64,000 bases of DNA. It comes from Microbacteriaceae bacterium. Its GTDB lineage: Bacteria; Actinomycetota; Actinomycetes; Actinomycetales; Microbacteriaceae. Under the pieces are notes generated by a model. It searched no databases and was not told the DNA's origin. It saw only the letters and a program-made list of their open reading frames with translations. Position numbers and translations under genes: made by a program. Below, piece after piece: positions 1 to 64,000 of the stretch. Location of the stretch: the NCBI GenBank assembly GCA_009780695.1, contig WQZN01000011.1:18456-82455 (forward strand), written 5' to 3'. Position 1 is the stretch's first letter. Each line of letters starts with the position of its first letter.

Positions 1-1399
1 GCTCGACGTGCGTCCACTGCGCCTTGCGGCCCGTCGTGATGTCGATGATCGACTTCACATAGACGAGGTCGAGGAACGCGGCGAAGAACAGCTCGGGGAA
101 GAGCGTCACCGCGAGCAGCCGCGCGCGCCAGCCGCCCTTCCAGACGGTCACGACGCGCTCGAGCATGAACACGAGGCCGATGCCGAGCCAGAACGGGAAC
201 CAGATCCACCGGTCGGCCGCGACGATCAGCACGAACATCGCGGCGAAGTACCCGAACAGCGCGACCACGCCGTAGCCGATGCCGATCTGCTGCGACCAGT
301 ACCGGAAGGTCTCGCGCGTCACCGAATAGGCGCCGATGTTCTCGAGCGCGCCGCGCTGCCACCGCATCCGCTGGTTCCACAGCGTCTTCCACGACGGCAT
401 GAGCTCGGTCACGACCGTGCACCCGGCGGGCGAGATCATGAGCGCGCCGAGGGACTTGAGGGCGATCGTCAGCTCGTTGTCCTCGGTGAGCGCGAGCGTG
501 TCGTAGACGTCTCCGGTGATGCCGGGGATCCGCGTGCCGCGCGACTCGGCGACGGTGCGCAGCGCCCGCGGCCGGAACAGCGAGGCCGTGCCGGTGAGCA
601 CGAAGACCTGGCCGCGGCGGCGCTTCAGGTCGCGCGAATAGCGCACGTACTCGTTGCGCTGGCACTGGCCGATCAGGCCGTGCCCCTCTTCGCCGTAGAA
701 CAGGCCGCCGACGGCCATGAGCCCGCGGTCCTCCGTGAAGCGGCGCTCGGCCTCGGCGAGGAAGCCGTCGTCGAGCTCGGTGTCGGCGTCCATGATCATC
801 AGGGTGTCGTTGTCGCCCTGGCCCGGCAGCACCCGCTTCAGCACCTGGTTGAGGCCGCCCGCCTTCTTCTTGTCGTTGTCGACGGTGACGAACACCTCGG
901 CGCCGCCCTCGACGGCCAGCTCGGGGGTGCGGTCGGTGCAGTTGTCGGCGACGACGATGATGCGGTCGGGCGGCCGAGACTGGGTCCACAGCGACCGCAG
1001 CGTGCCGGGCAGCGACGCCTCCTCGTTGTGCGCGGGCACCAGCACCGTGATGGTCACCGGGCCCGCGTAGACGCCGCGCGTCTCACCCATCACCACACGC
1101 GGCGAGAGCGGCAGGTGCTTCGCATCGAGCGAACGGCGATCGCGGGATGCCGTGCGGAACTCGACCAGCGCGACGGCCGCAGCGATGAGCAGGATCGCCG
1201 CCACCCCGAGCAGCAGCAGCCACGGCGTCGGCACGGTGCTGTTGAACAGGAAGTGCCAGGTGTTGAAGAGGATGCCCTCCTGCGGCGGCGCGAGACGCAG
1301 CCGCTGCATCGACACCGCGAGCCAGATCAGACCGCCGGCCACCGCCACGATGACGAGCACGACGATCCCGATCCAGCGCTGCAACCCCCACCGACCCAT
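1..1399 (-). CDS. Processive GT2 glycosyltransferase (PgaC/cellulose-synthase-like), runs off the window edge
   Basis: Absent from the ORF track; read manually. Two N-terminal TM segments, VLVPAHNEE, VVADNCTD, LTEDNE and QRMRW motifs. ATG 1399 lies 7 nt after TAGCAT (-10-like). Confidence 0.85.
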   Translation of the reverse strand, partial: MGRWGLQRWIGIVVLVIVAVAGGLIWLAVSMQRLRLAPPQEGILFNTWHFLFNSTVPTPWLLLLGVAAILLIAAAVALVEFRTASRDRRSLDAKHLPLSPRVVMGETRGVYAGPVTITVLVPAHNEEASLPGTLRSLWTQSRPPDRIIVVADNCTDRTPELAVEGGAEVFVTVDNDKKKAGGLNQVLKRVLPGQGDNDTLMIMDADTELDDGFLAEAERRFTEDRGLMAVGGLFYGEEGHGLIGQCQRNEYVRYSRDLKRRRGQVFVLTGTASLFRPRALRTVAESRGTRIPGITGDVYDTLALTEDNELTIALKSLGALMISPAGCTVVTELMPSWKTLWNQRMRWQRGALENIGAYSVTRETFRYWSQQIGIGYGVVALFGYFAAMFVLIVAADRWIWFPFWLGIGLVFMLERVVTVWKGGWRARLLAVTLFPELFFAAFLDLVYVKSIIDITTGRKAQWTHVE

Positions 1400-1431
1400 G
1401 CCCCACATGCTAGGTGGCGCGGGGCCGCGGA

Positions 1432-2511
1432 TCACTCCCCCGATTGCGGCGATGCGGGCGGCGCGGTCGAGCCGCGCACCTTGAGCTCGGTCGCCATGTC
1501 GATGCGCAGGTTCTCCTGCTCGCCGTAGTCCCGCTGGTGCAGCACGAGGTACATGGCCTGCTCGGCCATGTCGGCCGTCGGCTGGCGCACGGTCGTGAGC
1601 GGCGGCCCGACCCACGTGGCGACCGGCAGGTCGTCGTAGCCGACGACCGACAGCTCGTCGGGGATCGAGACGCCGAGCGACCGCGCCGCCTCGTAGACGC
1701 CGAGCGCCTGCAGGTCGCTCAACGCGAAGATCGCGCTCGGCGGCTCGGGCAGCGACAGCAGCTCGATGCCCGCGAAGATCCCCGCCTCGCGGCGGAACTC
1801 GCCCGTGACGACGTACGGGTCGGGCAGCTCGACGCCGGCGGCCTCGAGCGCCGAGCGGAAGCCCGAGAGCCGCGCCCGGGCCATGAGCATGTCCTCGGGG
1901 CCGGCGACGACGCCGATGCGCCGGTGCCCCAGGTCCAGCAGGTGCCGGGCGGCCTGCATGCCGCCCGACCAGTTCTGCGCGCCGACGGAGGGCACGTCCG
2001 GCGGCGGGTCGCCCGCGGGGTCGATGATCACGAACGGGATGTTGCGCACCCGCAGCTGCCGCCGCGACTCCTCGGGCAGGCCCGAGATGACGAGCACGAC
2101 GCCGGCGGGGCGCCGCTCCAGTGCGGCGTCGATCCAGTCGGCGCCCGGCTGGTTCCGGTCGCCGCTCTCGGTGACGACGATCGAGAGGCCGTTGGCCCGC
2201 GCGACGCGCTCGACGCCGCGGATCACCTCGAGACTCCACTCGGTGCCGAGCTCGCCGAACACGAGCTCGACGAGCGTCGAGACGTGCGCGGTGCCGCGGC
2301 GCAGATAGCCGTTCTCCTGCAGCAGCGCCTCGACGCGCGCACGCGTCTCCTCGCCGACTCCCCCGCGCCCGTTCAGCACCTTCGAGACCGTGGAGAGCGA
2401 GACGGATGCCTGATCGGCGATCACCTGCAGCGTCGCCCGTTCACCGCCGCCGCCCGTCGGGCCGGGCGCCACGCGGGCGCCCGGCTCGGCGGCATCCTCA
2501 GCAGGGCTCAC
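1432..2511 (-). CDS. LacI-family regulator (BxlR-like)
   Basis: HTH ATLQVIADQASVSLSTVSKVLNG; C-terminal SVVGYDD...PPLTTVRQP. Start re-assigned to GTG 2511. Confidence 0.9.
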   Translation of the reverse strand: MSPAEDAAEPGARVAPGPTGGGGERATLQVIADQASVSLSTVSKVLNGRGGVGEETRARVEALLQENGYLRRGTAHVSTLVELVFGELGTEWSLEVIRGVERVARANGLSIVVTESGDRNQPGADWIDAALERRPAGVVLVISGLPEESRRQLRVRNIPFVIIDPAGDPPPDVPSVGAQNWSGGMQAARHLLDLGHRRIGVVAGPEDMLMARARLSGFRSALEAAGVELPDPYVVTGEFRREAGIFAGIELLSLPEPPSAIFALSDLQALGVYEAARSLGVSIPDELSVVGYDDLPVATWVGPPLTTVRQPTADMAEQAMYLVLHQRDYGEQENLRIDMATELKVRGSTAPPASPQSGE

Positions 2512-2518
2512 ACAGCCC

Positions 2519-3622
2519 TCACGGGGTGTCGGACAGCGGCACCGCGGCGGGTCGCGGCGCCGTGCTCGTGACAGCGACGACCTGGCCGGACTCGGCCGAG
2601 GCCATGATCGACTCCATGACGTCGAGCACGTGGAACGCGAGCTCGGCGGACGCGCGGTGCGGCACACCCGCGGCGATCGCAGCCGCCATGTCGGCGAGGC
2701 CGTAGCCACGGCCCGAGCTGCGGTAGCCCGCGGAGTCCTCGACGGGCGCCCAGTCGTCCGCCCCGGCGAGGAACACCTCGGCGACGCTGTTGAAGTTGTT
2801 CGGGTCCGGCACGGCGAGCGTGCCCTGCGAGCCGTACACCTCGAACAGCGGCGCGCGTGTCTTCCACACCTCGAAGCTGATCGTGACGGTCGTCGAGATG
2901 CCCGACTCGTGGGTCAGCAGCGCGGTGATGTGCGTGTCGATGTCGACGGGCAGCACCTGGCCCGCGTTCGGGCCCTGCGCGATGACGCGCTCGCGCGAGG
3001 AACGGCGCGCGGAGCCCGAGACCGAGACGATCGGCCCGAGCAGGTGCACGAGAGCCGACAGGTAGTACGGCCCCATGTCGTAGAGGGGGCCGCCGCCGGG
3101 CTGGTAGTAGAAGGCGGGGGCGGGATGCCAGCGCTCGTGCCCCGGAGCCGACCAGTGCACCGCGGCGCCCAGCACCTCGCCGAGCGTGCCGTCGTCGATG
3201 ACGCGGCGGGCGGTCTGCACGCCGGTGCCGAGCACGGTGTCGGGGGCGCTGCCGACCCGCAGGCCGTTCTTCTGCGCCTCGAGCAGCGGCCGCGCCTCGG
3301 CCGTCGAGAGCCCGAGCGGCTTCTCGGCGAACACGTGCTTGCCCGCGGCGAGCGCGCGCAGGCCGACCTCGACGTGCGCGGCGGGGATCGTCAGGTTGAT
3401 CACCGCCTCGATGTCGGGGGATGCCAGCAGCTCGTCGACCGAGAGCGAGATCACACCCTGCTCCGCCGCGACCTCGGCCGCGCGCGCCTCGTTGAGATCG
3501 GCGACCGCGACGAGTTTCAGGTTGCCGAGCCCCGGCAGGCTGTCGAAGTACTGCTTCGAGATGACGCCGACGCCGATGACGCCGACGCGCATCGGTGCCG
3601 CCTGGTCAGTGGCCGCGCTCAC
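2519..3622 (-). CDS. Gfo/Idh/MocA oxidoreductase
   Basis: RVGVIGVGVIS Rossmann motif, KHVFAEKP, GGPLYDMGPY. GTG start overlaps the upstream TGA. Confidence 0.9.
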   Translation of the reverse strand: MSAATDQAAPMRVGVIGVGVISKQYFDSLPGLGNLKLVAVADLNEARAAEVAAEQGVISLSVDELLASPDIEAVINLTIPAAHVEVGLRALAAGKHVFAEKPLGLSTAEARPLLEAQKNGLRVGSAPDTVLGTGVQTARRVIDDGTLGEVLGAAVHWSAPGHERWHPAPAFYYQPGGGPLYDMGPYYLSALVHLLGPIVSVSGSARRSSRERVIAQGPNAGQVLPVDIDTHITALLTHESGISTTVTISFEVWKTRAPLFEVYGSQGTLAVPDPNNFNSVAEVFLAGADDWAPVEDSAGYRSSGRGYGLADMAAAIAAGVPHRASAELAFHVLDVMESIMASAESGQVVAVTSTAPRPAAVPLSDTP

Positions 3623-4335
3623 TCGGCGACCGCCTCGGCGCCGCGCGCGGCCCACAGCAGGCCGCGCTCGATGATGGTGCGCACGTTCGGGTCCTGCGTC
3701 ACCTCGAGCTTGTGCCCGGGCGCGGAGACGAAGATGCGGCCCTTGCCCCACTGGCGCGTCCAGATCGCGGGCGCGGTGACCGGGCGGTTCCAGGCATCCC
3801 ACGGCCGCACGGCCTGCGTCGTCGTGGCCAGCACGTCGTTGTACTCGTCGGACAGCACCCAGTACTGCTCGGTGTGCAGCTCGAAGTCCTCGATGCCCGC
3901 CATGATCGGGTGCGTCGCGCCGTACTCGGTGACGTTGACCGTGTAGGTCAGGTAGTTGTCGGCCTGCTCGCCGCGGCGCAGCGCCGGGTCGATGCCCGCG
4001 TGGTGCGCGAACTGGCCGCCGATCATGTGCAGGTAGTCGGCGTTGTCGCGGTACGAGTCGGCGATGCCGCCGTGCCACCCCGCGAGGCCCGTGCCGTTCA
4101 GCACGGCCCGGCGCAGGCCGGCGAACTCGCCGCGCTCGATCGAGTTCATCGTGTTGATCTGCACGATCAGGTCGACGGTGTCGAGGTAGTCGAAGTCCGT
4201 GTAGATCCCCGTGCCCTCTGAGACGCGCACGCGGAAGCCGTGCTCTTCGAGGAACGGGATGAACGAGTCGGTGGTCTCGACGGGCTCGTGGCCGTCCCAG
4301 CCGCCGCGGACGATGAGCGCATTGCGCTGCGTCAT
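3619..4335 (-). CDS. ThuA-like domain protein
   Basis: ALIVRGGWDGHEP, GLAGWHGG, GGQFAHH, EQYW, WGKGRIFVSAPGH. Confidence 0.85.
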   Translation of the reverse strand: MTQRNALIVRGGWDGHEPVETTDSFIPFLEEHGFRVRVSEGTGIYTDFDYLDTVDLIVQINTMNSIERGEFAGLRRAVLNGTGLAGWHGGIADSYRDNADYLHMIGGQFAHHAGIDPALRRGEQADNYLTYTVNVTEYGATHPIMAGIEDFELHTEQYWVLSDEYNDVLATTTQAVRPWDAWNRPVTAPAIWTRQWGKGRIFVSAPGHKLEVTQDPNVRTIIERGLLWAARGAEAVAE

Positions 4336-4370
4336 TGCTTCTTCTCTCTGGTTGCGTATGTCGTTCGGTG

Positions 4371-5375
4371 TCAGTTCTTCGTGCTGAACGCGGCGTCGAA
4401 GGCGGTGGCGGATGCCTCGAGCGCATGCTCGCGCACGAACGCCAGCGCCTCGGGCGCGCCCTTCAGACGGTCCATGCCGGCGTCCTCCCACTCGACCGAG
4501 AGCGGGCCCTCGTAGCCGATCGCGTTGAGCATGCGGAAGGCGTCCTCCCACGGCACGTCGCCGTGGCCGGTGTTGATGAAGTCCCAGCCGCGGCGCGGGT
4601 CGGCCCACGCGAGGTGCGACGACAGGCGGCCGTTGCGGCCGTTGAGTCGCTTCTTCGTGTCCTTGCAGTGCACGTGGAAGATGCGGTCCTGGAAGTCCCA
4701 CAGGAAGCCGACCGGGTCGAGGTCCTGCCACACCATGTGCGACGGGTCCCAGTTCAGCCCGAAGGACTCGCGGTGGCCGATGGCCTCGAGCGTCGCCTTG
4801 GTCGTCCAGTAGTCGTAGGCGATCTCGCTGGGGTGCGGCTCGAGGGCGAACTTCACGCCGACCTCGTCGAAGACGTCCATGATGGGGTTCCACCTGTCGG
4901 CGAAGTCCTGGTAGCCGGCATCCACCATCGCCTGCGAGGCCGGCGGGAACATCGCAACGTACTTCCAGATCGACGAGCCCGTGAAGCCGGTCACGACCTT
5001 CGCGCCGAGGCGGGCCGCGGCGCGCGCCGTGTTCTTCATCTCCTCGGCGGCGCGCTGCCGCACGCCCTCGGGGTCGCCGTCGCCCCACACCGAGTCGGGC
5101 AGGATGTCGCGGTGCCGCTGGTCGATCGGGTCGTCGCAGACGGCCTGGCCCTTGAGGTGGTTCGAGATCGCGAAGACCTCGAGGCCGTTCTTCTCGAGGA
5201 TCGCGAGCCTGTCGGCGACGTAGTCGTCGTCGACGGCCGCGCGGTTCGGGTCGAGGTGGTCGCCCCACGAGGCGATCTCGAGCCCGTCGTAGCCCCACTC
5301 GCCCGCGAGGCGCGCGACCTCTTCGAAGGGCAGGTCGGCCCACTGGCCGGTGAAGAGAGTGATCGGTCGTGCCAT
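4371..5375 (-). CDS. Sugar phosphate isomerase/epimerase (AP-endonuclease-2 TIM barrel, IolE-like)
   Basis: GYDGLEI, FALEPHP, NWDPSH, HVHCKD, LSVEWED metal-binding motifs. Confidence 0.9.
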
Positions 5376-5438
5376 TGCGCGCTCCTTTGCGTTCGTCGGT
5401 GACGGATGATTTCGACGGGCTCGATCCAGCGGCCCGGG

Positions 5439-6611
5439 CTAGGCGACCGGCGTGAACACGCCGTTGGCGCCCGCGGAGCGCTCCACGGCCGCGAGCACCT
5501 GCTGCACGCGCAGACCGTCGTCGAACGACGGCAGCGGCTGGCGCCCCTCGGCGATGTCGAACACGAGGTCGCGCACCTGGTGCGAGAACGCGTGCTCGTA
5601 GCCGAGGCCGTGGCCGGTCGGCCACCAGTTGGCCGTGTAGGGGTGCTCGGGCTCGGTGACGAAGATGCGGCGGAAGCCCTGCTCGCCCGCGGCGTCGGTG
5701 CCGTCGTAGAACTCGAGCTCGTTGAGCTTCTCGAGGTCGAAGACGATCGCGCCCTTCGAGCCGAAGATCTCGATCTTGAGGCCGTTCTTGCGGCCGGTCG
5801 CGTAGCGCGAGGCCTCGAACGAGACGACGGCCCCGCCCGAGAGCAGGCCGGTGAACCACGCGGCGTCGTCGACCGTGACCTCGCCCATCTCGTCGGACGC
5901 CGTGCCCGAGAGCCCGACGGTCTCGCCGAGCAGCGGGCGCTGCTTCACGAAGGTCGTCATGTGGCCCGAGACCTGCTCGACGGTCTGACCGGTGATGAAC
6001 TGCACCGAGTCGACCGCGTGCGCGCCGATGTCGCCGAGCGAGCCCGAGCCCGCGAGCTTCTTGTCGAGGCGCCACGTCATGGGGCCGTTCTCGTCGACGA
6101 GCCAGTCCTGCAGGTACGCGGCGCGCGCCTGGCGCACCTCGCCGATGCGGCCCGACTGCACGAGGTCGCGCGCGAAGGTGAGCGCGGGCACGCGGCGGTA
6201 GGAGAACCCGACCATCGAGCGGATGCCGTGCTCGGCGGCCTCGCGTGCGGCATCCGCCATCTCGCGCGCCTCGTCGACGGTGTTCGCGAGCGGCTTCTCG
6301 CACAGCACGTGCTTGCCCGCCTTGAGCGCCGCGATCGCGATCTCGGCGTGGGTCTCGCCCGAGGTGCAGACGTCGACCAGGTCGATGTCGTCGCGCGCGA
6401 TGACCGCGCGCCAGTCGGTGGACGCCTCGTTCCAGCCGTACTTCTCGGCGGCGGCCTGCGTCTTGGCGGCATCGCGCCCGACGATGACCGACATGACCGG
6501 GGTGAGGGGCAGGTCGAAGAAACGGTGCGCGACGCGGAAGGCCTGGCTGTGGGCGGCGCCCATGAAGCCGGTGCCGATCATGGCGACGCGAAGGGGCTGT
6601 GCAGTTGACAC
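5439..6611 (-). CDS. Gfo/Idh/MocA oxidoreductase
   Basis: [27 protein letters not shown]; AAGGAG RBS upstream of the GTG. Confidence 0.9.
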
Positions 6612-6635
6612 GCTAGTGACTCCTTTGTCTCGAGA

Positions 6636-6670
6636 GAAAGCTATCGCATTTCGTCACGATAGTTTCGTGA
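6636..6670. promoter_or_regulatory. Putative LacI/BxlR-type operator(s)
   Basis: Palindrome TCACGA-TAGTT-TCGTGA (6654-6670) plus a partial copy GAAAGCTATCG upstream of the Gfo operon. Confidence 0.5.
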
Positions 6671-6766
6671 ATTTCTGGGGGCGGGATGCCGCCGAGACGG
6701 GTACTGCCATGACCCGTTTGAGCCCACCCCTGGCTGCCCCGCTGCGCACCGCATGGAATGGACGGC

Positions 6767-8047
6767 ATGAGCAGCAGCACCGCCCGCCCCCGCGTCGGTC
6801 TCGCGCTGTCCATGACCCTCATGGTCCTGGCGGTGTTCGGGCCGATCTCGATGGATCTCTACCTGCCCGCCCTGCCGGCCCTGACGCGCGAGCTCGGCGC
6901 CTCGACCTCGGTCGCCCAGTTCACGATCACCGCATGCCTCGTCGGGCTCGCGGCGGGCCAGATCATCGCCGGCCCGCTCTCCGACCGCTTCGGCCGCCGC
7001 GTGCCGCTGCTCATCGGCGTCGCCGCGTTCGCCGGCGCCTCGCTGCTGTGCGCGATCAGCCCGACGGTCGAGACGCTGATCCTCGCCCGGTTCGTGCAGG
7101 GCCTCGCCGGCGCCGTCGGCATCGTCATCTCGCAGGCGGCCGGGCGCGACGTCTACGACGGCGGCGCGCTCATCCGCTACTACGGGCGCCTCACGGTCAT
7201 CGCGGGCCTCGCCGCGATCGTCGGCCCGGTGATCGGCGGCCAGCTCGTGCGCGTCACCGACTGGCGCGGACTGTTCGTCTTCCTCTCGGCCGTCGGGGCG
7301 GCCCTGCTGGCCCTCGTGCTCGTGGTGTTCCGCGAGACGCTGCCCGCCGAGCGCCGCGCGAGCGGCGGCGCGCGCGACACCGGCCGGGCCTTCCGCAGCC
7401 TGCTGACCGACCGGCAGTTCGTCTGCGCCGTGCTGATCACGGGCTTCACCTTCGCGGCGATCTTCGCCTACCTCGCGGGCGCGACCTACATCCTGCAGGG
7501 GGTCTACGGGCTGTCGCCGCAGGGCTATTCGGCGGCCTTCGGCCTCAACTCCGCGGGCGTCATGCTGTTCGGCTGGCTCGGTGCCCGCGCCGCCGAGCGC
7601 TGGTCGGTGCGCGGCACGCTCGTCGTGGGCCTCGTGGCCGCTGCCGCCGGGGCCGGCGGCCTGCTCGCCACCGGGCTGCTCCACCTGCCGCTGCCCGTCG
7701 TGATCTGCTCGCTGTTCCTGCTGGTCGCCGGGGGCGCCGGGCTCAGCTCGGCCCCGACGACATCGCTCGCCCTCGCCGACCACCCCGAGTTCGCGGGCAC
7801 GGCCTCGTCTCTGCTCGGCATGGCCCGCTACGCCTTCGGCGGCATCGCCGCGCCGCTCGTGGGGCTCGGCGGTGGATCCGCCACCCTGCCGCTCGGTATC
7901 GTCACGACATCCGCGCTCGTGCTCGCCATCGTCTTCTACCTCCCCATCCGCACTCGGATCCGCACCACAACCCGACAGAAGGAAGCCGCATGCTCACCGT
8001 CAACGCCTACGCCGCCGCCTCAGCCGACGCCCGACTGGAGCCGGTGA
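6767..8047 (+). CDS. Bcr/CflA-family MFS efflux transporter
   Basis: [29 protein letters not shown]; about 12 TM segments. Confidence 0.9.
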
Positions 8048-9033
8048 CCATCACCCGCCGCGACCTCGGCCCGCACGACGTGCTGATCGCGATCGCCTAC
8101 GCGGGCGTCTGCCACTCCGACATCCACACCGTCCGCGAGGACTGGGGCCCCGTCACCCATCCGCTCGTCGTCGGCCACGAGATCGTGGGCATCGTCGCCG
8201 AGGTCGGCTCAGCGGTCACGAAGCACGCCGTCGGCGACCGGGTCGGCGTGGGATGCCTCGTCAATTCCTGCCGCACGTGCGAGAACTGCCTCGCCGGCGA
8301 GGAACAGTACTGCGTGAACGGCGCGACCGGCACCTACGGCAGCGTCGACGCCGACGGCACGATCACGCAGGGCGGCTACTCGACGCACGTCGTCGTCACC
8401 GAGGACTTCGTGCTGCGCGTGCCCGAGTCGCTCGACTACGCCGCGGTGGCGCCGCTGCTGTGCGCCGGCATCACGACCTACTCGCCGTTGCGCCACTGGA
8501 ACGCGGGCCCCGGCACGAAGGTCGCCGTCGTCGGCCTCGGCGGGCTCGGCCACATGGCCGTCAAGCTCGCGCACGCCATGGGCGCCGAGGTGACCGTGCT
8601 GTCGCGCTCGCTGTCGAAGCAGCCGGATGCCGCGGCCCTCGGCGCCGACCACTATTTCGCCACCGAGGACCCGCAGACCTTCGCGCAGCTCGCGAACTCG
8701 TTCGACCTCATCGTCAACACGGTCTCGGCGCCGCTCGACCTCGACGCGTACCTCGCGCTGCTGCGCCTCGACGGCACCATGGTCAACGTGGGCGCCCCGC
8801 CCCAGGCGCTGCCGATCCACGTGTTCACGCTGTTCGGCAACCGGCGCTCGTTCGCCGGCTCGAGCATCGGCGGCATCCGCGAGACGCAGGAGATGCTCGA
8901 CTTCTGCGCCGAGCACGGCATCGTGCCCGACACCGAGCTGATCGACGCGTCGTACCTCAACGAGGCGTGGGACAGGGTGCTGGCATCCGACGTGCGCTAC
9001 CGCTTCGTCGTCGACGCGGCGACGTTCGCGTAG
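7990..9033 (+). CDS. Zn/NADP-dependent alcohol dehydrogenase (cinnamyl-ADH-like)
   Basis: [43 protein letters not shown]; GAAGGAAG RBS. Confidence 0.93.
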
Positions 9034-9068
9034 CCGGCCGGGATGTCTGCGGGCTTAATGTGACCGGC

Positions 9069-9941
9069 ATGGACAATCGCACGGAGGTCCGCGAGTTCCT
9101 CATCACCCGACGGGCCCGGATCACGCCGGAACAGGCCGGCATCGAGCCCGTCGGGGGCCGCCGGCGCGTGCAGGGGCTGCGTCGCGACGAGGTGGCGCGC
9201 CTCGCCGGGGTGAGCGTCGACTACTACACGCGCCTCGAGCGCGGGAACCTCACCGGGGTCTCGGACAGCGTGCTCGACGCGATCGCGCGGGCCCTCGGGC
9301 TCGACCGCGCCGAGCACGACCACCTCTACGACCTCGCTCGCACGGCGAACCAGGGGGCGACCCCGAAGGCGAAGCCGCCGATCAGCCGCATCGAGCCGCC
9401 GCTGCAGCACCTGCTCGATGCGATCACCGCGGCGCCGGCGTTCGTCGTGAGCAACCGCGAGGACATCCTGGCGAGCAACGCGCTCGGCCGCGCCATGTAC
9501 AGCGAGCTGTTCGATGGCCCCGGCCCCGCCAACTACTCGCGATTCATCTTCCTGAACCCGCGCGCGCACGAGTTCTACGCCGACTGGGAACGCGCGGCCT
9601 CGACCAACGTCGCGGTGCTGCGCCGCCAGGCGGGGCGCTTCCCCGACGACCGGGGCCTCGCCGAGCTGATCGGCGAGCTCTCGATGCGCAGCGACGAGTT
9701 CCGCACCCGCTGGGCCGCGCACAACGTGCACCGGCACTTCACGGGCACCAAGCACTTCCGCCACCCGGTCGTCGGGCCACTCGAGCTGCAGTTCCTGCAG
9801 ATGGAGATCGACGAGGACACCGGCACCACCCTCACGGTGTACCCCGCGGTGCCCGGCAGCGAGACGGAGGAGGCGCTCAGGCTGCTCGCGTCGTGGGCGG
9901 CCACCGAGAGCTCGACCGACGACGTGCCGTCGCGCGCCTGA
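9069..9941 (+). CDS. XRE/MmyB-family transcriptional regulator
   Basis: EFLITRRARITPE, RRVQGLRRDEVA, VSVDYYTRLERG, HPVVG. Confidence 0.9.
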   Translation: MDNRTEVREFLITRRARITPEQAGIEPVGGRRRVQGLRRDEVARLAGVSVDYYTRLERGNLTGVSDSVLDAIARALGLDRAEHDHLYDLARTANQGATPKAKPPISRIEPPLQHLLDAITAAPAFVVSNREDILASNALGRAMYSELFDGPGPANYSRFIFLNPRAHEFYADWERAASTNVAVLRRQAGRFPDDRGLAELIGELSMRSDEFRTRWAAHNVHRHFTGTKHFRHPVVGPLELQFLQMEIDEDTGTTLTVYPAVPGSETEEALRLLASWAATESSTDDVPSRA

Positions 9942-9979
9942 GGCTGTCCCGCGGCGCGGCGCCCTGGCAGCATGAGGGC

Positions 9980-10831
9980 ATGACGCTTCCCGCCGACGCC
10001 CATGTGCACAGCGAGTGGTCGTGGGACACGGGCGGCCCGGCTTCGGCCGCCGCCGGGCGGATGCGGGCGACCTGCGCCCGCGCCGTCGCGATCGGGCTGC
10101 CCGCGCTGATCTTCACCGAGCACCTCGACTTCCCGCGCACGTGGCGTTCCTCGCCCGAGGCGCTGATGCCGCACCAGCGCGGCTTCATCGACCCCGACGG
10201 CCTCGTGGACCACCCGAGGTTCGACCCCGACGGCTACTTCGAGGCGATCGAGCGGATGCGGCGCGAGTTCCCCGGCCTGCGCATCCTCACCGGCCTCGAG
10301 TTCAGCAACCCGCCGCGCTGGGAGGCGGCCGCCCGCGAGCTCGTCGACTTGGGCCGCTTCGACCGCATCAACGGCTCGGTGCACATGCTCGACATCGGCC
10401 CCGCCCCCGCCGAACCGGGAACGCTCTACGGCGAGCTGCCGCCCGACGACGTCGTGCGTGCCTACCTTGCGGCGTTCCCCGTCATGGTCGACAGCGCGGC
10501 GCGCTTCGAGGTGGTCACGCACATCGACTACGCGGCCCGGCAGTGGCCGACCGCGACCGCCGGCCCCTTCGACCCGCGTCGCTTCGAGGGCGAGTTCCGC
10601 GCGGCGCTGCGTGCGATCGCCGAGAGCGGCCGCGCGCTCGAGCTCAACACGCGCCGGCTGTGGTCGTGGGTGCCGCAGTGGTGGGTCGAGGAAGGCGGCC
10701 GTGCGATCAGCTTCGGCAGCGACGCGCACCTGCCCGAGAAGCTCGCCGACAACTTCCCCGAGGCGGTGCTGCTGGCCGAGCACTTCGGCTTCCGCCCGGG
10801 CGCCGCGCCCGAGGCGCTCTGGGTCAGCTGA
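9980..10831 (+). CDS. PHP-domain phosphoesterase (HisJ-like)
   Basis: DAHVHS, FTEH, GLE, GSVH, LELNT, FGSDAH. Confidence 0.85.
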   Translation: MTLPADAHVHSEWSWDTGGPASAAAGRMRATCARAVAIGLPALIFTEHLDFPRTWRSSPEALMPHQRGFIDPDGLVDHPRFDPDGYFEAIERMRREFPGLRILTGLEFSNPPRWEAAARELVDLGRFDRINGSVHMLDIGPAPAEPGTLYGELPPDDVVRAYLAAFPVMVDSAARFEVVTHIDYAARQWPTATAGPFDPRRFEGEFRAALRAIAESGRALELNTRRLWSWVPQWWVEEGGRAISFGSDAHLPEKLADNFPEAVLLAEHFGFRPGAAPEALWVS

Positions 10832-11834
10832 CGCGCGGGGCCCCGGTGCTCTCGCGCACCACGAGCGAGGTCGCGAGGTCGACGCGGGCGGCGCGCAACG
10901 GGCGCGCGGCGTCGGCGGCGTCGAGCGCCAGCAGGGCGGCCTGCTCGCCCATCTCGGCGAGCGGCTGCCGCACGGTGGTGAGCGGCGGCCCCGACCAGCG
11001 GGCGATCTGCAGGTCGTCGTAGCCGACGACCGAGACATCCCCGGGCACCGAGAGCCCGAGGGTGCGAGCGGCCTCGAGCACGCCGAGGGCCATGAGGTCG
11101 TTGCCCGCGAAGATCGCGGTGGGCCGGTCATCCCGCATCAGCAAATCGCGGCCCAGCTGCACGCCGTCGCCGCGCAGGAAGTCGCCCCAGACGAGCAACG
11201 ACTCGTCGAACGGCAGTGCCGCGTCCTCGAAGGCGGCACGGAAGCCGGCCACGCGGGCGCGCGAGCACATCATGTCCTGCGGGCCGCCGATCACGGCGAT
11301 GCGGGTGTGGCCGAGCTCGAGCAGGTGGCGCGCGGCGAGCACGCCGCCCGACCAGTTGGCGCTGCCCACCGACGGCACGTCGGGCGCGGGGTCGCCCGCG
11401 GGGTCGAGGACGACGAAGGGGATGCCGCGCAGCGCGAGCCGCGCCTTCGATTCCGCGGGCAGATCGCTGAACACGAGCACGACGCCCGACGGGCGCCGTT
11501 GCACGACCTGGTCGATCCACTCGGGCCCGGGCCGGTGCCGCGTGCCGGTCTCCGACAGCACGACGCTCATGCTGCGGGACGCCGCCGCGCGCTGCACACC
11601 GCGGATGATCTCGATGGCGAACGCCGATTCGACGCGCTCGAAGACGAGCTCGACGAACGGCTGCAGGTGGCGCTCGCCGGGCGGGCTGTAACCGTGGCTG
11701 CGCAGTGCGCGCTCGACCCGCTCGCGGGTCTGCGGCGCGACGCCGGCGCGGCCGTTGAGCACCTTCGACACCGTCGACGGCGAGACCTCGGCATCGCGGG
11801 CGATGTGGCTCAGCGTGGAGGAGGACTTGCTCAT
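10824..11834 (-). CDS. LacI-family regulator (BxlR-like)
   Basis: TLSHIARDAEVSPSTVSKVLNG; DVSVVGYDD, PPLTTVRQP. Confidence 0.92.
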   Translation of the reverse strand: MSKSSSTLSHIARDAEVSPSTVSKVLNGRAGVAPQTRERVERALRSHGYSPPGERHLQPFVELVFERVESAFAIEIIRGVQRAAASRSMSVVLSETGTRHRPGPEWIDQVVQRRPSGVVLVFSDLPAESKARLALRGIPFVVLDPAGDPAPDVPSVGSANWSGGVLAARHLLELGHTRIAVIGGPQDMMCSRARVAGFRAAFEDAALPFDESLLVWGDFLRGDGVQLGRDLLMRDDRPTAIFAGNDLMALGVLEAARTLGLSVPGDVSVVGYDDLQIARWSGPPLTTVRQPLAEMGEQAALLALDAADAARPLRAARVDLATSLVVRESTGAPRVS

Positions 11835-12002
11835 CCGGTCCTGTCCTTCACGAAATCGGTCATAACGCGGCGCGCGGGCCGGGGTGCCGCACGAAGCGGC
11901 TCCCGGCCCGCGAACCAGGCGTTGTCGGGGGTGCTGCGAGCCTTCGAGGCGGAATGCGCCGAACGGCTCACGAAGGCGCCCCCGCCGCCCTTCACCACTG
12001 GG

Positions 12003-12875
12003 TCACCGCCCTGCGAGGGACCCGCCGATGCCGCCGACGCTGAAGTACTTGTTCAGCACCGAGAAGATGATGATCGGCGGGGCCATCATGACGACCGAGA
12101 CGGCCATGACGCTTCCCCAGTCGGCGGCGTTCTGCTGGAAGAAGGTGTTCAGACCGACGGTCAGCGTGTAGTTGACGTCGCTGCGCAGGAACACCAGCGC
12201 CACGAGGTACTCGTTCCAGGCGAGCAGGAACGCGAAGATCGCGGTCGAGAGGATGCCGGGCAGCGAGTTGCGCAGCACGACGCGGCTGAAGCTGCCGAAG
12301 ACGCTCGCACCGTCGATCCAGGCGGCCTCTTCGAGGCTGATCGGGATCGAGTCGAAGTACGCCGCCATCATCCAGATGGCCACCGACATGGTCGCGCCGA
12401 CGTAGATGATCATCACGCCGCCGAGGTTGTCCACCAGGCCGAGGTTCGAGAACAGGATGAACAGCGGGATGACGGCGGTGACGACCGGCAGCGACTGCAC
12501 GACGAAGAGGATCAGCGCGTAGCTGGAAACCCACTTGTTGCGGCCGCGGGACAGCACGTAGCCGGCAGGCGACGCCACGATGATGCACACGACGACCGTG
12601 ACGGCGGCGATCAGCAGGCTGTTCTCGAGCCAGTAGACGACCTCGGTCTGGGTGAACACGTGCGCGAAGTTCTCGAGCGTGAAGCCCGTGGCGGTCGAGT
12701 TCTGCGAGGGCGTGACCGACAGCACGAACACCGCGATGATCGGGATGATCATGATGAGCGTGATCACGAAGATGGCGAGCAGGCGCCACCACTTGCCGCG
12801 CTCCCCCTGCTCGCCGAGACGGCGGCGCTTGGTGGGGACCCCGGCGAGGCGGATGTTTGCGGTTTCGGCGGTCAT
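12003..12875 (-). CDS. Carbohydrate ABC permease (MalG-type)
   Basis: EEAAWIDGA loop, AWNEY; ATGA overlap with the upstream permease. Confidence 0.9.
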   Translation of the reverse strand: MTAETANIRLAGVPTKRRRLGEQGERGKWWRLLAIFVITLIMIIPIIAVFVLSVTPSQNSTATGFTLENFAHVFTQTEVVYWLENSLLIAAVTVVVCIIVASPAGYVLSRGRNKWVSSYALILFVVQSLPVVTAVIPLFILFSNLGLVDNLGGVMIIYVGATMSVAIWMMAAYFDSIPISLEEAAWIDGASVFGSFSRVVLRNSLPGILSTAIFAFLLAWNEYLVALVFLRSDVNYTLTVGLNTFFQQNAADWGSVMAVSVVMMAPPIIIFSVLNKYFSVGGIGGSLAGR

Positions 12876-13837
12876 TCGATGTTCACCTTCTGGATCTGGC
12901 GGTACAGCACCACCGAGACGATCACGAGAACGATCGTCATGAGGAATGCGGTCGCGACACCAGGGCCGACCTGGTTGTTCTGGAACACGGACGAGTAGGC
13001 CTGGACGACGAGCGTCTGGGTCGCGTTGCTCGGACCGCCCGCGGTCAGAAGGAAGATGGTCGGGAAGTCGTTCACGCAGAAGATCGTCATGAGGATCCAG
13101 CTGACGTAGGTCGTGCGCGAGACCATCGGCAGGGTGATGCGCGTGAAGGTCTGCCAGGCGTTGGCGCCGTCGACACGGGATGCCTCGTAGACGTTGGTGT
13201 CCACCGAGGCGAGCGCCGAGCTCATCATCATCATCATGAACGGGAAGCTGATCCACACCTTGAAGATGCAGACCGTGACTCGGGCGAGCGTCGGGTCGGC
13301 GAGGAACAGGACGTTGCCGAAGCCGAGGGCGTGGGCGAGGACGGGAAGGGGCGACTGCGGCGTCGCGACCAGCCAGTTCCACGAGGTCGCCGACACGACG
13401 GTCGGGACGACCCACGGCAGAAGGAGCAGCACCTTCCACATCCCGTTGAGGGGGATGCGGGTGCGCAGCAGCAGCGCGAGGCCGAGGCCGACAGCCCAGC
13501 TGCCGAAGACGCCGACGACCGTGAAGACCAGGGTGAACAGCGCCGCAGTCCAGAACTGCGCCGACGTGAGGACCGACGCATAGTTCTGGAACCACACGAA
13601 GGGACCTGCGTTGACGAGGTCGCCGAAGTGCAGGGACTGCCACCCGGCGTAGATGACGGGGTAGAAGTTGAGCAGGAGCAGCAGCACCACGGACGGCAAG
13701 GCGAAAGCCAGGAACGTGCCGGTGAACTTAACCGCCTTGCCACGCTTCTTGGTCCCGCCGGGTGCACGCCCGGACCCGCTCACCCCTACGCCGTTGCGTG
13801 CCCGCTTGAGGGCCCCGCTGACGGTCTCGGTCGACAT
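12872..13837 (-). CDS. Carbohydrate ABC permease (MalF-type)
   Basis: YEASRVDGA loop, TAGGP; AAGGAG RBS. Confidence 0.9.
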   Translation of the reverse strand: MSTETVSGALKRARNGVGVSGSGRAPGGTKKRGKAVKFTGTFLAFALPSVVLLLLLNFYPVIYAGWQSLHFGDLVNAGPFVWFQNYASVLTSAQFWTAALFTLVFTVVGVFGSWAVGLGLALLLRTRIPLNGMWKVLLLLPWVVPTVVSATSWNWLVATPQSPLPVLAHALGFGNVLFLADPTLARVTVCIFKVWISFPFMMMMMSSALASVDTNVYEASRVDGANAWQTFTRITLPMVSRTTYVSWILMTIFCVNDFPTIFLLTAGGPSNATQTLVVQAYSSVFQNNQVGPGVATAFLMTIVLVIVSVVLYRQIQKVNIE

Positions 13838-13878
13838 TCAAGTACTCCTTTGTGGATGCTGGTGTGTAACAGGGGAAT

Positions 13879-13909
13879 GCGGGTGGGCCCGAGAAACGGG
13901 CCCACCCGC
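13879..13909. terminator. Intra-operon stem-loop after the substrate-binding-protein gene
   Basis: GCGGGTGGGCCCG-AGAAA-CGGGCCCACCCGC, perfect 13-bp stem. Confidence 0.7.
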
Positions 13910-13921
13910 GATTCACACCAT

Positions 13922-15259
13922 TTACTTCATCAGGCCTTCGAGCGTCGTCTGGAAGGCGGTCAGCATCTGCTTGGCCGTCTGACGGTTGCTCGGGGTGAGG
14001 ACCTGCTGCGCGAAGGTGTAGGTCGGCTGGGTGCCGTCCACCGTGTTCGCGACGTTGAAGAAGACACCCGAGTTGCCCGGGGCGCCCCACGTCTTGAAGA
14101 TGCCCGGGGTCACCCAGTCCTGGATGATCTTCTGGTTGTTCGGGTCACCGGAGACGGTCGGGTCGTTCGCGATCGACTTGAGCGGCGGGAGGCCGATGCC
14201 GGTCTTCTGCGTCCAGAGCGGAGCCATGTTCTGGTAGTAGTACGTGATGAGGTCCTGGTTCGCCGTCTTCGACGGGGTGTTGTTCCACATCATCATCGGG
14301 TTCGGGAAGTACAGGAAGCCCTTGTTGCCGCTGGGGCTGGTGAGCGGGTCGGCGACCGCGACCTCGCTCGAGACGGCGCCGGTCACGTTGGCCGCCATGC
14401 CGGCGGTGTCGATGCCGTAGGCGATCTTGTGGTTCTGCCACTGCGTGTACACGTTCTGGTTGGTGTACGTCGACGAGGCCGGGTCCGAGTAGCCCTGGCG
14501 GACGAGCTCGAGCACGAAGTCGAGCGCTTCCTCGTTGGCCGCGGTGTCCGCAGCGGGCTTCTGGTTGCTGTCGAACCAGCCGCCGCCGTTGTTGATCATG
14601 AAGCCGGTGATGGCGTGGAAGCCGATGTTGTTACCGGCACCCGAGCCGACACCGAAGCCGTAGATGCCCTTGGTCTTCAGCGTGGCGCAGACGGTCTTGT
14701 ACTCGTCCCACGTGGTGGGGATCTGGAGGCCGTACTGGGTGAACAGCTTCTTGTTGTACCAAGCCGGACGGACGTCGAGGTTGTAGGGAACACCGGTGGT
14801 GCCCTCGGTCGTCTTCAGCGCGTCGAGCATGCCCGGCAGGAAGTCGTCCTTCAGGCCGTTGGTGGTCCAGGCGCCGTTGATCAGGTCGTCCATGTACTGG
14901 ATCTTGCCGTCGTGGGCGTAGAGCACCGAGGTGGTGCCACCGCCCGAGCTGACGGCCGGGCCGGTGTTCGACGACGCACCGGTCGCGAACTGGGTGGTGA
15001 AGTTCGCCCACTGGATCTGCTGGTAGGACGCGGTGAAGCCGCCCTTCTTGAAGCCAGCGATGATCTTCTTGTCCTCGGTCAGGAACGCCGGGGTGCCCCA
15101 CGGCATGTTCCAGAACTTCAGAACCCCACCCGAGGCGTTGCCGCCACCGGTGCTGCCACCCGTGCGGGTGCAAGCGGCGAGGAGGGTGGTGGCCGCAATA
15201 CCGCCGGCGGCACCGATGAACGCGCGCCGCGTGAAAGCGGCACCCGACTGCTGTGTCAT
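13922..15259 (-). CDS. Sugar ABC substrate-binding lipoprotein (Tat-type signal)
   Basis: TRRAFIG twin-arginine motif, LAAC lipobox, WYNKKLF, PTTWDE. Confidence 0.9.
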   Translation of the reverse strand: MTQQSGAAFTRRAFIGAAGGIAATTLLAACTRTGGSTGGGNASGGVLKFWNMPWGTPAFLTEDKKIIAGFKKGGFTASYQQIQWANFTTQFATGASSNTGPAVSSGGGTTSVLYAHDGKIQYMDDLINGAWTTNGLKDDFLPGMLDALKTTEGTTGVPYNLDVRPAWYNKKLFTQYGLQIPTTWDEYKTVCATLKTKGIYGFGVGSGAGNNIGFHAITGFMINNGGGWFDSNQKPAADTAANEEALDFVLELVRQGYSDPASSTYTNQNVYTQWQNHKIAYGIDTAGMAANVTGAVSSEVAVADPLTSPSGNKGFLYFPNPMMMWNNTPSKTANQDLITYYYQNMAPLWTQKTGIGLPPLKSIANDPTVSGDPNNQKIIQDWVTPGIFKTWGAPGNSGVFFNVANTVDGTQPTYTFAQQVLTPSNRQTAKQMLTAFQTTLEGLMK

Positions 15260-15356
15260 CAGTCGATCCTTCCGTCCCGTCTTGGTACGGGACATTTGCT
15301 CTTCGTTGAACAAAAAGTTTCCGAGCAGGTCTCGGGTGTCACGGAGTGACGAGGCC

Positions 15357-15386
15357 ATTTTTAGCTGGGGTGATCAGGGATGTCAA
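15357..15386 (-). promoter_or_regulatory. SigA-like promoter for the ABC operon
   Basis: TTGACA-N17-TAAAAA(T) on the minus strand. Confidence 0.5.
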
Positions 15387-15496
15387 TGTGAGCCACATGG
15401 GTGGCGACACTGGCTCCGAAGCGCCCACGAGCACCCCTTTTGGGGGTGAACGGTTTGCCGATCCCCTGGTCAGGAAGGATTTCCAGACCCGGAAAC

Positions 15497-15525
15497 TAAC
15501 CGGTTCAGTTACTGAACCGCTTCAG
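15497..15525. promoter_or_regulatory. Tandem LacI-type operators
   Basis: TAACCGGTTCA and CTGAACCGCTTCAG, both CG-centred palindromes. Confidence 0.6.
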
Positions 15526-15734
15526 AAATAGTACATGATCCGCAATCCCGCCAGGACTCCCCGTTCGGAGGCACAAGGCAGGAAACTTTTCGTGCCAATC
15601 TTCGCATACTTTCGAAGCGGGTGAGGAAAACAGCGCATCAGGGCAGAAAAACCACGCGGCGCGCCGGGCGGATGTCCCACCCGACGCGCCGCGTCGCGGG
15701 CCGTGCTGGGGCGCACGGCACCGTTGTGAATTCG

Positions 15735-18161
15735 TTAGCCGTTCGAGACCGAAACCCCGACCACACGGGCGTCGGCGAGCGTCACCGCGTACTTCTCGCC
15801 CGTCAGGGCGACGGTCTTGCGCGGCGTCGCCGCGCCGCCCAGGTCGCGCACGGCGGCCTTCTTGTCGTTGACGATGGCTCCGCCCGTCGAGTCCTCCACG
15901 GCGTCGTCCTTGGCGGGCGCGATGCCCGCGTGGGCGGCCACCCAGAGCTCGACGTCGCCCGGCTCGACGACCTTGGTCATCGAGCGGTCGGTGAACGCGA
16001 AGCGCGCCGTCGGAACGGTGAAGCTCACCCGTGCCGATGCGCCGGCCTCGAGCTCGACGCGGGCGTAGCCCACGAGGAACTCCGTCGGGCGCACGATCGA
16101 GCCGTGCACGTCGTGGCCGTAGAGCTGCACGACGTCGGCGCCGGCGCGCTCGCCCGTGTTGCTGACGGTGACCGACGCCGTGAGCACGCCGCCCGCGGCG
16201 ACGGCGCTCTCGACCTCGAGCGCGCTGTAGGCGAAGGAGGTGTAGCCGAGGCCGTAGCCGAAGGGGCGCGTCGGGGTCGAGTCGGTCGACGTGACATCCG
16301 ACGAGCCGCCGAGGATCGGGTGGCTGTAGGTGTACGGCTGCGCGCCGGTCGAGCGCGGCATCGAGACGGGCAGGCGACCCGAGGGGTTCGCCGCGCCCGT
16401 GATGACGTCGGCGATCGCGAGGCCGCCGCCCTCGCCCGGGAAGAAGGCCTGCAGCACCGCGGCGGGCTTGGCGCCCGCGCCGTCGAGCGCCCACGCGACC
16501 GCGTAGGGGCGCCCGGTCAGCAGCACGAGCACGGTCGGGGTGCCCGTCGCGACGACGGCCTCGACCAGCTCGCGCTGCACGCCGGGCAGCTCGAGCGACT
16601 CGGCGTCGTTGCCCTCGCCGACCGTGCCGCGGCCGAAGAGGCCGGCCTGGTCGCCGACGACGACGATCGCGACGTCGGCGGATGCCGCGGCATCCGTCGC
16701 CTCGGCGAAGCCCGACGTGTCGGCGCTCTCGTTGTCCGAGCCCGCGGCGAAGACGAGCTCGGGCACGGCCGCGTCGGCGCCCGCGAACGCCTGCGGCAGC
16801 GCCTCGAAGACGGTCGGGATCTCGAAGCCCAGCTCGTAGCCCGGGTGGTGCGCGAGCACGTGGTTCGCGAACGAATAGCAGCCCTGCAGCGCCTCGGCGC
16901 GGTGGGCGTTCGGGCCGATCACGGCGACCTTGGCGGGCGCGGCGAGGGGCAGCACGCCGTCGTTGGAGAGCAGCACGATGGACTCCTCGGCGAGCTTGCG
17001 CGCGAGGCGCTGGTGCTCGGGCGAGTCGAGGTCGATGTCGGTCGGCGGCTCGTCCTCGTAGACGTCGGGCTCGAGCAGGCCGAGCTCCTCCTTCTGGCGC
17101 AGGAAGCGCAGCACGGCGCGGTCGACGTAGGCCTCGTCGAACTCGCCCGCGCGAATGCGGTTCGCGAGCGGCTCGAGGTAGGCGTCGCCCGTGGGCAGCT
17201 CGATGTCGATGCCCGCCGTGAGCGCGAGCGCCGCGGCCTCGCCGCGGTCGGCGGCGACGGCGTGCATGACCTCGAGGAACGCGACCGCGAAGTAGTCGGC
17301 GACCACCACGCCGTCGAAGCCGAGCCGCTCGCGCAGCACGTCGGTCAGGTACTCCTCGTGGGCGGCCATCGGGATGCCGTCGACGTCGACGTACGCGTTC
17401 ATCACGCTCTTGACGCCGCCGTCGGCGATCGCCATCTCGAACGGCGGCAGATAGCGGTCGGCGACCTCGCGCGGCCCGGCGAAGACCGGCGCATGGTTGC
17501 GGCCGGCGCGCGAGCGCGAGTAGCCGACGAAGTGCTTCAGGGTCGCGTGGATGCCCTCCGACTGCAGGCCCTTCACATACGCGGTGCCGACGGTGCCGAC
17601 GAGGTACGGGTCCTCGCCGATGCACTCGTCGACGCGGCCCCAGCGCGGGTCCGAGATCACGTCGACGACGGGCGCGAGGCCCTGGTGGATGCCGAGCTGG
17701 GCCATCGACCTGCCGATTGCGGCGCCGACCTCCTCGACGAGCTCGGGGTCGAAGGACGCGCCCCAGGCGAGCGGCGTCGGGAACGTCGCTGCCTTCCACG
17801 CGGCGAGGCCGGTGAGGCACTCCTCGTGCACGAGCGCGGGGATGCCGAGGCGGGTCTCGCGCTTGAGGCGGCGCTGCTCGTTCCACAGCCACGCGGCACG
17901 GTCGGCCGGCTCCACCGGGCGGGTGCCGTACACACGGGTGTACTGGCCGAGGCCGTCCTTCGTGATGTCCGAGAGCTCCTCGCTGCCCTTCTGCCCGGCG
18001 GACATCTCACCCTGCATGGGGGCGACGACGCCGTTCTGATCGAGCCAGTAGCCGACGAGCTGAGCCAGCTTCTCCTCGAGGGTCATCTGTGCGTGCAGTG
18101 CCGCGACTCGTTCCGAGACGATCGGCATCGCGGCGGGAGCGCCGCCTTCGGTGGTGGTCAT
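15735..18161 (-). CDS. GH3 beta-xylosidase/beta-glucosidase (BxlA-like, cytoplasmic)
   Basis: MTLEEK, HEECLTG, DPRWGR, ATLKHF, VVADY nucleophile, FGYGLGYT, FnIII-like tail; no signal peptide. Confidence 0.92.
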   Translation of the reverse strand: MTTTEGGAPAAMPIVSERVAALHAQMTLEEKLAQLVGYWLDQNGVVAPMQGEMSAGQKGSEELSDITKDGLGQYTRVYGTRPVEPADRAAWLWNEQRRLKRETRLGIPALVHEECLTGLAAWKAATFPTPLAWGASFDPELVEEVGAAIGRSMAQLGIHQGLAPVVDVISDPRWGRVDECIGEDPYLVGTVGTAYVKGLQSEGIHATLKHFVGYSRSRAGRNHAPVFAGPREVADRYLPPFEMAIADGGVKSVMNAYVDVDGIPMAAHEEYLTDVLRERLGFDGVVVADYFAVAFLEVMHAVAADRGEAAALALTAGIDIELPTGDAYLEPLANRIRAGEFDEAYVDRAVLRFLRQKEELGLLEPDVYEDEPPTDIDLDSPEHQRLARKLAEESIVLLSNDGVLPLAAPAKVAVIGPNAHRAEALQGCYSFANHVLAHHPGYELGFEIPTVFEALPQAFAGADAAVPELVFAAGSDNESADTSGFAEATDAAASADVAIVVVGDQAGLFGRGTVGEGNDAESLELPGVQRELVEAVVATGTPTVLVLLTGRPYAVAWALDGAGAKPAAVLQAFFPGEGGGLAIADVITGAANPSGRLPVSMPRSTGAQPYTYSHPILGGSSDVTSTDSTPTRPFGYGLGYTSFAYSALEVESAVAAGGVLTASVTVSNTGERAGADVVQLYGHDVHGSIVRPTEFLVGYARVELEAGASARVSFTVPTARFAFTDRSMTKVVEPGDVELWVAAHAGIAPAKDDAVEDSTGGAIVNDKKAAVRDLGGAATPRKTVALTGEKYAVTLADARVVGVSVSNG

Positions 18162-18330
18162 CGTGGTGCTTTGCCCTTCACGGCGCCGGTCAGTCCGCCC
18201 TCGATCCGGCGCTCGAAGAGAGTGAGGAAGATCGGCGCGAGCACCGTCGGGAACGGCATGGACGCGAGGATCTTGGCGGTGTCAGCAGAGTACTGGGAAG
18301 AGGAGGCACGCACACCCCGCGGCGGGCGCG
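18158..18330 (-). pseudogene. C-terminal remnant of a sugar ABC permease (BxlG-like)
   Basis: Translates ...SSQYSADTAKILA...LTLFERRIEGGLTGAVKG, a typical MalG-type C-terminus, with no upstream body. Confidence 0.7.
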
Positions 18331-18362
18331 TCGTCGCCTGTCCGGGCGGATAGCCTTGCGTC

Positions 18363-19391
18363 ATGAGCGATGACGCCGAGGCCCGCCATGTCGTGGGGCG
18401 GGTGACGATCACCGACGTCGCGCGTGAGGCCGGGGTCTCGGTCGCCACGGTCTCGAAGGTCGTCAACGGCCGCTACGGCGTCGCGCCGGGCACCTTCGAG
18501 CGGGTCATGGCCATCGTCACGAGGCTGGGGTACGAGACATCCCTCGTCGCCAGCAGCCTGCGCCGCCGCCAGACCAACGTGATCGGCGTGCTGGTCACGG
18601 AGTTCGAGCCGTATTCCGCCGAGCTGCTCAAGGGCATCGGCGCCGCGGCGCACGGCACGGGCTACGAGCTGCTCGCCTATTCGGGCTGGGCGGATGACGC
18701 GCCGCCCGTCGGCTGGGAGCGCCGCTCGCTCTCGCGCCTGGCCGGAACGCTCATCGACGGCGCGATCCTCGTCACCCCCACCGTGCTGCTGCCCGACACC
18801 TCGATCCCGGTCGTCGCGATCGACCCGCACACGGGCAGCGGCGGCCCCTCGACGATCGACTCCGACAACGTCGGCGGCGCCCGCGCGGCGACCGAGCACC
18901 TGATCGCGCTCGGGCACACGCGCATCGCGCACCTGCGCGGCCGCGCGGACCTCGAGTCGTCCCGCCTGCGCGAGGCGGGCTACCGTGACGCGCTGCAGGC
19001 GGCCGGGCTGCCCCATGACCCGGCTCTCGTGCTCGCGGGCGACTACCGCCACGCCGACGGCGCGTCCAGCGCCCGCCTGCTGCTGCAGCGCCCCGACCGC
19101 CCGACCGCGATCTTCGCGGCGAACGACCTGTCGGCCCTCGGCGCCATGTCGGCCGCGCGCGAGCTCGGGCTGCGCGTGCCGCAGGACGTCTCGATCATCG
19201 GTTTCGACGACATCCCCGAGGCGGCGCGCGGCCGCCTCTCGACGATCGCGCAGCCGCTGCACGAGATGGGCGCGATGGCGCTGCGCATGCTCGTCGGCCA
19301 GCTCGCCGGGGGCGCCGCGGAGCAGCAGCACGGGCACCTCAGCGCCGAGCTGATCGTCCGCGACACCACTGCCGCGCCGCCCGCGCTCTGA
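18363..19391 (+). CDS. LacI-family regulator
   Basis: VTITDVAREAGVSVATVSKVVNG, DVSIIGFDD. Confidence 0.92.
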   Translation: MSDDAEARHVVGRVTITDVAREAGVSVATVSKVVNGRYGVAPGTFERVMAIVTRLGYETSLVASSLRRRQTNVIGVLVTEFEPYSAELLKGIGAAAHGTGYELLAYSGWADDAPPVGWERRSLSRLAGTLIDGAILVTPTVLLPDTSIPVVAIDPHTGSGGPSTIDSDNVGGARAATEHLIALGHTRIAHLRGRADLESSRLREAGYRDALQAAGLPHDPALVLAGDYRHADGASSARLLLQRPDRPTAIFAANDLSALGAMSAARELGLRVPQDVSIIGFDDIPEAARGRLSTIAQPLHEMGAMALRMLVGQLAGGAAEQQHGHLSAELIVRDTTAAPPAL

Positions 19392-19472
19392 ACCGGCCGT
19401 CGGCCCTTCCCGGCGTCCGGCGCCGGTGATACGTTCGGCCCGCAACCGTTTTCTCCGGGGAGAGACCAGCCG

Positions 19473-20738
19473 ATGCAGCTTGCGTCCTGTCGCGCAGAAC
19501 AGCCCGCCCACCGGCTCGGCGATGCCGTCGTCACCGTGACGGATGCCACGGGCGAACCCCTGCGCGACGCCGAGGTGACCGTCGCCCAGACGCGCCACGC
19601 CTTCGGCTTCGGCAACATCGGCTTCGACTTCATCGGCTACGCGAACGGGGCCGGGCGCGAGGGCGACGCCGAGCTCGCCGAGGCGTACACCGAGCTGTTC
19701 AACTGGGCGACGCTCCCCTTCTACTGGGGGCGCTTCGAGCCCGAGCGCGGGCGCCCCGACACGGCCCGGCTCAGGAAGACCGCCGAGTGGTTCCGGTCTC
19801 AGGGGGTCGCCCTGAAGGGGCATCCGCTCGTCTGGCACACGGTCCAGCCGCCGTGGCTGCTCGGGCTGCCGCTCGATGAGGTCGAGAGGCTGCAGCGCGA
19901 GCGCATCCGCCGCGACGTCGCCGACTTCGCGGGCCTCATCGACACGTGGGACGCGATCAACGAGGCCGTGATCATGCCGGTCTTCGACAACGGCGACAAC
20001 GCGATCACACCGCTCGCGCGGGCCAGGGGCCGCATCCCGATGATCCGCATGGCCTTCGAAGAGGCGCGCGCGACGAACCCGGCCGCGACGCTGCTGATCA
20101 ACGACTTCGACCTGTCGAGCGCATACGAGTGCCTGATCGAGGGCGTGCTCGAGGCCGGCATCCGCATCGACGCCATCGGGCTGCAGACGCACATGCACCA
20201 GGGCTACTGGGGCGAGGACACGATGCTCGCCATGGTCGACCGCTTCGCGCGCTACGGCCTGCCGCTGCACCTCACCGAGAACTCGCTCGTGTCGGGCCAC
20301 ATCATGCCGGCCGACGTCGTCGACCTGAACGACTACCGGATCCCCTCCTGGCCGTCGACGGACGAGGGCGAGGCGCGGCAGGCCGCCGAGCTGGCGCGCC
20401 ACTACAGCTCCCTCGTCGGGCATCCCGCCGTCGAGTCGATCACCTATTGGGGCATCACGGATGCCGGCGCCTGGCTCGGCGCGCCGATCGGGCTCGTGCG
20501 CGCCGACGGCTCGCGCAAGCCCGCGCACGCCGCCTTGAAGGCACTGATCAAGGGCGATTGGTGGCTGCCGCGGACCGTGCTGCGCACGGATGCGGAGGGC
20601 CGCTTCGGCCTGCGTGGATTCGCGGGGGATTACGAGGTCGGGGCCACTGGAAGTTCCGCGCGATCCGCGATATGTTTATCGCAACAACAAAATCAATCTG
20701 TCCACCTCACCATGGAAGTTGAAGGGCAAATCCAATGA
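19473..20738 (+). CDS. GH10 endo-xylanase-like protein (no signal peptide)
   Basis: [14 protein letters not shown] acid/base, LLIND, IGLQTH, LHLTE nucleophile. Confidence 0.85.
20670..20693. promoter_or_regulatory. Putative ROK/XylR-type operator upstream of xylA
   Basis: AT-rich imperfect inverted repeat ATATGTT...AACAAAAT about 40 nt before xylA. Confidence 0.45.
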
Positions 20739-21928
20739 CTCTCACCCCCACCCGCGAGGACAAGTTCTCGTTCGGCCTGTGGACCGTCAACTACAACGGC
20801 ACGGACCCCTTCGGCGGCCCGACCCGCAACCACCTCGAGATCGAGCACGTCGTCGAGAAGCTCGCCGAGGTCGGCGCCTACGGCCTCACGTTCCACGATG
20901 ACGACCTGTTCCCGTTCGGCTCGAGCGACGCCGAGCGCGACGCCTACATCGAGCGCCTGAAGAAGGCCCTCGCCGAGACCGGCCTCATCGTCCCGATGGT
21001 GACCACCAACACCTTCTCGGCCCCCGTCTTCAAGGACGGCGGCGTGACCTCGAACGACCGCAACGTGCGTCGTTACACGCTGCGCAAGATCATCCGCCAG
21101 CTCGAGCTCGGCGTCGAGCTCGGTGCGAAGACCTTCGTCATGTGGGGCGGCCGCGAGGGCGCCGAGTACGACTCGGCCAAGAACATCCAGGCCGCTCTCG
21201 AGCGCTACCGCGAGGCCGCCAACTTCCTCGGCGACTACGTCCTCTCGCAGGGCTGGGACATCAAGTTCGCGATCGAGCCGAAGCCGAACGAGCCCCGCGG
21301 CGACATCCTGCTGCCGACGCTCGGCCACGCGATCGCGTTCATCGACTCGCTCGAGCACCCCGAGCTCGTGGGCCTCAACCCCGAGGTCGGCCACGAGCAG
21401 ATGGCTGGCCTGAACTTCACGTCGGGCATCGCCCAGGCGCTGTACCACGGCAAGCTCTTCCACATCGACCTGAACGGCCAGCGCGGCATCAAGTACGACC
21501 AGGACCTCGTCTTCGGTCACGGCGACCTGCACAACGCGTTCGCCCTCGTCGACCTGCTCGAGAACGGCGGCGTGAACGGCGGCCAGGCCTACACCGGCCC
21601 CCGCCACTTCGACTACAAGCCGTCGCGCACCGAGGACGAGCGCGGTGTCTGGGACTCGGCTCGCGCCAACATCCAGAACTACCTGCTCCTCAAGGAGCGC
21701 GCCGCGGCGTTCCGCGCCGACCCCGAGGTCCAGGAGGCCCTCGAGGCCGCCAAGGTCTTCGAGCTCGAGAAGAGCACCCTCAACGAGGGCGAGACCATCG
21801 AGTCGCTCAAGGCCGACCGCAGCACGTGGGAGGACTTCGACGCCAACGCCTACCTCGGCGGCAACGGCTTCGGCTTCGTCCGCCTGCAGGCCCTCGCGAC
21901 CGAGCACCTGCTCGGCGCCCGCGGCTAG
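20735..21928 (+). CDS. xylA: Xylose isomerase (class I)
   Basis: [49 protein letters not shown]. Confidence 0.97.
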
Positions 21929-21945
21929 GCATCACCCTTTATCAC

Positions 21946-22045
21946 TGCGCACAACTCCTGAGCGAAGTGGCGAGCACCGAGGCCGGGTCGCGGTTTTCCG
22001 CGGCCCGGCCTCGTGCCGTCTCTGCACCATCAGGAGTTGTGCGCA
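21946..22045. repeat. 100-bp REP/MITE-like element with 16-bp terminal inverted repeats
   Basis: TGCGCACAACTCCTGA...TCAGGAGTTGTGCGCA enclosing an internal GC hairpin. Confidence 0.7.
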
Positions 22046-22069
22046 CTCCCCCTGCTTGAGAGGAACCAC

Positions 22070-23482
22070 ATGACTCTGGTCGCCGGCGTCGACTCGTCGA
22101 CGCAGTCCTGCAAGGTCGTCATCCGCGACCTCGAGACCGGTGCGCTCGTGCGCAGCGGCCGCGCCTCCCACCCGGACGGCACCGAGGTCGACCCCGCGGC
22201 CTGGTGGCGTGCTCTTAATGAAGCTGTCGAGGCTGCCGGCGGCTTCGACGACGTCGCCGCCGTGTCGATCGCGGGCCAACAGCACGGCATGGTCGTGCTC
22301 GACGCCGAGGGCCGCGTCATCCGCGACGCCCTGCTCTGGAACGACACGCGCTCGGCCGACGCCGCCGCCGCTCTGACCGCCGAGGTGACCGCCGAGGGCT
22401 ACGCGCAGCGCGCGGGCCTCGTGCCGGTCGCGTCGTTCACCGCGACGAAGCTGCGCTGGCTCAAGGACAACGAGCCCGAGAACGCAGCCCGCGTCGCGGC
22501 CGTCGCGCTCCCCCACGACTGGCTGACCTGGCGTCTGCTCGGCTACGGCCCCGCCGGCGAGTCCGAGCTCGGCCCCGTGCTCGAGGCGCTCGTTACCGAC
22601 CGCTCCGACGCGTCGGGCACGGCATACTGGTCGCCCTTCACGAACGACTACGACTACGACCTGCTCGAGCGCGCGCTCGGCCGCCGCGACGTCGTGCTGC
22701 CGCGCGTGCTCGGCCCGGGCGAGGCCGCGGGGAAGACCCCGGCCGGCGTGCTCGTCGGCCCCGGCGCCGGCGACAACGCGGGTGCGGCCCTCGGCCTCGG
22801 CGCGGCGTCGGGCGACGTCGTCGTCTCGCTCGGCACCTCGGGCACCGTGTTCGCCGTCGCGGACGAGCCGAGTGCGGATGCCACCGGCACGGTCGCGGGC
22901 TTCGCCGACGCCTCGGGCCACTTCCTCCCCATCGTCGTGACGCTCAACGCCGCGCGCGTGCTCGTCTCGGCGACGACGCTGCTCGGCGTCGACTTCGACG
23001 GCCTCTCCGAGCTCGCGCTCGCCGCGCAGCCGGGCAGCGACGGCGTCGTGCTCGTGCCCTACTTCGAGGGTGAGCGCACCCCGAACCTGCCGACCGCGAA
23101 GGCGTCGTTCCACGGCCTCTCGCTCGCGTCGACCACGCGCGAGAACATCGCACGTGCGTCGATCGAGGGCATGCTCTCGGGCCTCGGCGCGGGGCTCGAC
23201 GCCGTGCGCGACGCGGGCGTCGAGGTCGGCCGCGTGCTGCTCATCGGCGGCGCCGCGCAGAACCCGGCCGTCCAGGCCGTCGCGGCGCAGGTGTTCGACG
23301 CGCCCGTCGTCGTGCCCGAGCCGGGCGAGTACGTCGCCGACGGTGGCGCCGTGCAGGCCGCGTGGGCCCTCACGGGTGCGCGGCCGTCGTGGGAGGTGTC
23401 GGTCTCGGCATCCCCCGAGCGCGACTTCCGCCCCGAGATCGCCGAGCAGTATCACCGCTATGCGGACGCGCTGTTGAAGTAG
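22070..23482 (+). CDS. xylB: Xylulokinase (FGGY family)
   Basis: [45 protein letters not shown]; adjacent to xylA. Confidence 0.95.
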
Positions 23483-23544
23483 GCGTCGCCAGCGCGGAGG
23501 CGCCCCGGAGCTGAGTGGCTCCAGGGCGCCTCCGTGTTCGGGCC

Positions 23545-23871
23545 TCAGGCGGCGAGGATGCCGGCGAGCTCGTGCTCGAGCGCGGGCCTCGGCTTCGCCC
23601 CGAGGATGCTCTTCACGACCTCGCCGCCCTGGAACACCTTCATCGCCGGCACCGCGAGCACCTGGAAGCGCGCGGCCGTCGCGGGGTTCTCGTCGACGTT
23701 CAGCTTGACGACCGTGAGGCGCCCGGGGTGCGCGGCGGCGATCGCGTCGAGGATCGGCGAGAGCATGCGGCACGGGCCGCACCACTGCGCCCAGAACTCG
23801 ACGAGCACGGGGCCGTCGGCCGCGAGCACGACCTCGTCGAAGTCGGCGTCGGTCACGTCATGGGCGGTCAT
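23545..23871 (-). CDS. trxA: Thioredoxin
   Basis: FWAQWCGPC, KLNVDENP; ATGA-coupled to the MerR gene. Confidence 0.92.
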   Translation of the reverse strand: MTAHDVTDADFDEVVLAADGPVLVEFWAQWCGPCRMLSPILDAIAAAHPGRLTVVKLNVDENPATAARFQVLAVPAMKVFQGGEVVKSILGAKPRPALEHELAGILAA

Positions 23872-24296
23872 CGGTTCTCCTCGTCGTCCGGTGCGGGCGA
23901 CGAGGCATCCGCCCGCGCCCACGGGTTGGTCTGCGCACAGCTGATCAGGTCGACGCAGCGCTCGTCGATCGCGGCTTGCAGCGACTCGGCCATGTCGCGC
24001 AGCTCGGCGATGCGCGCGTGCACGTCCGCGAGCTTCGCCTGCGCGCGCTCGGCCAGCGTGTCGGTCGCGGCGCCCGCACGGCGCGCGAGCATGTCTGCCA
24101 CCTCGTCGAGCGTGAAGCCGAGCGCCTGCGCGGCCTTGACGACGCGGATGACGGTGACAGCGTGCTCGTCATAACTGCGGTGGCCGCCGAGCGTGCGAAG
24201 CGGCTCGGCGAGCAGCCCGCGGCGCTCGTAGTAGCGCAACGTCTCGACGTTCACACCCGCCCGCGCGGCGACCTCGCCGACCCTCAACCCGCTCAT
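23868..24296 (-). CDS. MerR-family regulator
   Basis: GEVAARAGVNVETLRYYERRGLL, LGFTLDEV; C-terminal CxxxxxC. Confidence 0.92.
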   Translation of the reverse strand: MSGLRVGEVAARAGVNVETLRYYERRGLLAEPLRTLGGHRSYDEHAVTVIRVVKAAQALGFTLDEVADMLARRAGAATDTLAERAQAKLADVHARIAELRDMAESLQAAIDERCVDLISCAQTNPWARADASSPAPDDEENR

Positions 24297-24302
24297 GACT
24301 TC

Positions 24303-24334
24303 ACGCTAAGCCCGTACCCGGGTACGGATTGCAA
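24303..24334 (-). promoter_or_regulatory. MerR-type promoter/operator
   Basis: TTGCAA-20 bp-TAGCGT with the palindrome CCGTACCCGGGTACGG in the spacer; ATG follows 6 nt after the -10. Confidence 0.85.
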
Positions 24335-24365
24335 CCCGGCTCTCGCCCGCTCCCCCTTCTGTCTG

Positions 24366-24496
24366 CGCGGCGTCACTTGTTGCGGGAATCCGGCGCGTAT
24401 TCCCACATCACCTGACGCCCGGCCGCCGAGGCCGGAGCGTGCGGCGTCGCGTGATGTCGGAACCTCGGCCCTGATCCGGCATTAAGTGACGCCGCG
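24366..24496. repeat. 131-bp REP/MITE-like element with 13-bp terminal inverted repeats
   Basis: CGCGGCGTCACTT...AAGTGACGCCGCG, intergenic. Confidence 0.55.
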
Positions 24497-24520
24497 GAAA
24501 GGCACGGGCGCGGGCGCCCC

Positions 24521-25633
24521 CTAGAAGCGCTGCGCGAGAGCGCGGCCCGCGGCCTCGGCCCAGAGGGCGGGCTCGGCGAGCGCGGCATCCGACGACCCGG
24601 CGAGGTCCGAGAGCGACACCGCAGCGGCGAAGGCGGTGGTCGGGGCCTGGATCGCCCCCGCGGCGAGCGCGACCGGCACCCCTGCCGCCGCGGCGAGCGC
24701 GGCCACATGGGTCGGCGCCTTGCCCGCCTCGGACTGGCCGTCGAAGCGTCCCTCCCCCGTGATGACGAGGTCGGCGCCCGCGATCGTGTCGGCGAGCCCG
24801 ATGGCGGATGCCACGGCCGGCGCCCCCGGCGAGAGCTCGGCGCCCCACGCGAGCAGCCCGAAGGCCGAGCCGCCGGCGGCGCCGGCCCCGGGCGTCTCGG
24901 CGAGCACGGCACCGTTCGGCACCGCGGCGGCGAGACGCGCGAGGTTCGCGTCGAGGGCGCGGGTCGCGACCTCCGACGTCGCGCCCTTCTGCGGGCCGAA
25001 GACCGCGGCCGCGCCGCGCGGCCCGAGCAGCGGGTTGTCGACATCCGTCAGCACCACCGCACCGGCCGGCGGCAGCGGCACCACGTCGGCGAACGACACG
25101 TTCGCCACCACGCCCGCGCCGAGATTGCCGTGCGCGACGGGGGCGCCCGAGGCATCCGTCAGCCGCGCCCCCATCGCCGTCAGCGCGCCCACGCCGCCGT
25201 CGGTCGAGGCGCTGCCGCCGACCGCGATCAGCAGCCGCGAGACGCCGAGCGTCACGGCCGCCGTGATCGCCTGGCCGAGACCGAAGGTGTGCGCGTCGAA
25301 GGGCCGCAGGCCCGAGCGCATGAGCGTGATGCCGCTCGTCGCGGCGAGTTCGACGACGCCCGTGCCGCCGGGCAGCTCGGGGGTGGGCGGCAGCAGCAGC
25401 CAGTGCGTGAGCACCGGCTGATCGTCGGGGCCGACCACCATCACGGGCTCACGGCGCGCGCCGGGCACGGCGGCCTCGAAGGCGTCGAGACTGCCCTCGC
25501 CGCCGTCGGCCATCGGCTCGAGCACGATCTCGTCACCCGGGCGCTCGGCGAGCCACCCGGCCCGCAGCGCCTCTGCGACCTCGCGGGCCGTGAGCGTGCC
25601 TTTGAACGAGTCCGGGGCGATGACGACGCGCAT
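24521..25633 (-). CDS. glxK: Glycerate kinase (GlxK family)
   Basis: IAPDSFKG, PMADGGEG, GGSASTDGG, DVDNPLLG, VFGPQKGA, TGEGRFD. Confidence 0.92.
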   Translation of the reverse strand: MRVVIAPDSFKGTLTAREVAEALRAGWLAERPGDEIVLEPMADGGEGSLDAFEAAVPGARREPVMVVGPDDQPVLTHWLLLPPTPELPGGTGVVELAATSGITLMRSGLRPFDAHTFGLGQAITAAVTLGVSRLLIAVGGSASTDGGVGALTAMGARLTDASGAPVAHGNLGAGVVANVSFADVVPLPPAGAVVLTDVDNPLLGPRGAAAVFGPQKGATSEVATRALDANLARLAAAVPNGAVLAETPGAGAAGGSAFGLLAWGAELSPGAPAVASAIGLADTIAGADLVITGEGRFDGQSEAGKAPTHVAALAAAAGVPVALAAGAIQAPTTAFAAAVSLSDLAGSSDAALAEPALWAEAAGRALAQRF

Positions 25634-25715
25634 GCGTCCATCCTGGCGCAAGCCCGGGTGCGGAGGTCTCGCCGAGGGCGCCCGCGGCGGGACCTCCGCG
25701 CCCCGGAACGCCGCG

Positions 25716-26606
25716 TCAGCGGAAGGTGCCCTGCGAGACCGAGCCCGACAGGGTGCGCTGGAAGATGACGTAGACGATCAGGACGGGGATGACGGTCATG
25801 ACGACCGCCGCGAACAGGGCCCCGTAGTCGACGGCGTAGCCCGCCTGCGACGCGAACGACGCCATCGCCTGCGTCAGCACGTAGTTGCTCTGGTCGGTGT
25901 TGAGCGCCACGGGCAGCAGGAACTGGTTCCACAGGCCGAGGAAGTTGAAGATCGCGACCGAGGCCATGCCGGGGCGCGCCATCGGCAGCATCACCTGGAA
26001 GAACGCGCGCCAGTCCCCCGCGCCGTCGATCAACGCGGCCTCGTAGACGTCGTCGGGCAGCGACCGGAAGAAGGAGTAGAGGAAGAACACCGTGAACGGC
26101 AGGGCGAACGCGACGTAGGTCAGCACCAGCCCGGGCAGCGTGTTGAGCAGCCCCATGTTCTTCAGCACGAAGAACAACGGCACGATCGCGAGGAACACCG
26201 GGAAGGTGAGGCCCGCGAGCATCAGGTAGTAGATCGCGCGTGCCCCGAAGAACTTGAACCGCGCGAGCACGTAGGCGCACATGGCCCCGAGCAGCATCAC
26301 GATCACGAGGGCGCTCACGACGACGACGATCGTGTTCAGGTAGAACTGGCCGATGCCCGAGTCGGTCCAGGCCTTCGCGTAGTTCACGAACTGCCAGTGC
26401 TGCGGCAGGGAGAACGGCGAGGCCAGGATCTCCTTCGAGGTCTTGAACGACGACAGCAGCACCCAGAGGAACGGCACGATCACGATGACCGAGAGGATGC
26501 CGAGCAGCACGTGCGAGACCGAGGCGACGGCCACGTCGCCCGGGCCGGACCGGACCGCGCGGGTGGCGGGCGCCCGACGTCCTGCGTCCTGTGCGACGGC
26601 GCTCAT
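25716..26606 (-). CDS. Sugar ABC permease (NgcG-like)
   Basis: YEAALIDGA, LWNQFLLP. Confidence 0.9.
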   Translation of the reverse strand: MSAVAQDAGRRAPATRAVRSGPGDVAVASVSHVLLGILSVIVIVPFLWVLLSSFKTSKEILASPFSLPQHWQFVNYAKAWTDSGIGQFYLNTIVVVVSALVIVMLLGAMCAYVLARFKFFGARAIYYLMLAGLTFPVFLAIVPLFFVLKNMGLLNTLPGLVLTYVAFALPFTVFFLYSFFRSLPDDVYEAALIDGAGDWRAFFQVMLPMARPGMASVAIFNFLGLWNQFLLPVALNTDQSNYVLTQAMASFASQAGYAVDYGALFAAVVMTVIPVLIVYVIFQRTLSGSVSQGTFR

Positions 26607-27688
26607 CGCGTGCTCCCTTCCCGGCGCTCGGACGCGAAGGCGACGGCGGCGGCGGGGGTCGCCACCCGGCCGCGCCGCGTCCGCGGAGCGCGGGGCCGGC
26701 GCGCGGCATCCCCGCCGCCCGTCAGCCGGTTCACCGTGAAGACGATCGCCGCGAACAGCAGCGTCACCGCCGCGAGCACCACGCCCATGGCGGTGGCATA
26801 GCCGAACTGGCCCTTGCGGAATGCGACGTTGAAGAGTTCCTGGCTCATGGTCAGGGTCGTGTTGTTCGGGCCGCCGCCCGCGTTCATCGCCTGCATGTAG
26901 ACGAACGCGTCGAGCGCCGCGATGCCGAGGTAGATGTAGGCGGTCTGCACGTTGTCGCGGATGAGCGGGACCGTCACCGAGACGGCCGTGCGGAAGCGGC
27001 CCGCGCCGTCGAGCCGAGCGGCCTCGTACGTCTCCGCGGGCACGCCCTTGATGGCGGCGACGAAGAGCACCGTGTAGAAGCCGATGAAGCTCCAGATGAT
27101 GACCCACATCGATGCAGGCATGGCCGTCGCGACGACGCCGAGCCACGCGAAGTTGGCGAAGCCGTGCAGCCCGATGCCGGTGAGGAAGCCGTTCAGCAGC
27201 CCGGCCGCGGGGTCGTAGACCTGCGCCCAGATGAGGCCGATCACGATCGCCGGCACGCAGTAAGGGAAGAACGAGACGACGCGATAGAAGCCGGCGGCGC
27301 GGATGCCCCGCACCGCCCCCTTGCTGGAACCGGCGACCGTGACCAGTGAGGCGATCGCGAGCGCGATGACGATCGTGACGAACGGCACGACGAGCGCCAG
27401 CAGCACGTTGTTGCGCAGCGCCTGCAGGAAGGTGCTGTCCTGGAAGAGCTTCACGTAATTGCTGAGCCCGACGAAGCCCATGAGCGGCGAGAAGCCGGTC
27501 CAGTTCGTCATCGAGTAGTAGACCGCCTGGACGAACGGCGAGATCACGAAGACGACGAAGATCGCGAGCGGCAGGATCAGGAAGACCGCCATGAACGAGA
27601 TGCGGTCGAAGCTGTAGTTGCGGATGCGGCGGCGCCGGGCGGCGGGCACCCGCCCGCCACCCGGCTTCGACGCGGTGTTCACGTTCAA
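26603..27688 (-). CDS. Sugar ABC permease (NgcF-like)
   Basis: YEAARLDGA, QTAYIYLGIAALDAF. Confidence 0.9.
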   Translation of the reverse strand: MNVNTASKPGGGRVPAARRRRIRNYSFDRISFMAVFLILPLAIFVVFVISPFVQAVYYSMTNWTGFSPLMGFVGLSNYVKLFQDSTFLQALRNNVLLALVVPFVTIVIALAIASLVTVAGSSKGAVRGIRAAGFYRVVSFFPYCVPAIVIGLIWAQVYDPAAGLLNGFLTGIGLHGFANFAWLGVVATAMPASMWVIIWSFIGFYTVLFVAAIKGVPAETYEAARLDGAGRFRTAVSVTVPLIRDNVQTAYIYLGIAALDAFVYMQAMNAGGGPNNTTLTMSQELFNVAFRKGQFGYATAMGVVLAAVTLLFAAIVFTVNRLTGGGDAARRPRAPRTRRGRVATPAAAVAFASERREGSTR

Positions 27689-29100
27689 GACGTGACCTGG
27701 AGCTTCGGGATCGAGGAGTCGGCGGCGATCTTGTCGCTGATCTGCTGCAGCCCCTTGGTGAGGGCCGCCGTGTCCGACTGGCCCGACAGGAACGAGTTCC
27801 AGAGCACCAGCTGGTCCTGGTTCATCCCGTAGAAGTCGAGGAACTGGTAGTTGAAGACATTGGTGCCCGCGGCATCCAGCATCTTCGTCTGCGACACGAG
27901 CGCGGTCGAGCCGAAGCCGTCGGCGGGCACGAGGCCCTTGACGATGGTGGGCGCGAGGCGTGTCTTCGAGAAGTTGGTCGCGGCGTCCTTCGAGAGCATC
28001 GCGCGCATGATCTCCTTGCCGCCCGCGACGTTCTTCGCCTGGCTCGGCACGATGTAGGGCTCACCCGCGGCCGAGCGCAGCGCCTCGTACGGCAGCGCCG
28101 GCGAGGAGGTGACGGTGAAGGTCGGAGCGCCCGTCATCTTGAAGCCGGCCTTGGTGGCCTGCTTCATCTCGTTCTCGATCCAGCCGCCCGAGGGGTAGAG
28201 AACGGCCAGCTGGTCGTTGGACCACTTGGCCTGCGCCGCCGTGAACTGCGTGCCCGCGCCGCCGGGGACGAAGTAGCCGGCCTTGACCGCGGCCTCGATC
28301 TTCTTGAAGACATCCTGGATTGGCTGAGCCGACCACGCGCCCGGTTTGAGGCTCTCGAGGTCGATGCGGACCTGCTGACCGCCCTCCTTGATCGCCGAGT
28401 CGAGAGCGAAGGTGAGGTAGTAGGTCGCGGCCTCCTTGCCCCAGACGAAGAGGTACTTGCCCATCGCCTTCGCCTTGGCGCCCAGGGCGAGTGCGTCGTC
28501 CCAGGTCTTCGGAACCGTCCAGCCGTTCTGCTCGAAGAGCGATGCCGAGTACCAGACGCCGTAGACCGTCATCACGTAGTTCATCGCGATGAACTTGCCC
28601 GAGAACGTGCCGGGCTCCTTCACCGCGGGGTACAGCGTGTCGGAGATCTTCGTGCCCTCGTAGTTGTTCGCCTCGAAGACGTCGTCGAGCGTCTCGAGCT
28701 GGGACGCGATCGTGTTGAAGCCGATGTTGTTGGCACCCGAGTTGTCGATGAGGTCGGGCGGGTTGCCGCCGACGAACCGCGGCTGCAGCTCCTGGGCGAT
28801 CTGGGTCGAGGGCGAGACCTTGGCCGTCACCTTCGGGAACTGCTTCTTCACCTGGTCGGCGGCGAACTGCACGTAGTCGTAGCCGTAGCCGCCGTTGAAG
28901 ATGACCGCTTCGATCGAGGACGTCTCCGCGAGGCCGAAGGGGTTCTTCGCGCTCTTCGTGCCGGTGGTCGCGGTCGTGTTGCCGCCGCCGCTGGGCGCAG
29001 CGCACGACGACAGCACCCCTGCCAGGGGCAGGAGCACCGCGGTGGCGAGCGCGCCGTTCACGAAGGTTCGTCGGTTGATGCGTGCTGGTGTTTCAGACAT
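27685..29100 (-). CDS. GlcNAc/chitobiose ABC substrate-binding lipoprotein (NgcE-like, Tat)
   Basis: NRRTF twin-Arg, LSSC lipobox, KNPFG..VIFNGGYG, LQPRFVGGNPPDLIDNSGA. Confidence 0.8.
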   Translation of the reverse strand: MSETPARINRRTFVNGALATAVLLPLAGVLSSCAAPSGGGNTTATTGTKSAKNPFGLAETSSIEAVIFNGGYGYDYVQFAADQVKKQFPKVTAKVSPSTQIAQELQPRFVGGNPPDLIDNSGANNIGFNTIASQLETLDDVFEANNYEGTKISDTLYPAVKEPGTFSGKFIAMNYVMTVYGVWYSASLFEQNGWTVPKTWDDALALGAKAKAMGKYLFVWGKEAATYYLTFALDSAIKEGGQQVRIDLESLKPGAWSAQPIQDVFKKIEAAVKAGYFVPGGAGTQFTAAQAKWSNDQLAVLYPSGGWIENEMKQATKAGFKMTGAPTFTVTSSPALPYEALRSAAGEPYIVPSQAKNVAGGKEIMRAMLSKDAATNFSKTRLAPTIVKGLVPADGFGSTALVSQTKMLDAAGTNVFNYQFLDFYGMNQDQLVLWNSFLSGQSDTAALTKGLQQISDKIAADSSIPKLQVTS

Positions 29101-29148
29101 CGTCGTCTGCCTTTCATCCATACCGGATCGGTGTGCGAGTGGGGTCGG

Positions 29149-29904
29149 TCATGCGAGGTGCCCGATGCGTTCTCCGTATCGGGACTGCAGGGCCTGGTTG
29201 TGCTCGTCGCCCTCGGGGATGTTCGCCGAGATGAACAGGGGCGGGGTCTCCCCCGCGGCCTGCACGCGCTCGGCGGCGCCGATGGTCAGCAGCTGGGCGA
29301 TGAAGGCCGCTGTCAGTGAAGAGACGGCACCGACCCCGAGCCCGCCGTCGAGCTCGAGTGTGGTGTCGCCGTAGGGTGCGAGGTTGTCGATCACGACATC
29401 CGCGACCTCCGAGAGGCGTTTTCCGCTCGGATGTTTGGGGGCGACGGCCTGCGTGTGCTGCAGGCTCGTCACCGCGATGACCCGGTGCCCTTCGGCCTGC
29501 GCCTTGAGGGCGAGCCCGACGATCGAGCCGTTCACGCCCGAGTTCGACGCGATGAGGAACACGTCGGCGGGGCGGATGTCGTAGATCGACCACAGGTCGT
29601 CGACGACCGAGCCGTCGCGCTCGATCGTGCCGCCCCGCAGTACGTCGAGGGGTCGCTTGCCCGTGAGCACGAGGTCGCGCAGGGCGAGCGCGTGCGTCGG
29701 GATCAGCCCGCCGGCACGCCCCGCGATCTCCATTGCGAAGGCCTGCGAATGCCCCGTGCCGAAGGCCTGCAGCACGCCGCCCGCCCGCAGCGATGCCGCG
29801 AGCAGGTCGATCGCGGCATCGAGTCCGCCGGCACGCGCGGTGTCGGCGATCGCGTCGAGGCGCGACTGCGTCTCGCGCTGGAAGCGGGTCACGAGGTCGG
29901 GCAT
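29149..29904 (-). CDS. SIS-domain phosphosugar protein (UPF0309/NagS-like)
   Basis: FGTGHS, RAGGL, SNSGVN, HPSGKRL..ADVVIDN..PYGD, FISAN. Confidence 0.8.
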   Translation of the reverse strand: MPDLVTRFQRETQSRLDAIADTARAGGLDAAIDLLAASLRAGGVLQAFGTGHSQAFAMEIAGRAGGLIPTHALALRDLVLTGKRPLDVLRGGTIERDGSVVDDLWSIYDIRPADVFLIASNSGVNGSIVGLALKAQAEGHRVIAVTSLQHTQAVAPKHPSGKRLSEVADVVIDNLAPYGDTTLELDGGLGVGAVSSLTAAFIAQLLTIGAAERVQAAGETPPLFISANIPEGDEHNQALQSRYGERIGHLA

Positions 29905-30866
29905 CAGGCCACGCTTCCTTCCTGCCGGGTCGAGCGCGGCATCGGCGACCGCTGACCGCCGCGCAGCGGCCGCCGATGCGGCGAGACGGCCGCCGCCGAC
30001 GCCGCGAGCTTGGTCGTCGTGCGCGCGAAGTCCTGCTGGGCGACGAGCAGGTACAGCAGGTCGATCGCGAGCAGCTGCGCGTGCTTGGCCGAGAGGTCGT
30101 CGGGCTGCAGGTAGTCGCCGGGCGCGAAGGCGATGAGATGCAGGTCGGCGAGGGATGCCAGGGGCGAACCCGGATTGCCCGTGATGGCCACAGCGAGCGC
30201 CCCCGCCGACTTCGCGAGGGCGAGCATCTCGATCGTCTCGGCCGTGCGCCCGGTGTTCGACACCGCGATCGCGACCGACCGCGTGTCGAGCACGGCGCCG
30301 CTCGTGAGGCCGTCGTGCACCTCGGTCCACGCATGCGCGTTGATGCCGATGCGATAGAGCCGCGCCTGCAGCTCCTTCGCGATCATCGCACTGCCGCCGA
30401 TGCCGTAGATGTCCAGGTGCCGGCACGCGGCGACCGCCTGAGCCACACGGCGGGCCGCGTCGTGGTCGAGCCGCTTGGCGGTCGATTCGAGGGCGACGGC
30501 GTGCGCCGCGAGCAGTGCACCGAGCATCACCTCGGAGGTGTCGCCCGGTTGGAAGACGCGCCCGATGTCGCTGCGCCAGGTCTCATGAGCGCTCGAGCGG
30601 CCGAGCTCGGCGGCGATGCCGACCCGCAGCGCCGGGTAGCCGGCGTAGCCGACGGAGCGGCAGAACCGCGTCACGGTCGCAGGTGACGTGCCCGCACGGA
30701 TCGCGAGCTCGGTGATCGAGAGCTCGAGCGCGGCGGCGGGGTGCTCGATGATGAGCCGCCCGATCTTGCGCATGGCGACGGACATGTGCGGCAGCGCGGC
30801 CTGCACACGCAGGTCGACCCCGATGTCGCCGTCGCCGGGCCGCGACGGACCCGAAACTTTCGCCAT
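29904..30866 (-). CDS. RpiR/MurR-family regulator
   Basis: SITELA..AGTSPATVTRFCRSVGYAGY; SIS domain with SNTGRT. Confidence 0.92.
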   Translation of the reverse strand: MAKVSGPSRPGDGDIGVDLRVQAALPHMSVAMRKIGRLIIEHPAAALELSITELAIRAGTSPATVTRFCRSVGYAGYPALRVGIAAELGRSSAHETWRSDIGRVFQPGDTSEVMLGALLAAHAVALESTAKRLDHDAARRVAQAVAACRHLDIYGIGGSAMIAKELQARLYRIGINAHAWTEVHDGLTSGAVLDTRSVAIAVSNTGRTAETIEMLALAKSAGALAVAITGNPGSPLASLADLHLIAFAPGDYLQPDDLSAKHAQLLAIDLLYLLVAQQDFARTTTKLAASAAAVSPHRRPLRGGQRSPMPRSTRQEGSVA

Positions 30867-30949
30867 TGAAACCTCATGTCACCGTTGACGTGATGTGTGA
30901 AAACTATTCTCTTACCCGCCCCCTTTACAAGGGGGCCCGGGTCCGAAGA

Positions 30950-31933
30950 ATGAGCACGATGACACTTTTCCTGGCCGTCGACGCCGGCGGCACGTCAACC
31001 CGCTGCGTGGCAGTCGACGAAACGGGCGCCTGCCTCGGCTACGGCCGCGCCGCGAGCGGCAATCCCATCTCGGCGGGCCCCGCCCTGGCCGCCAACTCGG
31101 TCGCGCGGGCCGCGAACGCCGCGCTCGTGCAGGCGGATGCGCCGCGGGCACGGGTCGCGGGGGTGCTGCTCGCCATGGCGGGGGTGAGCGCCGGCGTCGG
31201 CGCCCAGGCCTTCGCGCCGCCCCTCGCGCGGATCGGCGTGGTCGCACCCGTCTCGTTCGCGGGCGACCTGCTCGCGACCTTCGCGGCGGGCACTCCAGCG
31301 CTGGACGGCTACGCGCTCATCGCAGGCACCGGAGCCACCGCGGGGCGGATCGAGCGCGGAGCCGTCGCCGGCACTGCCGACGGGCTCGGCTGGCTGCTCG
31401 GGGACGCGGGGTCGGGGTTCTGGATCGGGCGGAGAGTGGTGCGCTCGGCATCCGCCCACCTCGACGGCCGCGGGCCGGGCACCTCGCTCACGGCCGCGCT
31501 GCTCGACGAGCTCGGGCTGCGCGACGACCGCACCACCCGTGACGGCCGGCCCGCGGTCCTCGACCGCATGATCGAGGCTCTCTACGCGCTGCGACCCGTC
31601 GAACTGGCGCGGTTCGCGCGCCTGGCGTTCGAGGCGGCCGATACGGATGCCGTCGCCGCCGACATCGTCGACGCGGCCGCCGACGCGCTCATCGGCACCC
31701 TGTCGTCGGTGTTCCGGCGCTCGGTGTCGGGGCCGATCGTGCTGGGCGGCGGCACGGTCGCGCAGCACGAGAACCTGGCCGCGCGGATCGCCCACGCGCA
31801 CCCCGGCTCCCCGGTCACGATCGTCGAGGACGGCGCCGTCGGCGCCACGGTGCTCGCGCTCCGCAACGCGGGGGTGACGGTCGACGAGGCCGTCTTCGAC
31901 CGCATCGGCCGTTCGCTGGCGGCTCTGCGCTGA
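30950..31933 (+). CDS. BadF/BadG-type N-acetylglucosamine kinase-like protein
   Basis: AVDAGGTST, IAGTG, GWLLGDAGSGFWIG, VLGGG. Confidence 0.85.
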   Translation: MSTMTLFLAVDAGGTSTRCVAVDETGACLGYGRAASGNPISAGPALAANSVARAANAALVQADAPRARVAGVLLAMAGVSAGVGAQAFAPPLARIGVVAPVSFAGDLLATFAAGTPALDGYALIAGTGATAGRIERGAVAGTADGLGWLLGDAGSGFWIGRRVVRSASAHLDGRGPGTSLTAALLDELGLRDDRTTRDGRPAVLDRMIEALYALRPVELARFARLAFEAADTDAVAADIVDAAADALIGTLSSVFRRSVSGPIVLGGGTVAQHENLAARIAHAHPGSPVTIVEDGAVGATVLALRNAGVTVDEAVFDRIGRSLAALR

Positions 31934-31938
31934 GCCGC

Positions 31939-31990
31939 AACTGCCGGAACTGCGGAACTGCCTGAACTGCCTGAACTGCCTGAACTGCCG
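31939..31990 (+). repeat. About 6 tandem copies of the 9-bp unit GAACTGCCT
   Basis: Three perfect and three degenerate copies directly after the kinase stop codon. Confidence 0.85.
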
Positions 31991-31994
31991 CGAA

Positions 31995-32062
31995 GTGTGA
32001 GTTCGAGCTCACCCCTCGCGAGATCGCCCGCCCGAACTCACACGAGGGGTGAGTTCGGGCGG
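31995..32062. terminator. Interlocked inverted repeats / probable bidirectional terminator
   Basis: CCGCCCGAACTCAC (32028-41) pairs with GTGAGTTCGGGCGG (32049-62); lies between convergent genes. Confidence 0.65.
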
Positions 32063-32074
32063 TTCGGAAACGGT

Positions 32075-32935
32075 TCAGCCCAGCGCGGGCGCGACCACCG
32101 CGTCGAACGCCGAGACGACGCGCGCGGCCACCTCGGCGTACGGCGCGTCCCAGATCTCCTGGCGGAAGATCTCGACCTCGATGTCGCCGGTGTAGCCGGC
32201 ATCCTCGACGAGCCGCGTCACCGCGCCGAAGTCGACGTGGCCGTCGCCCATGTAACCGCGCGAGAGCAGCGAGTCGGCCGAGAGCGGCGTCATCCAGTCG
32301 CACACCTGATAGCTCGCGATGCGGCCGGATGCCCCGGCGCGGGCGATCTGAGCGGGCAGCTCCGGGTCCCACCACACGTGATAGGTGTCGACGACGACGC
32401 CGATCTCGGGCGCGATGTCCTCGGCGATGTCGAGCGCCTGGCCGAGCGTCGAGACGACGCCGCGGTCGGCCGCGAAGATCGGGTGCATGGGCTCGATCGC
32501 GAGCGTGACGCCCTGTTCCTTGGCATGCGGGGCGAGCTCGGCGATGGCATCCGTCGCCCGCCCGCGTGCGCCGACCACGTCGCGGTCGCCCGCGGGCAGA
32601 CCGCCCGCGACGAGCACCAGCACCGCGGCCGAGCCGGGCGCGCCCGCCGCGGCGAGCGCCGCGGTCTCGTCGATCGCCCGGCGGTTGTCATCGAGCGCGG
32701 CGATGCGGGCGGCCCCGGGCTGGGCCGTGAAGAACCCGGCGCGGCAGAGCGACGAGATGCGCAGGCCGGATGCCGCGACGAGCTCGACCGCGCGCTCGAG
32801 CCCCACTTCAGCAACCGGCTCGCGCCACGCCCCGAGGGACCGGTACCCCGCGGCCACCGCCACGTCGAGGGCCTCGGCGAGCGTCGCGTACTTGATCGTC
32901 GCCTGGTTGAGGCTGAGACGCGGGTGCGCGGTCAT
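32075..32935 (-). CDS. Sugar phosphate isomerase/epimerase TIM barrel
   Basis: LSLNQAT, LAIEPMHP, VDTYHVWWD, QVCDW, GDG.VDF, EVEIF. Confidence 0.88.
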   Translation of the reverse strand: MTAHPRLSLNQATIKYATLAEALDVAVAAGYRSLGAWREPVAEVGLERAVELVAASGLRISSLCRAGFFTAQPGAARIAALDDNRRAIDETAALAAAGAPGSAAVLVLVAGGLPAGDRDVVGARGRATDAIAELAPHAKEQGVTLAIEPMHPIFAADRGVVSTLGQALDIAEDIAPEIGVVVDTYHVWWDPELPAQIARAGASGRIASYQVCDWMTPLSADSLLSRGYMGDGHVDFGAVTRLVEDAGYTGDIEVEIFRQEIWDAPYAEVAARVVSAFDAVVAPALG

Positions 32936-34116
32936 GCGGCGACCCCCGACACGTTCAGGAACGCGTTCCAGCGGGATGCCGCGAGCTCCGGGTCTTCGAA
33001 GGCGCCGGCCGCGTTCGCGAGCCGCACGATCTCGGAGAGGTGCGGCAGGCTGCGCGCGGAGTGCAGACCGCCCACCATCTGGAACCCGGGCTGATGCCCG
33101 TTGAGCCAGGAGAGAAACGCGACACCTGTCTTATAAAAGAAGGTCGGCGCCGCGAAGACCTGCCGCGACAGCGCCTCGCTCGGGCCGAGGATCGCCTGGT
33201 AGCCCGCACGGTCGCCCGCATCGAGACGCTGAATCGCGGCCGAGGCGAGCGGCGCGACGGCGGCGAAGGCGCCGAGCAGCGCGTCCGAGTACGACCCGGC
33301 CGCACCCGACTCGTCGCCCGCGATGAGCGAGACGTAGTTGAAGTCGTCGCCGGTGAACATGCGCGCCGTGTGCGGCAGGCGCTCGCGCACCGCGATCTCG
33401 GAGGCCGCGTCGAGCAGCGACATCTTCACGCCCTGCACCTTGTCGGGGTGGGCTTCGATGATGTCGATCAGCACGGAGGCGGCGGCCCCGACATCCGTCG
33501 ACCCGAAATAGCCGCGCAACACCGGGTCGAACGCCTCACCGAGCCAGTGCAGCACGACGGGCGTCTGCGCACGCTCGAGCACGTCGCCGTAGACGCGGCG
33601 GTAGTCGTCGGGGCCGGATGCCGCGCGCGCCAGGTGCCGCGACGCCATCAGCACGACCCCGGCACCCTGGTCCTCGGTGAACGCGAGCTGGTCGAGGTAG
33701 GCCGCCGTCACCTCGGCGAGCGGGACGTTCTCGGCCTCGAGGTGGTCGGTGTTGACGCCCACCACGAGCGCGCCGCCGACGCTGCGGGCCTCGGCCGCCG
33801 AGCGCGCGATGAGCTCGCGCACGGCGACGGGGTCGAGACCCATGTTGCGCTGGGCGGTGTCCATCGCGTCGGCGACGCCGAGCCCCCACGACCACACGTG
33901 GTGGCGGAAGGCGAGCGTCGCGTCCCAGTCGATGTCGGCGGGCTGCCCCGGCGTGTTGTCGGCGTGGATCTTCGGCACGACATGTGCGGCCGCGTAGGCG
34001 ACGCGGCTCGTGAGCGGCGCGGTCGGCTTGGCGACCTGGAGCCCGTGGGCCGGGGATGCCTCGACGGCGGCGCGCGTCACCGCGCCGTCGGCGCCGAGCA
34101 GCAGGAAGTGGCTCAC
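32932..34116 (-). CDS. DUF993 / DHDPS-like TIM-barrel protein
   Basis: YAAAHVV, DWDATLAFR, ADAMDTAQRNMGL, LHWLG, GVKMSLLD, TGDDFNY. Confidence 0.82.
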   Translation of the reverse strand: MSHFLLLGADGAVTRAAVEASPAHGLQVAKPTAPLTSRVAYAAAHVVPKIHADNTPGQPADIDWDATLAFRHHVWSWGLGVADAMDTAQRNMGLDPVAVRELIARSAAEARSVGGALVVGVNTDHLEAENVPLAEVTAAYLDQLAFTEDQGAGVVLMASRHLARAASGPDDYRRVYGDVLERAQTPVVLHWLGEAFDPVLRGYFGSTDVGAAASVLIDIIEAHPDKVQGVKMSLLDAASEIAVRERLPHTARMFTGDDFNYVSLIAGDESGAAGSYSDALLGAFAAVAPLASAAIQRLDAGDRAGYQAILGPSEALSRQVFAAPTFFYKTGVAFLSWLNGHQPGFQMVGGLHSARSLPHLSEIVRLANAAGAFEDPELAASRWNAFLNVSGVAA

Positions 34117-35267
34117 GCGGTCACCTCGGGGATGTCGATGCGCGCGCCCGTCGCGGCCGACTCGAGGCCCTTCTCGGCGAGCAGCACGCCGCGGGCGCCG
34201 GCGACCAGGTCGAACGCATTCGGGGCGTCCTCGACGACGTGGCGCAGGAACTCCTCCCACTGCACCTTGAAGCCGTTCTCGAACACCTCGTTCTCGGGCA
34301 CGGCCTGCCAGTCGGCGGCGTAGTCGTGCGCGTCGGGGATGTCGGGGTTCCACGTCGGCCGCGGCGTCGCCGAGCGGTGCTGCACCTTGCAGCCGAACAG
34401 GCCGGCCACGGCCGAGCCCTCGGTGCCGTCGACCTGGATCTCGAGCAGCTCGTCCCGGTTCACGCGGACGTCCCAGCTCGAGTTGAACTCGGCGATGACA
34501 CCGCCCTCGATGCCGAAGATCGCGTAGGCCGCGTCGTCGGCGGTCGCGGCGTACGCCTCGCCCTTCTCGTCCCAGCGGGTCGGGATGTGCGTCGCGATCT
34601 GCGTGTAGACCGACTCGACGCGGCCGAACAGGTTCTCGAGCACGTAGTTCCAGTGCGGGAACATGTCGAGCACGATGCCGCCGCCGTCCGCCGCACGGTA
34701 GTTCCACGAGGGGCGCTGCGCCGGGGTCGTCTCGCCCTCCCACACCCAGTAGCCGAATTCGCCGCGCACCGAGAGGATGCGGCCGAAGAAGCCCTGGTCG
34801 ATCAGGCGCTTCAGCTTGCGCAGGCCCGGCAGGTAGAGCTTGTCGTGCACGACGCCCACCTTGACCCCGGCGTCCTTCGCGAGGCGCGCGAGCTCGAGGG
34901 CGTCCTCGAAGTTCTCGGCGGTCGGCTTCTCGGTGTAGATCGACTTGCCCGCCGCGATCGCCTTCTTGAGCGCCGGCACGCGCGCCTCGGTGACCAGGAA
35001 GTCGGCGTAGATCTCCCACTGCGGGTCCGCGAGCGCGGCGTCGAGGTCGGTGGTCCAATCGGCGATGCCGTGGCGCTCGGCGATCTCGCGCAGCTTCTCC
35101 TCATGGCGGCCGACGAGGATCGGCTTCACCTGCACACGGCTGCCGTCGGACAGCAGCACACCGCCCTGCTCACGGATCGCGAGGATCGAGCGCACCAGGT
35201 GCTGGCGGTAGCCCATGCGCCCCGAGACGCCGTTCATGATGATGCCGATCGTCGACTGTGCCGACAT
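34113..35267 (-). CDS. Gfo/Idh/MocA oxidoreductase
   Basis: IMNGVSGRMGYRQHL, YTEKP, RPSWNYR, GGIVLDMFPHW. Confidence 0.9.
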   Translation of the reverse strand: MSAQSTIGIIMNGVSGRMGYRQHLVRSILAIREQGGVLLSDGSRVQVKPILVGRHEEKLREIAERHGIADWTTDLDAALADPQWEIYADFLVTEARVPALKKAIAAGKSIYTEKPTAENFEDALELARLAKDAGVKVGVVHDKLYLPGLRKLKRLIDQGFFGRILSVRGEFGYWVWEGETTPAQRPSWNYRAADGGGIVLDMFPHWNYVLENLFGRVESVYTQIATHIPTRWDEKGEAYAATADDAAYAIFGIEGGVIAEFNSSWDVRVNRDELLEIQVDGTEGSAVAGLFGCKVQHRSATPRPTWNPDIPDAHDYAADWQAVPENEVFENGFKVQWEEFLRHVVEDAPNAFDLVAGARGVLLAEKGLESAATGARIDIPEVTA

Positions 35268-35337
35268 GTGTACCTCCGTTGGTGATTCGCCGTTCGAGAA
35301 GTCTGAAGTTGTGGTCCTCGTCCGCTGCGATGCGGAC

Positions 35338-35351
35338 GGAAAGCGCTTACC
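35338..35351. promoter_or_regulatory. LacI-type operator
   Basis: GGAAAGCGCTTACC upstream of the Gfo-DUF993 operon. Confidence 0.7.
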
Positions 35352-35398
35352 GAGATGTCTAGCGCATCAGGGGCACCCGGCACCAGACCGCGTCCGGG

Positions 35399-36481
35399 TC
35401 AGGCCGTGAGCGCCTCCGCGGCGAGCGCGGCCGCCGCGGCCGCCGCCCCGACCCCCGGCGTCGACGCCCGCACGACGACCTCGCCCGGCAGCAGCACGAG
35501 CGACTGCTCGCTCGCGGGGTGCACGATCAGGTCGACCGCGGTCACCCCGCCCTGCACGAGCGGCAGGCGCACGGTCGTGAGGCCCGGGTCGACGTCGCGC
35601 AGGGTCTCGATGTCGTCGAAGCCGGCGACGGCGACGTCCCGCCCGGGCTCGAGCCCCGCCTGGCGCAGCCTGGCCATCGCGCCGACCGCCATGACGTCGT
35701 TGACCGCGAACACGAGCGCGGGCTCGTGGCCCGACTCGAGCACATCGCCCATCGCGTCGAAGCCGCCGTCGCGCGTGAAGGCGCAGTGCACGACCGTGAT
35801 CGATTCGGCGGGATGCCCCGCCGCCGCGAACCCGTCGATGAAGCCCTGCGCGCGCTCGCTCGCGGTCAGCAGCCCCTCGGGCCCGGCGAGCACGACCGCG
35901 CGGTCGTAGCCGAGCGCCGCGAGCGCGAGCGCGAGGGACCGCGCGCCGGCCTCGTTGTCGAAGGCGATCGTGTCGAAGGGCAGCCCCCGCTGCGAGAGCA
36001 GCACGGGGTGGCCGCCCTCGGCCTCGAACTCGCGCAGCTGCTCGGCGAGGCGCGCCGTCATCGCGGCATCCGCCAGTCTCGAGCCGACGAGCACGATGCC
36101 GGACGGGCGCTGCCCGCGCAGCGCGCTGATGATCTGGATCTCGCGCTCGGGGTCGCGGCCCGTCACCGCGATCGTCGCGATGAGGCCGCCGCGCTCGGCG
36201 GCCGAGATGATGCCGCCCGCGATCTGCGCGAAGTAGGGGTCGGTGATGTCGGAGACGACGATGCCCACCGTGCTGGTGCGCCCCTTCGCGACGGCCTGAG
36301 CCTGCAGGTTGGGGGCGTAGTTGAGGCGCGCGGCCGCGGCGAGCACGCGGGCGCGGTAGTCCTCGTTGACCTTGCGCGTGCTGCCGTTCAGCGAGCGCGA
36401 CGCGGTCGCGAGCGAGACTCCGGCCTCACGCGCGACGTCGTGCAGGGTCGCGGCCGCCTTGCGGTTGTCGTCGCGTGCCAT
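35399..36481 (-). CDS. LacI-family regulator
   Basis: TLHDVAREAGVSLATASRSLNG, AGFDDI. Confidence 0.92.
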   Translation of the reverse strand: MARDDNRKAAATLHDVAREAGVSLATASRSLNGSTRKVNEDYRARVLAAAARLNYAPNLQAQAVAKGRTSTVGIVVSDITDPYFAQIAGGIISAAERGGLIATIAVTGRDPEREIQIISALRGQRPSGIVLVGSRLADAAMTARLAEQLREFEAEGGHPVLLSQRGLPFDTIAFDNEAGARSLALALAALGYDRAVVLAGPEGLLTASERAQGFIDGFAAAGHPAESITVVHCAFTRDGGFDAMGDVLESGHEPALVFAVNDVMAVGAMARLRQAGLEPGRDVAVAGFDDIETLRDVDPGLTTVRLPLVQGGVTAVDLIVHPASEQSLVLLPGEVVVRASTPGVGAAAAAAALAAEALTA

Positions 36482-36518
36482 CGCCCCTCCCTGGGTTCCT
36501 GTCGCGAGTGTAGGTCGG

Positions 36519-37241
36519 TCACTGCGCCGCGTCGGATGACGCGGCGGTGTCGGTTGCGGTGTCGGCTGTTTTGGGGGTCGAGGATGCCGTGAACCCCTCG
36601 TCCAGCAGTTCGAAGGCCCCCTTCGCCGCCGTGACGGCGAACAGGGCGAAGACCCCCGCGAGCAGTCCGAGCAGCAGCTCGGACGAGCTGTAGATCACAC
36701 CGCCCGCCACGAGCAGCAGCGCGAGGTTCGTGAAGGTGCTGCGCGGGGCGGCGAAGAGCAGGTAGAGCCCGAGGCGCAGCGCGTCGCGGGTGCGGAACGA
36801 GTAGCGGCTCACGATGAGCAGCACCGCCGACATCCACACCGTCGACACCGCCGCGACGGCGCCGATCACGATGCGCAGCACGAGCGGGGTGGACGGCATG
36901 AGGATGTCGGTCGCCGCGGCCACGAGCAGCAGCCAGTACGGCGCCCACACCTTGAGCGTGTCGAGCCAGTTGAGGCGGTAGCCGCGCCAGAAGGCGCGGA
37001 ACGCACCGCGCTCAGGGTGCTCGTGCACCGAGCGCGTCGCATAGAGCAGGGCGGTCCATGCCGGGCCGATGGCGATGCCGACGACGGCCCAGATGACCGC
37101 CGCCCTGCCCGCGGCGAGCGCGAACGCGAAGGGAAGGCAGGCGACGAGGAAACCCGCCGTGGGGCCGAGGACGCGGTAGAGCGCCTCGGCCACCCGGTAG
37201 AGCGGTCCGCTCGTGAATTCCCTCGTCGCCTGCTGTGCCAT
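36519..37241 (-). CDS. DUF624/YesL-like membrane protein
   Basis: About 5 TM segments, IGPAWTAL, AFWRGYRLNW; follows a LplABC-type importer. Confidence 0.7.
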   Translation of the reverse strand: MAQQATREFTSGPLYRVAEALYRVLGPTAGFLVACLPFAFALAAGRAAVIWAVVGIAIGPAWTALLYATRSVHEHPERGAFRAFWRGYRLNWLDTLKVWAPYWLLLVAAATDILMPSTPLVLRIVIGAVAAVSTVWMSAVLLIVSRYSFRTRDALRLGLYLLFAAPRSTFTNLALLLVAGGVIYSSSELLLGLLAGVFALFAVTAAKGAFELLDEGFTASSTPKTADTATDTAASSDAAQ

Positions 37242-37255
37242 GAGAAGAGTCTGGC

Positions 37256-38917
37256 TCAGGCCTTCTTGTTGGCGGCCTTGTAGGCCTGGTTGGCGCCGTC
37301 GACGTACTGCTTCAGGTTCTTGCCGTTCAGCTCCGAGATGTAGGCATCCCAGTCGTTGTTGACGTCCTTCTTGCCCAGGATGAAGTTCTGGGTCCAGGTG
37401 TTCGTGCTGTCGGTGATGGCCGTCTGCAGCAGACCGGCCTGCTGCGCCTGCACCTGCGTGTAGGGCACGGTCGGGGTCGCCTTGACGATCTCGTACGAGG
37501 TGAGGGTCTTCTGCCAGGCCAGCTCCTCGGCGGGCATCGTCGACTCGACGATCGCCGTGGTGCCGCCGTACATGAAGTTGCCGCAGCTGAAGCCGTCGTC
37601 GATGCGGATGTCCTTCGTGGCGCTCTGGTCGCCGATGCCGTACGCGGCGAGCTTCCAGCCGGGGGCGGTGTCGTAGACGCCGTTCTTGTAGGTATAGGTG
37701 ACGTCCTTGATGCCCCACTTGACGAGGATCTGCGCCTCGTCCGAGTACCACTGCCAGTCGACGTACTGCAGGAAGGCCTCGAAGTCGTCGCGCTTCGACA
37801 CGGAGGTCGAGAGCATGATGCCGTTCTCGAGGCGCGAGCCGGCGAGACGGTGGCCGAGGGGGCCGCCGGGGATCGGCGCCTTCGAGATCTTGTACTTGCC
37901 CGCGCCGAGGTTCTTGTCCATGGCGGTGCGGTCGAGGTTCAGCTGCTGGGCGTTCGTCGAGATGGCGAACGACTTGCCGGTCGTGAACTTCGCGGTCGCC
38001 TGGTCGTCGGTCTGCGTGAAGGTCTCGGGGTCGAGCAGGCCTTCCTTGACGAGGTCGGCGAAGAACGCGATGAGCGCCTTGTAGTTGTCGTCGGCCGGGG
38101 TGTAGGAGAACTCCTCCTTGGTCCAGTCGAAGAGCAGGCCGTTGCCGAGGCCCCAGCTCGAGCTGGTCGCGGCGTCGTAGCCGGCCATGGTGCCGTACTG
38201 CGTCGCGGCGATGTTCAGGATGTTCGCGCCGCCGTAGCGGTCCGACAGCGGGTACTGGCCGGGGTGCGCCTGCTTGATGGCCTGCAGGGTGGTCTTGACC
38301 TCGTCCCACGTGGTGGGCTGCTTGAGGCCGAGCGCGTCGAGCACGTCGTCACGGAACGACAGCGTGTAGTCGGGGTTGAGCGACTGGTGCAGACCCGGCA
38401 GCAGGTAGAACTTGCCGTCCGACTGCTTGATCGTCGAGAGGTCGGCCTCGAGGTTCCAGTCCTTGACCTTCTGGGTGAAGTTCGGCATGTACTTCGTGTA
38501 GTCCGAGACCGCGAGCACCGCGCCGCCGCCGACGAACGGGGCCTCCTGGCCCGGGTAGGTCTTGGCGATGATGTCGGGCGCCTTGCCGGCGTTGATCAGG
38601 ACCGACTTCTTGTCCGCGAAGTCGGCGAAGGGCACGACGGTCGGGTCGAGCTCGACGTTGGTGACCTTCTTGATCTGGTCGAAGACCTTCCAGGTCTTCT
38701 TGTAGGGGTATGCCGGGTTGTCCTGGAACAGCATGGTGAACTTGAGCGGCTGGGGCGCCTTGAAGGTGGTGCCGGCGGCGTAGCTCTTCATCATGCCCGT
38801 GGTCTTGCCCGAGACGACGGGCGTGCCGCCGCTGGACGAGCAGCCGGCGAGCAGACCGGCGGCGGCGCCGGCCAGACCCATGACGAGGACGTCACGGCGG
38901 GTTACCTTGATCGACAT
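37256..38917 (-). CDS. Oligosaccharide ABC substrate-binding lipoprotein (LplA-like, Tat)
   Basis: TRRDVL, LAGC lipobox, YMPNF, PTTWDE, EGLLDPE. Confidence 0.88.
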   Translation of the reverse strand: MSIKVTRRDVLVMGLAGAAAGLLAGCSSSGGTPVVSGKTTGMMKSYAAGTTFKAPQPLKFTMLFQDNPAYPYKKTWKVFDQIKKVTNVELDPTVVPFADFADKKSVLINAGKAPDIIAKTYPGQEAPFVGGGAVLAVSDYTKYMPNFTQKVKDWNLEADLSTIKQSDGKFYLLPGLHQSLNPDYTLSFRDDVLDALGLKQPTTWDEVKTTLQAIKQAHPGQYPLSDRYGGANILNIAATQYGTMAGYDAATSSSWGLGNGLLFDWTKEEFSYTPADDNYKALIAFFADLVKEGLLDPETFTQTDDQATAKFTTGKSFAISTNAQQLNLDRTAMDKNLGAGKYKISKAPIPGGPLGHRLAGSRLENGIMLSTSVSKRDDFEAFLQYVDWQWYSDEAQILVKWGIKDVTYTYKNGVYDTAPGWKLAAYGIGDQSATKDIRIDDGFSCGNFMYGGTTAIVESTMPAEELAWQKTLTSYEIVKATPTVPYTQVQAQQAGLLQTAITDSTNTWTQNFILGKKDVNNDWDAYISELNGKNLKQYVDGANQAYKAANKKA

Positions 38918-39056
38918 TTCTGCGATACCTCCGTTGGTGTTGCAGTTTCTTGTGCTTGGTGTGGAAAAACGATTTCGTTGTCGCGGGCGGATGCCCCGGC
39001 CGAGGCATCCTCGCGAGGGGCTAGCCCGTGACCGACCAGCCTTGAGCCGGTCCGCC

Positions 39057-40004
39057 CTAGCCCTTGACCGAGCCGAGCATGATGCCCGTCACGAAGTAGC
39101 GCTGGATGAAGGGGTAGACGAAGAGGATCGGGATGACGATGAGCACCATCGTCACGGACTTGATGTTCGCGCCGATCTGGGTCAGGTTGCCGTCCGCCGA
39201 AGCGCCGGCGTCCTGCGCGCCGGTGGCACCCGCGATGAGGTTCCGCAGGTACACGGTGACGGGGTAGAGGTCGGAGTGGTCCATGTAGAGGAAGGCGGGG
39301 AACCACGAGTTCCACTGGCCGACCGCGTAGATCAGGATCATGGTCGCCATCACCGCCTTCGACAGCGGCAGGACGATGCGCAGCAGGATGCCGTAGGTGT
39401 TCAGCCCGTCGATCTGCGCCGCCTCGAGCAGCTCGTCCGGCAGGTTCTCGAAGAACGACTTCATGACGAGCACGTTGAACACGCTGATCGCGCCGGGCAG
39501 GGCGATGGCCCAGATGGTGTCGGTCAGGTTCAGCTTGTTCACCACGATGTAGGTCGGGATGATGCCGCCCGAGTACAGCATCGTGACGATAGCCATGCCG
39601 ATGAAGAACTTCCGCCCCTTGAGCTCGGGGCGCGAGACCGCGTAGGCGAACATCGTCGAGAGCACCATCGAGACGGCGGTCGAGACCACCGTGTAGACGA
39701 CCGTGTTCCGGTAGTTGATCCAGAACGTCGGGTCCTTGAGCACGAGGCCGTAGGTCGAGACATCCCACCCGCGCGGCCAGACGCTGACGAGGCCGAAGTC
39801 GATGTACTTCTCGCTCGAGAGCGACTGCGCCACGACGTTCACGAAGGGGAAGAGCGTGATGGCGACGGCGAGCAGCAGGATCACGACGTTGACGACGCCG
39901 AAGATGCGCTCTCCGCGGCTCTGGCGGATGCGGCTGCGGTGCTTCGTGTTGCCGAGGACGAGGGAGGCGGTGGGCACGGCGCCCGCCGCCGGAGCTTCGA
40001 TCAC
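39057..40004 (-). CDS. ABC permease (LplC-like)
   Basis: SGGIIPTY, LEAAQIDG, AVGQWNSWF, YPFIQRYFVTG...GSVKG. Confidence 0.9.
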   Translation of the reverse strand: MIEAPAAGAVPTASLVLGNTKHRSRIRQSRGERIFGVVNVVILLLAVAITLFPFVNVVAQSLSSEKYIDFGLVSVWPRGWDVSTYGLVLKDPTFWINYRNTVVYTVVSTAVSMVLSTMFAYAVSRPELKGRKFFIGMAIVTMLYSGGIIPTYIVVNKLNLTDTIWAIALPGAISVFNVLVMKSFFENLPDELLEAAQIDGLNTYGILLRIVLPLSKAVMATMILIYAVGQWNSWFPAFLYMDHSDLYPVTVYLRNLIAGATGAQDAGASADGNLTQIGANIKSVTMVLIVIPILFVYPFIQRYFVTGIMLGSVKG

Positions 40005-40936
40005 CACAGGCCTGCTCCCGTCAAACGCTTGGCGACCATGTTCGAGGAGATGACCAGAATGGCGCCGATCAAGGCCTCGAACATGCCGATGGCAGCCGCA
40101 TAGCTGAAGCTGCCGGACTGAATGCCGACCCGGAACAGGTACGTCGAGATGACGTCGGCCGTCGCGTAGGTCGAGGGGTTGTAGAGAAGGAAGATCTTCT
40201 CGAAGCCGACACCGAGGAAGGTGCCGATGTTGAGGATGAGCAGCGTGACGATGGTCGGCGTGATGCCGGGGATCGTGACGTGCCAGGTCTGCTTCCAGCG
40301 GTTCGCGCCGTCGATGCGGGCGGCCTCGTAGAGGCTCTCGTCGATCTGGGTCAGGGCCGCGAGGTAGAGGATCGTGCCCCAGCCGGCGGTCTGCCAGACC
40401 TCGGAGCCGACGTAGATGGCCGGGAACCAGCCCGGGTCCTGCATGAACGCGATCTTGTCGATGCCCACCGTGCTGAGGAAGTGGTTGATCGTGCCCTGCA
40501 GCGAGGTGAGCTGCATGATCATGCCGGCGACGATGACGACCGACAGGAAGTGCGGCAGATAGGTGGCCGACTGCACGAAGCGCTTGAACCCGCGGTTGCG
40601 CACCTCGTTGAGGAGCAGGGCGAGGATGATCGGCGCCGGGAAGCCGAACAGCAGGGCGAGGCCGCCGAGCACGATGTTGTTCCGGAAGACCTGCCAGAAG
40701 CCGGGGTCGGCGAGGAAGAGCTTGAAGTTGTCGAAGCCCGTCCAGTACTCGCCGAAGATGTTGCCGCCGGGCATGTACTGGCGGAAGGCGATGATGTTTC
40801 CCGCCATCGGCAGGTACCGGAAGATGACGAAGTACGCCACCGGAAGGATCAGCAGCGTGTAGAGCTGCCAGTTTCGGTACCAGGGCCGACTGGACCCGCC
40901 GCCGCCGGCTCGTAGCCGCGCTGTCTCCGTCGACAT
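40001..40936 (-). CDS. ABC permease (LplB-like)
   Basis: YLPHFLS, GWGTILYLAAL, YEAARIDGA. Confidence 0.9.
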   Translation of the reverse strand: MSTETARLRAGGGGSSRPWYRNWQLYTLLILPVAYFVIFRYLPMAGNIIAFRQYMPGGNIFGEYWTGFDNFKLFLADPGFWQVFRNNIVLGGLALLFGFPAPIILALLLNEVRNRGFKRFVQSATYLPHFLSVVIVAGMIMQLTSLQGTINHFLSTVGIDKIAFMQDPGWFPAIYVGSEVWQTAGWGTILYLAALTQIDESLYEAARIDGANRWKQTWHVTIPGITPTIVTLLILNIGTFLGVGFEKIFLLYNPSTYATADVISTYLFRVGIQSGSFSYAAAIGMFEALIGAILVISSNMVAKRLTGAGLW

Positions 40937-41020
40937 CGGCGCCCCTCTCGTTTCTCGGCGACGCGGGGGAAGGGCCTCCACCGCGTCGTGGACAATGACG
41001 ATCGTGCGATCCCGATTTCA

Positions 41021-41033
41021 CGAAAAGATTTCG
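41021..41033. promoter_or_regulatory. CGAAA-N3-TTTCG operator
   Basis: CGAAAAGATTTCG; a matching copy lies at 42201. Confidence 0.6.
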
Positions 41034-41109
41034 AGACCGATCGAAAGCGAAGCTAACGGATTGCGCTTTCCCGCGTCAAGTCCAACCGGTAAAGGTTTTC
41101 CAGAAAACG

Positions 41110-42123
41110 TTATTTCGATCGGGTAACGGCACTGCGGCGCTCGACGATCGAGGTCTTCAGCTCGAGGTGGCGTGCGACGTGCGCCTTGGGGTCGTGGGCG
41201 AGCTGCTGGATGATCCGGATCGCCTCGCCCGCCATCTCGGCGAGCGGCTGGTGCACGGTCGTCAGCGCCGGCGACAGATAGCGCGAGAGCACCGTGTCGT
41301 CGAAGCCGATGACCGAGAGCTCGCTCGGGATGCGGATGTCCCGCTCGCGCGCCGCCTCGTACAGGCCCGCCGCCTGCTGGTCCGAGCTGCAGAACACGGC
41401 GGTCGGGCGGTCGGCCAGCTCGAGCAGCTCGACCGCGGCCGCGTGGCCCGTCGTGATGCGGAACTCCGCCTCGACGACGAGGGCGGGGTCGAGCGGGATG
41501 CCGCGCCGCCGCAGCGCCGCGGCGTAGCCCTCGAGGCGCTGCACCGCGCCGGGCACGCGCTCGGGCCCCGCGATGATGCCGACGCGCGTGTGGCCGAGGT
41601 CGAGGAGTCGGTTCGTCGCCGCGAACCCGCCCGCCCAGTTCGTGGCGCCGATGGTGGAGATGTGCTCGGGAAGGGGCGCGGAGGGGTCGATCACGACGAG
41701 CGGCGCCTGCAGGTCCTGCAGCGCCTTGAGCTGCTGCTCGCCGAGGCTCGGGAGCGCGGCGATGACGCCGTCGGAACGGCGCGCGGCCACGGCGTCCAAC
41801 CAGGCCCCCAGCTCGAAGCTCGGGTTCACCGACGAGGTGACGACGACGGCCGCGCCCTGGTGCGCCGCGGCCGCCTCGGTGCCGCGGATGATCTCGAGCG
41901 CCCAGGGCGAGTCGACGCCCTCGATGATCAGGTCGATGACCCCCGCGAGCTCGGTCCCCGGCAGGCGCTTGGAGACGTAGCCGACCTCCTGCATGGCGCG
42001 CTGGACCTTCGCGCGGGTGGCTTCGGCGACGTCCGCGCGGCCGTTGAGGACCTTCGAGACGGTGGGCACGGACACGCCCGCCGCCGCAGCGACATCCGCC
42101 ATCGTTCCGCGCGATCCAGCCAT
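41110..42123 (-). CDS. LacI-family regulator
   Basis: TMADVAAAAGVSVPTVSKVLNG, IGATNWAGG, SVIGFDD. Confidence 0.92.
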   Translation of the reverse strand: MAGSRGTMADVAAAAGVSVPTVSKVLNGRADVAEATRAKVQRAMQEVGYVSKRLPGTELAGVIDLIIEGVDSPWALEIIRGTEAAAAHQGAAVVVTSSVNPSFELGAWLDAVAARRSDGVIAALPSLGEQQLKALQDLQAPLVVIDPSAPLPEHISTIGATNWAGGFAATNRLLDLGHTRVGIIAGPERVPGAVQRLEGYAAALRRRGIPLDPALVVEAEFRITTGHAAAVELLELADRPTAVFCSSDQQAAGLYEAARERDIRIPSELSVIGFDDTVLSRYLSPALTTVHQPLAEMAGEAIRIIQQLAHDPKAHVARHLELKTSIVERRSAVTRSK

Positions 42124-42200
42124 GGGGGTCCTTTCGAGGGCACTGCTCACCTTGACCGGCCTGGCCCGAGTGTTTAGGCTCGGCCTTGCGATCACGCTAC

Positions 42201-42213
42201 CGAAAAACTTTCG
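42201..42213. promoter_or_regulatory. CGAAA-N3-TTTCG operator
   Basis: CGAAAAACTTTCG in the divergent promoter region. Confidence 0.6.
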
Positions 42214-42268
42214 AAACAGCCAGTTCCGATCGCGACAATCAACGTCGATTTCTAAGGATTCCTGCCAC

Positions 42269-43246
42269 ATGGCCAGCACTCCCAGCTCACTGTCCCTGCT
42301 GCATGACGTCGGTTCCGAGGTCTCCGTGCGTGCGGGCGCCGAGCTGTTCCGCTACGTCTACCGGCCCACCGAGGTCCAGTACGAGTCGCCCCGGCCGTAC
42401 CTGCACCCGATCCGCACGCGCTCGGGCAAGCTCGTCACCGTCTTCCGCCCGCACGACCACGTGTGGCACAAGGGCATCGCGCTGTCGCTGCCGAACGTCG
42501 GCCCGACCAACTTCTGGGGCGGCGCCACCTATACGCGGGCGACCGGCTACGCGAACCTCGAGAACAACGGCTCGATGGAGCACGTCGAGCTGCTGAAGGC
42601 ATCGGTCGAGGCATCCGCCGCGACGTTCTCGCACAAGCTGACCTGGCTGACCCAGCCGGCCGAGGGCGAGACCGCGGGCAAGCCGGTCGTCGACGAGGTC
42701 CGCACGATCCGCGCGATCGCCGGCGAGGGCGACGACTTCTGGACCCTCACCTGGACCACCGAGATCACCAACGTCCAGGGCGCGCCCCTGGTCATCGGCT
42801 CGCCGACCACCGAGGGCCGTGACAACGCGGGCTACGGCGGCCTGTTCTGGCGCGGCCCCCGCTCGTTCACGGGCGGCTTCATGGTGGGCGCCGACGGCAC
42901 CGAGGGCGAGGACCTGCGCGGCACCCAGTCGCTGTGGGCCGGCTTCAGCGGCAAGCACGACGACATCGACGCCGAGTCGACGGTCGTGTTCATCGACGGC
43001 AACTACGGCTCGGATCTCCCGACCAAGTGGTTCGCCCGCTCCGAGCCGTTCGCCTGCCTCAACCCCGCGCCGTTCTTCGACGAGGAGCACACCCTCCAGC
43101 CCGGCGAGAGCCTGACGCTGCACTACGCGGTCGTGATCGCCGACGGCGGCAGCGACTTCGCTCGCATGTCACAGCTGGCGGATGCCGGCGTCGAGGTCCT
43201 GAAGTCGGCCGGCGTCGCCGTCGCCGCTGAGGCGGTGGCCCGATGA
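42269..43246 (+). CDS. PmoA-like/DUF6807 beta-sandwich protein (soluble, sugar-related)
   Basis: RPYLHP, PHDHVWHKG, NFWGG, GYGGLFWR, WFAR. Confidence 0.75.
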   Translation: MASTPSSLSLLHDVGSEVSVRAGAELFRYVYRPTEVQYESPRPYLHPIRTRSGKLVTVFRPHDHVWHKGIALSLPNVGPTNFWGGATYTRATGYANLENNGSMEHVELLKASVEASAATFSHKLTWLTQPAEGETAGKPVVDEVRTIRAIAGEGDDFWTLTWTTEITNVQGAPLVIGSPTTEGRDNAGYGGLFWRGPRSFTGGFMVGADGTEGEDLRGTQSLWAGFSGKHDDIDAESTVVFIDGNYGSDLPTKWFARSEPFACLNPAPFFDEEHTLQPGESLTLHYAVVIADGGSDFARMSQLADAGVEVLKSAGVAVAAEAVAR

Positions 43247-44343
43247 GCGCCCCGATCCGCATCGGCATCGTCGGCACGGGCGGCATCGCCCGCGTGCACG
43301 CCGACAACATCACGCACCTGGGCGACCGGGCCGTCATCGTCGGCGCCGTCGACGTCGACCCCGAGCGCCTCGCCGGCTTCCAGGCCGAGTTCGGCGTCGA
43401 GGCCGGCTACGGCAGCCTCGAAGAGCTGCTCGAGCAGGGCAAGCCCGACATCGTGCACCTGTGCACGCCCCCGGGGCTGCACAAGGCGCAGGCGCTCGTC
43501 GCCCTCGCCGCGGGCGTCGACGTGCTGTCGGAGAAGCCACCGGCTCTCTCGCTCGAAGAGATCGACGAGCTCGCCGAGGCCGAGAAGGCCTCGGGCGCGC
43601 ACTTCGCCACCGTCTCACAGCACCGCTTCGGCGGCCGCGCGATCTGGCTGCGCGACCGCATGGCCGACGGCAAGCTCGGCCGCCCCATGGTCGCCGTGTG
43701 CGACACGCTGTGGTTCCGTCCCGACTCCTACTTCGACGTGCCGTGGCGCGGCAAGTGGGACATCGAGGGCGGCGGCCCGACGATGGGCCACGGCATCCAC
43801 CAGATGGACACCATGCTCTCGATCCTCGGCCCGTGGTCCGAGGTCGTCGCGGTCGCCGCGCGCCAGGCGCGCCCGGTGAAGACCGAGGACCTCTCGGCCG
43901 CGATCGTCACCTTCGAGAACGGCACGGTCGCGACCGTGGTGAACAGCCTGCTGTCGCCCCGCGAGACGAGCTACCTGCGCTTCGACTTCGAGTACGCGAC
44001 GGTCGAGCTCGAGCACCTCTACGGCTACGGCGACGACAACTGGAAGATCACGCCGGCGCCGGGCCACGAGGACGAGGTCGCCGCGCTGTGGGCCGAGGGC
44101 CCGCACGGCAACTCGGGCCACTCGGCGCAGTTCCGCGCGGTCCTCGAGGCGCGCGAGAACGGCCAGGTCATCCCGGTCGGCACCGGGGATGCCCGACGCA
44201 CGCTCGAGCTCATCGCCGGCATCTACGCCTCGTCGTTCACCGGCGGGCGCATCGGTGCGGGCGAGATCGGCGCCGACTCGCCGTTCTACTCGAGCATGGA
44301 GGGCAGCGGCGCACCCTGGCGCGACGCCGAGGCGACCGCGTAA
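43243..44343 (+). CDS. Gfo/Idh/MocA oxidoreductase
   Basis: GIVGTGGIA, SEKPP, WRGKW..EGGG..MGHGIH. Confidence 0.9.
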   Translation: MSAPIRIGIVGTGGIARVHADNITHLGDRAVIVGAVDVDPERLAGFQAEFGVEAGYGSLEELLEQGKPDIVHLCTPPGLHKAQALVALAAGVDVLSEKPPALSLEEIDELAEAEKASGAHFATVSQHRFGGRAIWLRDRMADGKLGRPMVAVCDTLWFRPDSYFDVPWRGKWDIEGGGPTMGHGIHQMDTMLSILGPWSEVVAVAARQARPVKTEDLSAAIVTFENGTVATVVNSLLSPRETSYLRFDFEYATVELEHLYGYGDDNWKITPAPGHEDEVAALWAEGPHGNSGHSAQFRAVLEARENGQVIPVGTGDARRTLELIAGIYASSFTGGRIGAGEIGADSPFYSSMEGSGAPWRDAEATA

Positions 44344-45137
44344 TGGACGGAACCCGCACCGGGGTCGCGGCGGCGGACGCCGCGGCCCCGGCTCGCTGGG
44401 ATCCCGCGGCGACCCTCGCCCGCGGCCTCCCCGGCGGGGTCGCCGTCTCGCGTCTGCGCGTGTACGACTGGCCGACGGCCGACGGCCTCGCGGGCGGTTC
44501 GCCGCACCTGCACACGGCCTCGACCGAGGGCTACGTCGTGCTCACGGGCACGGGCGAGCTCGAGTCGCTCAGCTCCCGCGGGCTCGAGCGCACCCCGTTG
44601 TTCCCGGGCGCCGTGGTCTGGTTCACGCCGGGCACCGTGCACCGCCTGATCAACACGAGCGGCGATCTCGAGATCATGACGCTCATGTCGAACGCGGGCC
44701 TGCCCGAGGCCGGCGACGCGGTGCTGACCTTCCCGGCCGACATCCTCGCCGATCCCCAGCGCTACGCCGCGGCGGCGGCCCTGCCTGCGACCGCCGACCA
44801 AGCCGAGCTGGCCGCGGCGGCACGTGCGCGGCGCGATCTCGCTCTCGCGGGCTGGGCCGAGCTGCGCGCCCGCGCCGAGACCGACCTCGCGGGCGCGCTC
44901 GATGCGCTCTACACGGCGGCCGCCGCGGTCGTCGCCCCGCGCCTGGACACGTGGCGCGAGATCTGGCAGGCCGGCCCGCAGTCGCAGAGCGATGCGACCA
45001 ATGCGACCCTCGAGCTGCTCGCCGCGGCGCACACGGCGAGCCTCTACGGCAGCGGGGTCGGCACGATCGAGCCGCTCCCCGGCGGCGAGCGCTGGGGCAT
45101 GTGCGGCCGGCTCACGGTCTGGCCGAAGGCCTCCTAG
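44343..45137 (+). CDS. Cupin-domain protein
   Basis: PHLH...EGYVVLTGTG and PGTVHRLIN cupin motifs. Confidence 0.8.
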   Translation: MDGTRTGVAAADAAAPARWDPAATLARGLPGGVAVSRLRVYDWPTADGLAGGSPHLHTASTEGYVVLTGTGELESLSSRGLERTPLFPGAVVWFTPGTVHRLINTSGDLEIMTLMSNAGLPEAGDAVLTFPADILADPQRYAAAAALPATADQAELAAAARARRDLALAGWAELRARAETDLAGALDALYTAAAAVVAPRLDTWREIWQAGPQSQSDATNATLELLAAAHTASLYGSGVGTIEPLPGGERWGMCGRLTVWPKAS

Positions 45138-45149
45138 CGAGCCCGCGCG

Positions 45150-45215
45150 GCACTTTTCCCACTGTGGGGCATATCGGAACCCGGGTTCCGATATGCCCCA
45201 CAGTGGGAAATGTGC
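45150..45215. repeat. 56-bp perfect palindrome (45155-45210) between convergent genes
   Basis: TTTCCCACTGTGGGGCATATCGGAACCC followed directly by its exact reverse complement. Confidence 0.95.
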
Positions 45216-45219
45216 CCGA

Positions 45220-45732
45220 CTACGCGACGCCCGCGCGCTGCGCGACGCCCTTCACGAACGAGGCCTGCCCGACGTGCTGCAGATCGTCGCCGATGACCGA
45301 GACGAGCCGCACGCCGAGCGTCACGGGCGGGTCCCACGAGGTGTCGACGACGCGGTCGAAGTCGTCGGCCTCGAGCGTGTCGAGGTACTCGACGGTCGCG
45401 TCGTGCACGGCGTCGTGGTAGCCGAGCAGCAGCTCGGCCGGCGCCACGACCGACGCGACCTGCTCGCTCGAGTGGCCGTAGCCCGTCGAGTCGACTGGCA
45501 GCGGCAGCTCGAAACGCGCGGCCCACTCGCTCGTCCACAGCTGATCGACGCCGGCGACGTCGCTCACATGGTCGTCCTGCACGCGAGTCAGATGCCAGAC
45601 GAGCCAGGCGATGGTGTTGGCCTCGTCGTCGTCGCGGAAGGCGAGCAGGTCGGCGCTCGCCCCCTCGACGACACGGTGGACGATCGTGCTGATGCGGTCG
45701 AAGGCGTCGATGAGAAGCTCGCGTTGCTCCAT
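45220..45732 (-). CDS. DinB/DUF664-family protein (mycothiol transferase-like)
   Basis: NTIAWLVWHLTRVQD, WDPPVTLGVRLVS, DDLQHVGQ. Confidence 0.85.
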   Translation of the reverse strand: MEQRELLIDAFDRISTIVHRVVEGASADLLAFRDDDEANTIAWLVWHLTRVQDDHVSDVAGVDQLWTSEWAARFELPLPVDSTGYGHSSEQVASVVAPAELLLGYHDAVHDATVEYLDTLEADDFDRVVDTSWDPPVTLGVRLVSVIGDDLQHVGQASFVKGVAQRAGVA

Positions 45733-45760
45733 GGCTACGAAGCTACGCGGGTGAGGATGC

Positions 45761-46510
45761 CTAGGCCAGGGTCTCCGCGAAGAAGCCGGTGACCTTCTGC
45801 CACGCCGCACCCGCGACCTCGGGCACATAGGCGTGCGAGTTGGTGTCGTTGAAGAACGCGTGACCGGCGTCCGGGTAGACGGTGGCCTCGAAGTCGACGC
45901 CGGCGTCGGACATCCGCTTCTCGACCTCGGGCAGCCCGTCGATCAGGCGCGCGTCCTGCTCGCCGTACAGCGCGCGGACGGGGCAGGCGAAGCCCTGGAA
46001 GTCGGTCTCCTGCGGGGGCGCGCCGTAGAACGGGGCGGCCGCGCGGATGCGGTCGTCGGCCGCGGCGAGCGCGAACGAGTAGGTGCCGCCGAAGCAGAAG
46101 CCGGTCACGGCGAGGTGGCCGTCCACCCCGGGCTGCACGGCGAGCCAGTCGACGACCTGCTTGAGCGCCGAGACGGCCCACGACGCATAGGCGGGTTCGT
46201 GCACCGGCGCCATCTTCTCGCGCATGAGCGGCTGCAGGCGGGTGCGCTCCTCTTCGTCGGCGCTCTCGCGCAGGCGCTGCAGCTCGTCGCCGACCTCGGG
46301 CGTGATGCCGCCGTGGCTCAGGATGTCGGGGGCGACGACGACGTAGCCCTCGGCCGCGAAGCGGTCCGCGACATCCTTGATGTGGTCGACGAGACCCCAG
46401 ATCTCGTGGATGACCACGAGGCCGCCCTTCACTGCGGCGTCGCCCGCGGGGCGCGAGACATAACCGGTGAAGCCGTCGAATTCGATGCTGTTGCCCTTGA
46501 GTTCACTCAC
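45761..46510 (-). CDS. Dienelactone hydrolase family protein
   Basis: HEIWGL, GFCFGG nucleophile, GEQD, AGHAFFN. Confidence 0.92.
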   Translation of the reverse strand: MSELKGNSIEFDGFTGYVSRPAGDAAVKGGLVVIHEIWGLVDHIKDVADRFAAEGYVVVAPDILSHGGITPEVGDELQRLRESADEEERTRLQPLMREKMAPVHEPAYASWAVSALKQVVDWLAVQPGVDGHLAVTGFCFGGTYSFALAAADDRIRAAAPFYGAPPQETDFQGFACPVRALYGEQDARLIDGLPEVEKRMSDAGVDFEATVYPDAGHAFFNDTNSHAYVPEVAGAAWQKVTGFFAETLA

Positions 46511-46546
46511 CCGGCCAACGCTAGGGCCGGTTGCTATCGAAATCCC

Positions 46547-47755
46547 CTAACCACGCACGACCAGCACGACCAGCACGACGTTCAACGCGATGATGCCGGC
46601 CGCGACGACCCACGCGATCGCACGGGTCGCCGGGCGATCCGCATGCTCGCCCATCACGTCGCGCGAGCCCGTGAGCCGCAGCAGCGGAATGAGGGCGAAG
46701 GGGATGCCGAGCGACAGCACGACCTGGCTGACGACCAGTGCCCAGGTCGGGTCGACCCCCAGCGCCAGCAGCGCGAGGGCGGGCAGCAGGGTCGCGGCCC
46801 GGCGCACGAGCACGGGCACGCGCACCTTGAGCAGCGCGCCCATGACGACCGCGCCGGCGTACGAGCCCACCGAGCTCGACGCGAGCCCCGAGGCGAGCAA
46901 GCCGATGGCGAAGGCCGCGCCCACCACCGGCCCGAGCGCGGCGACGACCGCGGCATGCGCCCCGGGAATGGTGTCCGCCGAGTGCATGCCGCGCAAGGCA
47001 TCCGCCGCGAGCACCAGCATCGCGATGTTGACGACGCCCGCGATGCTGAGCGCGACGACGACGTCGACGCGGTTCGCAGCGAGGACCGCCGCGCGGTGCC
47101 TGCTCGATTTGTCGGTGCGGTGCCGGTCGCGTGAGAGCGCCGAGTGGAGATATACCGCGTGCGGCATGACGGTGGCACCGAGCATGGATGCCGCGAGCAC
47201 CACCGTCTCGCTGCCGTCGAACCGCGGCATCAGACCGCCCGCGAAGCCGCCCCAGTCGACGGGTGAGGCGCCGGCCCCGATCACGAAGCCGACGGCGATC
47301 ACGGCGAGCAGAGCCATGACGGCGAACTCGAAGCGCCGCTGTCCGCGCGTCTGCAGGCCCAGCAGCACGATCGAGGCGAGGCCGACGACGAGGCCCCCGA
47401 TCACGAGCGGAACGCGGAACAGCAGTTGCAGGGCGATCGCGCCGCCGATCACCTCGGCGAGATCGGTCGCCGCCGCGACGATCTCGGCCTGCGCCCAGAA
47501 CGCGAGTCGTGCGGGTCGGCCCATCCGCTCGGCGAGCAGCTCGGGCAGGCTCTTCCCCGTGACGATGCCGAGCTTCGCCGAGAGGTACTGCACGAGCATC
47601 GCCATGAGGTTCGCGAGCACGAGCACCCAGAGCAGCAGGAAGCCGTAGCGGGCGCCCGCGGTGACGTTGGCGGCGACATTGCCGGGGTCGACGTAGGCGA
47701 TGGATGCCACGAACGCGGGCCCGAGCAGCGAGATCAGTCGCCGCCACCCCTTCAT
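46547..47755 (-). CDS. mntH: Nramp Mn2+/Fe2+ transporter
   Basis: AYVDPGN, LSAKLG, GATVMPHAVYLHS, SQVVLS. Confidence 0.93.
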   Translation of the reverse strand: MKGWRRLISLLGPAFVASIAYVDPGNVAANVTAGARYGFLLLWVLVLANLMAMLVQYLSAKLGIVTGKSLPELLAERMGRPARLAFWAQAEIVAAATDLAEVIGGAIALQLLFRVPLVIGGLVVGLASIVLLGLQTRGQRRFEFAVMALLAVIAVGFVIGAGASPVDWGGFAGGLMPRFDGSETVVLAASMLGATVMPHAVYLHSALSRDRHRTDKSSRHRAAVLAANRVDVVVALSIAGVVNIAMLVLAADALRGMHSADTIPGAHAAVVAALGPVVGAAFAIGLLASGLASSSVGSYAGAVVMGALLKVRVPVLVRRAATLLPALALLALGVDPTWALVVSQVVLSLGIPFALIPLLRLTGSRDVMGEHADRPATRAIAWVVAAGIIALNVVLVVLVVRG

Positions 47756-47777
47756 GGCTCCAGTATCTCCGCCGGTG

Positions 47778-48245
47778 TCAGGCGAAGTCCTGCTGCCGCG
47801 CGTGGGCGACGATCGTGGCGAGCAGACCGGACAGCTCGTCGAGCTGGGCGGTGTCGACCTCGCCCGTCGCCTGGCGGACGAGCTCCTCGTAGTGCGCGAC
47901 GACCGCGGCGAGCAGTTTGTCGCCCGCCTCGGTCGGCGCGAGCAGCAGGCTGCGGCGGTCATCGGGGTTCGGCTCGCGCTCGACCAGCCCGTCATCGACG
48001 AGCCGGTCGGTGAGCGCCGTGACGGCGCCGGTCGTGAGCTCGAGCTGCGTCGCGAGCTGTTTCGGGGTGATCCGCCCACCGGCGCCGAGCGCGTCGCCGT
48101 CGCCGATGCGCGCGAGGGCCCGCAGCTCGGTGACCGTCACGCCGTTGTCGCGCGCGATCGCCACACGGAACCGCTCGAATTCGCGGACGGCGCCGAACAG
48201 TGCCTGGTTCAGCGTCGTCACCGCCTTGCCTCGCTGCTGGGCCAC
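47778..48245 (-). CDS. MarR-family regulator
   Basis: TPKQLA..LELTTGAVTALTDRL..GLVEREPNPDDRRS; start approximate. Confidence 0.88.
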   Translation of the reverse strand: MAQQRGKAVTTLNQALFGAVREFERFRVAIARDNGVTVTELRALARIGDGDALGAGGRITPKQLATQLELTTGAVTALTDRLVDDGLVEREPNPDDRRSLLLAPTEAGDKLLAAVVAHYEELVRQATGEVDTAQLDELSGLLATIVAHARQQDFA

Positions 48246-48429
48246 GGATTCCACACCCTTCGGATTGTCTCTGCCGTTGATTAGCTTATCACTCGTTTTG
48301 CTTGACCCCCGTTTTAGTGGATATAAGAGTATTTCACTCATCAAACTTCTCGATATACAGTCTTCCCATCCAGTGAGTTTCTCGGAGACCAAGCCGGTCA
48401 TCCGCCTTCAACAGAACGGTTCCCCCCTC

Positions 48430-49023
48430 ATGAACGCTCAGCACCGCCACAGCCGCGCCATCCGCATCACCGGCTTCGCCGCCGTCCCCGCCGCCCTGAT
48501 CGTCGCCGGCATCGCCGTCGGCGGGGCCTCCTACTCGGCCTTCAGCGCCACGACCTCGAACCCGACCAACAACTGGTCGGCCGGCACCGTCGCCCTGAGC
48601 GACGACGACCAGAACACCGCGCTCTTCACCGCGAGCAACCTCAAGCCCGGCTCGACCGACACCAAGGACATCGTCGTCACGTCGACCGGGTCGCTGGCAT
48701 CCACCGTCAAGCTCTACGGCACGGCGGCCGCGACGACCAACGGCCTCAGCAGCTACGTCGACCTGACGATCACCGAGGGAACGGGCACCGGCGCCTCGTT
48801 CGCGCCGCTCAGCACGGGGTCGAGCGTCTACACGGGCACTCTCGCCGACTTCGGCACGACGCGCACCAACTTCGCCAACGGCCTCACCACGTGGACGACC
48901 ACCGGTGCCGCGAGCGAGTCGCGCACCTTCCGCATCGCGTACACGATCGACGCTGGCACCCCCAACACCGCCCAGGGCGGCACCGCAGCTCTCGGCTTCA
49001 CGTGGGAGGCGCAGAACAACTAG
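48430..49023 (+). CDS. TasA/camelysin-like secreted fibre subunit with SipW-cognate signal peptide
   Basis: GGASYS-AFSATTSNPTNNWSAGTVAL, SNLKPG...TGSL and C-terminal QG...FTWEAQ resemble the TasA/CalY motifs as I recall them. Confidence 0.75.
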   Translation: MNAQHRHSRAIRITGFAAVPAALIVAGIAVGGASYSAFSATTSNPTNNWSAGTVALSDDDQNTALFTASNLKPGSTDTKDIVVTSTGSLASTVKLYGTAAATTNGLSSYVDLTITEGTGTGASFAPLSTGSSVYTGTLADFGTTRTNFANGLTTWTTTGAASESRTFRIAYTIDAGTPNTAQGGTAALGFTWEAQNN

Positions 49024-49081
49024 GCCTCTGCCCTCCCCCGGCACCCCGACACCCGCCCCACTCCCCCCGAAGGACGCAGAC

Positions 49082-50527
49082 ATGACGACTCTCGCCGAGG
49101 CCGCCGTCGACCCGTCCGACTCCCCCGAAGCCGGCGCCCAACCCGACACCGGCAGGAGGAACGCGGTCGCTCTCTGGGCCGCGTTCCTCCCCAGGCTCCT
49201 CGCACGCAGCGTTCTCTTCGCAGCGCTCGGCATGCTGTTCTGGGCCTTCCTGCCGACCCTGTTCGGCTGGCATGCGACGACCGTGATGAGCGACTCGATG
49301 GCCCCGCGCATCTGGCGCGGCGACATCGTCGTGAGCGTGCCCGTCTCGGGCGCTCCCGCGGTCGGCCGCATCGCGCTGTTCGACGACCCCGATCATCCCG
49401 GCCGGCTGCGCATGCACCGCGTGGTCGCCGTGTCGGGCGACGGCACCCTCACGACCAAAGGCGATGCGAACGCGGCGGATGACTCGACGCCCGTGGCCGC
49501 GGCAGCGGTGCGCGGGGTCGCGGTCCTGCGCGTGCCCTGGCTCGGCTTCCCGATCGTGTGGCTCCGCGACCGCGAGCTCGTGCAGCTGGCGGTGTTCGGC
49601 GTCGCGGCGGCGGCCGTGCTCGCCCTCGCGCTGCCGACGGGCGCGACGAGCGGCCACGGGCGGCGGTGTGGGGGAGGTCCGCGCTCCGGCGGCCCGGCGG
49701 CCGGGCATCCCGCGCTCATGGTCGCCGCCGTCGTCGCGGCCGGCTCGACGGTCGCCTTCGCCCTCGCCGCGCCCGCCCCGGCCCATGCGTCGTTCAACGC
49801 GGTCTCGGCCGCACCGGCCTCGACCTTCTCCGCCGCATCGTCGTTCTCCTGCGCGGCCCCGACGCTGCCCGCCCCCGCGTACCTCTATTACCGTTTCGCC
49901 GAGACGACGGGCTCGCAGGCCGCCGACTCGAGCGGCAACGCCCGCACCGGCGTCCTGTCCGGCGGCATCACCCACCTCGGCGGCTCGTGCGGGGCCGGCC
50001 AGGCGCCCGCGCTCGGCTTCGACGGCAGCAGCGGCGCGCTCGTCTCGCCCTACGTGGGCGTCGCGCCGTCGACGTACTCGCTCGCGCTGTGGTTCACGAC
50101 CACCTCGACGACCGGCGGCATGCTCATCGGCTTCGGCAATGCGGCGAGCGGCGCCTCGACCGTCTACGACCGCCACGTCTACCTCAGCGCCGACGGGCGC
50201 CTCTACTTCGGCGTGTACCCGCTGCTCAGCCCGGTCGTGATCTCGAGCCCTGCGTCGTACAACGACGGCGGCTGGCACCAGGTCGTCGCGACGCAGTCGA
50301 GCTCGGGCATGCGCCTCTACGTCGACGGCGTGCGGGTCGCGATGGATGCCACGACGAAGGCCGCCGAGCCGAACGTCGGCTACTGGCGCATCGGCTACGA
50401 CGCGGTGGCGGGCTGGCCCGGCGCCCCCACGAGCGCGCACTTCAGCGGCGCCGTGTCGGATGTCGCGGTCTACGGCTCGGTGCTCAACGCGACCCAGGTC
50501 GCGGCATCCTTCGCCGCCGGTCGCTGA
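49082..50527 (+). CDS. SipW-type signal peptidase fused to an internal signal peptide and a LamG/ConA-like domain
   Basis: VMSDSMAP..GD, MHRVV, TKGDAN..DD (Ser/His S26B type); then TM, AHA-SF, and LamG motifs DSSGN, FDGS, YNDGGWH, LYVDG, WRIG. Confidence 0.8.
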   Translation: MTTLAEAAVDPSDSPEAGAQPDTGRRNAVALWAAFLPRLLARSVLFAALGMLFWAFLPTLFGWHATTVMSDSMAPRIWRGDIVVSVPVSGAPAVGRIALFDDPDHPGRLRMHRVVAVSGDGTLTTKGDANAADDSTPVAAAAVRGVAVLRVPWLGFPIVWLRDRELVQLAVFGVAAAAVLALALPTGATSGHGRRCGGGPRSGGPAAGHPALMVAAVVAAGSTVAFALAAPAPAHASFNAVSAAPASTFSAASSFSCAAPTLPAPAYLYYRFAETTGSQAADSSGNARTGVLSGGITHLGGSCGAGQAPALGFDGSSGALVSPYVGVAPSTYSLALWFTTTSTTGGMLIGFGNAASGASTVYDRHVYLSADGRLYFGVYPLLSPVVISSPASYNDGGWHQVVATQSSSGMRLYVDGVRVAMDATTKAAEPNVGYWRIGYDAVAGWPGAPTSAHFSGAVSDVAVYGSVLNATQVAASFAAGR

Positions 50528-50542
50528 CCTCGCACCGGCCGC

Positions 50543-52504
50543 CTACTCGACCGCCGGCAGCGTCAGCTCCGCCTGCTGCAGGTACAGCCCGGCGTAGACG
50601 CCGCCGAGCGCGAGCAGCTCGGCGTGCGTGCCCTGTTCGACGAGCCTGCCGCCGTCGATGACGAAGATGACGTCGGCACCGACGATGGTCGAGAGCCGGT
50701 GCGCGATCGCGATGGTGGTGCGACCGGATGACGCGGAGTCCAGCGCCTGCTGCACGACCCGCTCCGAGACCGTGTCGAGCGCGCTCGTGGCCTCATCGAG
50801 GATCAGCACCTCGGGGTCCTTCAGCAGCACCCGCGCGATCGCGATGCGCTGCTTCTCGCCGCCGGAGAGCCGGTAGCCGCGCTCGCCCACGAGCGTCTCG
50901 TAGCCGTCGGGGAACGACGCGATCGTGTCGTGGATGTTGGCCGCGCGACAGGCCGCCTCGAGCTCGGCGTCCGTCGCGCCGGGGCGCGCGTAGCGCAGGT
51001 TCTCGGCGATCGAGGCGTGGAACAGATAGGTCTCCTGGCTGACGACGCCGATGTGCGAGACGAGCGACTCGCCGCGCAGCTCGCGCACATCCCGGCCCGC
51101 GAAGCGGACGGCGCCCGAGGATGCCTCGTAGAAGCGCGGCACGAGGTATGACACGGTCGTCTTCCCCGCCCCCGACGGCCCGACGAAGGCGGCGAACCGG
51201 CCCGGCTCGATGCGGAACGAGACGTCGTCGAGGGTCGCGCGCTCCCCCGGTTTCGCATCCGGATAGCGGAACACGACGTGATCGAACTCGATGCCGATCG
51301 GCTTGCGCGTGGTCGCCGCCCCTGCGTCCACTGGTCGGCTGAGGCCGCCCCCGCCGGCCGAGCACTCCTCCTCCGCAGCGCTCACGCTCACGGCATCCGC
51401 CCGGTCCGCGATCGCGGGCTTCAGATCGAGGTACTCGAAGATGCGCGCGAACAGCGCACCGGAGGTCTGCAGGTCGAGCGCCAGCCGCAGCAGCCCCATG
51501 AGCGGGAACAGCAGCCGCGCCTGCACCGTGGTGAACGCGACGATCGTGCCGGCCGTGACATCCTGCGCGCCGCCGAGGATCAGCCAGCCCGCGATCAGGT
51601 ACACGATCGCCGGAATCGACGACAGGAAGACCTGCACCATCGCGAAGAACCACTGGCCGCTCATCGACTGCCGCACCTGCAGGTCGATCAGGTTGGCGTT
51701 CTCGTCCGAGTAACGCGCGATCTCGCTCTTCTGCCGGTTGAACGACTTGGAGAGCAGGACACCCGAGACCGACAGCGTCTCCTGTGTGATCGCCGTCATG
51801 TCCGACAGGCTCTCCTGCGTGGCGGTGGCGATCCGCGCGCGCACCTGGCCGACGCGCCGCTGCGCGATCACGAGCAGCGGCATGAGTACGATCGCGACGA
51901 CCGTGAGCTGCCAGCTCAGCAGAAGCATCGCGGCGAAGGCGGCGATCACCTGCACGGTGTTGCCGAGCACGCTCGAGATCGTGTTGGTGAGCACGTTCGC
52001 GACACCGCCGACGTCGTTCTGCAGGCGCGACTGGATCACACCGGTCTTCGTGCGGGTGAAGAAGCTGAGCTCCATGGCCTGCAGATGGCTGAAGAGCCGC
52101 ACTCTGAGGGCGCCCATGACGCTGTTGCCGACGGATGCCGTGAGCCAGGTCTGCCAGACGCCGATCAGCCCCGACACCACATAGAGCACGGTCATGGCGA
52201 CGACGAGCGAGACGAGCACCGGCACGTCGATGCGCCCCGCCCTCGGGAACAGCCCGTCGTCGAAGACCCGCTGCGTGAGCAGCGGCGGCACGACGCTCAG
52301 CGCCGCGGAGATCAGCACGAGGACGACCGTGACCGCGAGCTTTCCGCGGTACGGCCGGAACAGGCCGCCGATGCGCCGCACGAGATGGTCGATCTTGGGC
52401 GCCTGCGCGTTGATCGCGCGCTGCGCCCGGTGGTCCCCGCCGCTGATCCGGCCGCCGTGACCGCCTCCGCCGCGGCCGCCCGCACCCCGCCCCATTCCGC
52501 TCAC
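50543..52504 (-). CDS. ABC exporter, fused permease/ATPase
   Basis: TM domain, GPSGAGKT, LSGGEKQR, ILDEAT. Confidence 0.93.
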   Translation of the reverse strand: MSGMGRGAGGRGGGGHGGRISGGDHRAQRAINAQAPKIDHLVRRIGGLFRPYRGKLAVTVVLVLISAALSVVPPLLTQRVFDDGLFPRAGRIDVPVLVSLVVAMTVLYVVSGLIGVWQTWLTASVGNSVMGALRVRLFSHLQAMELSFFTRTKTGVIQSRLQNDVGGVANVLTNTISSVLGNTVQVIAAFAAMLLLSWQLTVVAIVLMPLLVIAQRRVGQVRARIATATQESLSDMTAITQETLSVSGVLLSKSFNRQKSEIARYSDENANLIDLQVRQSMSGQWFFAMVQVFLSSIPAIVYLIAGWLILGGAQDVTAGTIVAFTTVQARLLFPLMGLLRLALDLQTSGALFARIFEYLDLKPAIADRADAVSVSAAEEECSAGGGGLSRPVDAGAATTRKPIGIEFDHVVFRYPDAKPGERATLDDVSFRIEPGRFAAFVGPSGAGKTTVSYLVPRFYEASSGAVRFAGRDVRELRGESLVSHIGVVSQETYLFHASIAENLRYARPGATDAELEAACRAANIHDTIASFPDGYETLVGERGYRLSGGEKQRIAIARVLLKDPEVLILDEATSALDTVSERVVQQALDSASSGRTTIAIAHRLSTIVGADVIFVIDGGRLVEQGTHAELLALGGVYAGLYLQQAELTLPAVE

Positions 52505-52532
52505 GTTCACAGGCTAGGCCCCGGGTGAAGCA

Positions 52533-52559
52533 TGCAAGCGCTTGCGTCAAGCGCTTGCA
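52533..52559. promoter_or_regulatory. Tandem LacI operators
   Basis: TGCAAGCGCTTGC and TCAAGCGCTTGCA, back to back. Confidence 0.8.
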
Positions 52560-52636
52560 GCGACCTCCCGCAAGGACTAACTTGCCGGTCTATCCCCCAC
52601 CAGAGGGCCATGCAATCGAACTCAACGAGGAGTGAC

Positions 52637-53965
52637 ATGAAAGCATCACGTCGACCCCTGCTGACCGCAGGGCTCGCCCTCGCCGCCGCGACGGCGCTCG
52701 CGCTCACCGGGTGCAGCGGCGGCAGCAGCTCCGCCCAGAACGGCTCGTCGAAGCCGTCGGGCAACGCCACCAAAGGCAGCATCTCGTTCTGGGCCGGCCC
52801 CAGCATGGTCGGCGGTCAGGACATGAACAAGATCCTGATCACCGAGTTCCAGAAGGAGAATCCGGGCATCACGGTCAAGTACATCCCGGCCCCGCAGGAC
52901 ACCGACACCAACCGCGCGACGCTGACCACGCAGATCTCCGGCGGCGGCGGCCCCGACGTCTATCTCGGCGACGTCGTCTGGCCCGCGCAGTTCGCGTCCC
53001 ACCAGCTGGCCCTTCCGATCTCGCAGTACCTGCCGAAGAGCTACTGGGACACCTTCGCGAACGGCCTCGTCGCCGGCGCCACCTACAACGGCAAGGTCTA
53101 CGCGGCGCCGTTCTTCGAGGACCAGGGCTTCCTCTACTACCGCACCGACATCCTGAAAGAGGACAACCTCACCGTTCCCACCACCTGGGAACAGCTCGTC
53201 AGCGACGCCAAGATCGCCCAGTCGAAGAAGCAGGTCCAGTACGGCTACGTGTTCCAGGGGGCGAACTACGAGGGTGCGACCTGCGACTTCATGGAGTTCT
53301 TGACGGATGCCGGGGGCAAGGTCCTCAGCAGCGACGGCAAGAAGTCCGCGCTCGACAGCCCGGCCGCCGTCAAGGCGCTGACCTTCGAGCAGAGCCTCGT
53401 CAAGCAGGGCATCGCACCGGCCGCCGTCTCCACCTATCAGGAGACGCAGTCGATGAACGCCTTCCAGGACGGCGACTCGCTGTTCCTGCGCAACTGGGAC
53501 TACGCGTACGCCTCGGCGAACGGCCAGGGCTCCAAGGTCGCCGGCAAGGTCGGCGTCGCCCCGCTGCCCACCTTCCAGGGCGAGTCCGGCAGCGGCTACT
53601 CGAACATCGGCGGTTGGGACCTGTACGTCAACCCGCACAGCAAGAACGTCGCGGCCGACCTCACGTTCGTGAAGTTCATGACCGGCGACACCGCGCAGAA
53701 GATCATCGCGACGCAGTTCAGCGAGATCCCGACCAACCAGGCCGTCCGCACCTCCGCCGACGTCAAGGCGAGCAACGCGGTCCTGGCGATCGTCCCGCAG
53801 ACGCAGCTCGTCGCCCGCCCGTCCAACTCGCCCCAGTACCCCGAGGTGAGCCAGGCGATCTACCAGGCGGTCAACGGCGTCCTCGCCGGCTCGCAGTCGC
53901 CGTCCGACGCGATCAAATCGGCGAGCTCGCAGATCAACACCGCTGTGAGCAACGGCGGGCTGTAG
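52637..53965 (+). CDS. Sugar ABC substrate-binding lipoprotein (trehalose/maltose-like)
   Basis: LTGC lipobox, DVVWPAQFA, LYYRTD, YEG.TC, FLRNWDY, ARP..PQY. Confidence 0.88.
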   Translation: MKASRRPLLTAGLALAAATALALTGCSGGSSSAQNGSSKPSGNATKGSISFWAGPSMVGGQDMNKILITEFQKENPGITVKYIPAPQDTDTNRATLTTQISGGGGPDVYLGDVVWPAQFASHQLALPISQYLPKSYWDTFANGLVAGATYNGKVYAAPFFEDQGFLYYRTDILKEDNLTVPTTWEQLVSDAKIAQSKKQVQYGYVFQGANYEGATCDFMEFLTDAGGKVLSSDGKKSALDSPAAVKALTFEQSLVKQGIAPAAVSTYQETQSMNAFQDGDSLFLRNWDYAYASANGQGSKVAGKVGVAPLPTFQGESGSGYSNIGGWDLYVNPHSKNVAADLTFVKFMTGDTAQKIIATQFSEIPTNQAVRTSADVKASNAVLAIVPQTQLVARPSNSPQYPEVSQAIYQAVNGVLAGSQSPSDAIKSASSQINTAVSNGGL

Positions 53966-53972
53966 GCGCACG

Positions 53973-54956
53973 ATGGTCACCGCCGGCACCGTGCCGCGCC
54001 GCGGCAGGGCCTCCCGCACGTCATCCCATGACGCGCGTGGGGCCCTGCCCCCCAGGCGCAACGCCTACCAGCAGTCGATGGCGCGCCTCGGTTGGGGCTT
54101 CTCCGCCCCGGCCCTGGTCGTCATCGCCGCGGTCACGATCTTCCCGATCGTGTTCTCCGTCGTGATGAGCTTCTCGAACGTCAACGTCCTGGGCAGCGGC
54201 TTCAGCATCGACGGCTTCACGCTGTCCAACTACACGACCGTGTTCCAGGCGAGCGTGTGGCAGTACGCGCTGGCCTTCACGGTCGGGTACACGGTCGTCA
54301 CGGTCACGCTCGAGATCGTCATCGGCACGCTCATCGCGCTCGTGCTCGAGCGGCTCGAGGCGTTCCGCGGCTGGATGATGGCGATCCTCCTCATCCCGTG
54401 GTCGCTGATCACCGTGATCTCGGCCACCCTGTGGGGCTACATCTACGACCCGACCTACGGCATCGCCGACCGCATCTTCGGCGCGCTCGGCATGGGCAGC
54501 CCGGTCATCCTGGGAACGCCGACCTCGGCGATCATCGCCATGATCGTGGCGGACGTCTGGAAGACCACGCCCTTCGTCACGATCATCGTGCTCGCGGGCC
54601 TGGTCATGCTCCCCCGCGACGTGTACGAGGCGGCGGAGGTCGACGGGGCGAGCGGGTGGAAGACCTTCTGGACGGTGACGCTGCCGCTGCTGCGGCCGAC
54701 CATCGCCCTGGCGGTCCTGTTCCGCATCCTCCAGGCCTTCGGCGTCTTCGACCTGCCGTTCGTCCTGACCCAGGGCGGCCCGCGGAACGCGACGACATCC
54801 CTCGCGATCCTCGGCTATCGCGTCATGTTCACGGACCTGAAGTTCGGGCCCGGGGCCGCGGTCGCGACCACCACCGCGGTGCTGGTCGTCCTCGGCTGTC
54901 TGCTGTTCCTGCGGGTGTTCAAGTCGCAGGTCACCGAGACGGGAGACGAGTCATGA
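53973..54956 (+). CDS. Sugar ABC permease (SugA-like)
   Basis: ADVWKTTPF, YEAAEVDGA. Confidence 0.9.
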   Translation: MVTAGTVPRRGRASRTSSHDARGALPPRRNAYQQSMARLGWGFSAPALVVIAAVTIFPIVFSVVMSFSNVNVLGSGFSIDGFTLSNYTTVFQASVWQYALAFTVGYTVVTVTLEIVIGTLIALVLERLEAFRGWMMAILLIPWSLITVISATLWGYIYDPTYGIADRIFGALGMGSPVILGTPTSAIIAMIVADVWKTTPFVTIIVLAGLVMLPRDVYEAAEVDGASGWKTFWTVTLPLLRPTIALAVLFRILQAFGVFDLPFVLTQGGPRNATTSLAILGYRVMFTDLKFGPGAAVATTTAVLVVLGCLLFLRVFKSQVTETGDES

Positions 54957-55789
54957 GCGCACGCCGCTCCAAGGCGGGGCAGACGGGGCTGTGGATCGCC
55001 GTCGGGGTGATCATCCTCTTCGTCCTCGCGCCGATCTACTGGATGATCGCAACGGGGTTCAAGACGACGGCCGGCGTCGCCGCCCAGCCGCCGCAGCTGT
55101 TCCCGAACCCCATCAGCTTCGAGAACTACACCTCGGCCTTCACCTCCTACTCCTTCGGCACCTACATCATGAACTCGCTGATCGTCTCGATCGCGACCAC
55201 GGTGCTGGTCCTGGCATTCGGCACGCTCGCCGGCTATGCGCTGGGCCGGATGCCGATCAAGGGCAAGCTGCCCATCCTCGTCGCCCTGCTCATGATCAGC
55301 GTCTTCCCGGCGATCGCCCTGATCGCCCCGCTGTACCTGCTCATGCGCGAGGTGAACTGGCTGAACAGCTATCAGGCGCTGATCGTGCCCTATACGGCGC
55401 TCAACCTGCCCTTCGCCATCTGGATCCTGCGGAACTACTTCATGGGCGTCCCGAAGGAGATGGAGGAGACGAGCCGCATCGACGGCGCCTCGCCGCTGCG
55501 CACGGTGTGGTCTGTCGTGCTGCCGATGGCGCTGCCCGGCCTGTTCACCGCGGGCATCTTCGCCTTCACCGCCTGTTGGACCGAGTTCCTCATGGCGCTC
55601 TCGTTCAACAGCGCGGACGCCTTCCGTACGATCCCCGTGGGCATCGCGCTGTTCGGCACGCCGCATGTGACGCCCTACGGCATCATCTTCGCGGCGGCAA
55701 CGGTCGCCGTGGTCCCGATCGCGATCCTGGTGCTCGTGTTCCGCAAATCGGTCGTCTCGGGCCTGACGTCGGGGGCGGTCAAGGGCTGA
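54953..55789 (+). CDS. Sugar ABC permease (SugB-like)
   Basis: EETSRIDGA, VSGLTSGAVKG. Confidence 0.9.
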   Translation: MSARRSKAGQTGLWIAVGVIILFVLAPIYWMIATGFKTTAGVAAQPPQLFPNPISFENYTSAFTSYSFGTYIMNSLIVSIATTVLVLAFGTLAGYALGRMPIKGKLPILVALLMISVFPAIALIAPLYLLMREVNWLNSYQALIVPYTALNLPFAIWILRNYFMGVPKEMEETSRIDGASPLRTVWSVVLPMALPGLFTAGIFAFTACWTEFLMALSFNSADAFRTIPVGIALFGTPHVTPYGIIFAAATVAVVPIAILVLVFRKSVVSGLTSGAVKG

Positions 55790-55859
55790 GCCGTGCGGCG
55801 GGGCGGATGCCGCCGGCGTCCGCCCCGCCCCGCACGACCCGGGGGAAGGGGCATCCGGC

Positions 55860-56864
55860 ATGGCGGGGATCACGGACGTCGCACGCGCGTCCGGTGTGTC
55901 GACGGCGACGGTGTCGCGCGCGCTCCGCGGCCTCCCGAACGTCGCCGAGGAGACCAGGATCGCGGTGCGCCGCGCCGCCGACGCGCTCGGCTACGTTCCG
56001 TCGTCCAGCGCTTCGGGGCTCGCGAGCGGTCGCACCCTCGCGATGGGCGTCGTCGTCCCCAACGTGAGCCGCTGGTTCTACACGTCCGTGCTCGAGGGCA
56101 TCGACGACGAGCTGCGCATCGCCGGCTACGACACGGTCCTCTTCAATCTCGGGGCGCGCGGCGACGAACGGGCCCGGGTGTTCCACCGCTCGATCCTGCG
56201 CAAGCGCACCGACGCCGTGATCGCCCTGTGCCTGGACTTCTCCGCCGACGAGCGCGAGCACCTCGCCTCGCTCGGGCACCCGACGGTCGTCGTCGGCGGC
56301 CCCGTGCCGGGGCTCGCGTACGTCGGCATCGACGAGTTCGGCACGGCGCGCGCCGCGACCGAGCACCTCGTCGCCCTCGGCCATCGCGACATCGCCTACA
56401 TCGGCGGCGACAGCCAGCACGGGCTCAATCCGCGCGTTCCGACGCTGCGTCGGCGCGGGTTCCGCCGCGCGATGACGACGGCAGGCCTGCCGGTGCGGCG
56501 CGAGTGGGTCGAACGCGGCGACGATCTGACGATCTCGGGCGGTCACGCCGCGGCGCTGCGGATGCTGCACCGCACCCCCCGCCCGACGGCGGTCTTCGCG
56601 GCCTCCGACGAGTCCGCCATCGGCGTGATCCTCGCCGCGCGCGAGCTCGGCATCGCCGTTCCGGGCGAGCTCTCGGTCATCGGCATCGACGACCACCCCC
56701 TGGCCCCGAGCTTCGCCCTCACGACGATGGCGCAGGATGCCGTCGGACAGGGCAGGAGCGCCGCCCGGCTCATGCTCGATGAGCTGGGCGGCGCTCCGAG
56801 ATCCGCCGCGGCGATCCGCTTCCCGACGACCTTGGTCGAGCGGGCGTCGACCGCTGCGCGCTAG
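55860..56864 (+). CDS. LacI-family regulator
   Basis: GITDVARASGVSTATVSRAL, SVIGIDD. Confidence 0.92.
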   Translation: MAGITDVARASGVSTATVSRALRGLPNVAEETRIAVRRAADALGYVPSSSASGLASGRTLAMGVVVPNVSRWFYTSVLEGIDDELRIAGYDTVLFNLGARGDERARVFHRSILRKRTDAVIALCLDFSADEREHLASLGHPTVVVGGPVPGLAYVGIDEFGTARAATEHLVALGHRDIAYIGGDSQHGLNPRVPTLRRRGFRRAMTTAGLPVRREWVERGDDLTISGGHAAALRMLHRTPRPTAVFAASDESAIGVILAARELGIAVPGELSVIGIDDHPLAPSFALTTMAQDAVGQGRSAARLMLDELGGAPRSAAAIRFPTTLVERASTAAR

Positions 56865-58105
56865 TCGGCGTCCCCCACGAAGATCGCCTCGCCGACCTCG
56901 TCGCGGTGTTCTTCGGCACCGTCGGCGCGGCTGAGCTTCGAGCGGCCGATCACGATGATGAGCGTCGCGACGACGAGCACGATCACCCCGCCCCAGAACG
57001 GGGCGGCCGTGGTGCCGAAGTGCTCGGCGAGGCGCGATGCGACCGGCGGGGCGATCGCGCCGCCGACGAAGCGCACGCCCGAGTAGGCGCTCGAGGCGAC
57101 GGGCCGGGGCAGGTCGGTGGCCTCCATCGAGCACTCGGTGAGGACGGTGTTGAGGATGCCGAGGAACAGACCGCCGACGATCACGAGCACGACCAGCCCG
57201 ATGACGCTCGCGTGGAACACGGCCGCGAGCAGCAGGACCACCGCGAGCAGCGGGATCACCGTGATCAGCACGGTGGTGCGGCGCATCCGCGCGGTCAGCA
57301 TCGGGGCGATGAACACCGAGCTGATCGCGACCGCGACGCCCCAGCCGAAGAAGATGTAGCCGAGCTGCATGGCGCTCGCGACGCCGACCGCCTGCAGCGC
57401 GAACGGGGTCCAGGCGAGCAGCACGAAGAAGCCCATGTTGTAGAACAGGGCGGCCGCCGCCATGATCGCGAGGGCCGGGCGTCCGAGGCCGCGGAACGGC
57501 GCCGACAACGGCGTCGGGGTCGGCTTGGCCTTCGGCGTGCGCAGCATCGTCACGATCGCGATGAAGCCGATCGCCATGAGCGCGGCGGTGCCGAAGAACG
57601 GCCCGCGCCACGACACCTCGCCGAGGGCGCCGCCGACGAGCGGACCGACCGCGAGGCCGAGCCCGAGCGCCGCCTCGTACAGGATGATCGCGTTGGCCGC
57701 GCCGCCCGCGGCCGCACCGACGATCGAGGCGAGCGCCGTCGAGATGAAGAGCGCGTTGCCGAGACCCCAGCCGGCACGGAAGCCGATGATCTGGCCGACC
57801 GAGCCGCTCGAGCCGGCGAGCGCGGCGAACACGATCACGAGCGCGAGGCCGATGAGCAACGTGTTCTTGGCGCCGATGCGGCTCGACAGCCAGCTCGTGA
57901 AGAACATCATCACGCCGGTGATGAGCAGATAGCTCGTGAAGAGCATCTCGGTCTGGGTCGCGGTCGCGTGGGTCGCCGCGGCGATCGCGGGCAGGATCGG
58001 GTCCACGAGGCCGATGCCCATGAAGGACACCACGCACGCGAACGCGATCGCCCACACGGCGACCGGCTGCTTGAGGATGGATCCGGATGCTTTCTCGTGC
58101 GCCAC
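56861..58105 (-). CDS. MFS transporter
   Basis: SFMGIGLVDPILP, GWGLGNALF, YEAALGLG. Confidence 0.9.
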   Translation of the reverse strand: MAHEKASGSILKQPVAVWAIAFACVVSFMGIGLVDPILPAIAAATHATATQTEMLFTSYLLITGVMMFFTSWLSSRIGAKNTLLIGLALVIVFAALAGSSGSVGQIIGFRAGWGLGNALFISTALASIVGAAAGGAANAIILYEAALGLGLAVGPLVGGALGEVSWRGPFFGTAALMAIGFIAIVTMLRTPKAKPTPTPLSAPFRGLGRPALAIMAAAALFYNMGFFVLLAWTPFALQAVGVASAMQLGYIFFGWGVAVAISSVFIAPMLTARMRRTTVLITVIPLLAVVLLLAAVFHASVIGLVVLVIVGGLFLGILNTVLTECSMEATDLPRPVASSAYSGVRFVGGAIAPPVASRLAEHFGTTAAPFWGGVIVLVVATLIIVIGRSKLSRADGAEEHRDEVGEAIFVGDAD

Positions 58106-58590
58106 TACTGCGCCACCTCCTGGGTCTGGTCGTTCCTGTTCGGCTCGAGGGCCACGATGTGCGAGTCGATGACCTGCACCGTGCGCCGCAGAGCCTCGAT
58201 GTCGTCGGCGTCGAGATCGCCGAAATAGGGCAGCAGTGCGGATGCCAGACCCGCCCGCCATTCGGCGAGCGCGGCCGCTCCGTCCGCGGTGATGCCGATC
58301 CGCCACGCCCGCGCGTCGTCGGGGTCGGCCAGCCGCTCGACCCAGCCCCGCGCGGCGAGCCCGGTCACGAGCTTCGTCATGGTCGGCTGCGCCACCTGGC
58401 TCGTCTCCGCGAGCACGCCGACCCGGGAGGGCCCGCTGCGCTGCAGCACCCCGAGCGTGCGCCAGCCGGCGAGCGAGTCGCCCTGGCCGTTCTCGCGCGC
58501 GATGCGCCGGATCGCCTGCACGAGACGGGAGTTGACCTGAACGAGCTCGCTCAGCACCCCGCTCAAGACATCCGCATCAGCTTTCTGCAT
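58105..58590 (-). CDS. MarR-family regulator
   Basis: VAQPTMTKLV..L...GWVER..DPDDAR. Confidence 0.88.
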   Translation of the reverse strand: MQKADADVLSGVLSELVQVNSRLVQAIRRIARENGQGDSLAGWRTLGVLQRSGPSRVGVLAETSQVAQPTMTKLVTGLAARGWVERLADPDDARAWRIGITADGAAALAEWRAGLASALLPYFGDLDADDIEALRRTVQVIDSHIVALEPNRNDQTQEVAQ

Positions 58591-58626
58591 GGCTCCATAA
58601 TACATAGCTTTGCTATATATGTCGAC

Positions 58627-58666
58627 GAAACGAAGGGCGCCGCACCGAAGTGCGACGCCCCGTTTC
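58627..58666 (-). terminator. Intrinsic terminator of rplJL
   Basis: GGGCGTCGCAC-TTCG-GTGCGGCGCCC followed by TTCGTTTC. Confidence 0.75.
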
Positions 58667-58713
58667 CGGCCGGAGCCGGGAAGCAATCACCCGAGGCACT
58701 GCCTCGGACGGGA

Positions 58714-59100
58714 TTACTTGAGGGTGACGGTCGCGCCGGCCTCTTCGAGGGCAGCCTTGGCCTTCTCGGCGGTCTCCTTGTTGGCACCCTCGATGACGGC
58801 CTTGGGGGCGCCATCGACGACGGCCTTGGCCTCGCCGAGGCCGAGCGAGGTGAGCTCGCGGACAACCTTGATGACCTGGATCTTCTTGTCACCGGCGGCC
58901 TCGAGGACGACGTCGAAGGAGTCCTTCTCCTCGACCTCTTCAGCAGCGGCGCCACCGGCGGCCGGAGCGGCAGCAACGGCGACGGGGGCGGCGGCGGTGA
59001 CCTCGAAGGTCTCCTCGAACGCCTTGACGAACTCGCTCAGCTCGATGAGCGTGAGGCCCTTGAACTGCTCGAGCAGCTCCTCGGTGGAAAGCTTTGCCAT
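58714..59100 (-). CDS. rplL: 50S ribosomal protein L7/L12
   Basis: [31 protein letters not shown]. Confidence 0.98.
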
Positions 59101-59159
59101 TTTTCTTCTCCTTAGTGAATGTGTATTCACCGCGGCGCGGTTCCGAACGGGTCGGAAAC

Positions 59160-59675
59160 CTACGCAGCGGACTCCTGCTTCTCACGCAGCGCGTCGACGG
59201 TGCGAACAGCCTTCGACAGCGGGGCGTTGAACAGATATGCGGCGCCGAACAGCGAGGCCTTGAAGGCACCGGCCAGCTTGGCCAGCAGCACCTCACGGCT
59301 CTCGAGGTCGGCGAGCTTGCCAACCTCTTCCGCGGTCAGCGGCTTGCCATCGAAGTAGCCGCCCTTGACCACGAGGAGAGGGTTTGCCTTGGCAAAGTCG
59401 CGCAGACCCTTCGCGACGGCGACCGGGTCACCGTGCACGAATGCGATCGCGGACGGGCCGACGAGTTCATCGTCGAACGCCGTGATACCGGCGTTGTTCG
59501 CCGCGATCTTGGACAGCGTGTTCTTCACCACGGCGTACGACGCGTCGCTGCTGATCGAGCGGCGCAGTTCGCGCAGCTTCGCAACAGACAGACCGCGGTA
59601 CTCAGTCAGCAGAACGGCAGTCGAGCTCTGGAAGAGTTCCGTGAGCTCGGCAACCGCGGCTTCCTTGTTCGCCAT
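59160..59675 (-). CDS. rplJ: 50S ribosomal protein L10
   Basis: [26 protein letters not shown]; AAGGAG RBS. Confidence 0.98.
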
Positions 59676-59744
59676 GGCCACTCCTTATGAATTCACAACC
59701 CGAGGCGGATGCCCCAGGCGGCCGCAGCCCGCAAGGAAAGGAGA

Positions 59745-59875
59745 TGAAAAAAGCTCCGGCGCATGCGCACGGAGCTTGCCGATCAGAAGATCGGGAGGAA
59801 CGTACACCTGCGCGGGTCGCCTCTTTCGAGGACCTTATTCCGGGCATGCCCGGAAACCTACGGTCTTTGGCTTGT
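59745..59875 (-). ncRNA. L10 ribosomal-protein leader with terminator-like hairpin
   Basis: AAAGACCGTAGG...CCCGCGCAGG leader motifs, then AAGCTCCG..CGGAGCTTTTTT upstream of rplJ. Confidence 0.75.
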
Positions 59876-59977
59876 CTCAAGCGTAAGCGAGGGCGGGCGG
59901 CCTCGACAAATCGAGACCGCCCGGCTCAGCTTCTTCCCAGTGCCGCACGATCGCCCCGACCTGCGGCGACGGCGTTC

Positions 59978-60835
59978 TCAGACGTGGTCGCGCCAGGTGT
60001 GCTGGGGGTCGTACCCGAGCACCCGTCGCGCCTTATCGATCGAGAGCATGGTGTCGTTGACCCCGAGCTCGCCGCGCACCTCGACGCCGGGGAACACCTC
60101 GGCGACGAGCTCGGCGTTGGGCCGCGTCATCACGGTGTCGGGCGAGGCGATGACGAAGGTCTCGAAGCCCGGCTCGGAGTGCTCGAGGCCCTTGAGCACC
60201 GCCTGGGCGGCATCCCGCGCGTCGATGTAGCCCCACAGGTTCCATTTGCGCAGCGTCGCGTCCGCGTCGAAGGCGGGGAACGCCGCGTAGTCGGCCACGT
60301 CCATCACGTTCGAGAAGCGCAGCCCGACGATCTTGAGGTCGGGGTACCAGCGCGCGAGCTGCTCGGCCTGCTTCTCTTCGAGCAGCTTGTTGAGGGAGTA
60401 CACCGACTCGGGCAGCTCGACCGCCTCGTCGACGGGGATGTAGGGCGGCGGCGTGATGTACGGCAGGCCGAGGATCGTCTCGCTCGAGGCGAAGACGATG
60501 TTGCGGATGCCGAGCCGCGTCGCGGCATGCAGGACGTTGAAGCTCACGAGCGCGTTGTTGTGGAACGTCTCGGCGTCGCTCACGATGTTCGGCGCGGGGA
60601 TCGCGGCGAGGTGCACGACGGCGTCGTACGGCGTGGCCCCGGTCGGGTATGCGCCGTCGCGCACACCCGAGAGCGCTGAGACCACGGCGCCGTAGTCGGT
60701 CAGGTCGACCAGGAGGAAACCGGAACCGCGCACACCCGCGCGGTCGAAGTTGGTCACCTCGTGCCCCGCGTCGCGCAGGTACTTCAGGACGTTGGTGCCG
60801 AGCTTGCCCGTGCCGCCGGTGAGCGCGATCTTCAT
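59978..60835 (-). CDS. NAD-dependent epimerase/dehydratase
   Basis: TGGTGKLG, VVHLAA, FASS, YSLNK, LRFSNV. Confidence 0.9.
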   Translation of the reverse strand: MKIALTGGTGKLGTNVLKYLRDAGHEVTNFDRAGVRGSGFLLVDLTDYGAVVSALSGVRDGAYPTGATPYDAVVHLAAIPAPNIVSDAETFHNNALVSFNVLHAATRLGIRNIVFASSETILGLPYITPPPYIPVDEAVELPESVYSLNKLLEEKQAEQLARWYPDLKIVGLRFSNVMDVADYAAFPAFDADATLRKWNLWGYIDARDAAQAVLKGLEHSEPGFETFVIASPDTVMTRPNAELVAEVFPGVEVRGELGVNDTMLSIDKARRVLGYDPQHTWRDHV

Positions 60836-60896
60836 TGACTGCTCCAAGGGATCGAATCGATACGACGACTCTCAGCCTAGCGAGCCGCGCACCCGC

Positions 60897-62504
60897 CTAG
60901 TCGACGGCAGGCTCGGGCGCGGCCGCGATCGGCGCGGCGTGCAGCCACACGTTGAAGACGGTCCGGCCGGGGGCGCTCTCGACCGAGATCGAGCCGTGGT
61001 GCGCGTCCACCACGGCCTTCACGATCGCGAGGCCGAGTCCGGTCGAACCGGTGTTCCGCGAGCGCGAGGTGTCGCCGCGCGCGAAGCGCTCGAAGAGCAC
61101 GGGCTGGAGTTCGGCGGGGATGCCGGGGCCGTCGTCCGCGACGGTGACCAGCACACCGCCTCGGTCGATGCGCATGCCCAGCTCGACGGTCGTGCCGGCC
61201 GGGGTGTGCACGCGCGCGTTCGTGAGCAGGTTCGCGAACACCTGGTGCAGTCGGGCCTGGTCGCCGATCGCCTCGACGGGCTCGGGCGGCAGGTCGAGGC
61301 GCCACTGGTGGTCGGAACCCGCCGCATGCGCATCCGAGAGCACGTCGATGAGCAGCATCGAGAGGTCGACGGGCTCGTGGTCGAGCTCGCGGCCCTCGTC
61401 GAGGCGCGCGAGCAGCAGCAGGTCCTCGACCATGGCCGTCATGCGCTTCGCTTCGGACTCGATGCGGGCGAGCGAGTGCTGCGCGTCCGGCGTGACGACC
61501 TCGCCGGAACGACGGGTGAGCTCGGAGTAGCCGCGGATCGCCGCGAGCGGCGTGCGCAGCTCGTGCGAGGCGTCCGAGATGAACTGGCGCACCTTGCGCT
61601 CGCTCGCCTCGCGGACTTCGAGGGCGGATGCCACATGCCCCAGCATCGCGTTGAAGGCGCTGCCCACGCGCCCGACCTCGGTGCGCGGGTCGGTGTCCAC
61701 GTCGGCCACCCGCACGCGCAGCGCGACCTCGCCGCGGTCGAGCGGCAGCGTCGAGACCGTCGTCGCCGCGCCGGCCACACGGTCGAGCGGGCGCAACGAC
61801 AGCCTGACGGTCAGGAGCCCGAGACCGGCGGCCGCGAGGCTCGCGGCGATGATGGCGAGCAGCATCGTGACCGCGAGGTGCGCCGTCGTGGCCTCGGCCT
61901 CGTCGAGCGGCAGCCCGATGACGAGCTGCTGACCGCCGAGCATCGCCTGCGACTCGACCCGGTAGATGCCGAGGGTGCCACCGAGGTCGACGGTCGTGGG
62001 CGCGCGCTCCTTGAGCGCGGTCATCTTCGCCGCGAAGTCGGTACCGACCACCGGGCGCGACTGGATCTCGGTGCCGGTCGGCAGGTACGCGGCGTCGACG
62101 GCGCCGTTGGCGATCAGCACCGCGAAGGTGCCCCCGGGCTGGCCGGTCGCCGTCACGATGTCGGAGGCCGACGCGGGCGCCCCATGGGTGAAGCCGGCGA
62201 CCGCGAGGTCGAGCCCCCGCTCGCTCGCATAGCCGAGCTGGACGTCGACGCGGTCGATCAGGTAGTTGTGCAGCAGCACCACGCTGACCGAGCCGATTCC
62301 GACGCCGAGCACGGCGACGAGGGCGACGACGGCGGCGACCAGCTTCCGGCGCAGCGTCCAGGAGCGGAACCAGGACCGCAGCCTCCTCGGCAGCAGGCGC
62401 ACGGCATCCACCACCCCTCGGACGAGGTGCGGCGACGCCGTCTCGGTGTTCGTCGGCACCGAGGCGGCGGGCACGAGCCCGACCCCGTGTGCCGACTCGG
62501 TCAT
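60897..62504 (-). CDS. HAMP sensor histidine kinase (TcrY/TrcS-like)
   Basis: DASHELRTPL, NLLTNA, DDGPG, FERF, GLGLAI. Confidence 0.93.
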   Translation of the reverse strand: MTESAHGVGLVPAASVPTNTETASPHLVRGVVDAVRLLPRRLRSWFRSWTLRRKLVAAVVALVAVLGVGIGSVSVVLLHNYLIDRVDVQLGYASERGLDLAVAGFTHGAPASASDIVTATGQPGGTFAVLIANGAVDAAYLPTGTEIQSRPVVGTDFAAKMTALKERAPTTVDLGGTLGIYRVESQAMLGGQQLVIGLPLDEAEATTAHLAVTMLLAIIAASLAAAGLGLLTVRLSLRPLDRVAGAATTVSTLPLDRGEVALRVRVADVDTDPRTEVGRVGSAFNAMLGHVASALEVREASERKVRQFISDASHELRTPLAAIRGYSELTRRSGEVVTPDAQHSLARIESEAKRMTAMVEDLLLLARLDEGRELDHEPVDLSMLLIDVLSDAHAAGSDHQWRLDLPPEPVEAIGDQARLHQVFANLLTNARVHTPAGTTVELGMRIDRGGVLVTVADDGPGIPAELQPVLFERFARGDTSRSRNTGSTGLGLAIVKAVVDAHHGSISVESAPGRTVFNVWLHAAPIAAAPEPAVD

Positions 62505-63250
62505 TCCGCCGCCTTCACCATGTACCCGGCGCCGCGCACCGTGTGGATCATGGGCTTCCGACCCGCGTCGATCTTCTTGCGCAGGTACGAGATGTAGAGC
62601 TCGACGACGCTCGAGGTGCCGCCGAAGTCGTACGACCACACCCGGTCGAGGATCTGGGCCTTCGAGAGCACGCGGCGCGGGTTGCGCATGAGATAGCGCA
62701 GCAGCTCGAACTCCGTTGCGGTGAGGCTGATCTGCTCGCCCCCACGGGTCACCTCGTAGCTGTCCTCGTCGAGCACGAGGTCGCCCACGACGATGCGCGG
62801 GTCGCTCGTGTCGGCGAGCAGCGCACGCGAGCGGCGCAGCAGGCTGCGCAGACGGGCGACGAGCTCTTCGAGGCTGAACGGCTTGGTGACGTAGTCGTCG
62901 CCGCCCGCGGTGAGACCGGCGATGCGGTCGTCGAGCGAGTCCTTCGCCGTGAGGAACAGCACGGGCGTCTCGTTGCCGCCCTCGCGGATGCGGCGCATGA
63001 CCTGCAGGCCGTCGAAGTCGGGCAGCATGATGTCGAGCACGACGGCGTCCGGCTTGAACTCACGTGCGAGCGTCACCGCCTGGTGACCGGTCCCCGCGCT
63101 CTTGACGTCCCAGCCCTCGTAGCGCAGCGCCATCTGCAGCAGATCGGTCAGCGTGTTCTCGTCGTCGACGACGAGCACGCGGATCGGCGAGCCGTCGGCG
63201 TGGTGCAGATGTGCCTGGGCGGCGCGCGAGTCAGACAGGTCGATGCTCAT
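62501..63250 (-). CDS. OmpR-family response regulator (TcrX/TrcR-like)
   Basis: VLVVDDE, LDIMLP, KPF, ELYISYLRKKI, TVRGAGY. Confidence 0.95.
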   Translation of the reverse strand: MSIDLSDSRAAQAHLHHADGSPIRVLVVDDENTLTDLLQMALRYEGWDVKSAGTGHQAVTLAREFKPDAVVLDIMLPDFDGLQVMRRIREGGNETPVLFLTAKDSLDDRIAGLTAGGDDYVTKPFSLEELVARLRSLLRRSRALLADTSDPRIVVGDLVLDEDSYEVTRGGEQISLTATEFELLRYLMRNPRRVLSKAQILDRVWSYDFGGTSSVVELYISYLRKKIDAGRKPMIHTVRGAGYMVKAAE

Positions 63251-63282
63251 TCTGCTGATTATCCGCCCGAGGTTCCGAGCGC

Positions 63283-63311
63283 CCTATGGCGAAATTATGT
63301 CTTAGCTGTGA
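63283..63311 (-). promoter_or_regulatory. Putative OmpR-family autoregulatory direct repeats
   Basis: TCACAGC-N4-ACATAAT-N4-CCATAGG with 11-bp period. Confidence 0.45.
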
Positions 63312-63383
63312 ACCGCGCCCCGGGTGTGTGAGCGACGGCCGAAGGCCTTGTCTCGGAACCCGTTGAATCAGGTCGAGGATGCC

Positions 63384-64000
63384 TTACTGCTGCCCGATGT
63401 CGTGCAGCACCTGGCGCATGGCGTCCGCGCTGCGGTGGAACGCCGCGTGTTCCGATTCGTCCATCGTCACCGGCAGCACCCGCTCCACGCCTCCCGCGCC
63501 GAGCACGCACGGCACCGACAGCGCGACGCCGTCCACGCCCTCGTAGTTCCGCAGCCGCGTCGTGACGGGGGCGATCATGTGCTCGTCGCGCAGAACCGCC
63601 TCGACCAGGCGCACGCCCGCGAGTCCGATGGCGTAGTTCGTGGCGCCCTTGCCGGCGATGATGGCGTAGGCCGACTGCACCGCCTGGCTCGCGAGATCGG
63701 CGAGCCGGGCGTCGTCGAAGATCTTGGCTCCGGTCTCGTCCGTCCATGCGCGGATGGGCGAGCCGCCGATGAGCGCATTCGACCACAGCGGGAACTCGCT
63801 GTCGCCGTGCTCGCCGAGGATCATCGCCGTGACATCGCGCGGTGCGATGCCGGCCGCCTCCGCCACGAGCCAGCGCAGCCGCGCCGAGTCGAGCTCGGTG
63901 CCCGAGCCGAACACCTGGCCGCGACGCAGGCCGGCGACGTCCTCGGCCACGACGGTCAGCACGTCGACCGGGTTGGTGACGATGATGTACACGGCGTCGG
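63384..64000 (-). CDS. ldh: L-lactate dehydrogenase, 5' part outside the window
   Basis: VTNPVD, GSGTELDSARL, LGEHGDSE, KGATNYAIG. Confidence 0.9.
   Translation of the reverse strand, partial: DAVYIIVTNPVDVLTVVAEDVAGLRRGQVFGSGTELDSARLRWLVAEAAGIAPRDVTAMILGEHGDSEFPLWSNALIGGSPIRAWTDETGAKIFDDARLADLASQAVQSAYAIIAGKGATNYAIGLAGVRLVEAVLRDEHMIAPVTTRLRNYEGVDGVALSVPCVLGAGGVERVLPVTMDESEHAAFHRSADAMRQVLHDIGQQ

Follow-up and report, generated by a model that had tools for sequence, protein, structure and literature searches.

GGATGCC, an iterated heptamer spaced strand by strand in Microbacteriaceae genomes, as a candidate protein-read recognition word

Genome-wide recognition words

To our knowledge, the genome-wide recognition words that are understood are few (Chi, DUS/USS and KOPS), HIP1 is unsolved, and none is known for Actinobacteria. 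Chi of E. coli is GCTGGTGG, read by RecC, and Firmicutes have 5-7-mers that are read by AddAB. We know of no Chi described for AdnAB, the main end-resection enzyme of Actinobacteria, nor of any other sequence that controls it. The palindromic HIP1 of cyanobacteria, GCGATCGC, is associated with resident methylases. Asymmetric 5-bp words are found among the Type IIS sites, which include GGATG (FokI, StsI, BtsCI) and GGATC (AlwI), and the monomeric enzyme binds such a site, acts on one flank of it and dimerises where two sites stand head-to-head. As for natural transformation, we know of no competence, uptake bias or receptor in Microbacteriaceae. The DNA uptake sequence (DUS) of Neisseriaceae has the core GCCGTCTGAA, occurs in dialects and is read by the minor pilin ComP (PMC3868556), and the USS is the uptake signal of Pasteurellaceae (PMC2817400).

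The heptamer GGATGCC resembles DUS and USS in that it is short, occurs about once per kb on both strands and lies inside genes at a coding cost. It is likewise over-represented in intergenic DNA and in inverted pairs on the tips of hairpins, evenly spaced, confined to one family and divided into genus-level dialects. Unlike DUS and USS, it is only 7 bp long, its redundancy is strand-specific and short-ranged, and its head-to-head pairs have a fixed N8 geometry. The likeness to Chi includes asymmetry, over-representation, a length within the 5-8-mer range and taxon-specific variants. A tracking enzyme recognises Chi on one strand, and for GGATGCC we infer an orientation-dependent action from the same-strand redundancy. 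In contrast to E. coli Chi, the word is not co-oriented with replication and is approximately 5-10 times denser; RecC was not found in 13 Microbacteriaceae genomes, and hairpin pairs are no trait of Chi.

Like HIP1, GGATGCC is hyper-abundant, overrides codon choice and occurs in genes and spacers, but it is asymmetric: not being its own reverse complement, it lacks the palindromic form of a HIP1-type word, and no matching methylase was found in the genome studied. The sequences that orient FtsK/SpoIIIE (KOPS, SRS) are also asymmetric and are read directionally by the translocase. However, these and other ‘architecture’ octamers strongly favour the leading strand and are oriented towards dif, whereas GGATGCC is balanced in each 100-400 kb stretch examined. 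The dialect cores GGATG and GGATC coincide with the Type IIS sites, which is a lead only. Restriction sites are normally avoided, whereas GGATGCC is enriched.

Abundance of the word

The sequence analysed is a Gryllotalpicola (Microbacteriaceae) genome of 2.95 Mb with 70% GC, a draft in 41 contigs that is 86% complete. The window, i.e. the whole 64,000-nt stretch from which the study started, holds 89 exact copies of GGATGCC (57 on the forward and 32 on the reverse strand) against 13.5 ± 3.5 in dinucleotide shuffles, the largest of which reached 23. The original prediction, made by eye, had put the number at 80-90 against about 15 expected, and the count agrees with it. The copies that it had placed at 1145, 2404, 2491, 6221, 8251, 19541, 25151, 27301, 35811, 47702 and 52133 are all present, as are its two inverted pairs (16680/16689 and 38989/39004). 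As a null, the dinucleotide shuffle is poor for this genome: many 7-mers of codon type occur at 10-16 times their mononucleotide expectation. In the coding DNA of the window, 60 copies were counted versus 15.2 ± 2.6 under a synonymous-codon shuffle (maximum 22 among 300 shuffles).

The whole genome holds 4,498 copies (2245 forward, 2253 reverse). The genome-wide check of observed over expected (O/E) numbers that had been proposed at the outset gave 5.2 under an order-3 Markov model. The frequency amounts to ~1.5/kb for both strands together. Another 1,733 copies are of the form GGATGTC, which brings the sum to 6,231; the usual context is cGGATGYCg, and the word, taken as GGATGYC in its working form, occurs on each strand about once per 0.9-1.3 kb. 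The flanking positions of GGATGCC carry at most 0.14 bit. They show a slight asymmetry, with more G 5' of the word and more C 3' of it, and do so between genes as well as in each of the coding classes. With such flanks, and with 73% of the copies in coding DNA according to a crude gene set that covers 73% of the genome, a REP/MITE-type element, which would be mostly intergenic and have a conserved unit extending beyond the core, was rejected. The word is denser still in intergenic gaps (O/E ~10, 2.2/kb), and the densest setting is the convergent gap with 3.0/kb. Clusters that might point to a reader gene or a site of loading were looked for, and none was found except a 5-unit tandem array. Three copies of GGATGTC, at 15378, 15670 and 16293, lie in the longest GGATGCC-free stretch of the window (Table 1).

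Table 1. Positions of the word, its variant and its pairs in the window
Feature	Position	Strand	Context
Whole window	1..64000		89 GGATGCC/GGCATCC and 34 GGATGTC/GACATCC
Longest GGATGCC-free stretch, 3.5 kb	13185..16679		overlaps the lowest-GC part (64.4% GC, 12001-16000)
GGATGTC variant, example	5102..5108	+	
nnG-GAT-GCC (Asp-Ala, rare GAT)	19541..19547	+	gene 19473-20735 (+)
nnG-GAT-GCC on sense strand	25151..25157	-	gene 24524-25651 (-)
nnG-GAT-GCC on sense strand	2491..2497	-	gene 1435-2709 (-)
nnG-GCA-TCC (Ala-Ser), read on sense strand	2404..2410	+	gene 1435-2709 (-)
nnG-GCA-TCC	47702..47708	+	Nramp transporter gene 46550-48079 (-)
nnG-GCA-TCC	52133..52139	+	ABC transporter gene 50546-52510 (-)
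GGC-ATC-C (ordinary Gly-Ile, preferred codons)	6221..6227	+	gene 5442-6611 (-)
nGG-CAT-CCn (minor frame)	35811..35817	+	gene 35402-36481 (-)
Head-to-head pair, 8-nt spacer, GGATGCC-CCGGCCGA-GGCATCC	38989..39010		near-perfect 22-bp palindrome outside predicted genes; position 57443 of contig C11; one of 73 N8 pairs
Head-to-head pair, 2-nt spacer, GGATGCC-GC-GGCATCC	16680..16695		GH3 glycosidase gene 15738-18161 (-), encodes Asp-Ala and Ala-Ser there; one of 15 N2 pairs

Enrichment beyond codon usage

As originally predicted, some copies are ordinary Gly-Ile codons and many use GAT or GCA. The window has 24 copies as nnG-GAT-GCC with the rare GAT, 16 as nnG-GCA-TCC with the rare GCA, 15 as GGC-ATC-C in common codons, 4 in other frames and 30 outside the crude gene set. 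In a genome of 70% GC, the word could be thought an artefact of how codons or dipeptides are used, for example of GGC-ATC for Gly-Ile. The GGC-ATC-C class, with 879 copies genome-wide, indeed uses preferred codons, and the weakness of the dinucleotide null noted above points the same way. But GGATGCC is the top 7-mer of the genome under a synonymous-codon shuffle (O/E 3.37, z 107) and again under a dicodon-preserving null (3270 vs 1692, O/E 1.9, z 38), the test that had been set beforehand as the one able to overturn the prediction. Moreover, the majority of copies force the rare GAT and GCA, the enrichment between genes is 10-fold, and families of like GC and codon usage are without the word. 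The artefact was rejected on the two codon nulls and the intergenic enrichment, and we regard it as extremely improbable.

Under the dicodon null, each of the six frames shows an excess of GGATGCC, and the second-ranking 7-mer is GGATGTC. The GGC-ATC-C class is only 1.4-fold up, and the frame nGG-CAT-CCn, which uses the rare His codon CAT, is 3.1-fold up. The dependence on the preceding letter is visible genome-wide: GAT-GCC outnumbers GAC-GCC after a G-ending codon (1131 vs 493) and is outnumbered by it after a C-ending codon (213 vs 1467). Similarly, GCA-TCC is found 910 times after a G-ending codon versus 54 times after a C-ending one, and GCA, a 5% codon, is yet used in 37% of the Ala-Ser pairs behind a G-ending codon. 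The force that keeps GGATGCC acts on the entire 7-mer at the DNA level and beats codon bias. The codon nulls, the intergenic density and the codon override thus uphold that part of the original prediction which saw an iterated word maintained by a DNA-level process; methylation-linked repair as this process is disfavoured, as described below.

Strand-wise spacing and polarity

One copy of GGATGCC makes a same-strand neighbour within ~200 nt much rarer, and an opposite-strand neighbour not. The ratio for same-orientation pairs rises with distance (0.31, 0.42, 0.52, 0.75 and 0.79 out to 300 nt), whereas it is ~1.0 for opposite orientations and 1.0-1.7 for 15 control 7-mers. In the window, pairs at 8-200 nt number 5 on the same strand vs 12.9 expected, and 11 on opposite strands vs 11.0. 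GGATGTC is an equivalent of GGATGCC, with a same-strand deficit of its own (0.26-0.56) and a cross-deficit with GGATGCC of 0.46. The per-strand gaps between copies of GGATGCC have a coefficient of variation of 0.83, versus 1.08-1.16 for the controls.

The same-strand deficit was seen again in genomes G005, G007, G009 and G012, and also at sites conserved in congeners (0.13 vs 0.33). Part of it is retained by a protein-keeping shuffle (0.62 and 0.77 vs 0.24 and 0.42 in the real sequence); therefore, the effect beyond protein sequence is about 2-2.5-fold, not 3-4-fold. Compensatory turnover was not seen: where a congener had lost a word, a same-strand word lay nearby at 0.33, vs 0.33 at random.

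No replication polarity of GGATGCC was found in the 41-contig draft, in which replichores are not mappable. In the one-directional contig C2, genes on the forward strand have a sense fraction of 0.60 vs 0.58 for those on the reverse strand, and forward and reverse copies are balanced in 6 genomes and in every 100-400 kb stretch examined. The forward excess in the window is not an intrinsic polarity, as it results from gene orientation, with 29.6 kb of genes on the reverse and 14.0 kb on the forward strand. A polarity of the Chi or KOPS type was rejected because the local skew tracks gene orientation alone.

Head-to-head pairs

There are 73 head-to-head pairs GGATGCC-N8-GGCATCC in the genome, 15 with N2, and about one each with N5 and N11. 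Pairs within 30 bp are convergent in 153 cases and divergent in 13, and in hairpins the word occupies the 5' arm 74 times, vs 2. Pairs account for less than 5% of the copies. Downstream of single words, a degenerate partner is found at only ~35 extra sites each for N8, N9 and N3, which implies that most words are solitary.

This geometry could be that of a site for an abundant architectural or regulatory protein which binds duplex DNA in the style of nucleoid-associated proteins, as a monomer on the heptamer and as a head-to-head dimer on N8. The preference for one spacer and one orientation is sharp, though N5 and N11 would allow hairpins at least as good; divergent pairs are scarce at ≤20 bp, as clashing footprints would make them, and the weakly asymmetric flanks recur in all coding classes and between genes. 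However, simple binding leaves unexplained why redundancy should be confined to the same orientation and reach ~200 nt, and the pairs are a small share of the copies. A protein of this kind is considered quite unlikely to explain the word.

Genus dialects and conservation

Sister genera have words of their own, namely GGATCCT in genus g5, GATCCTG in g63 and GYGGATC in g68, which share a (C)GGAT core. Across 121 genomes, these dialect words are complementary to GGATGCC in their distribution, and the density of GGATGCC is graded between genera from 0.08 to 1.9/kb. No comparable word was found in five other families of the order. GGATGCC words are kept in congeners in 28/65, 32/64 and 30/62 cases vs ~20 expected, a retention that exceeds that of other 7-mers in the same codon phase. 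A literature search found no paper that describes GGATGCC as a genomic motif.

Candidate readers

RecC (PF04257) was not found in 13 Microbacteriaceae genomes and was found in 4 other families; RecBCD was hence rejected as the reader. A link between the absence of RecC and the word was also rejected, as RecC-less genomes of three other families are without a comparable word. The Gryllotalpicola genome has an AdnAB-like two-subunit helicase-nuclease gene pair and no RecBCD. ComEC is present too, but being near-universal its presence says little.

Type ISP restriction enzymes read asymmetric 6-7-mers and act head-to-head, and the sole methylase of this genome is of that type (contig C1, ~332.5-337.2 kb). 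It was rejected as the reader since it occurs in 2 of 9 genomes of the genus and is scattered elsewhere. The domains of FokI and AlwI had no match in the genome, a result to be read with the control genomes being equally silent. Methylases of the C5 (PF00145), N4/N6 beta-class (PF01555) and Dam types (PF02086) and Vsr (PF03852) were not found in the 86% complete genome, for which reason methylation with very-short-patch repair was rejected.

Proposed strand-wise reading

Taken together, the spacing by strand, the geometry of the pairs and the dialects of the genera point to a protein reader that acts along one strand, which the original prediction had not anticipated. We cautiously hold it probable that GGATGCC is a recognition word akin to Chi or DNA uptake signals, read strand-specifically by a DNA-handling protein of Microbacteriaceae that is sequence-specific and vertically inherited. 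By analogy with Neisseria, Haemophilus and E. coli, such a protein probably takes the word as a mark of ‘self’. The specificity of such a reader would drift between genera, and its action would saturate over ~200 nt along one strand. The reader may work on a single strand at once, or in a single direction, and weak selection or a recombination-linked drive may hold the word in place.

As a concrete process, a Chi-like signal is preferred, although by itself it is rather less likely than not: the word would guide the processing of DNA ends or of incoming single strands. A saturable and orientation-dependent action of this type would explain the same-strand redundancy, and, since breaks are two-ended, both orientations would be required everywhere. 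The reader might be the AdnAB end-processing machine or a factor for single-strand uptake or RecA loading. In its full form, the proposal falls somewhat short of probable. It would be a first strand-read ‘self’ word system in Actinobacteria, in which a family-conserved protein recognises cGGATGYC or GGATCCT/GATCCTG/GYGGATC on one strand, acts over ~200 nt and pairs head-to-head at 8 bp, with no replication polarity.

Considering the forced use of GCA in Ala-Ser pairs, the dialects and the strand-wise spacing, such a reader must really influence genome evolution. If true, the proposal would add a system resembling Chi or DUS in a group without known Chi or uptake sequences, and its reader could be sought through the natural experiment that the dialects provide. 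GGATGCC is also a practical marker of native vs foreign DNA in Microbacteriaceae and may bear on the design of DNA that transforms or survives in them.

Uptake, mutation bias and phages

Against the Chi-like reading stands an uptake signal like DUS or USS, where competent cells preferentially import or keep word-bearing DNA and uptake with recombination (molecular drive) spreads the word. The density over both strands without polarity, the peak in convergent gaps, the inverted pairs at hairpin tips, the genus dialects and the presence of ComEC agree with it, and so does the even spacing, as one word per fragment suffices. On the other hand, copies are redundant on the same strand only and over a short range (~200 nt), whereas the known uptake receptors recognise double-stranded DNA in either orientation and the fragments measure kilobases. 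The literature searched reports no natural competence or DNA receptor for Microbacteriaceae, and ComEC is near-universal. An uptake signal is, on the whole, unlikely.

Alternatively, GGATGCC may have no function and arise from mutation or repair that is biased by sequence, such as methylation-linked very-short-patch repair (proposed for HIP1) or the action of a context-dependent mismatch endonuclease that makes the word from near-cognates. The graded enrichment over genera and the occurrence in all frames and in non-coding DNA would fit, and phages of such hosts are partly enriched. However, the methylases and Vsr named above were not found, the single methylase is sporadic, and none of the one-letter neighbours of GGATGCC is specifically drained, the depleted ones fitting a general avoidance of GGAG/GGAC. 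A bias would also predict independent sites, not same-strand avoidance, even spacing and a fixed pair geometry. Overall, it appears highly unlikely.

Five Microbacterium phages have an intermediate density of GGATGCC and are 2-3 times poorer in it than their hosts, the latter agreeing with an uptake signal; their enrichment would equally follow from a mutation or repair bias imposed by the host. In phage Zeta1847, the rare-codon class has 6 copies vs 1.1 expected.

Abundance of the word and codon usage

The window contains 89 copies of the word, the heptamer GGATGCC (reverse complement GGCATCC), of which 57 lie on the + and 32 on the - strand; shuffles preserving dinucleotides give 13.5 ± 3.5 (shuffle maximum 23). 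This bears out the excess claimed in the original prediction, and every coordinate listed there holds a real copy. The genome of the window (G000), a draft of 2.95 Mb in 41 contigs with 70.5% GC and 86% completeness, carries 4,498 copies (2245 forward, 2253 reverse), or about 1.5 per kb. By sequence, the source organism is a Gryllotalpicola (family Microbacteriaceae, order Micrococcales); one window protein has its nearest named relatives in Gryllotalpicola kribbensis (81% identity) and G. ginsengisoli (78%). The GC minimum of the window (64.4% against about 71%) contains two solute-binding-protein genes, coincides with the longest gap without GGATGCC, and may be more recently acquired DNA.

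Mononucleotide and dinucleotide nulls are weak in such a genome, in which TCGTCGA, a plain codon word, reaches 16 times its mononucleotide expectation, and codon-aware nulls were therefore used on 1,913 ORFs picked by GC3 (crude calls, 73% of the genome). In 30 synonymous-codon shuffles that kept every protein and the codon usage of each gene, GGATGCC was the top 7-mer of all, with 3,270 coding copies against 969 ± 22 (O/E 3.37, z 107); in the coding DNA of the window, 60 copies stand against 15.2 ± 2.6 under a codon-aware null. In the dicodon-preserving test, named beforehand as the one that could refute the prediction, GGATGCC is still the top outlier (3,270 vs 1,692, O/E 1.93, z 38). The expected count there comes from a first-order Markov chain of codons, a null that absorbs most 7-mer signal by construction. 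The word is enriched there in all six frames (1.4- to 3.2-fold), and rank 2 is taken by its one-letter variant GGATGTC (z 18).

The largest coding classes in the genome are nnG-GAT-GCC (1,131), nnG-GCA-TCC (910), and GGC-ATC-C (879); in the gene set, 14% of Asp codons are GAT and 5% of Ala codons are GCA. The ratio of GAT-GCC to GAC-GCC for Asp-Ala is 1,131 to 493 where the preceding codon ends in G and 213 to 1,467 where it ends in C. Likewise, GCA-TCC for Ala-Ser is found 910 times after a G-ending and 54 times after a C-ending codon. The proposed override of codon preference is correct, the rare codon being picked only where the heptamer is completed.

In 704 short gaps between predicted genes (70 kb in total), the word is the second commonest 7-mer, with 156 copies against 15-17 expected from order 0-2 models trained on the gaps, so that translation cannot be the cause of this roughly 10-fold excess. 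Its density is 2.2/kb over all gaps and 3.0/kb in convergent ones. The force behind the word works on DNA and on the heptamer as a whole, in every frame as well as between genes. Across the whole genome, the word lies antisense 54 times and sense 27 times in gaps between co-oriented genes, a bias which may arise if 5' leaders avoid GGAUG, an SD-like sequence joined to AUG.

Limits of the word

The flanks carry at most 0.14 bit of information, with C favored at -1 (52%) and G directly 3' (54%). Among the 21 one-letter variants, GGATGTC (1,733 copies) is the sole strongly enriched neighbor, and no specific draining of any neighbor was found; words of the GGAG and GGAC types are avoided generally, and the depleted GGAGGCC, GGACGCC, GGATCCC, and GGATGGC are cases of this. 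The word is preceded by 30 G-rich nt (GC skew +0.07 to +0.13) and followed by 30 C-rich nt (-0.04 to -0.07), the latter with slightly higher GC. Control words lack this weak context, which the word shows in intergenic DNA and in almost all coding classes.

Strand-wise spacing and pair geometry

Words of the same orientation avoid each other at short range, as follows.

Observed-to-expected ratio of same-orientation word pairs by distance
Distance (nt)	Ratio
7-60	0.31
60-100	0.42
100-150	0.52
150-200	0.75
200-300	0.79
300-600	about 0.9
>600	1.0

The ratio for opposite orientations is about 1.0 past 30 nt, and 15 control 7-mers of like abundance gave same-orientation ratios of 1.0-1.7, matching the prediction from gene structure. 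GGATGTC behaves like GGATGCC (0.26-0.56) and is itself depleted near GGATGCC on the same strand (0.46), most other neighbors being near 1; hence, the working word is GGATGYC. Its per-strand gaps average 932 nt with a CV of 0.83 (controls 1.08-1.16), and those below 200 nt and of 3.2-6.4 kb are both under-represented. Sampled DNA shows the same-strand deficit again in two congeners (0.55, 0.24) and in two numbered genera of the family, g2 (0.67) and g5 (0.54), the latter using an altered word, or dialect. Synonymous shuffles that keep the proteins retain deficits of 0.62 (8-60 nt) and 0.77 (60-150 nt), against 0.24 and 0.42 in real coding DNA; some of the spacing is therefore written into amino-acid sequences, and the net effect beyond protein sequence is about 2-2.5-fold. 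The sole real cluster of words in G000 is a tandem array of five GGCATCC units.

Pairs within 30 bp are convergent (GGATGCC...GGCATCC) in 153 cases and divergent in 13, about 51 of each being expected. Convergent spacers peak sharply at 8 nt (73, the N8 pairs), with lesser peaks at 9 nt (16) and 2 nt (15), while spacers of 5 and 11 nt occur about once each, though they keep the frame and 5 nt would suit a hairpin loop. Perfect palindromes make up 22 of the 73 N8 spacers, with CCGGCCGG found 10 times and TCGGCCGA 7 times. Inside genes, 46 of 51 N8 pairs encode Asp-Ala-x-x-x-Ala-Ser, at arbitrary positions along the gene. When a one-mismatch partner is allowed, only about 35 further sites are gained at each of N8, N9, and N3, and pairs are a minority.

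Among 857 perfect hairpins (stem of at least 9 bp, loop of at most 10 nt), no 7-mer is in the 5' arm more often than GGATGCC (74 cases), and GGCATCC is there only twice. Both arrangements form the same duplex with equal stability, and the polarity must hence come from the reading or making of the word, not from thermodynamics. The force is strand-dependent, apparently saturable over about 200 nt, and prefers the head-to-head geometry. A site-by-site mutation or repair bias predicts independent sites and leaves the spacing and geometry unexplained.

A 38-bp perfect palindrome (GTGGGGCATATCGGATGCC/GGCATCCGATATGCCCCAC) has five copies in G000, each with a word pair without spacer inside. It adjoins regulators of the MerR and HxlR families and genes for an aldo-keto reductase, an alcohol dehydrogenase, and a hydrolase, and probably serves a small stress regulon as an operator of the MerR type.

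Locations of the features discussed in the text
Feature	Location	Strand	Remark
N8 pair	window 38989-39010		
N2 pair	window 16680-16695		inside GH3 gene
Low-GC region	window 12001-16000		
Longest gap without GGATGCC	window 13185-16679		
38-bp palindrome, five copies	G000 C1:391645, 392857, 394368; C2:340255; C12:62936		0-based, central GGATGCC
Tandem array	G000 C6 ~120,590-120,625		7-bp spacing
Defence island	G000 C1 ~330.1-337.2 kb (L004:2137-9246)	-	Type ISP enzyme, then 783-aa AAA_13 / PADLOC PDC-S06 ATPase

Strand balance

The local strand skew of the word tracks gene orientation (Spearman -0.53), and sense-strand GGCATCC is somewhat easier to encode (59:41 split). The 57:32 split of the window arises because - genes cover 29.6 kb and + genes 14.0 kb. 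On contig C2, most of whose genes share one direction, + genes have a sense fraction of 0.60 and - genes one of 0.58, and forward and reverse counts are even in 100-400 kb stretches of six family genomes. The replication polarity that the original prediction had proposed to look for was thus not seen on C2 or in these six genomes, G000 being a draft without mapped replichores. Replication is an unlikely basis of the word because there is no polarity, and transcription is likewise unlikely because sense and antisense classes are similarly enriched.

Distribution, dialects, and conservation

Over 21 relatives, word density is 0.4-1.5/kb among congeners and 0.27-0.97/kb elsewhere in the family; eight further families have about 0.2/kb, and the control (reversed word) is at about 0.1/kb. 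Over 121 family genomes of 101 genera it ranges from 0.08 to 1.9/kb, and about half exceed 5 times the control. G. ginsengisoli reaches 8.7 times the control, and Clavibacter, Curtobacterium, Leucobacter, and Frigoribacterium show a weak GGATGCC (2.2-3.7 times).

The k-mer analysis of relatives used small fetched samples (200-400 kb each). In genus g5, GGATGCC is at expectation (92 vs 90 in 400 kb), and the top word is GGATCCT (367 copies, O/E 4.7, z 33, C at -1 in 65%). Only genera g5, g63, g48, and g74 are rich in GGATCCT, and GGATGCC is low in all four. Other versions are GATCCTG in g63 (0.87/kb) and GCGGATC with GTGGATC in g68, (C)GGAT being common to all. The word is inherited in a family, and its sequence drifts between genera. 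Where a genus uses a dialect, its word and the complement of that word often overlap, so that the head-to-head arrangement is made otherwise than in the N8 form of Gryllotalpicola. For example, a 10-bp palindrome, CAGGATCCTG, is found 14 times in 200 kb of genome G070 (C1:100001-300000, L081-L090) and an 8-bp one, AGGATCCT, 18 times in 400 kb of G012 (C2:1000001-1400000, L006-L025).

No comparable word was found in five other families of the order, which gave ordinary codon-type words only (O/E about 2). Two 8-mers from other families of the order, CGACGGCG (227 in 200 kb of G020, L120-L129; O/E 4.2) and CGACGCCG (191 in 200 kb of G014, L110-L119; O/E 3.4), have same-strand ratios of 0.87 and 0.61 and look like codon words, their O/E coming from an order-3 model that is not codon-aware. 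Comparison genome G013 (C1:1000001-1400000, L046-L065; 73% GC) holds ATGCAAT/ATTGCAT 47 times in 400 kb (order-3 O/E 63). The words GATTGCA and CAATCCC overlap it, and a dispersed repeat element is the probable source.

Three congeners could be aligned to about 49 kb of the window at 82-83% identity; they keep 28 of 65, 32 of 64, and 30 of 62 words, where the retention of other 7-mers of equal codon phase would give about 20. Retention is above expectation although most words use rare codons. A same-strand neighbor within 250 nt is found at 0.13 of the conserved window words and at 0.33 of random positions. Near lost words, a same-strand word occurs in the three congeners at the random frequency (0.33 vs 0.33), and hence no compensatory turnover is seen.

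Candidate readers and known systems

A putative protein reader would bind the word asymmetrically and then act or track one way; to such a reader a nearby second word in the same orientation would add nothing. Among known systems, the two orientations are independent channels only in those that read one strand or direction, namely helicase-nucleases acting on DNA ends, the transfer of single strands, and repair directed by nicks. A Chi-like function, in the processing of ends or the handling of single strands, is tentatively favored, and a balanced word orientation would be expected if two-ended breaks were the majority. Second to it comes a DUS-like uptake signal, a rather improbable reading which would account for hairpin pairs, intergenic excess, and dialects, yet does not agree with the strand specificity of the word.

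The word behaves as 'self' words do in other bacteria, yet departs from each family of these. Unlike Chi and KOPS it has no skew, and no RecBCD or AddAB was found; unlike HIP1 it is not palindromic, and no matching methylase was found. Unlike DUS and USS, it is not known to go with competence or a receptor. A literature search for GGATGCC as a genomic word found no paper describing it.

RecC was found in none of 13 family genomes and is present in four of eight other families. ComEC is present in G000, as is an AdnAB-like pair of adjoining long ORFs that encode nuclease domains of the PD-(D/E)XK type. Searches of this 86% complete genome found no C5, N4/N6 beta-class, or Dam-type methylase and no Vsr. 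Similarly, FokI and AlwI domains had no match in G000, the control genomes being equally without one. The single N6-methylase match, and the sole DNA methylase found, belongs to a Type ISP restriction-modification enzyme of 1,582 aa, complete with Mrr nuclease, SF2 helicase, coupler, N6 methylase, and Type_ISP_C specificity domain. Its specificity domain occurs in two of nine genus members and is scattered elsewhere; being so sporadic, the enzyme cannot be the family-wide reader and was ruled out.

Phages

Five phages whose hosts are Microbacterium, a different genus within Microbacteriaceae (accessions from the list in PMC7302621), carry 0.35-0.72 words per kb, which is 2-3 times below their presumed word-rich hosts and near the codon-based expectation of host genes (0.45/kb). 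In phage Zeta1847, 27 words stand against 9-15 under Markov models, and the rare-codon class has 6 against 1.1 ± 1.0 expected; these counts above expectation point to some enrichment in the phage.
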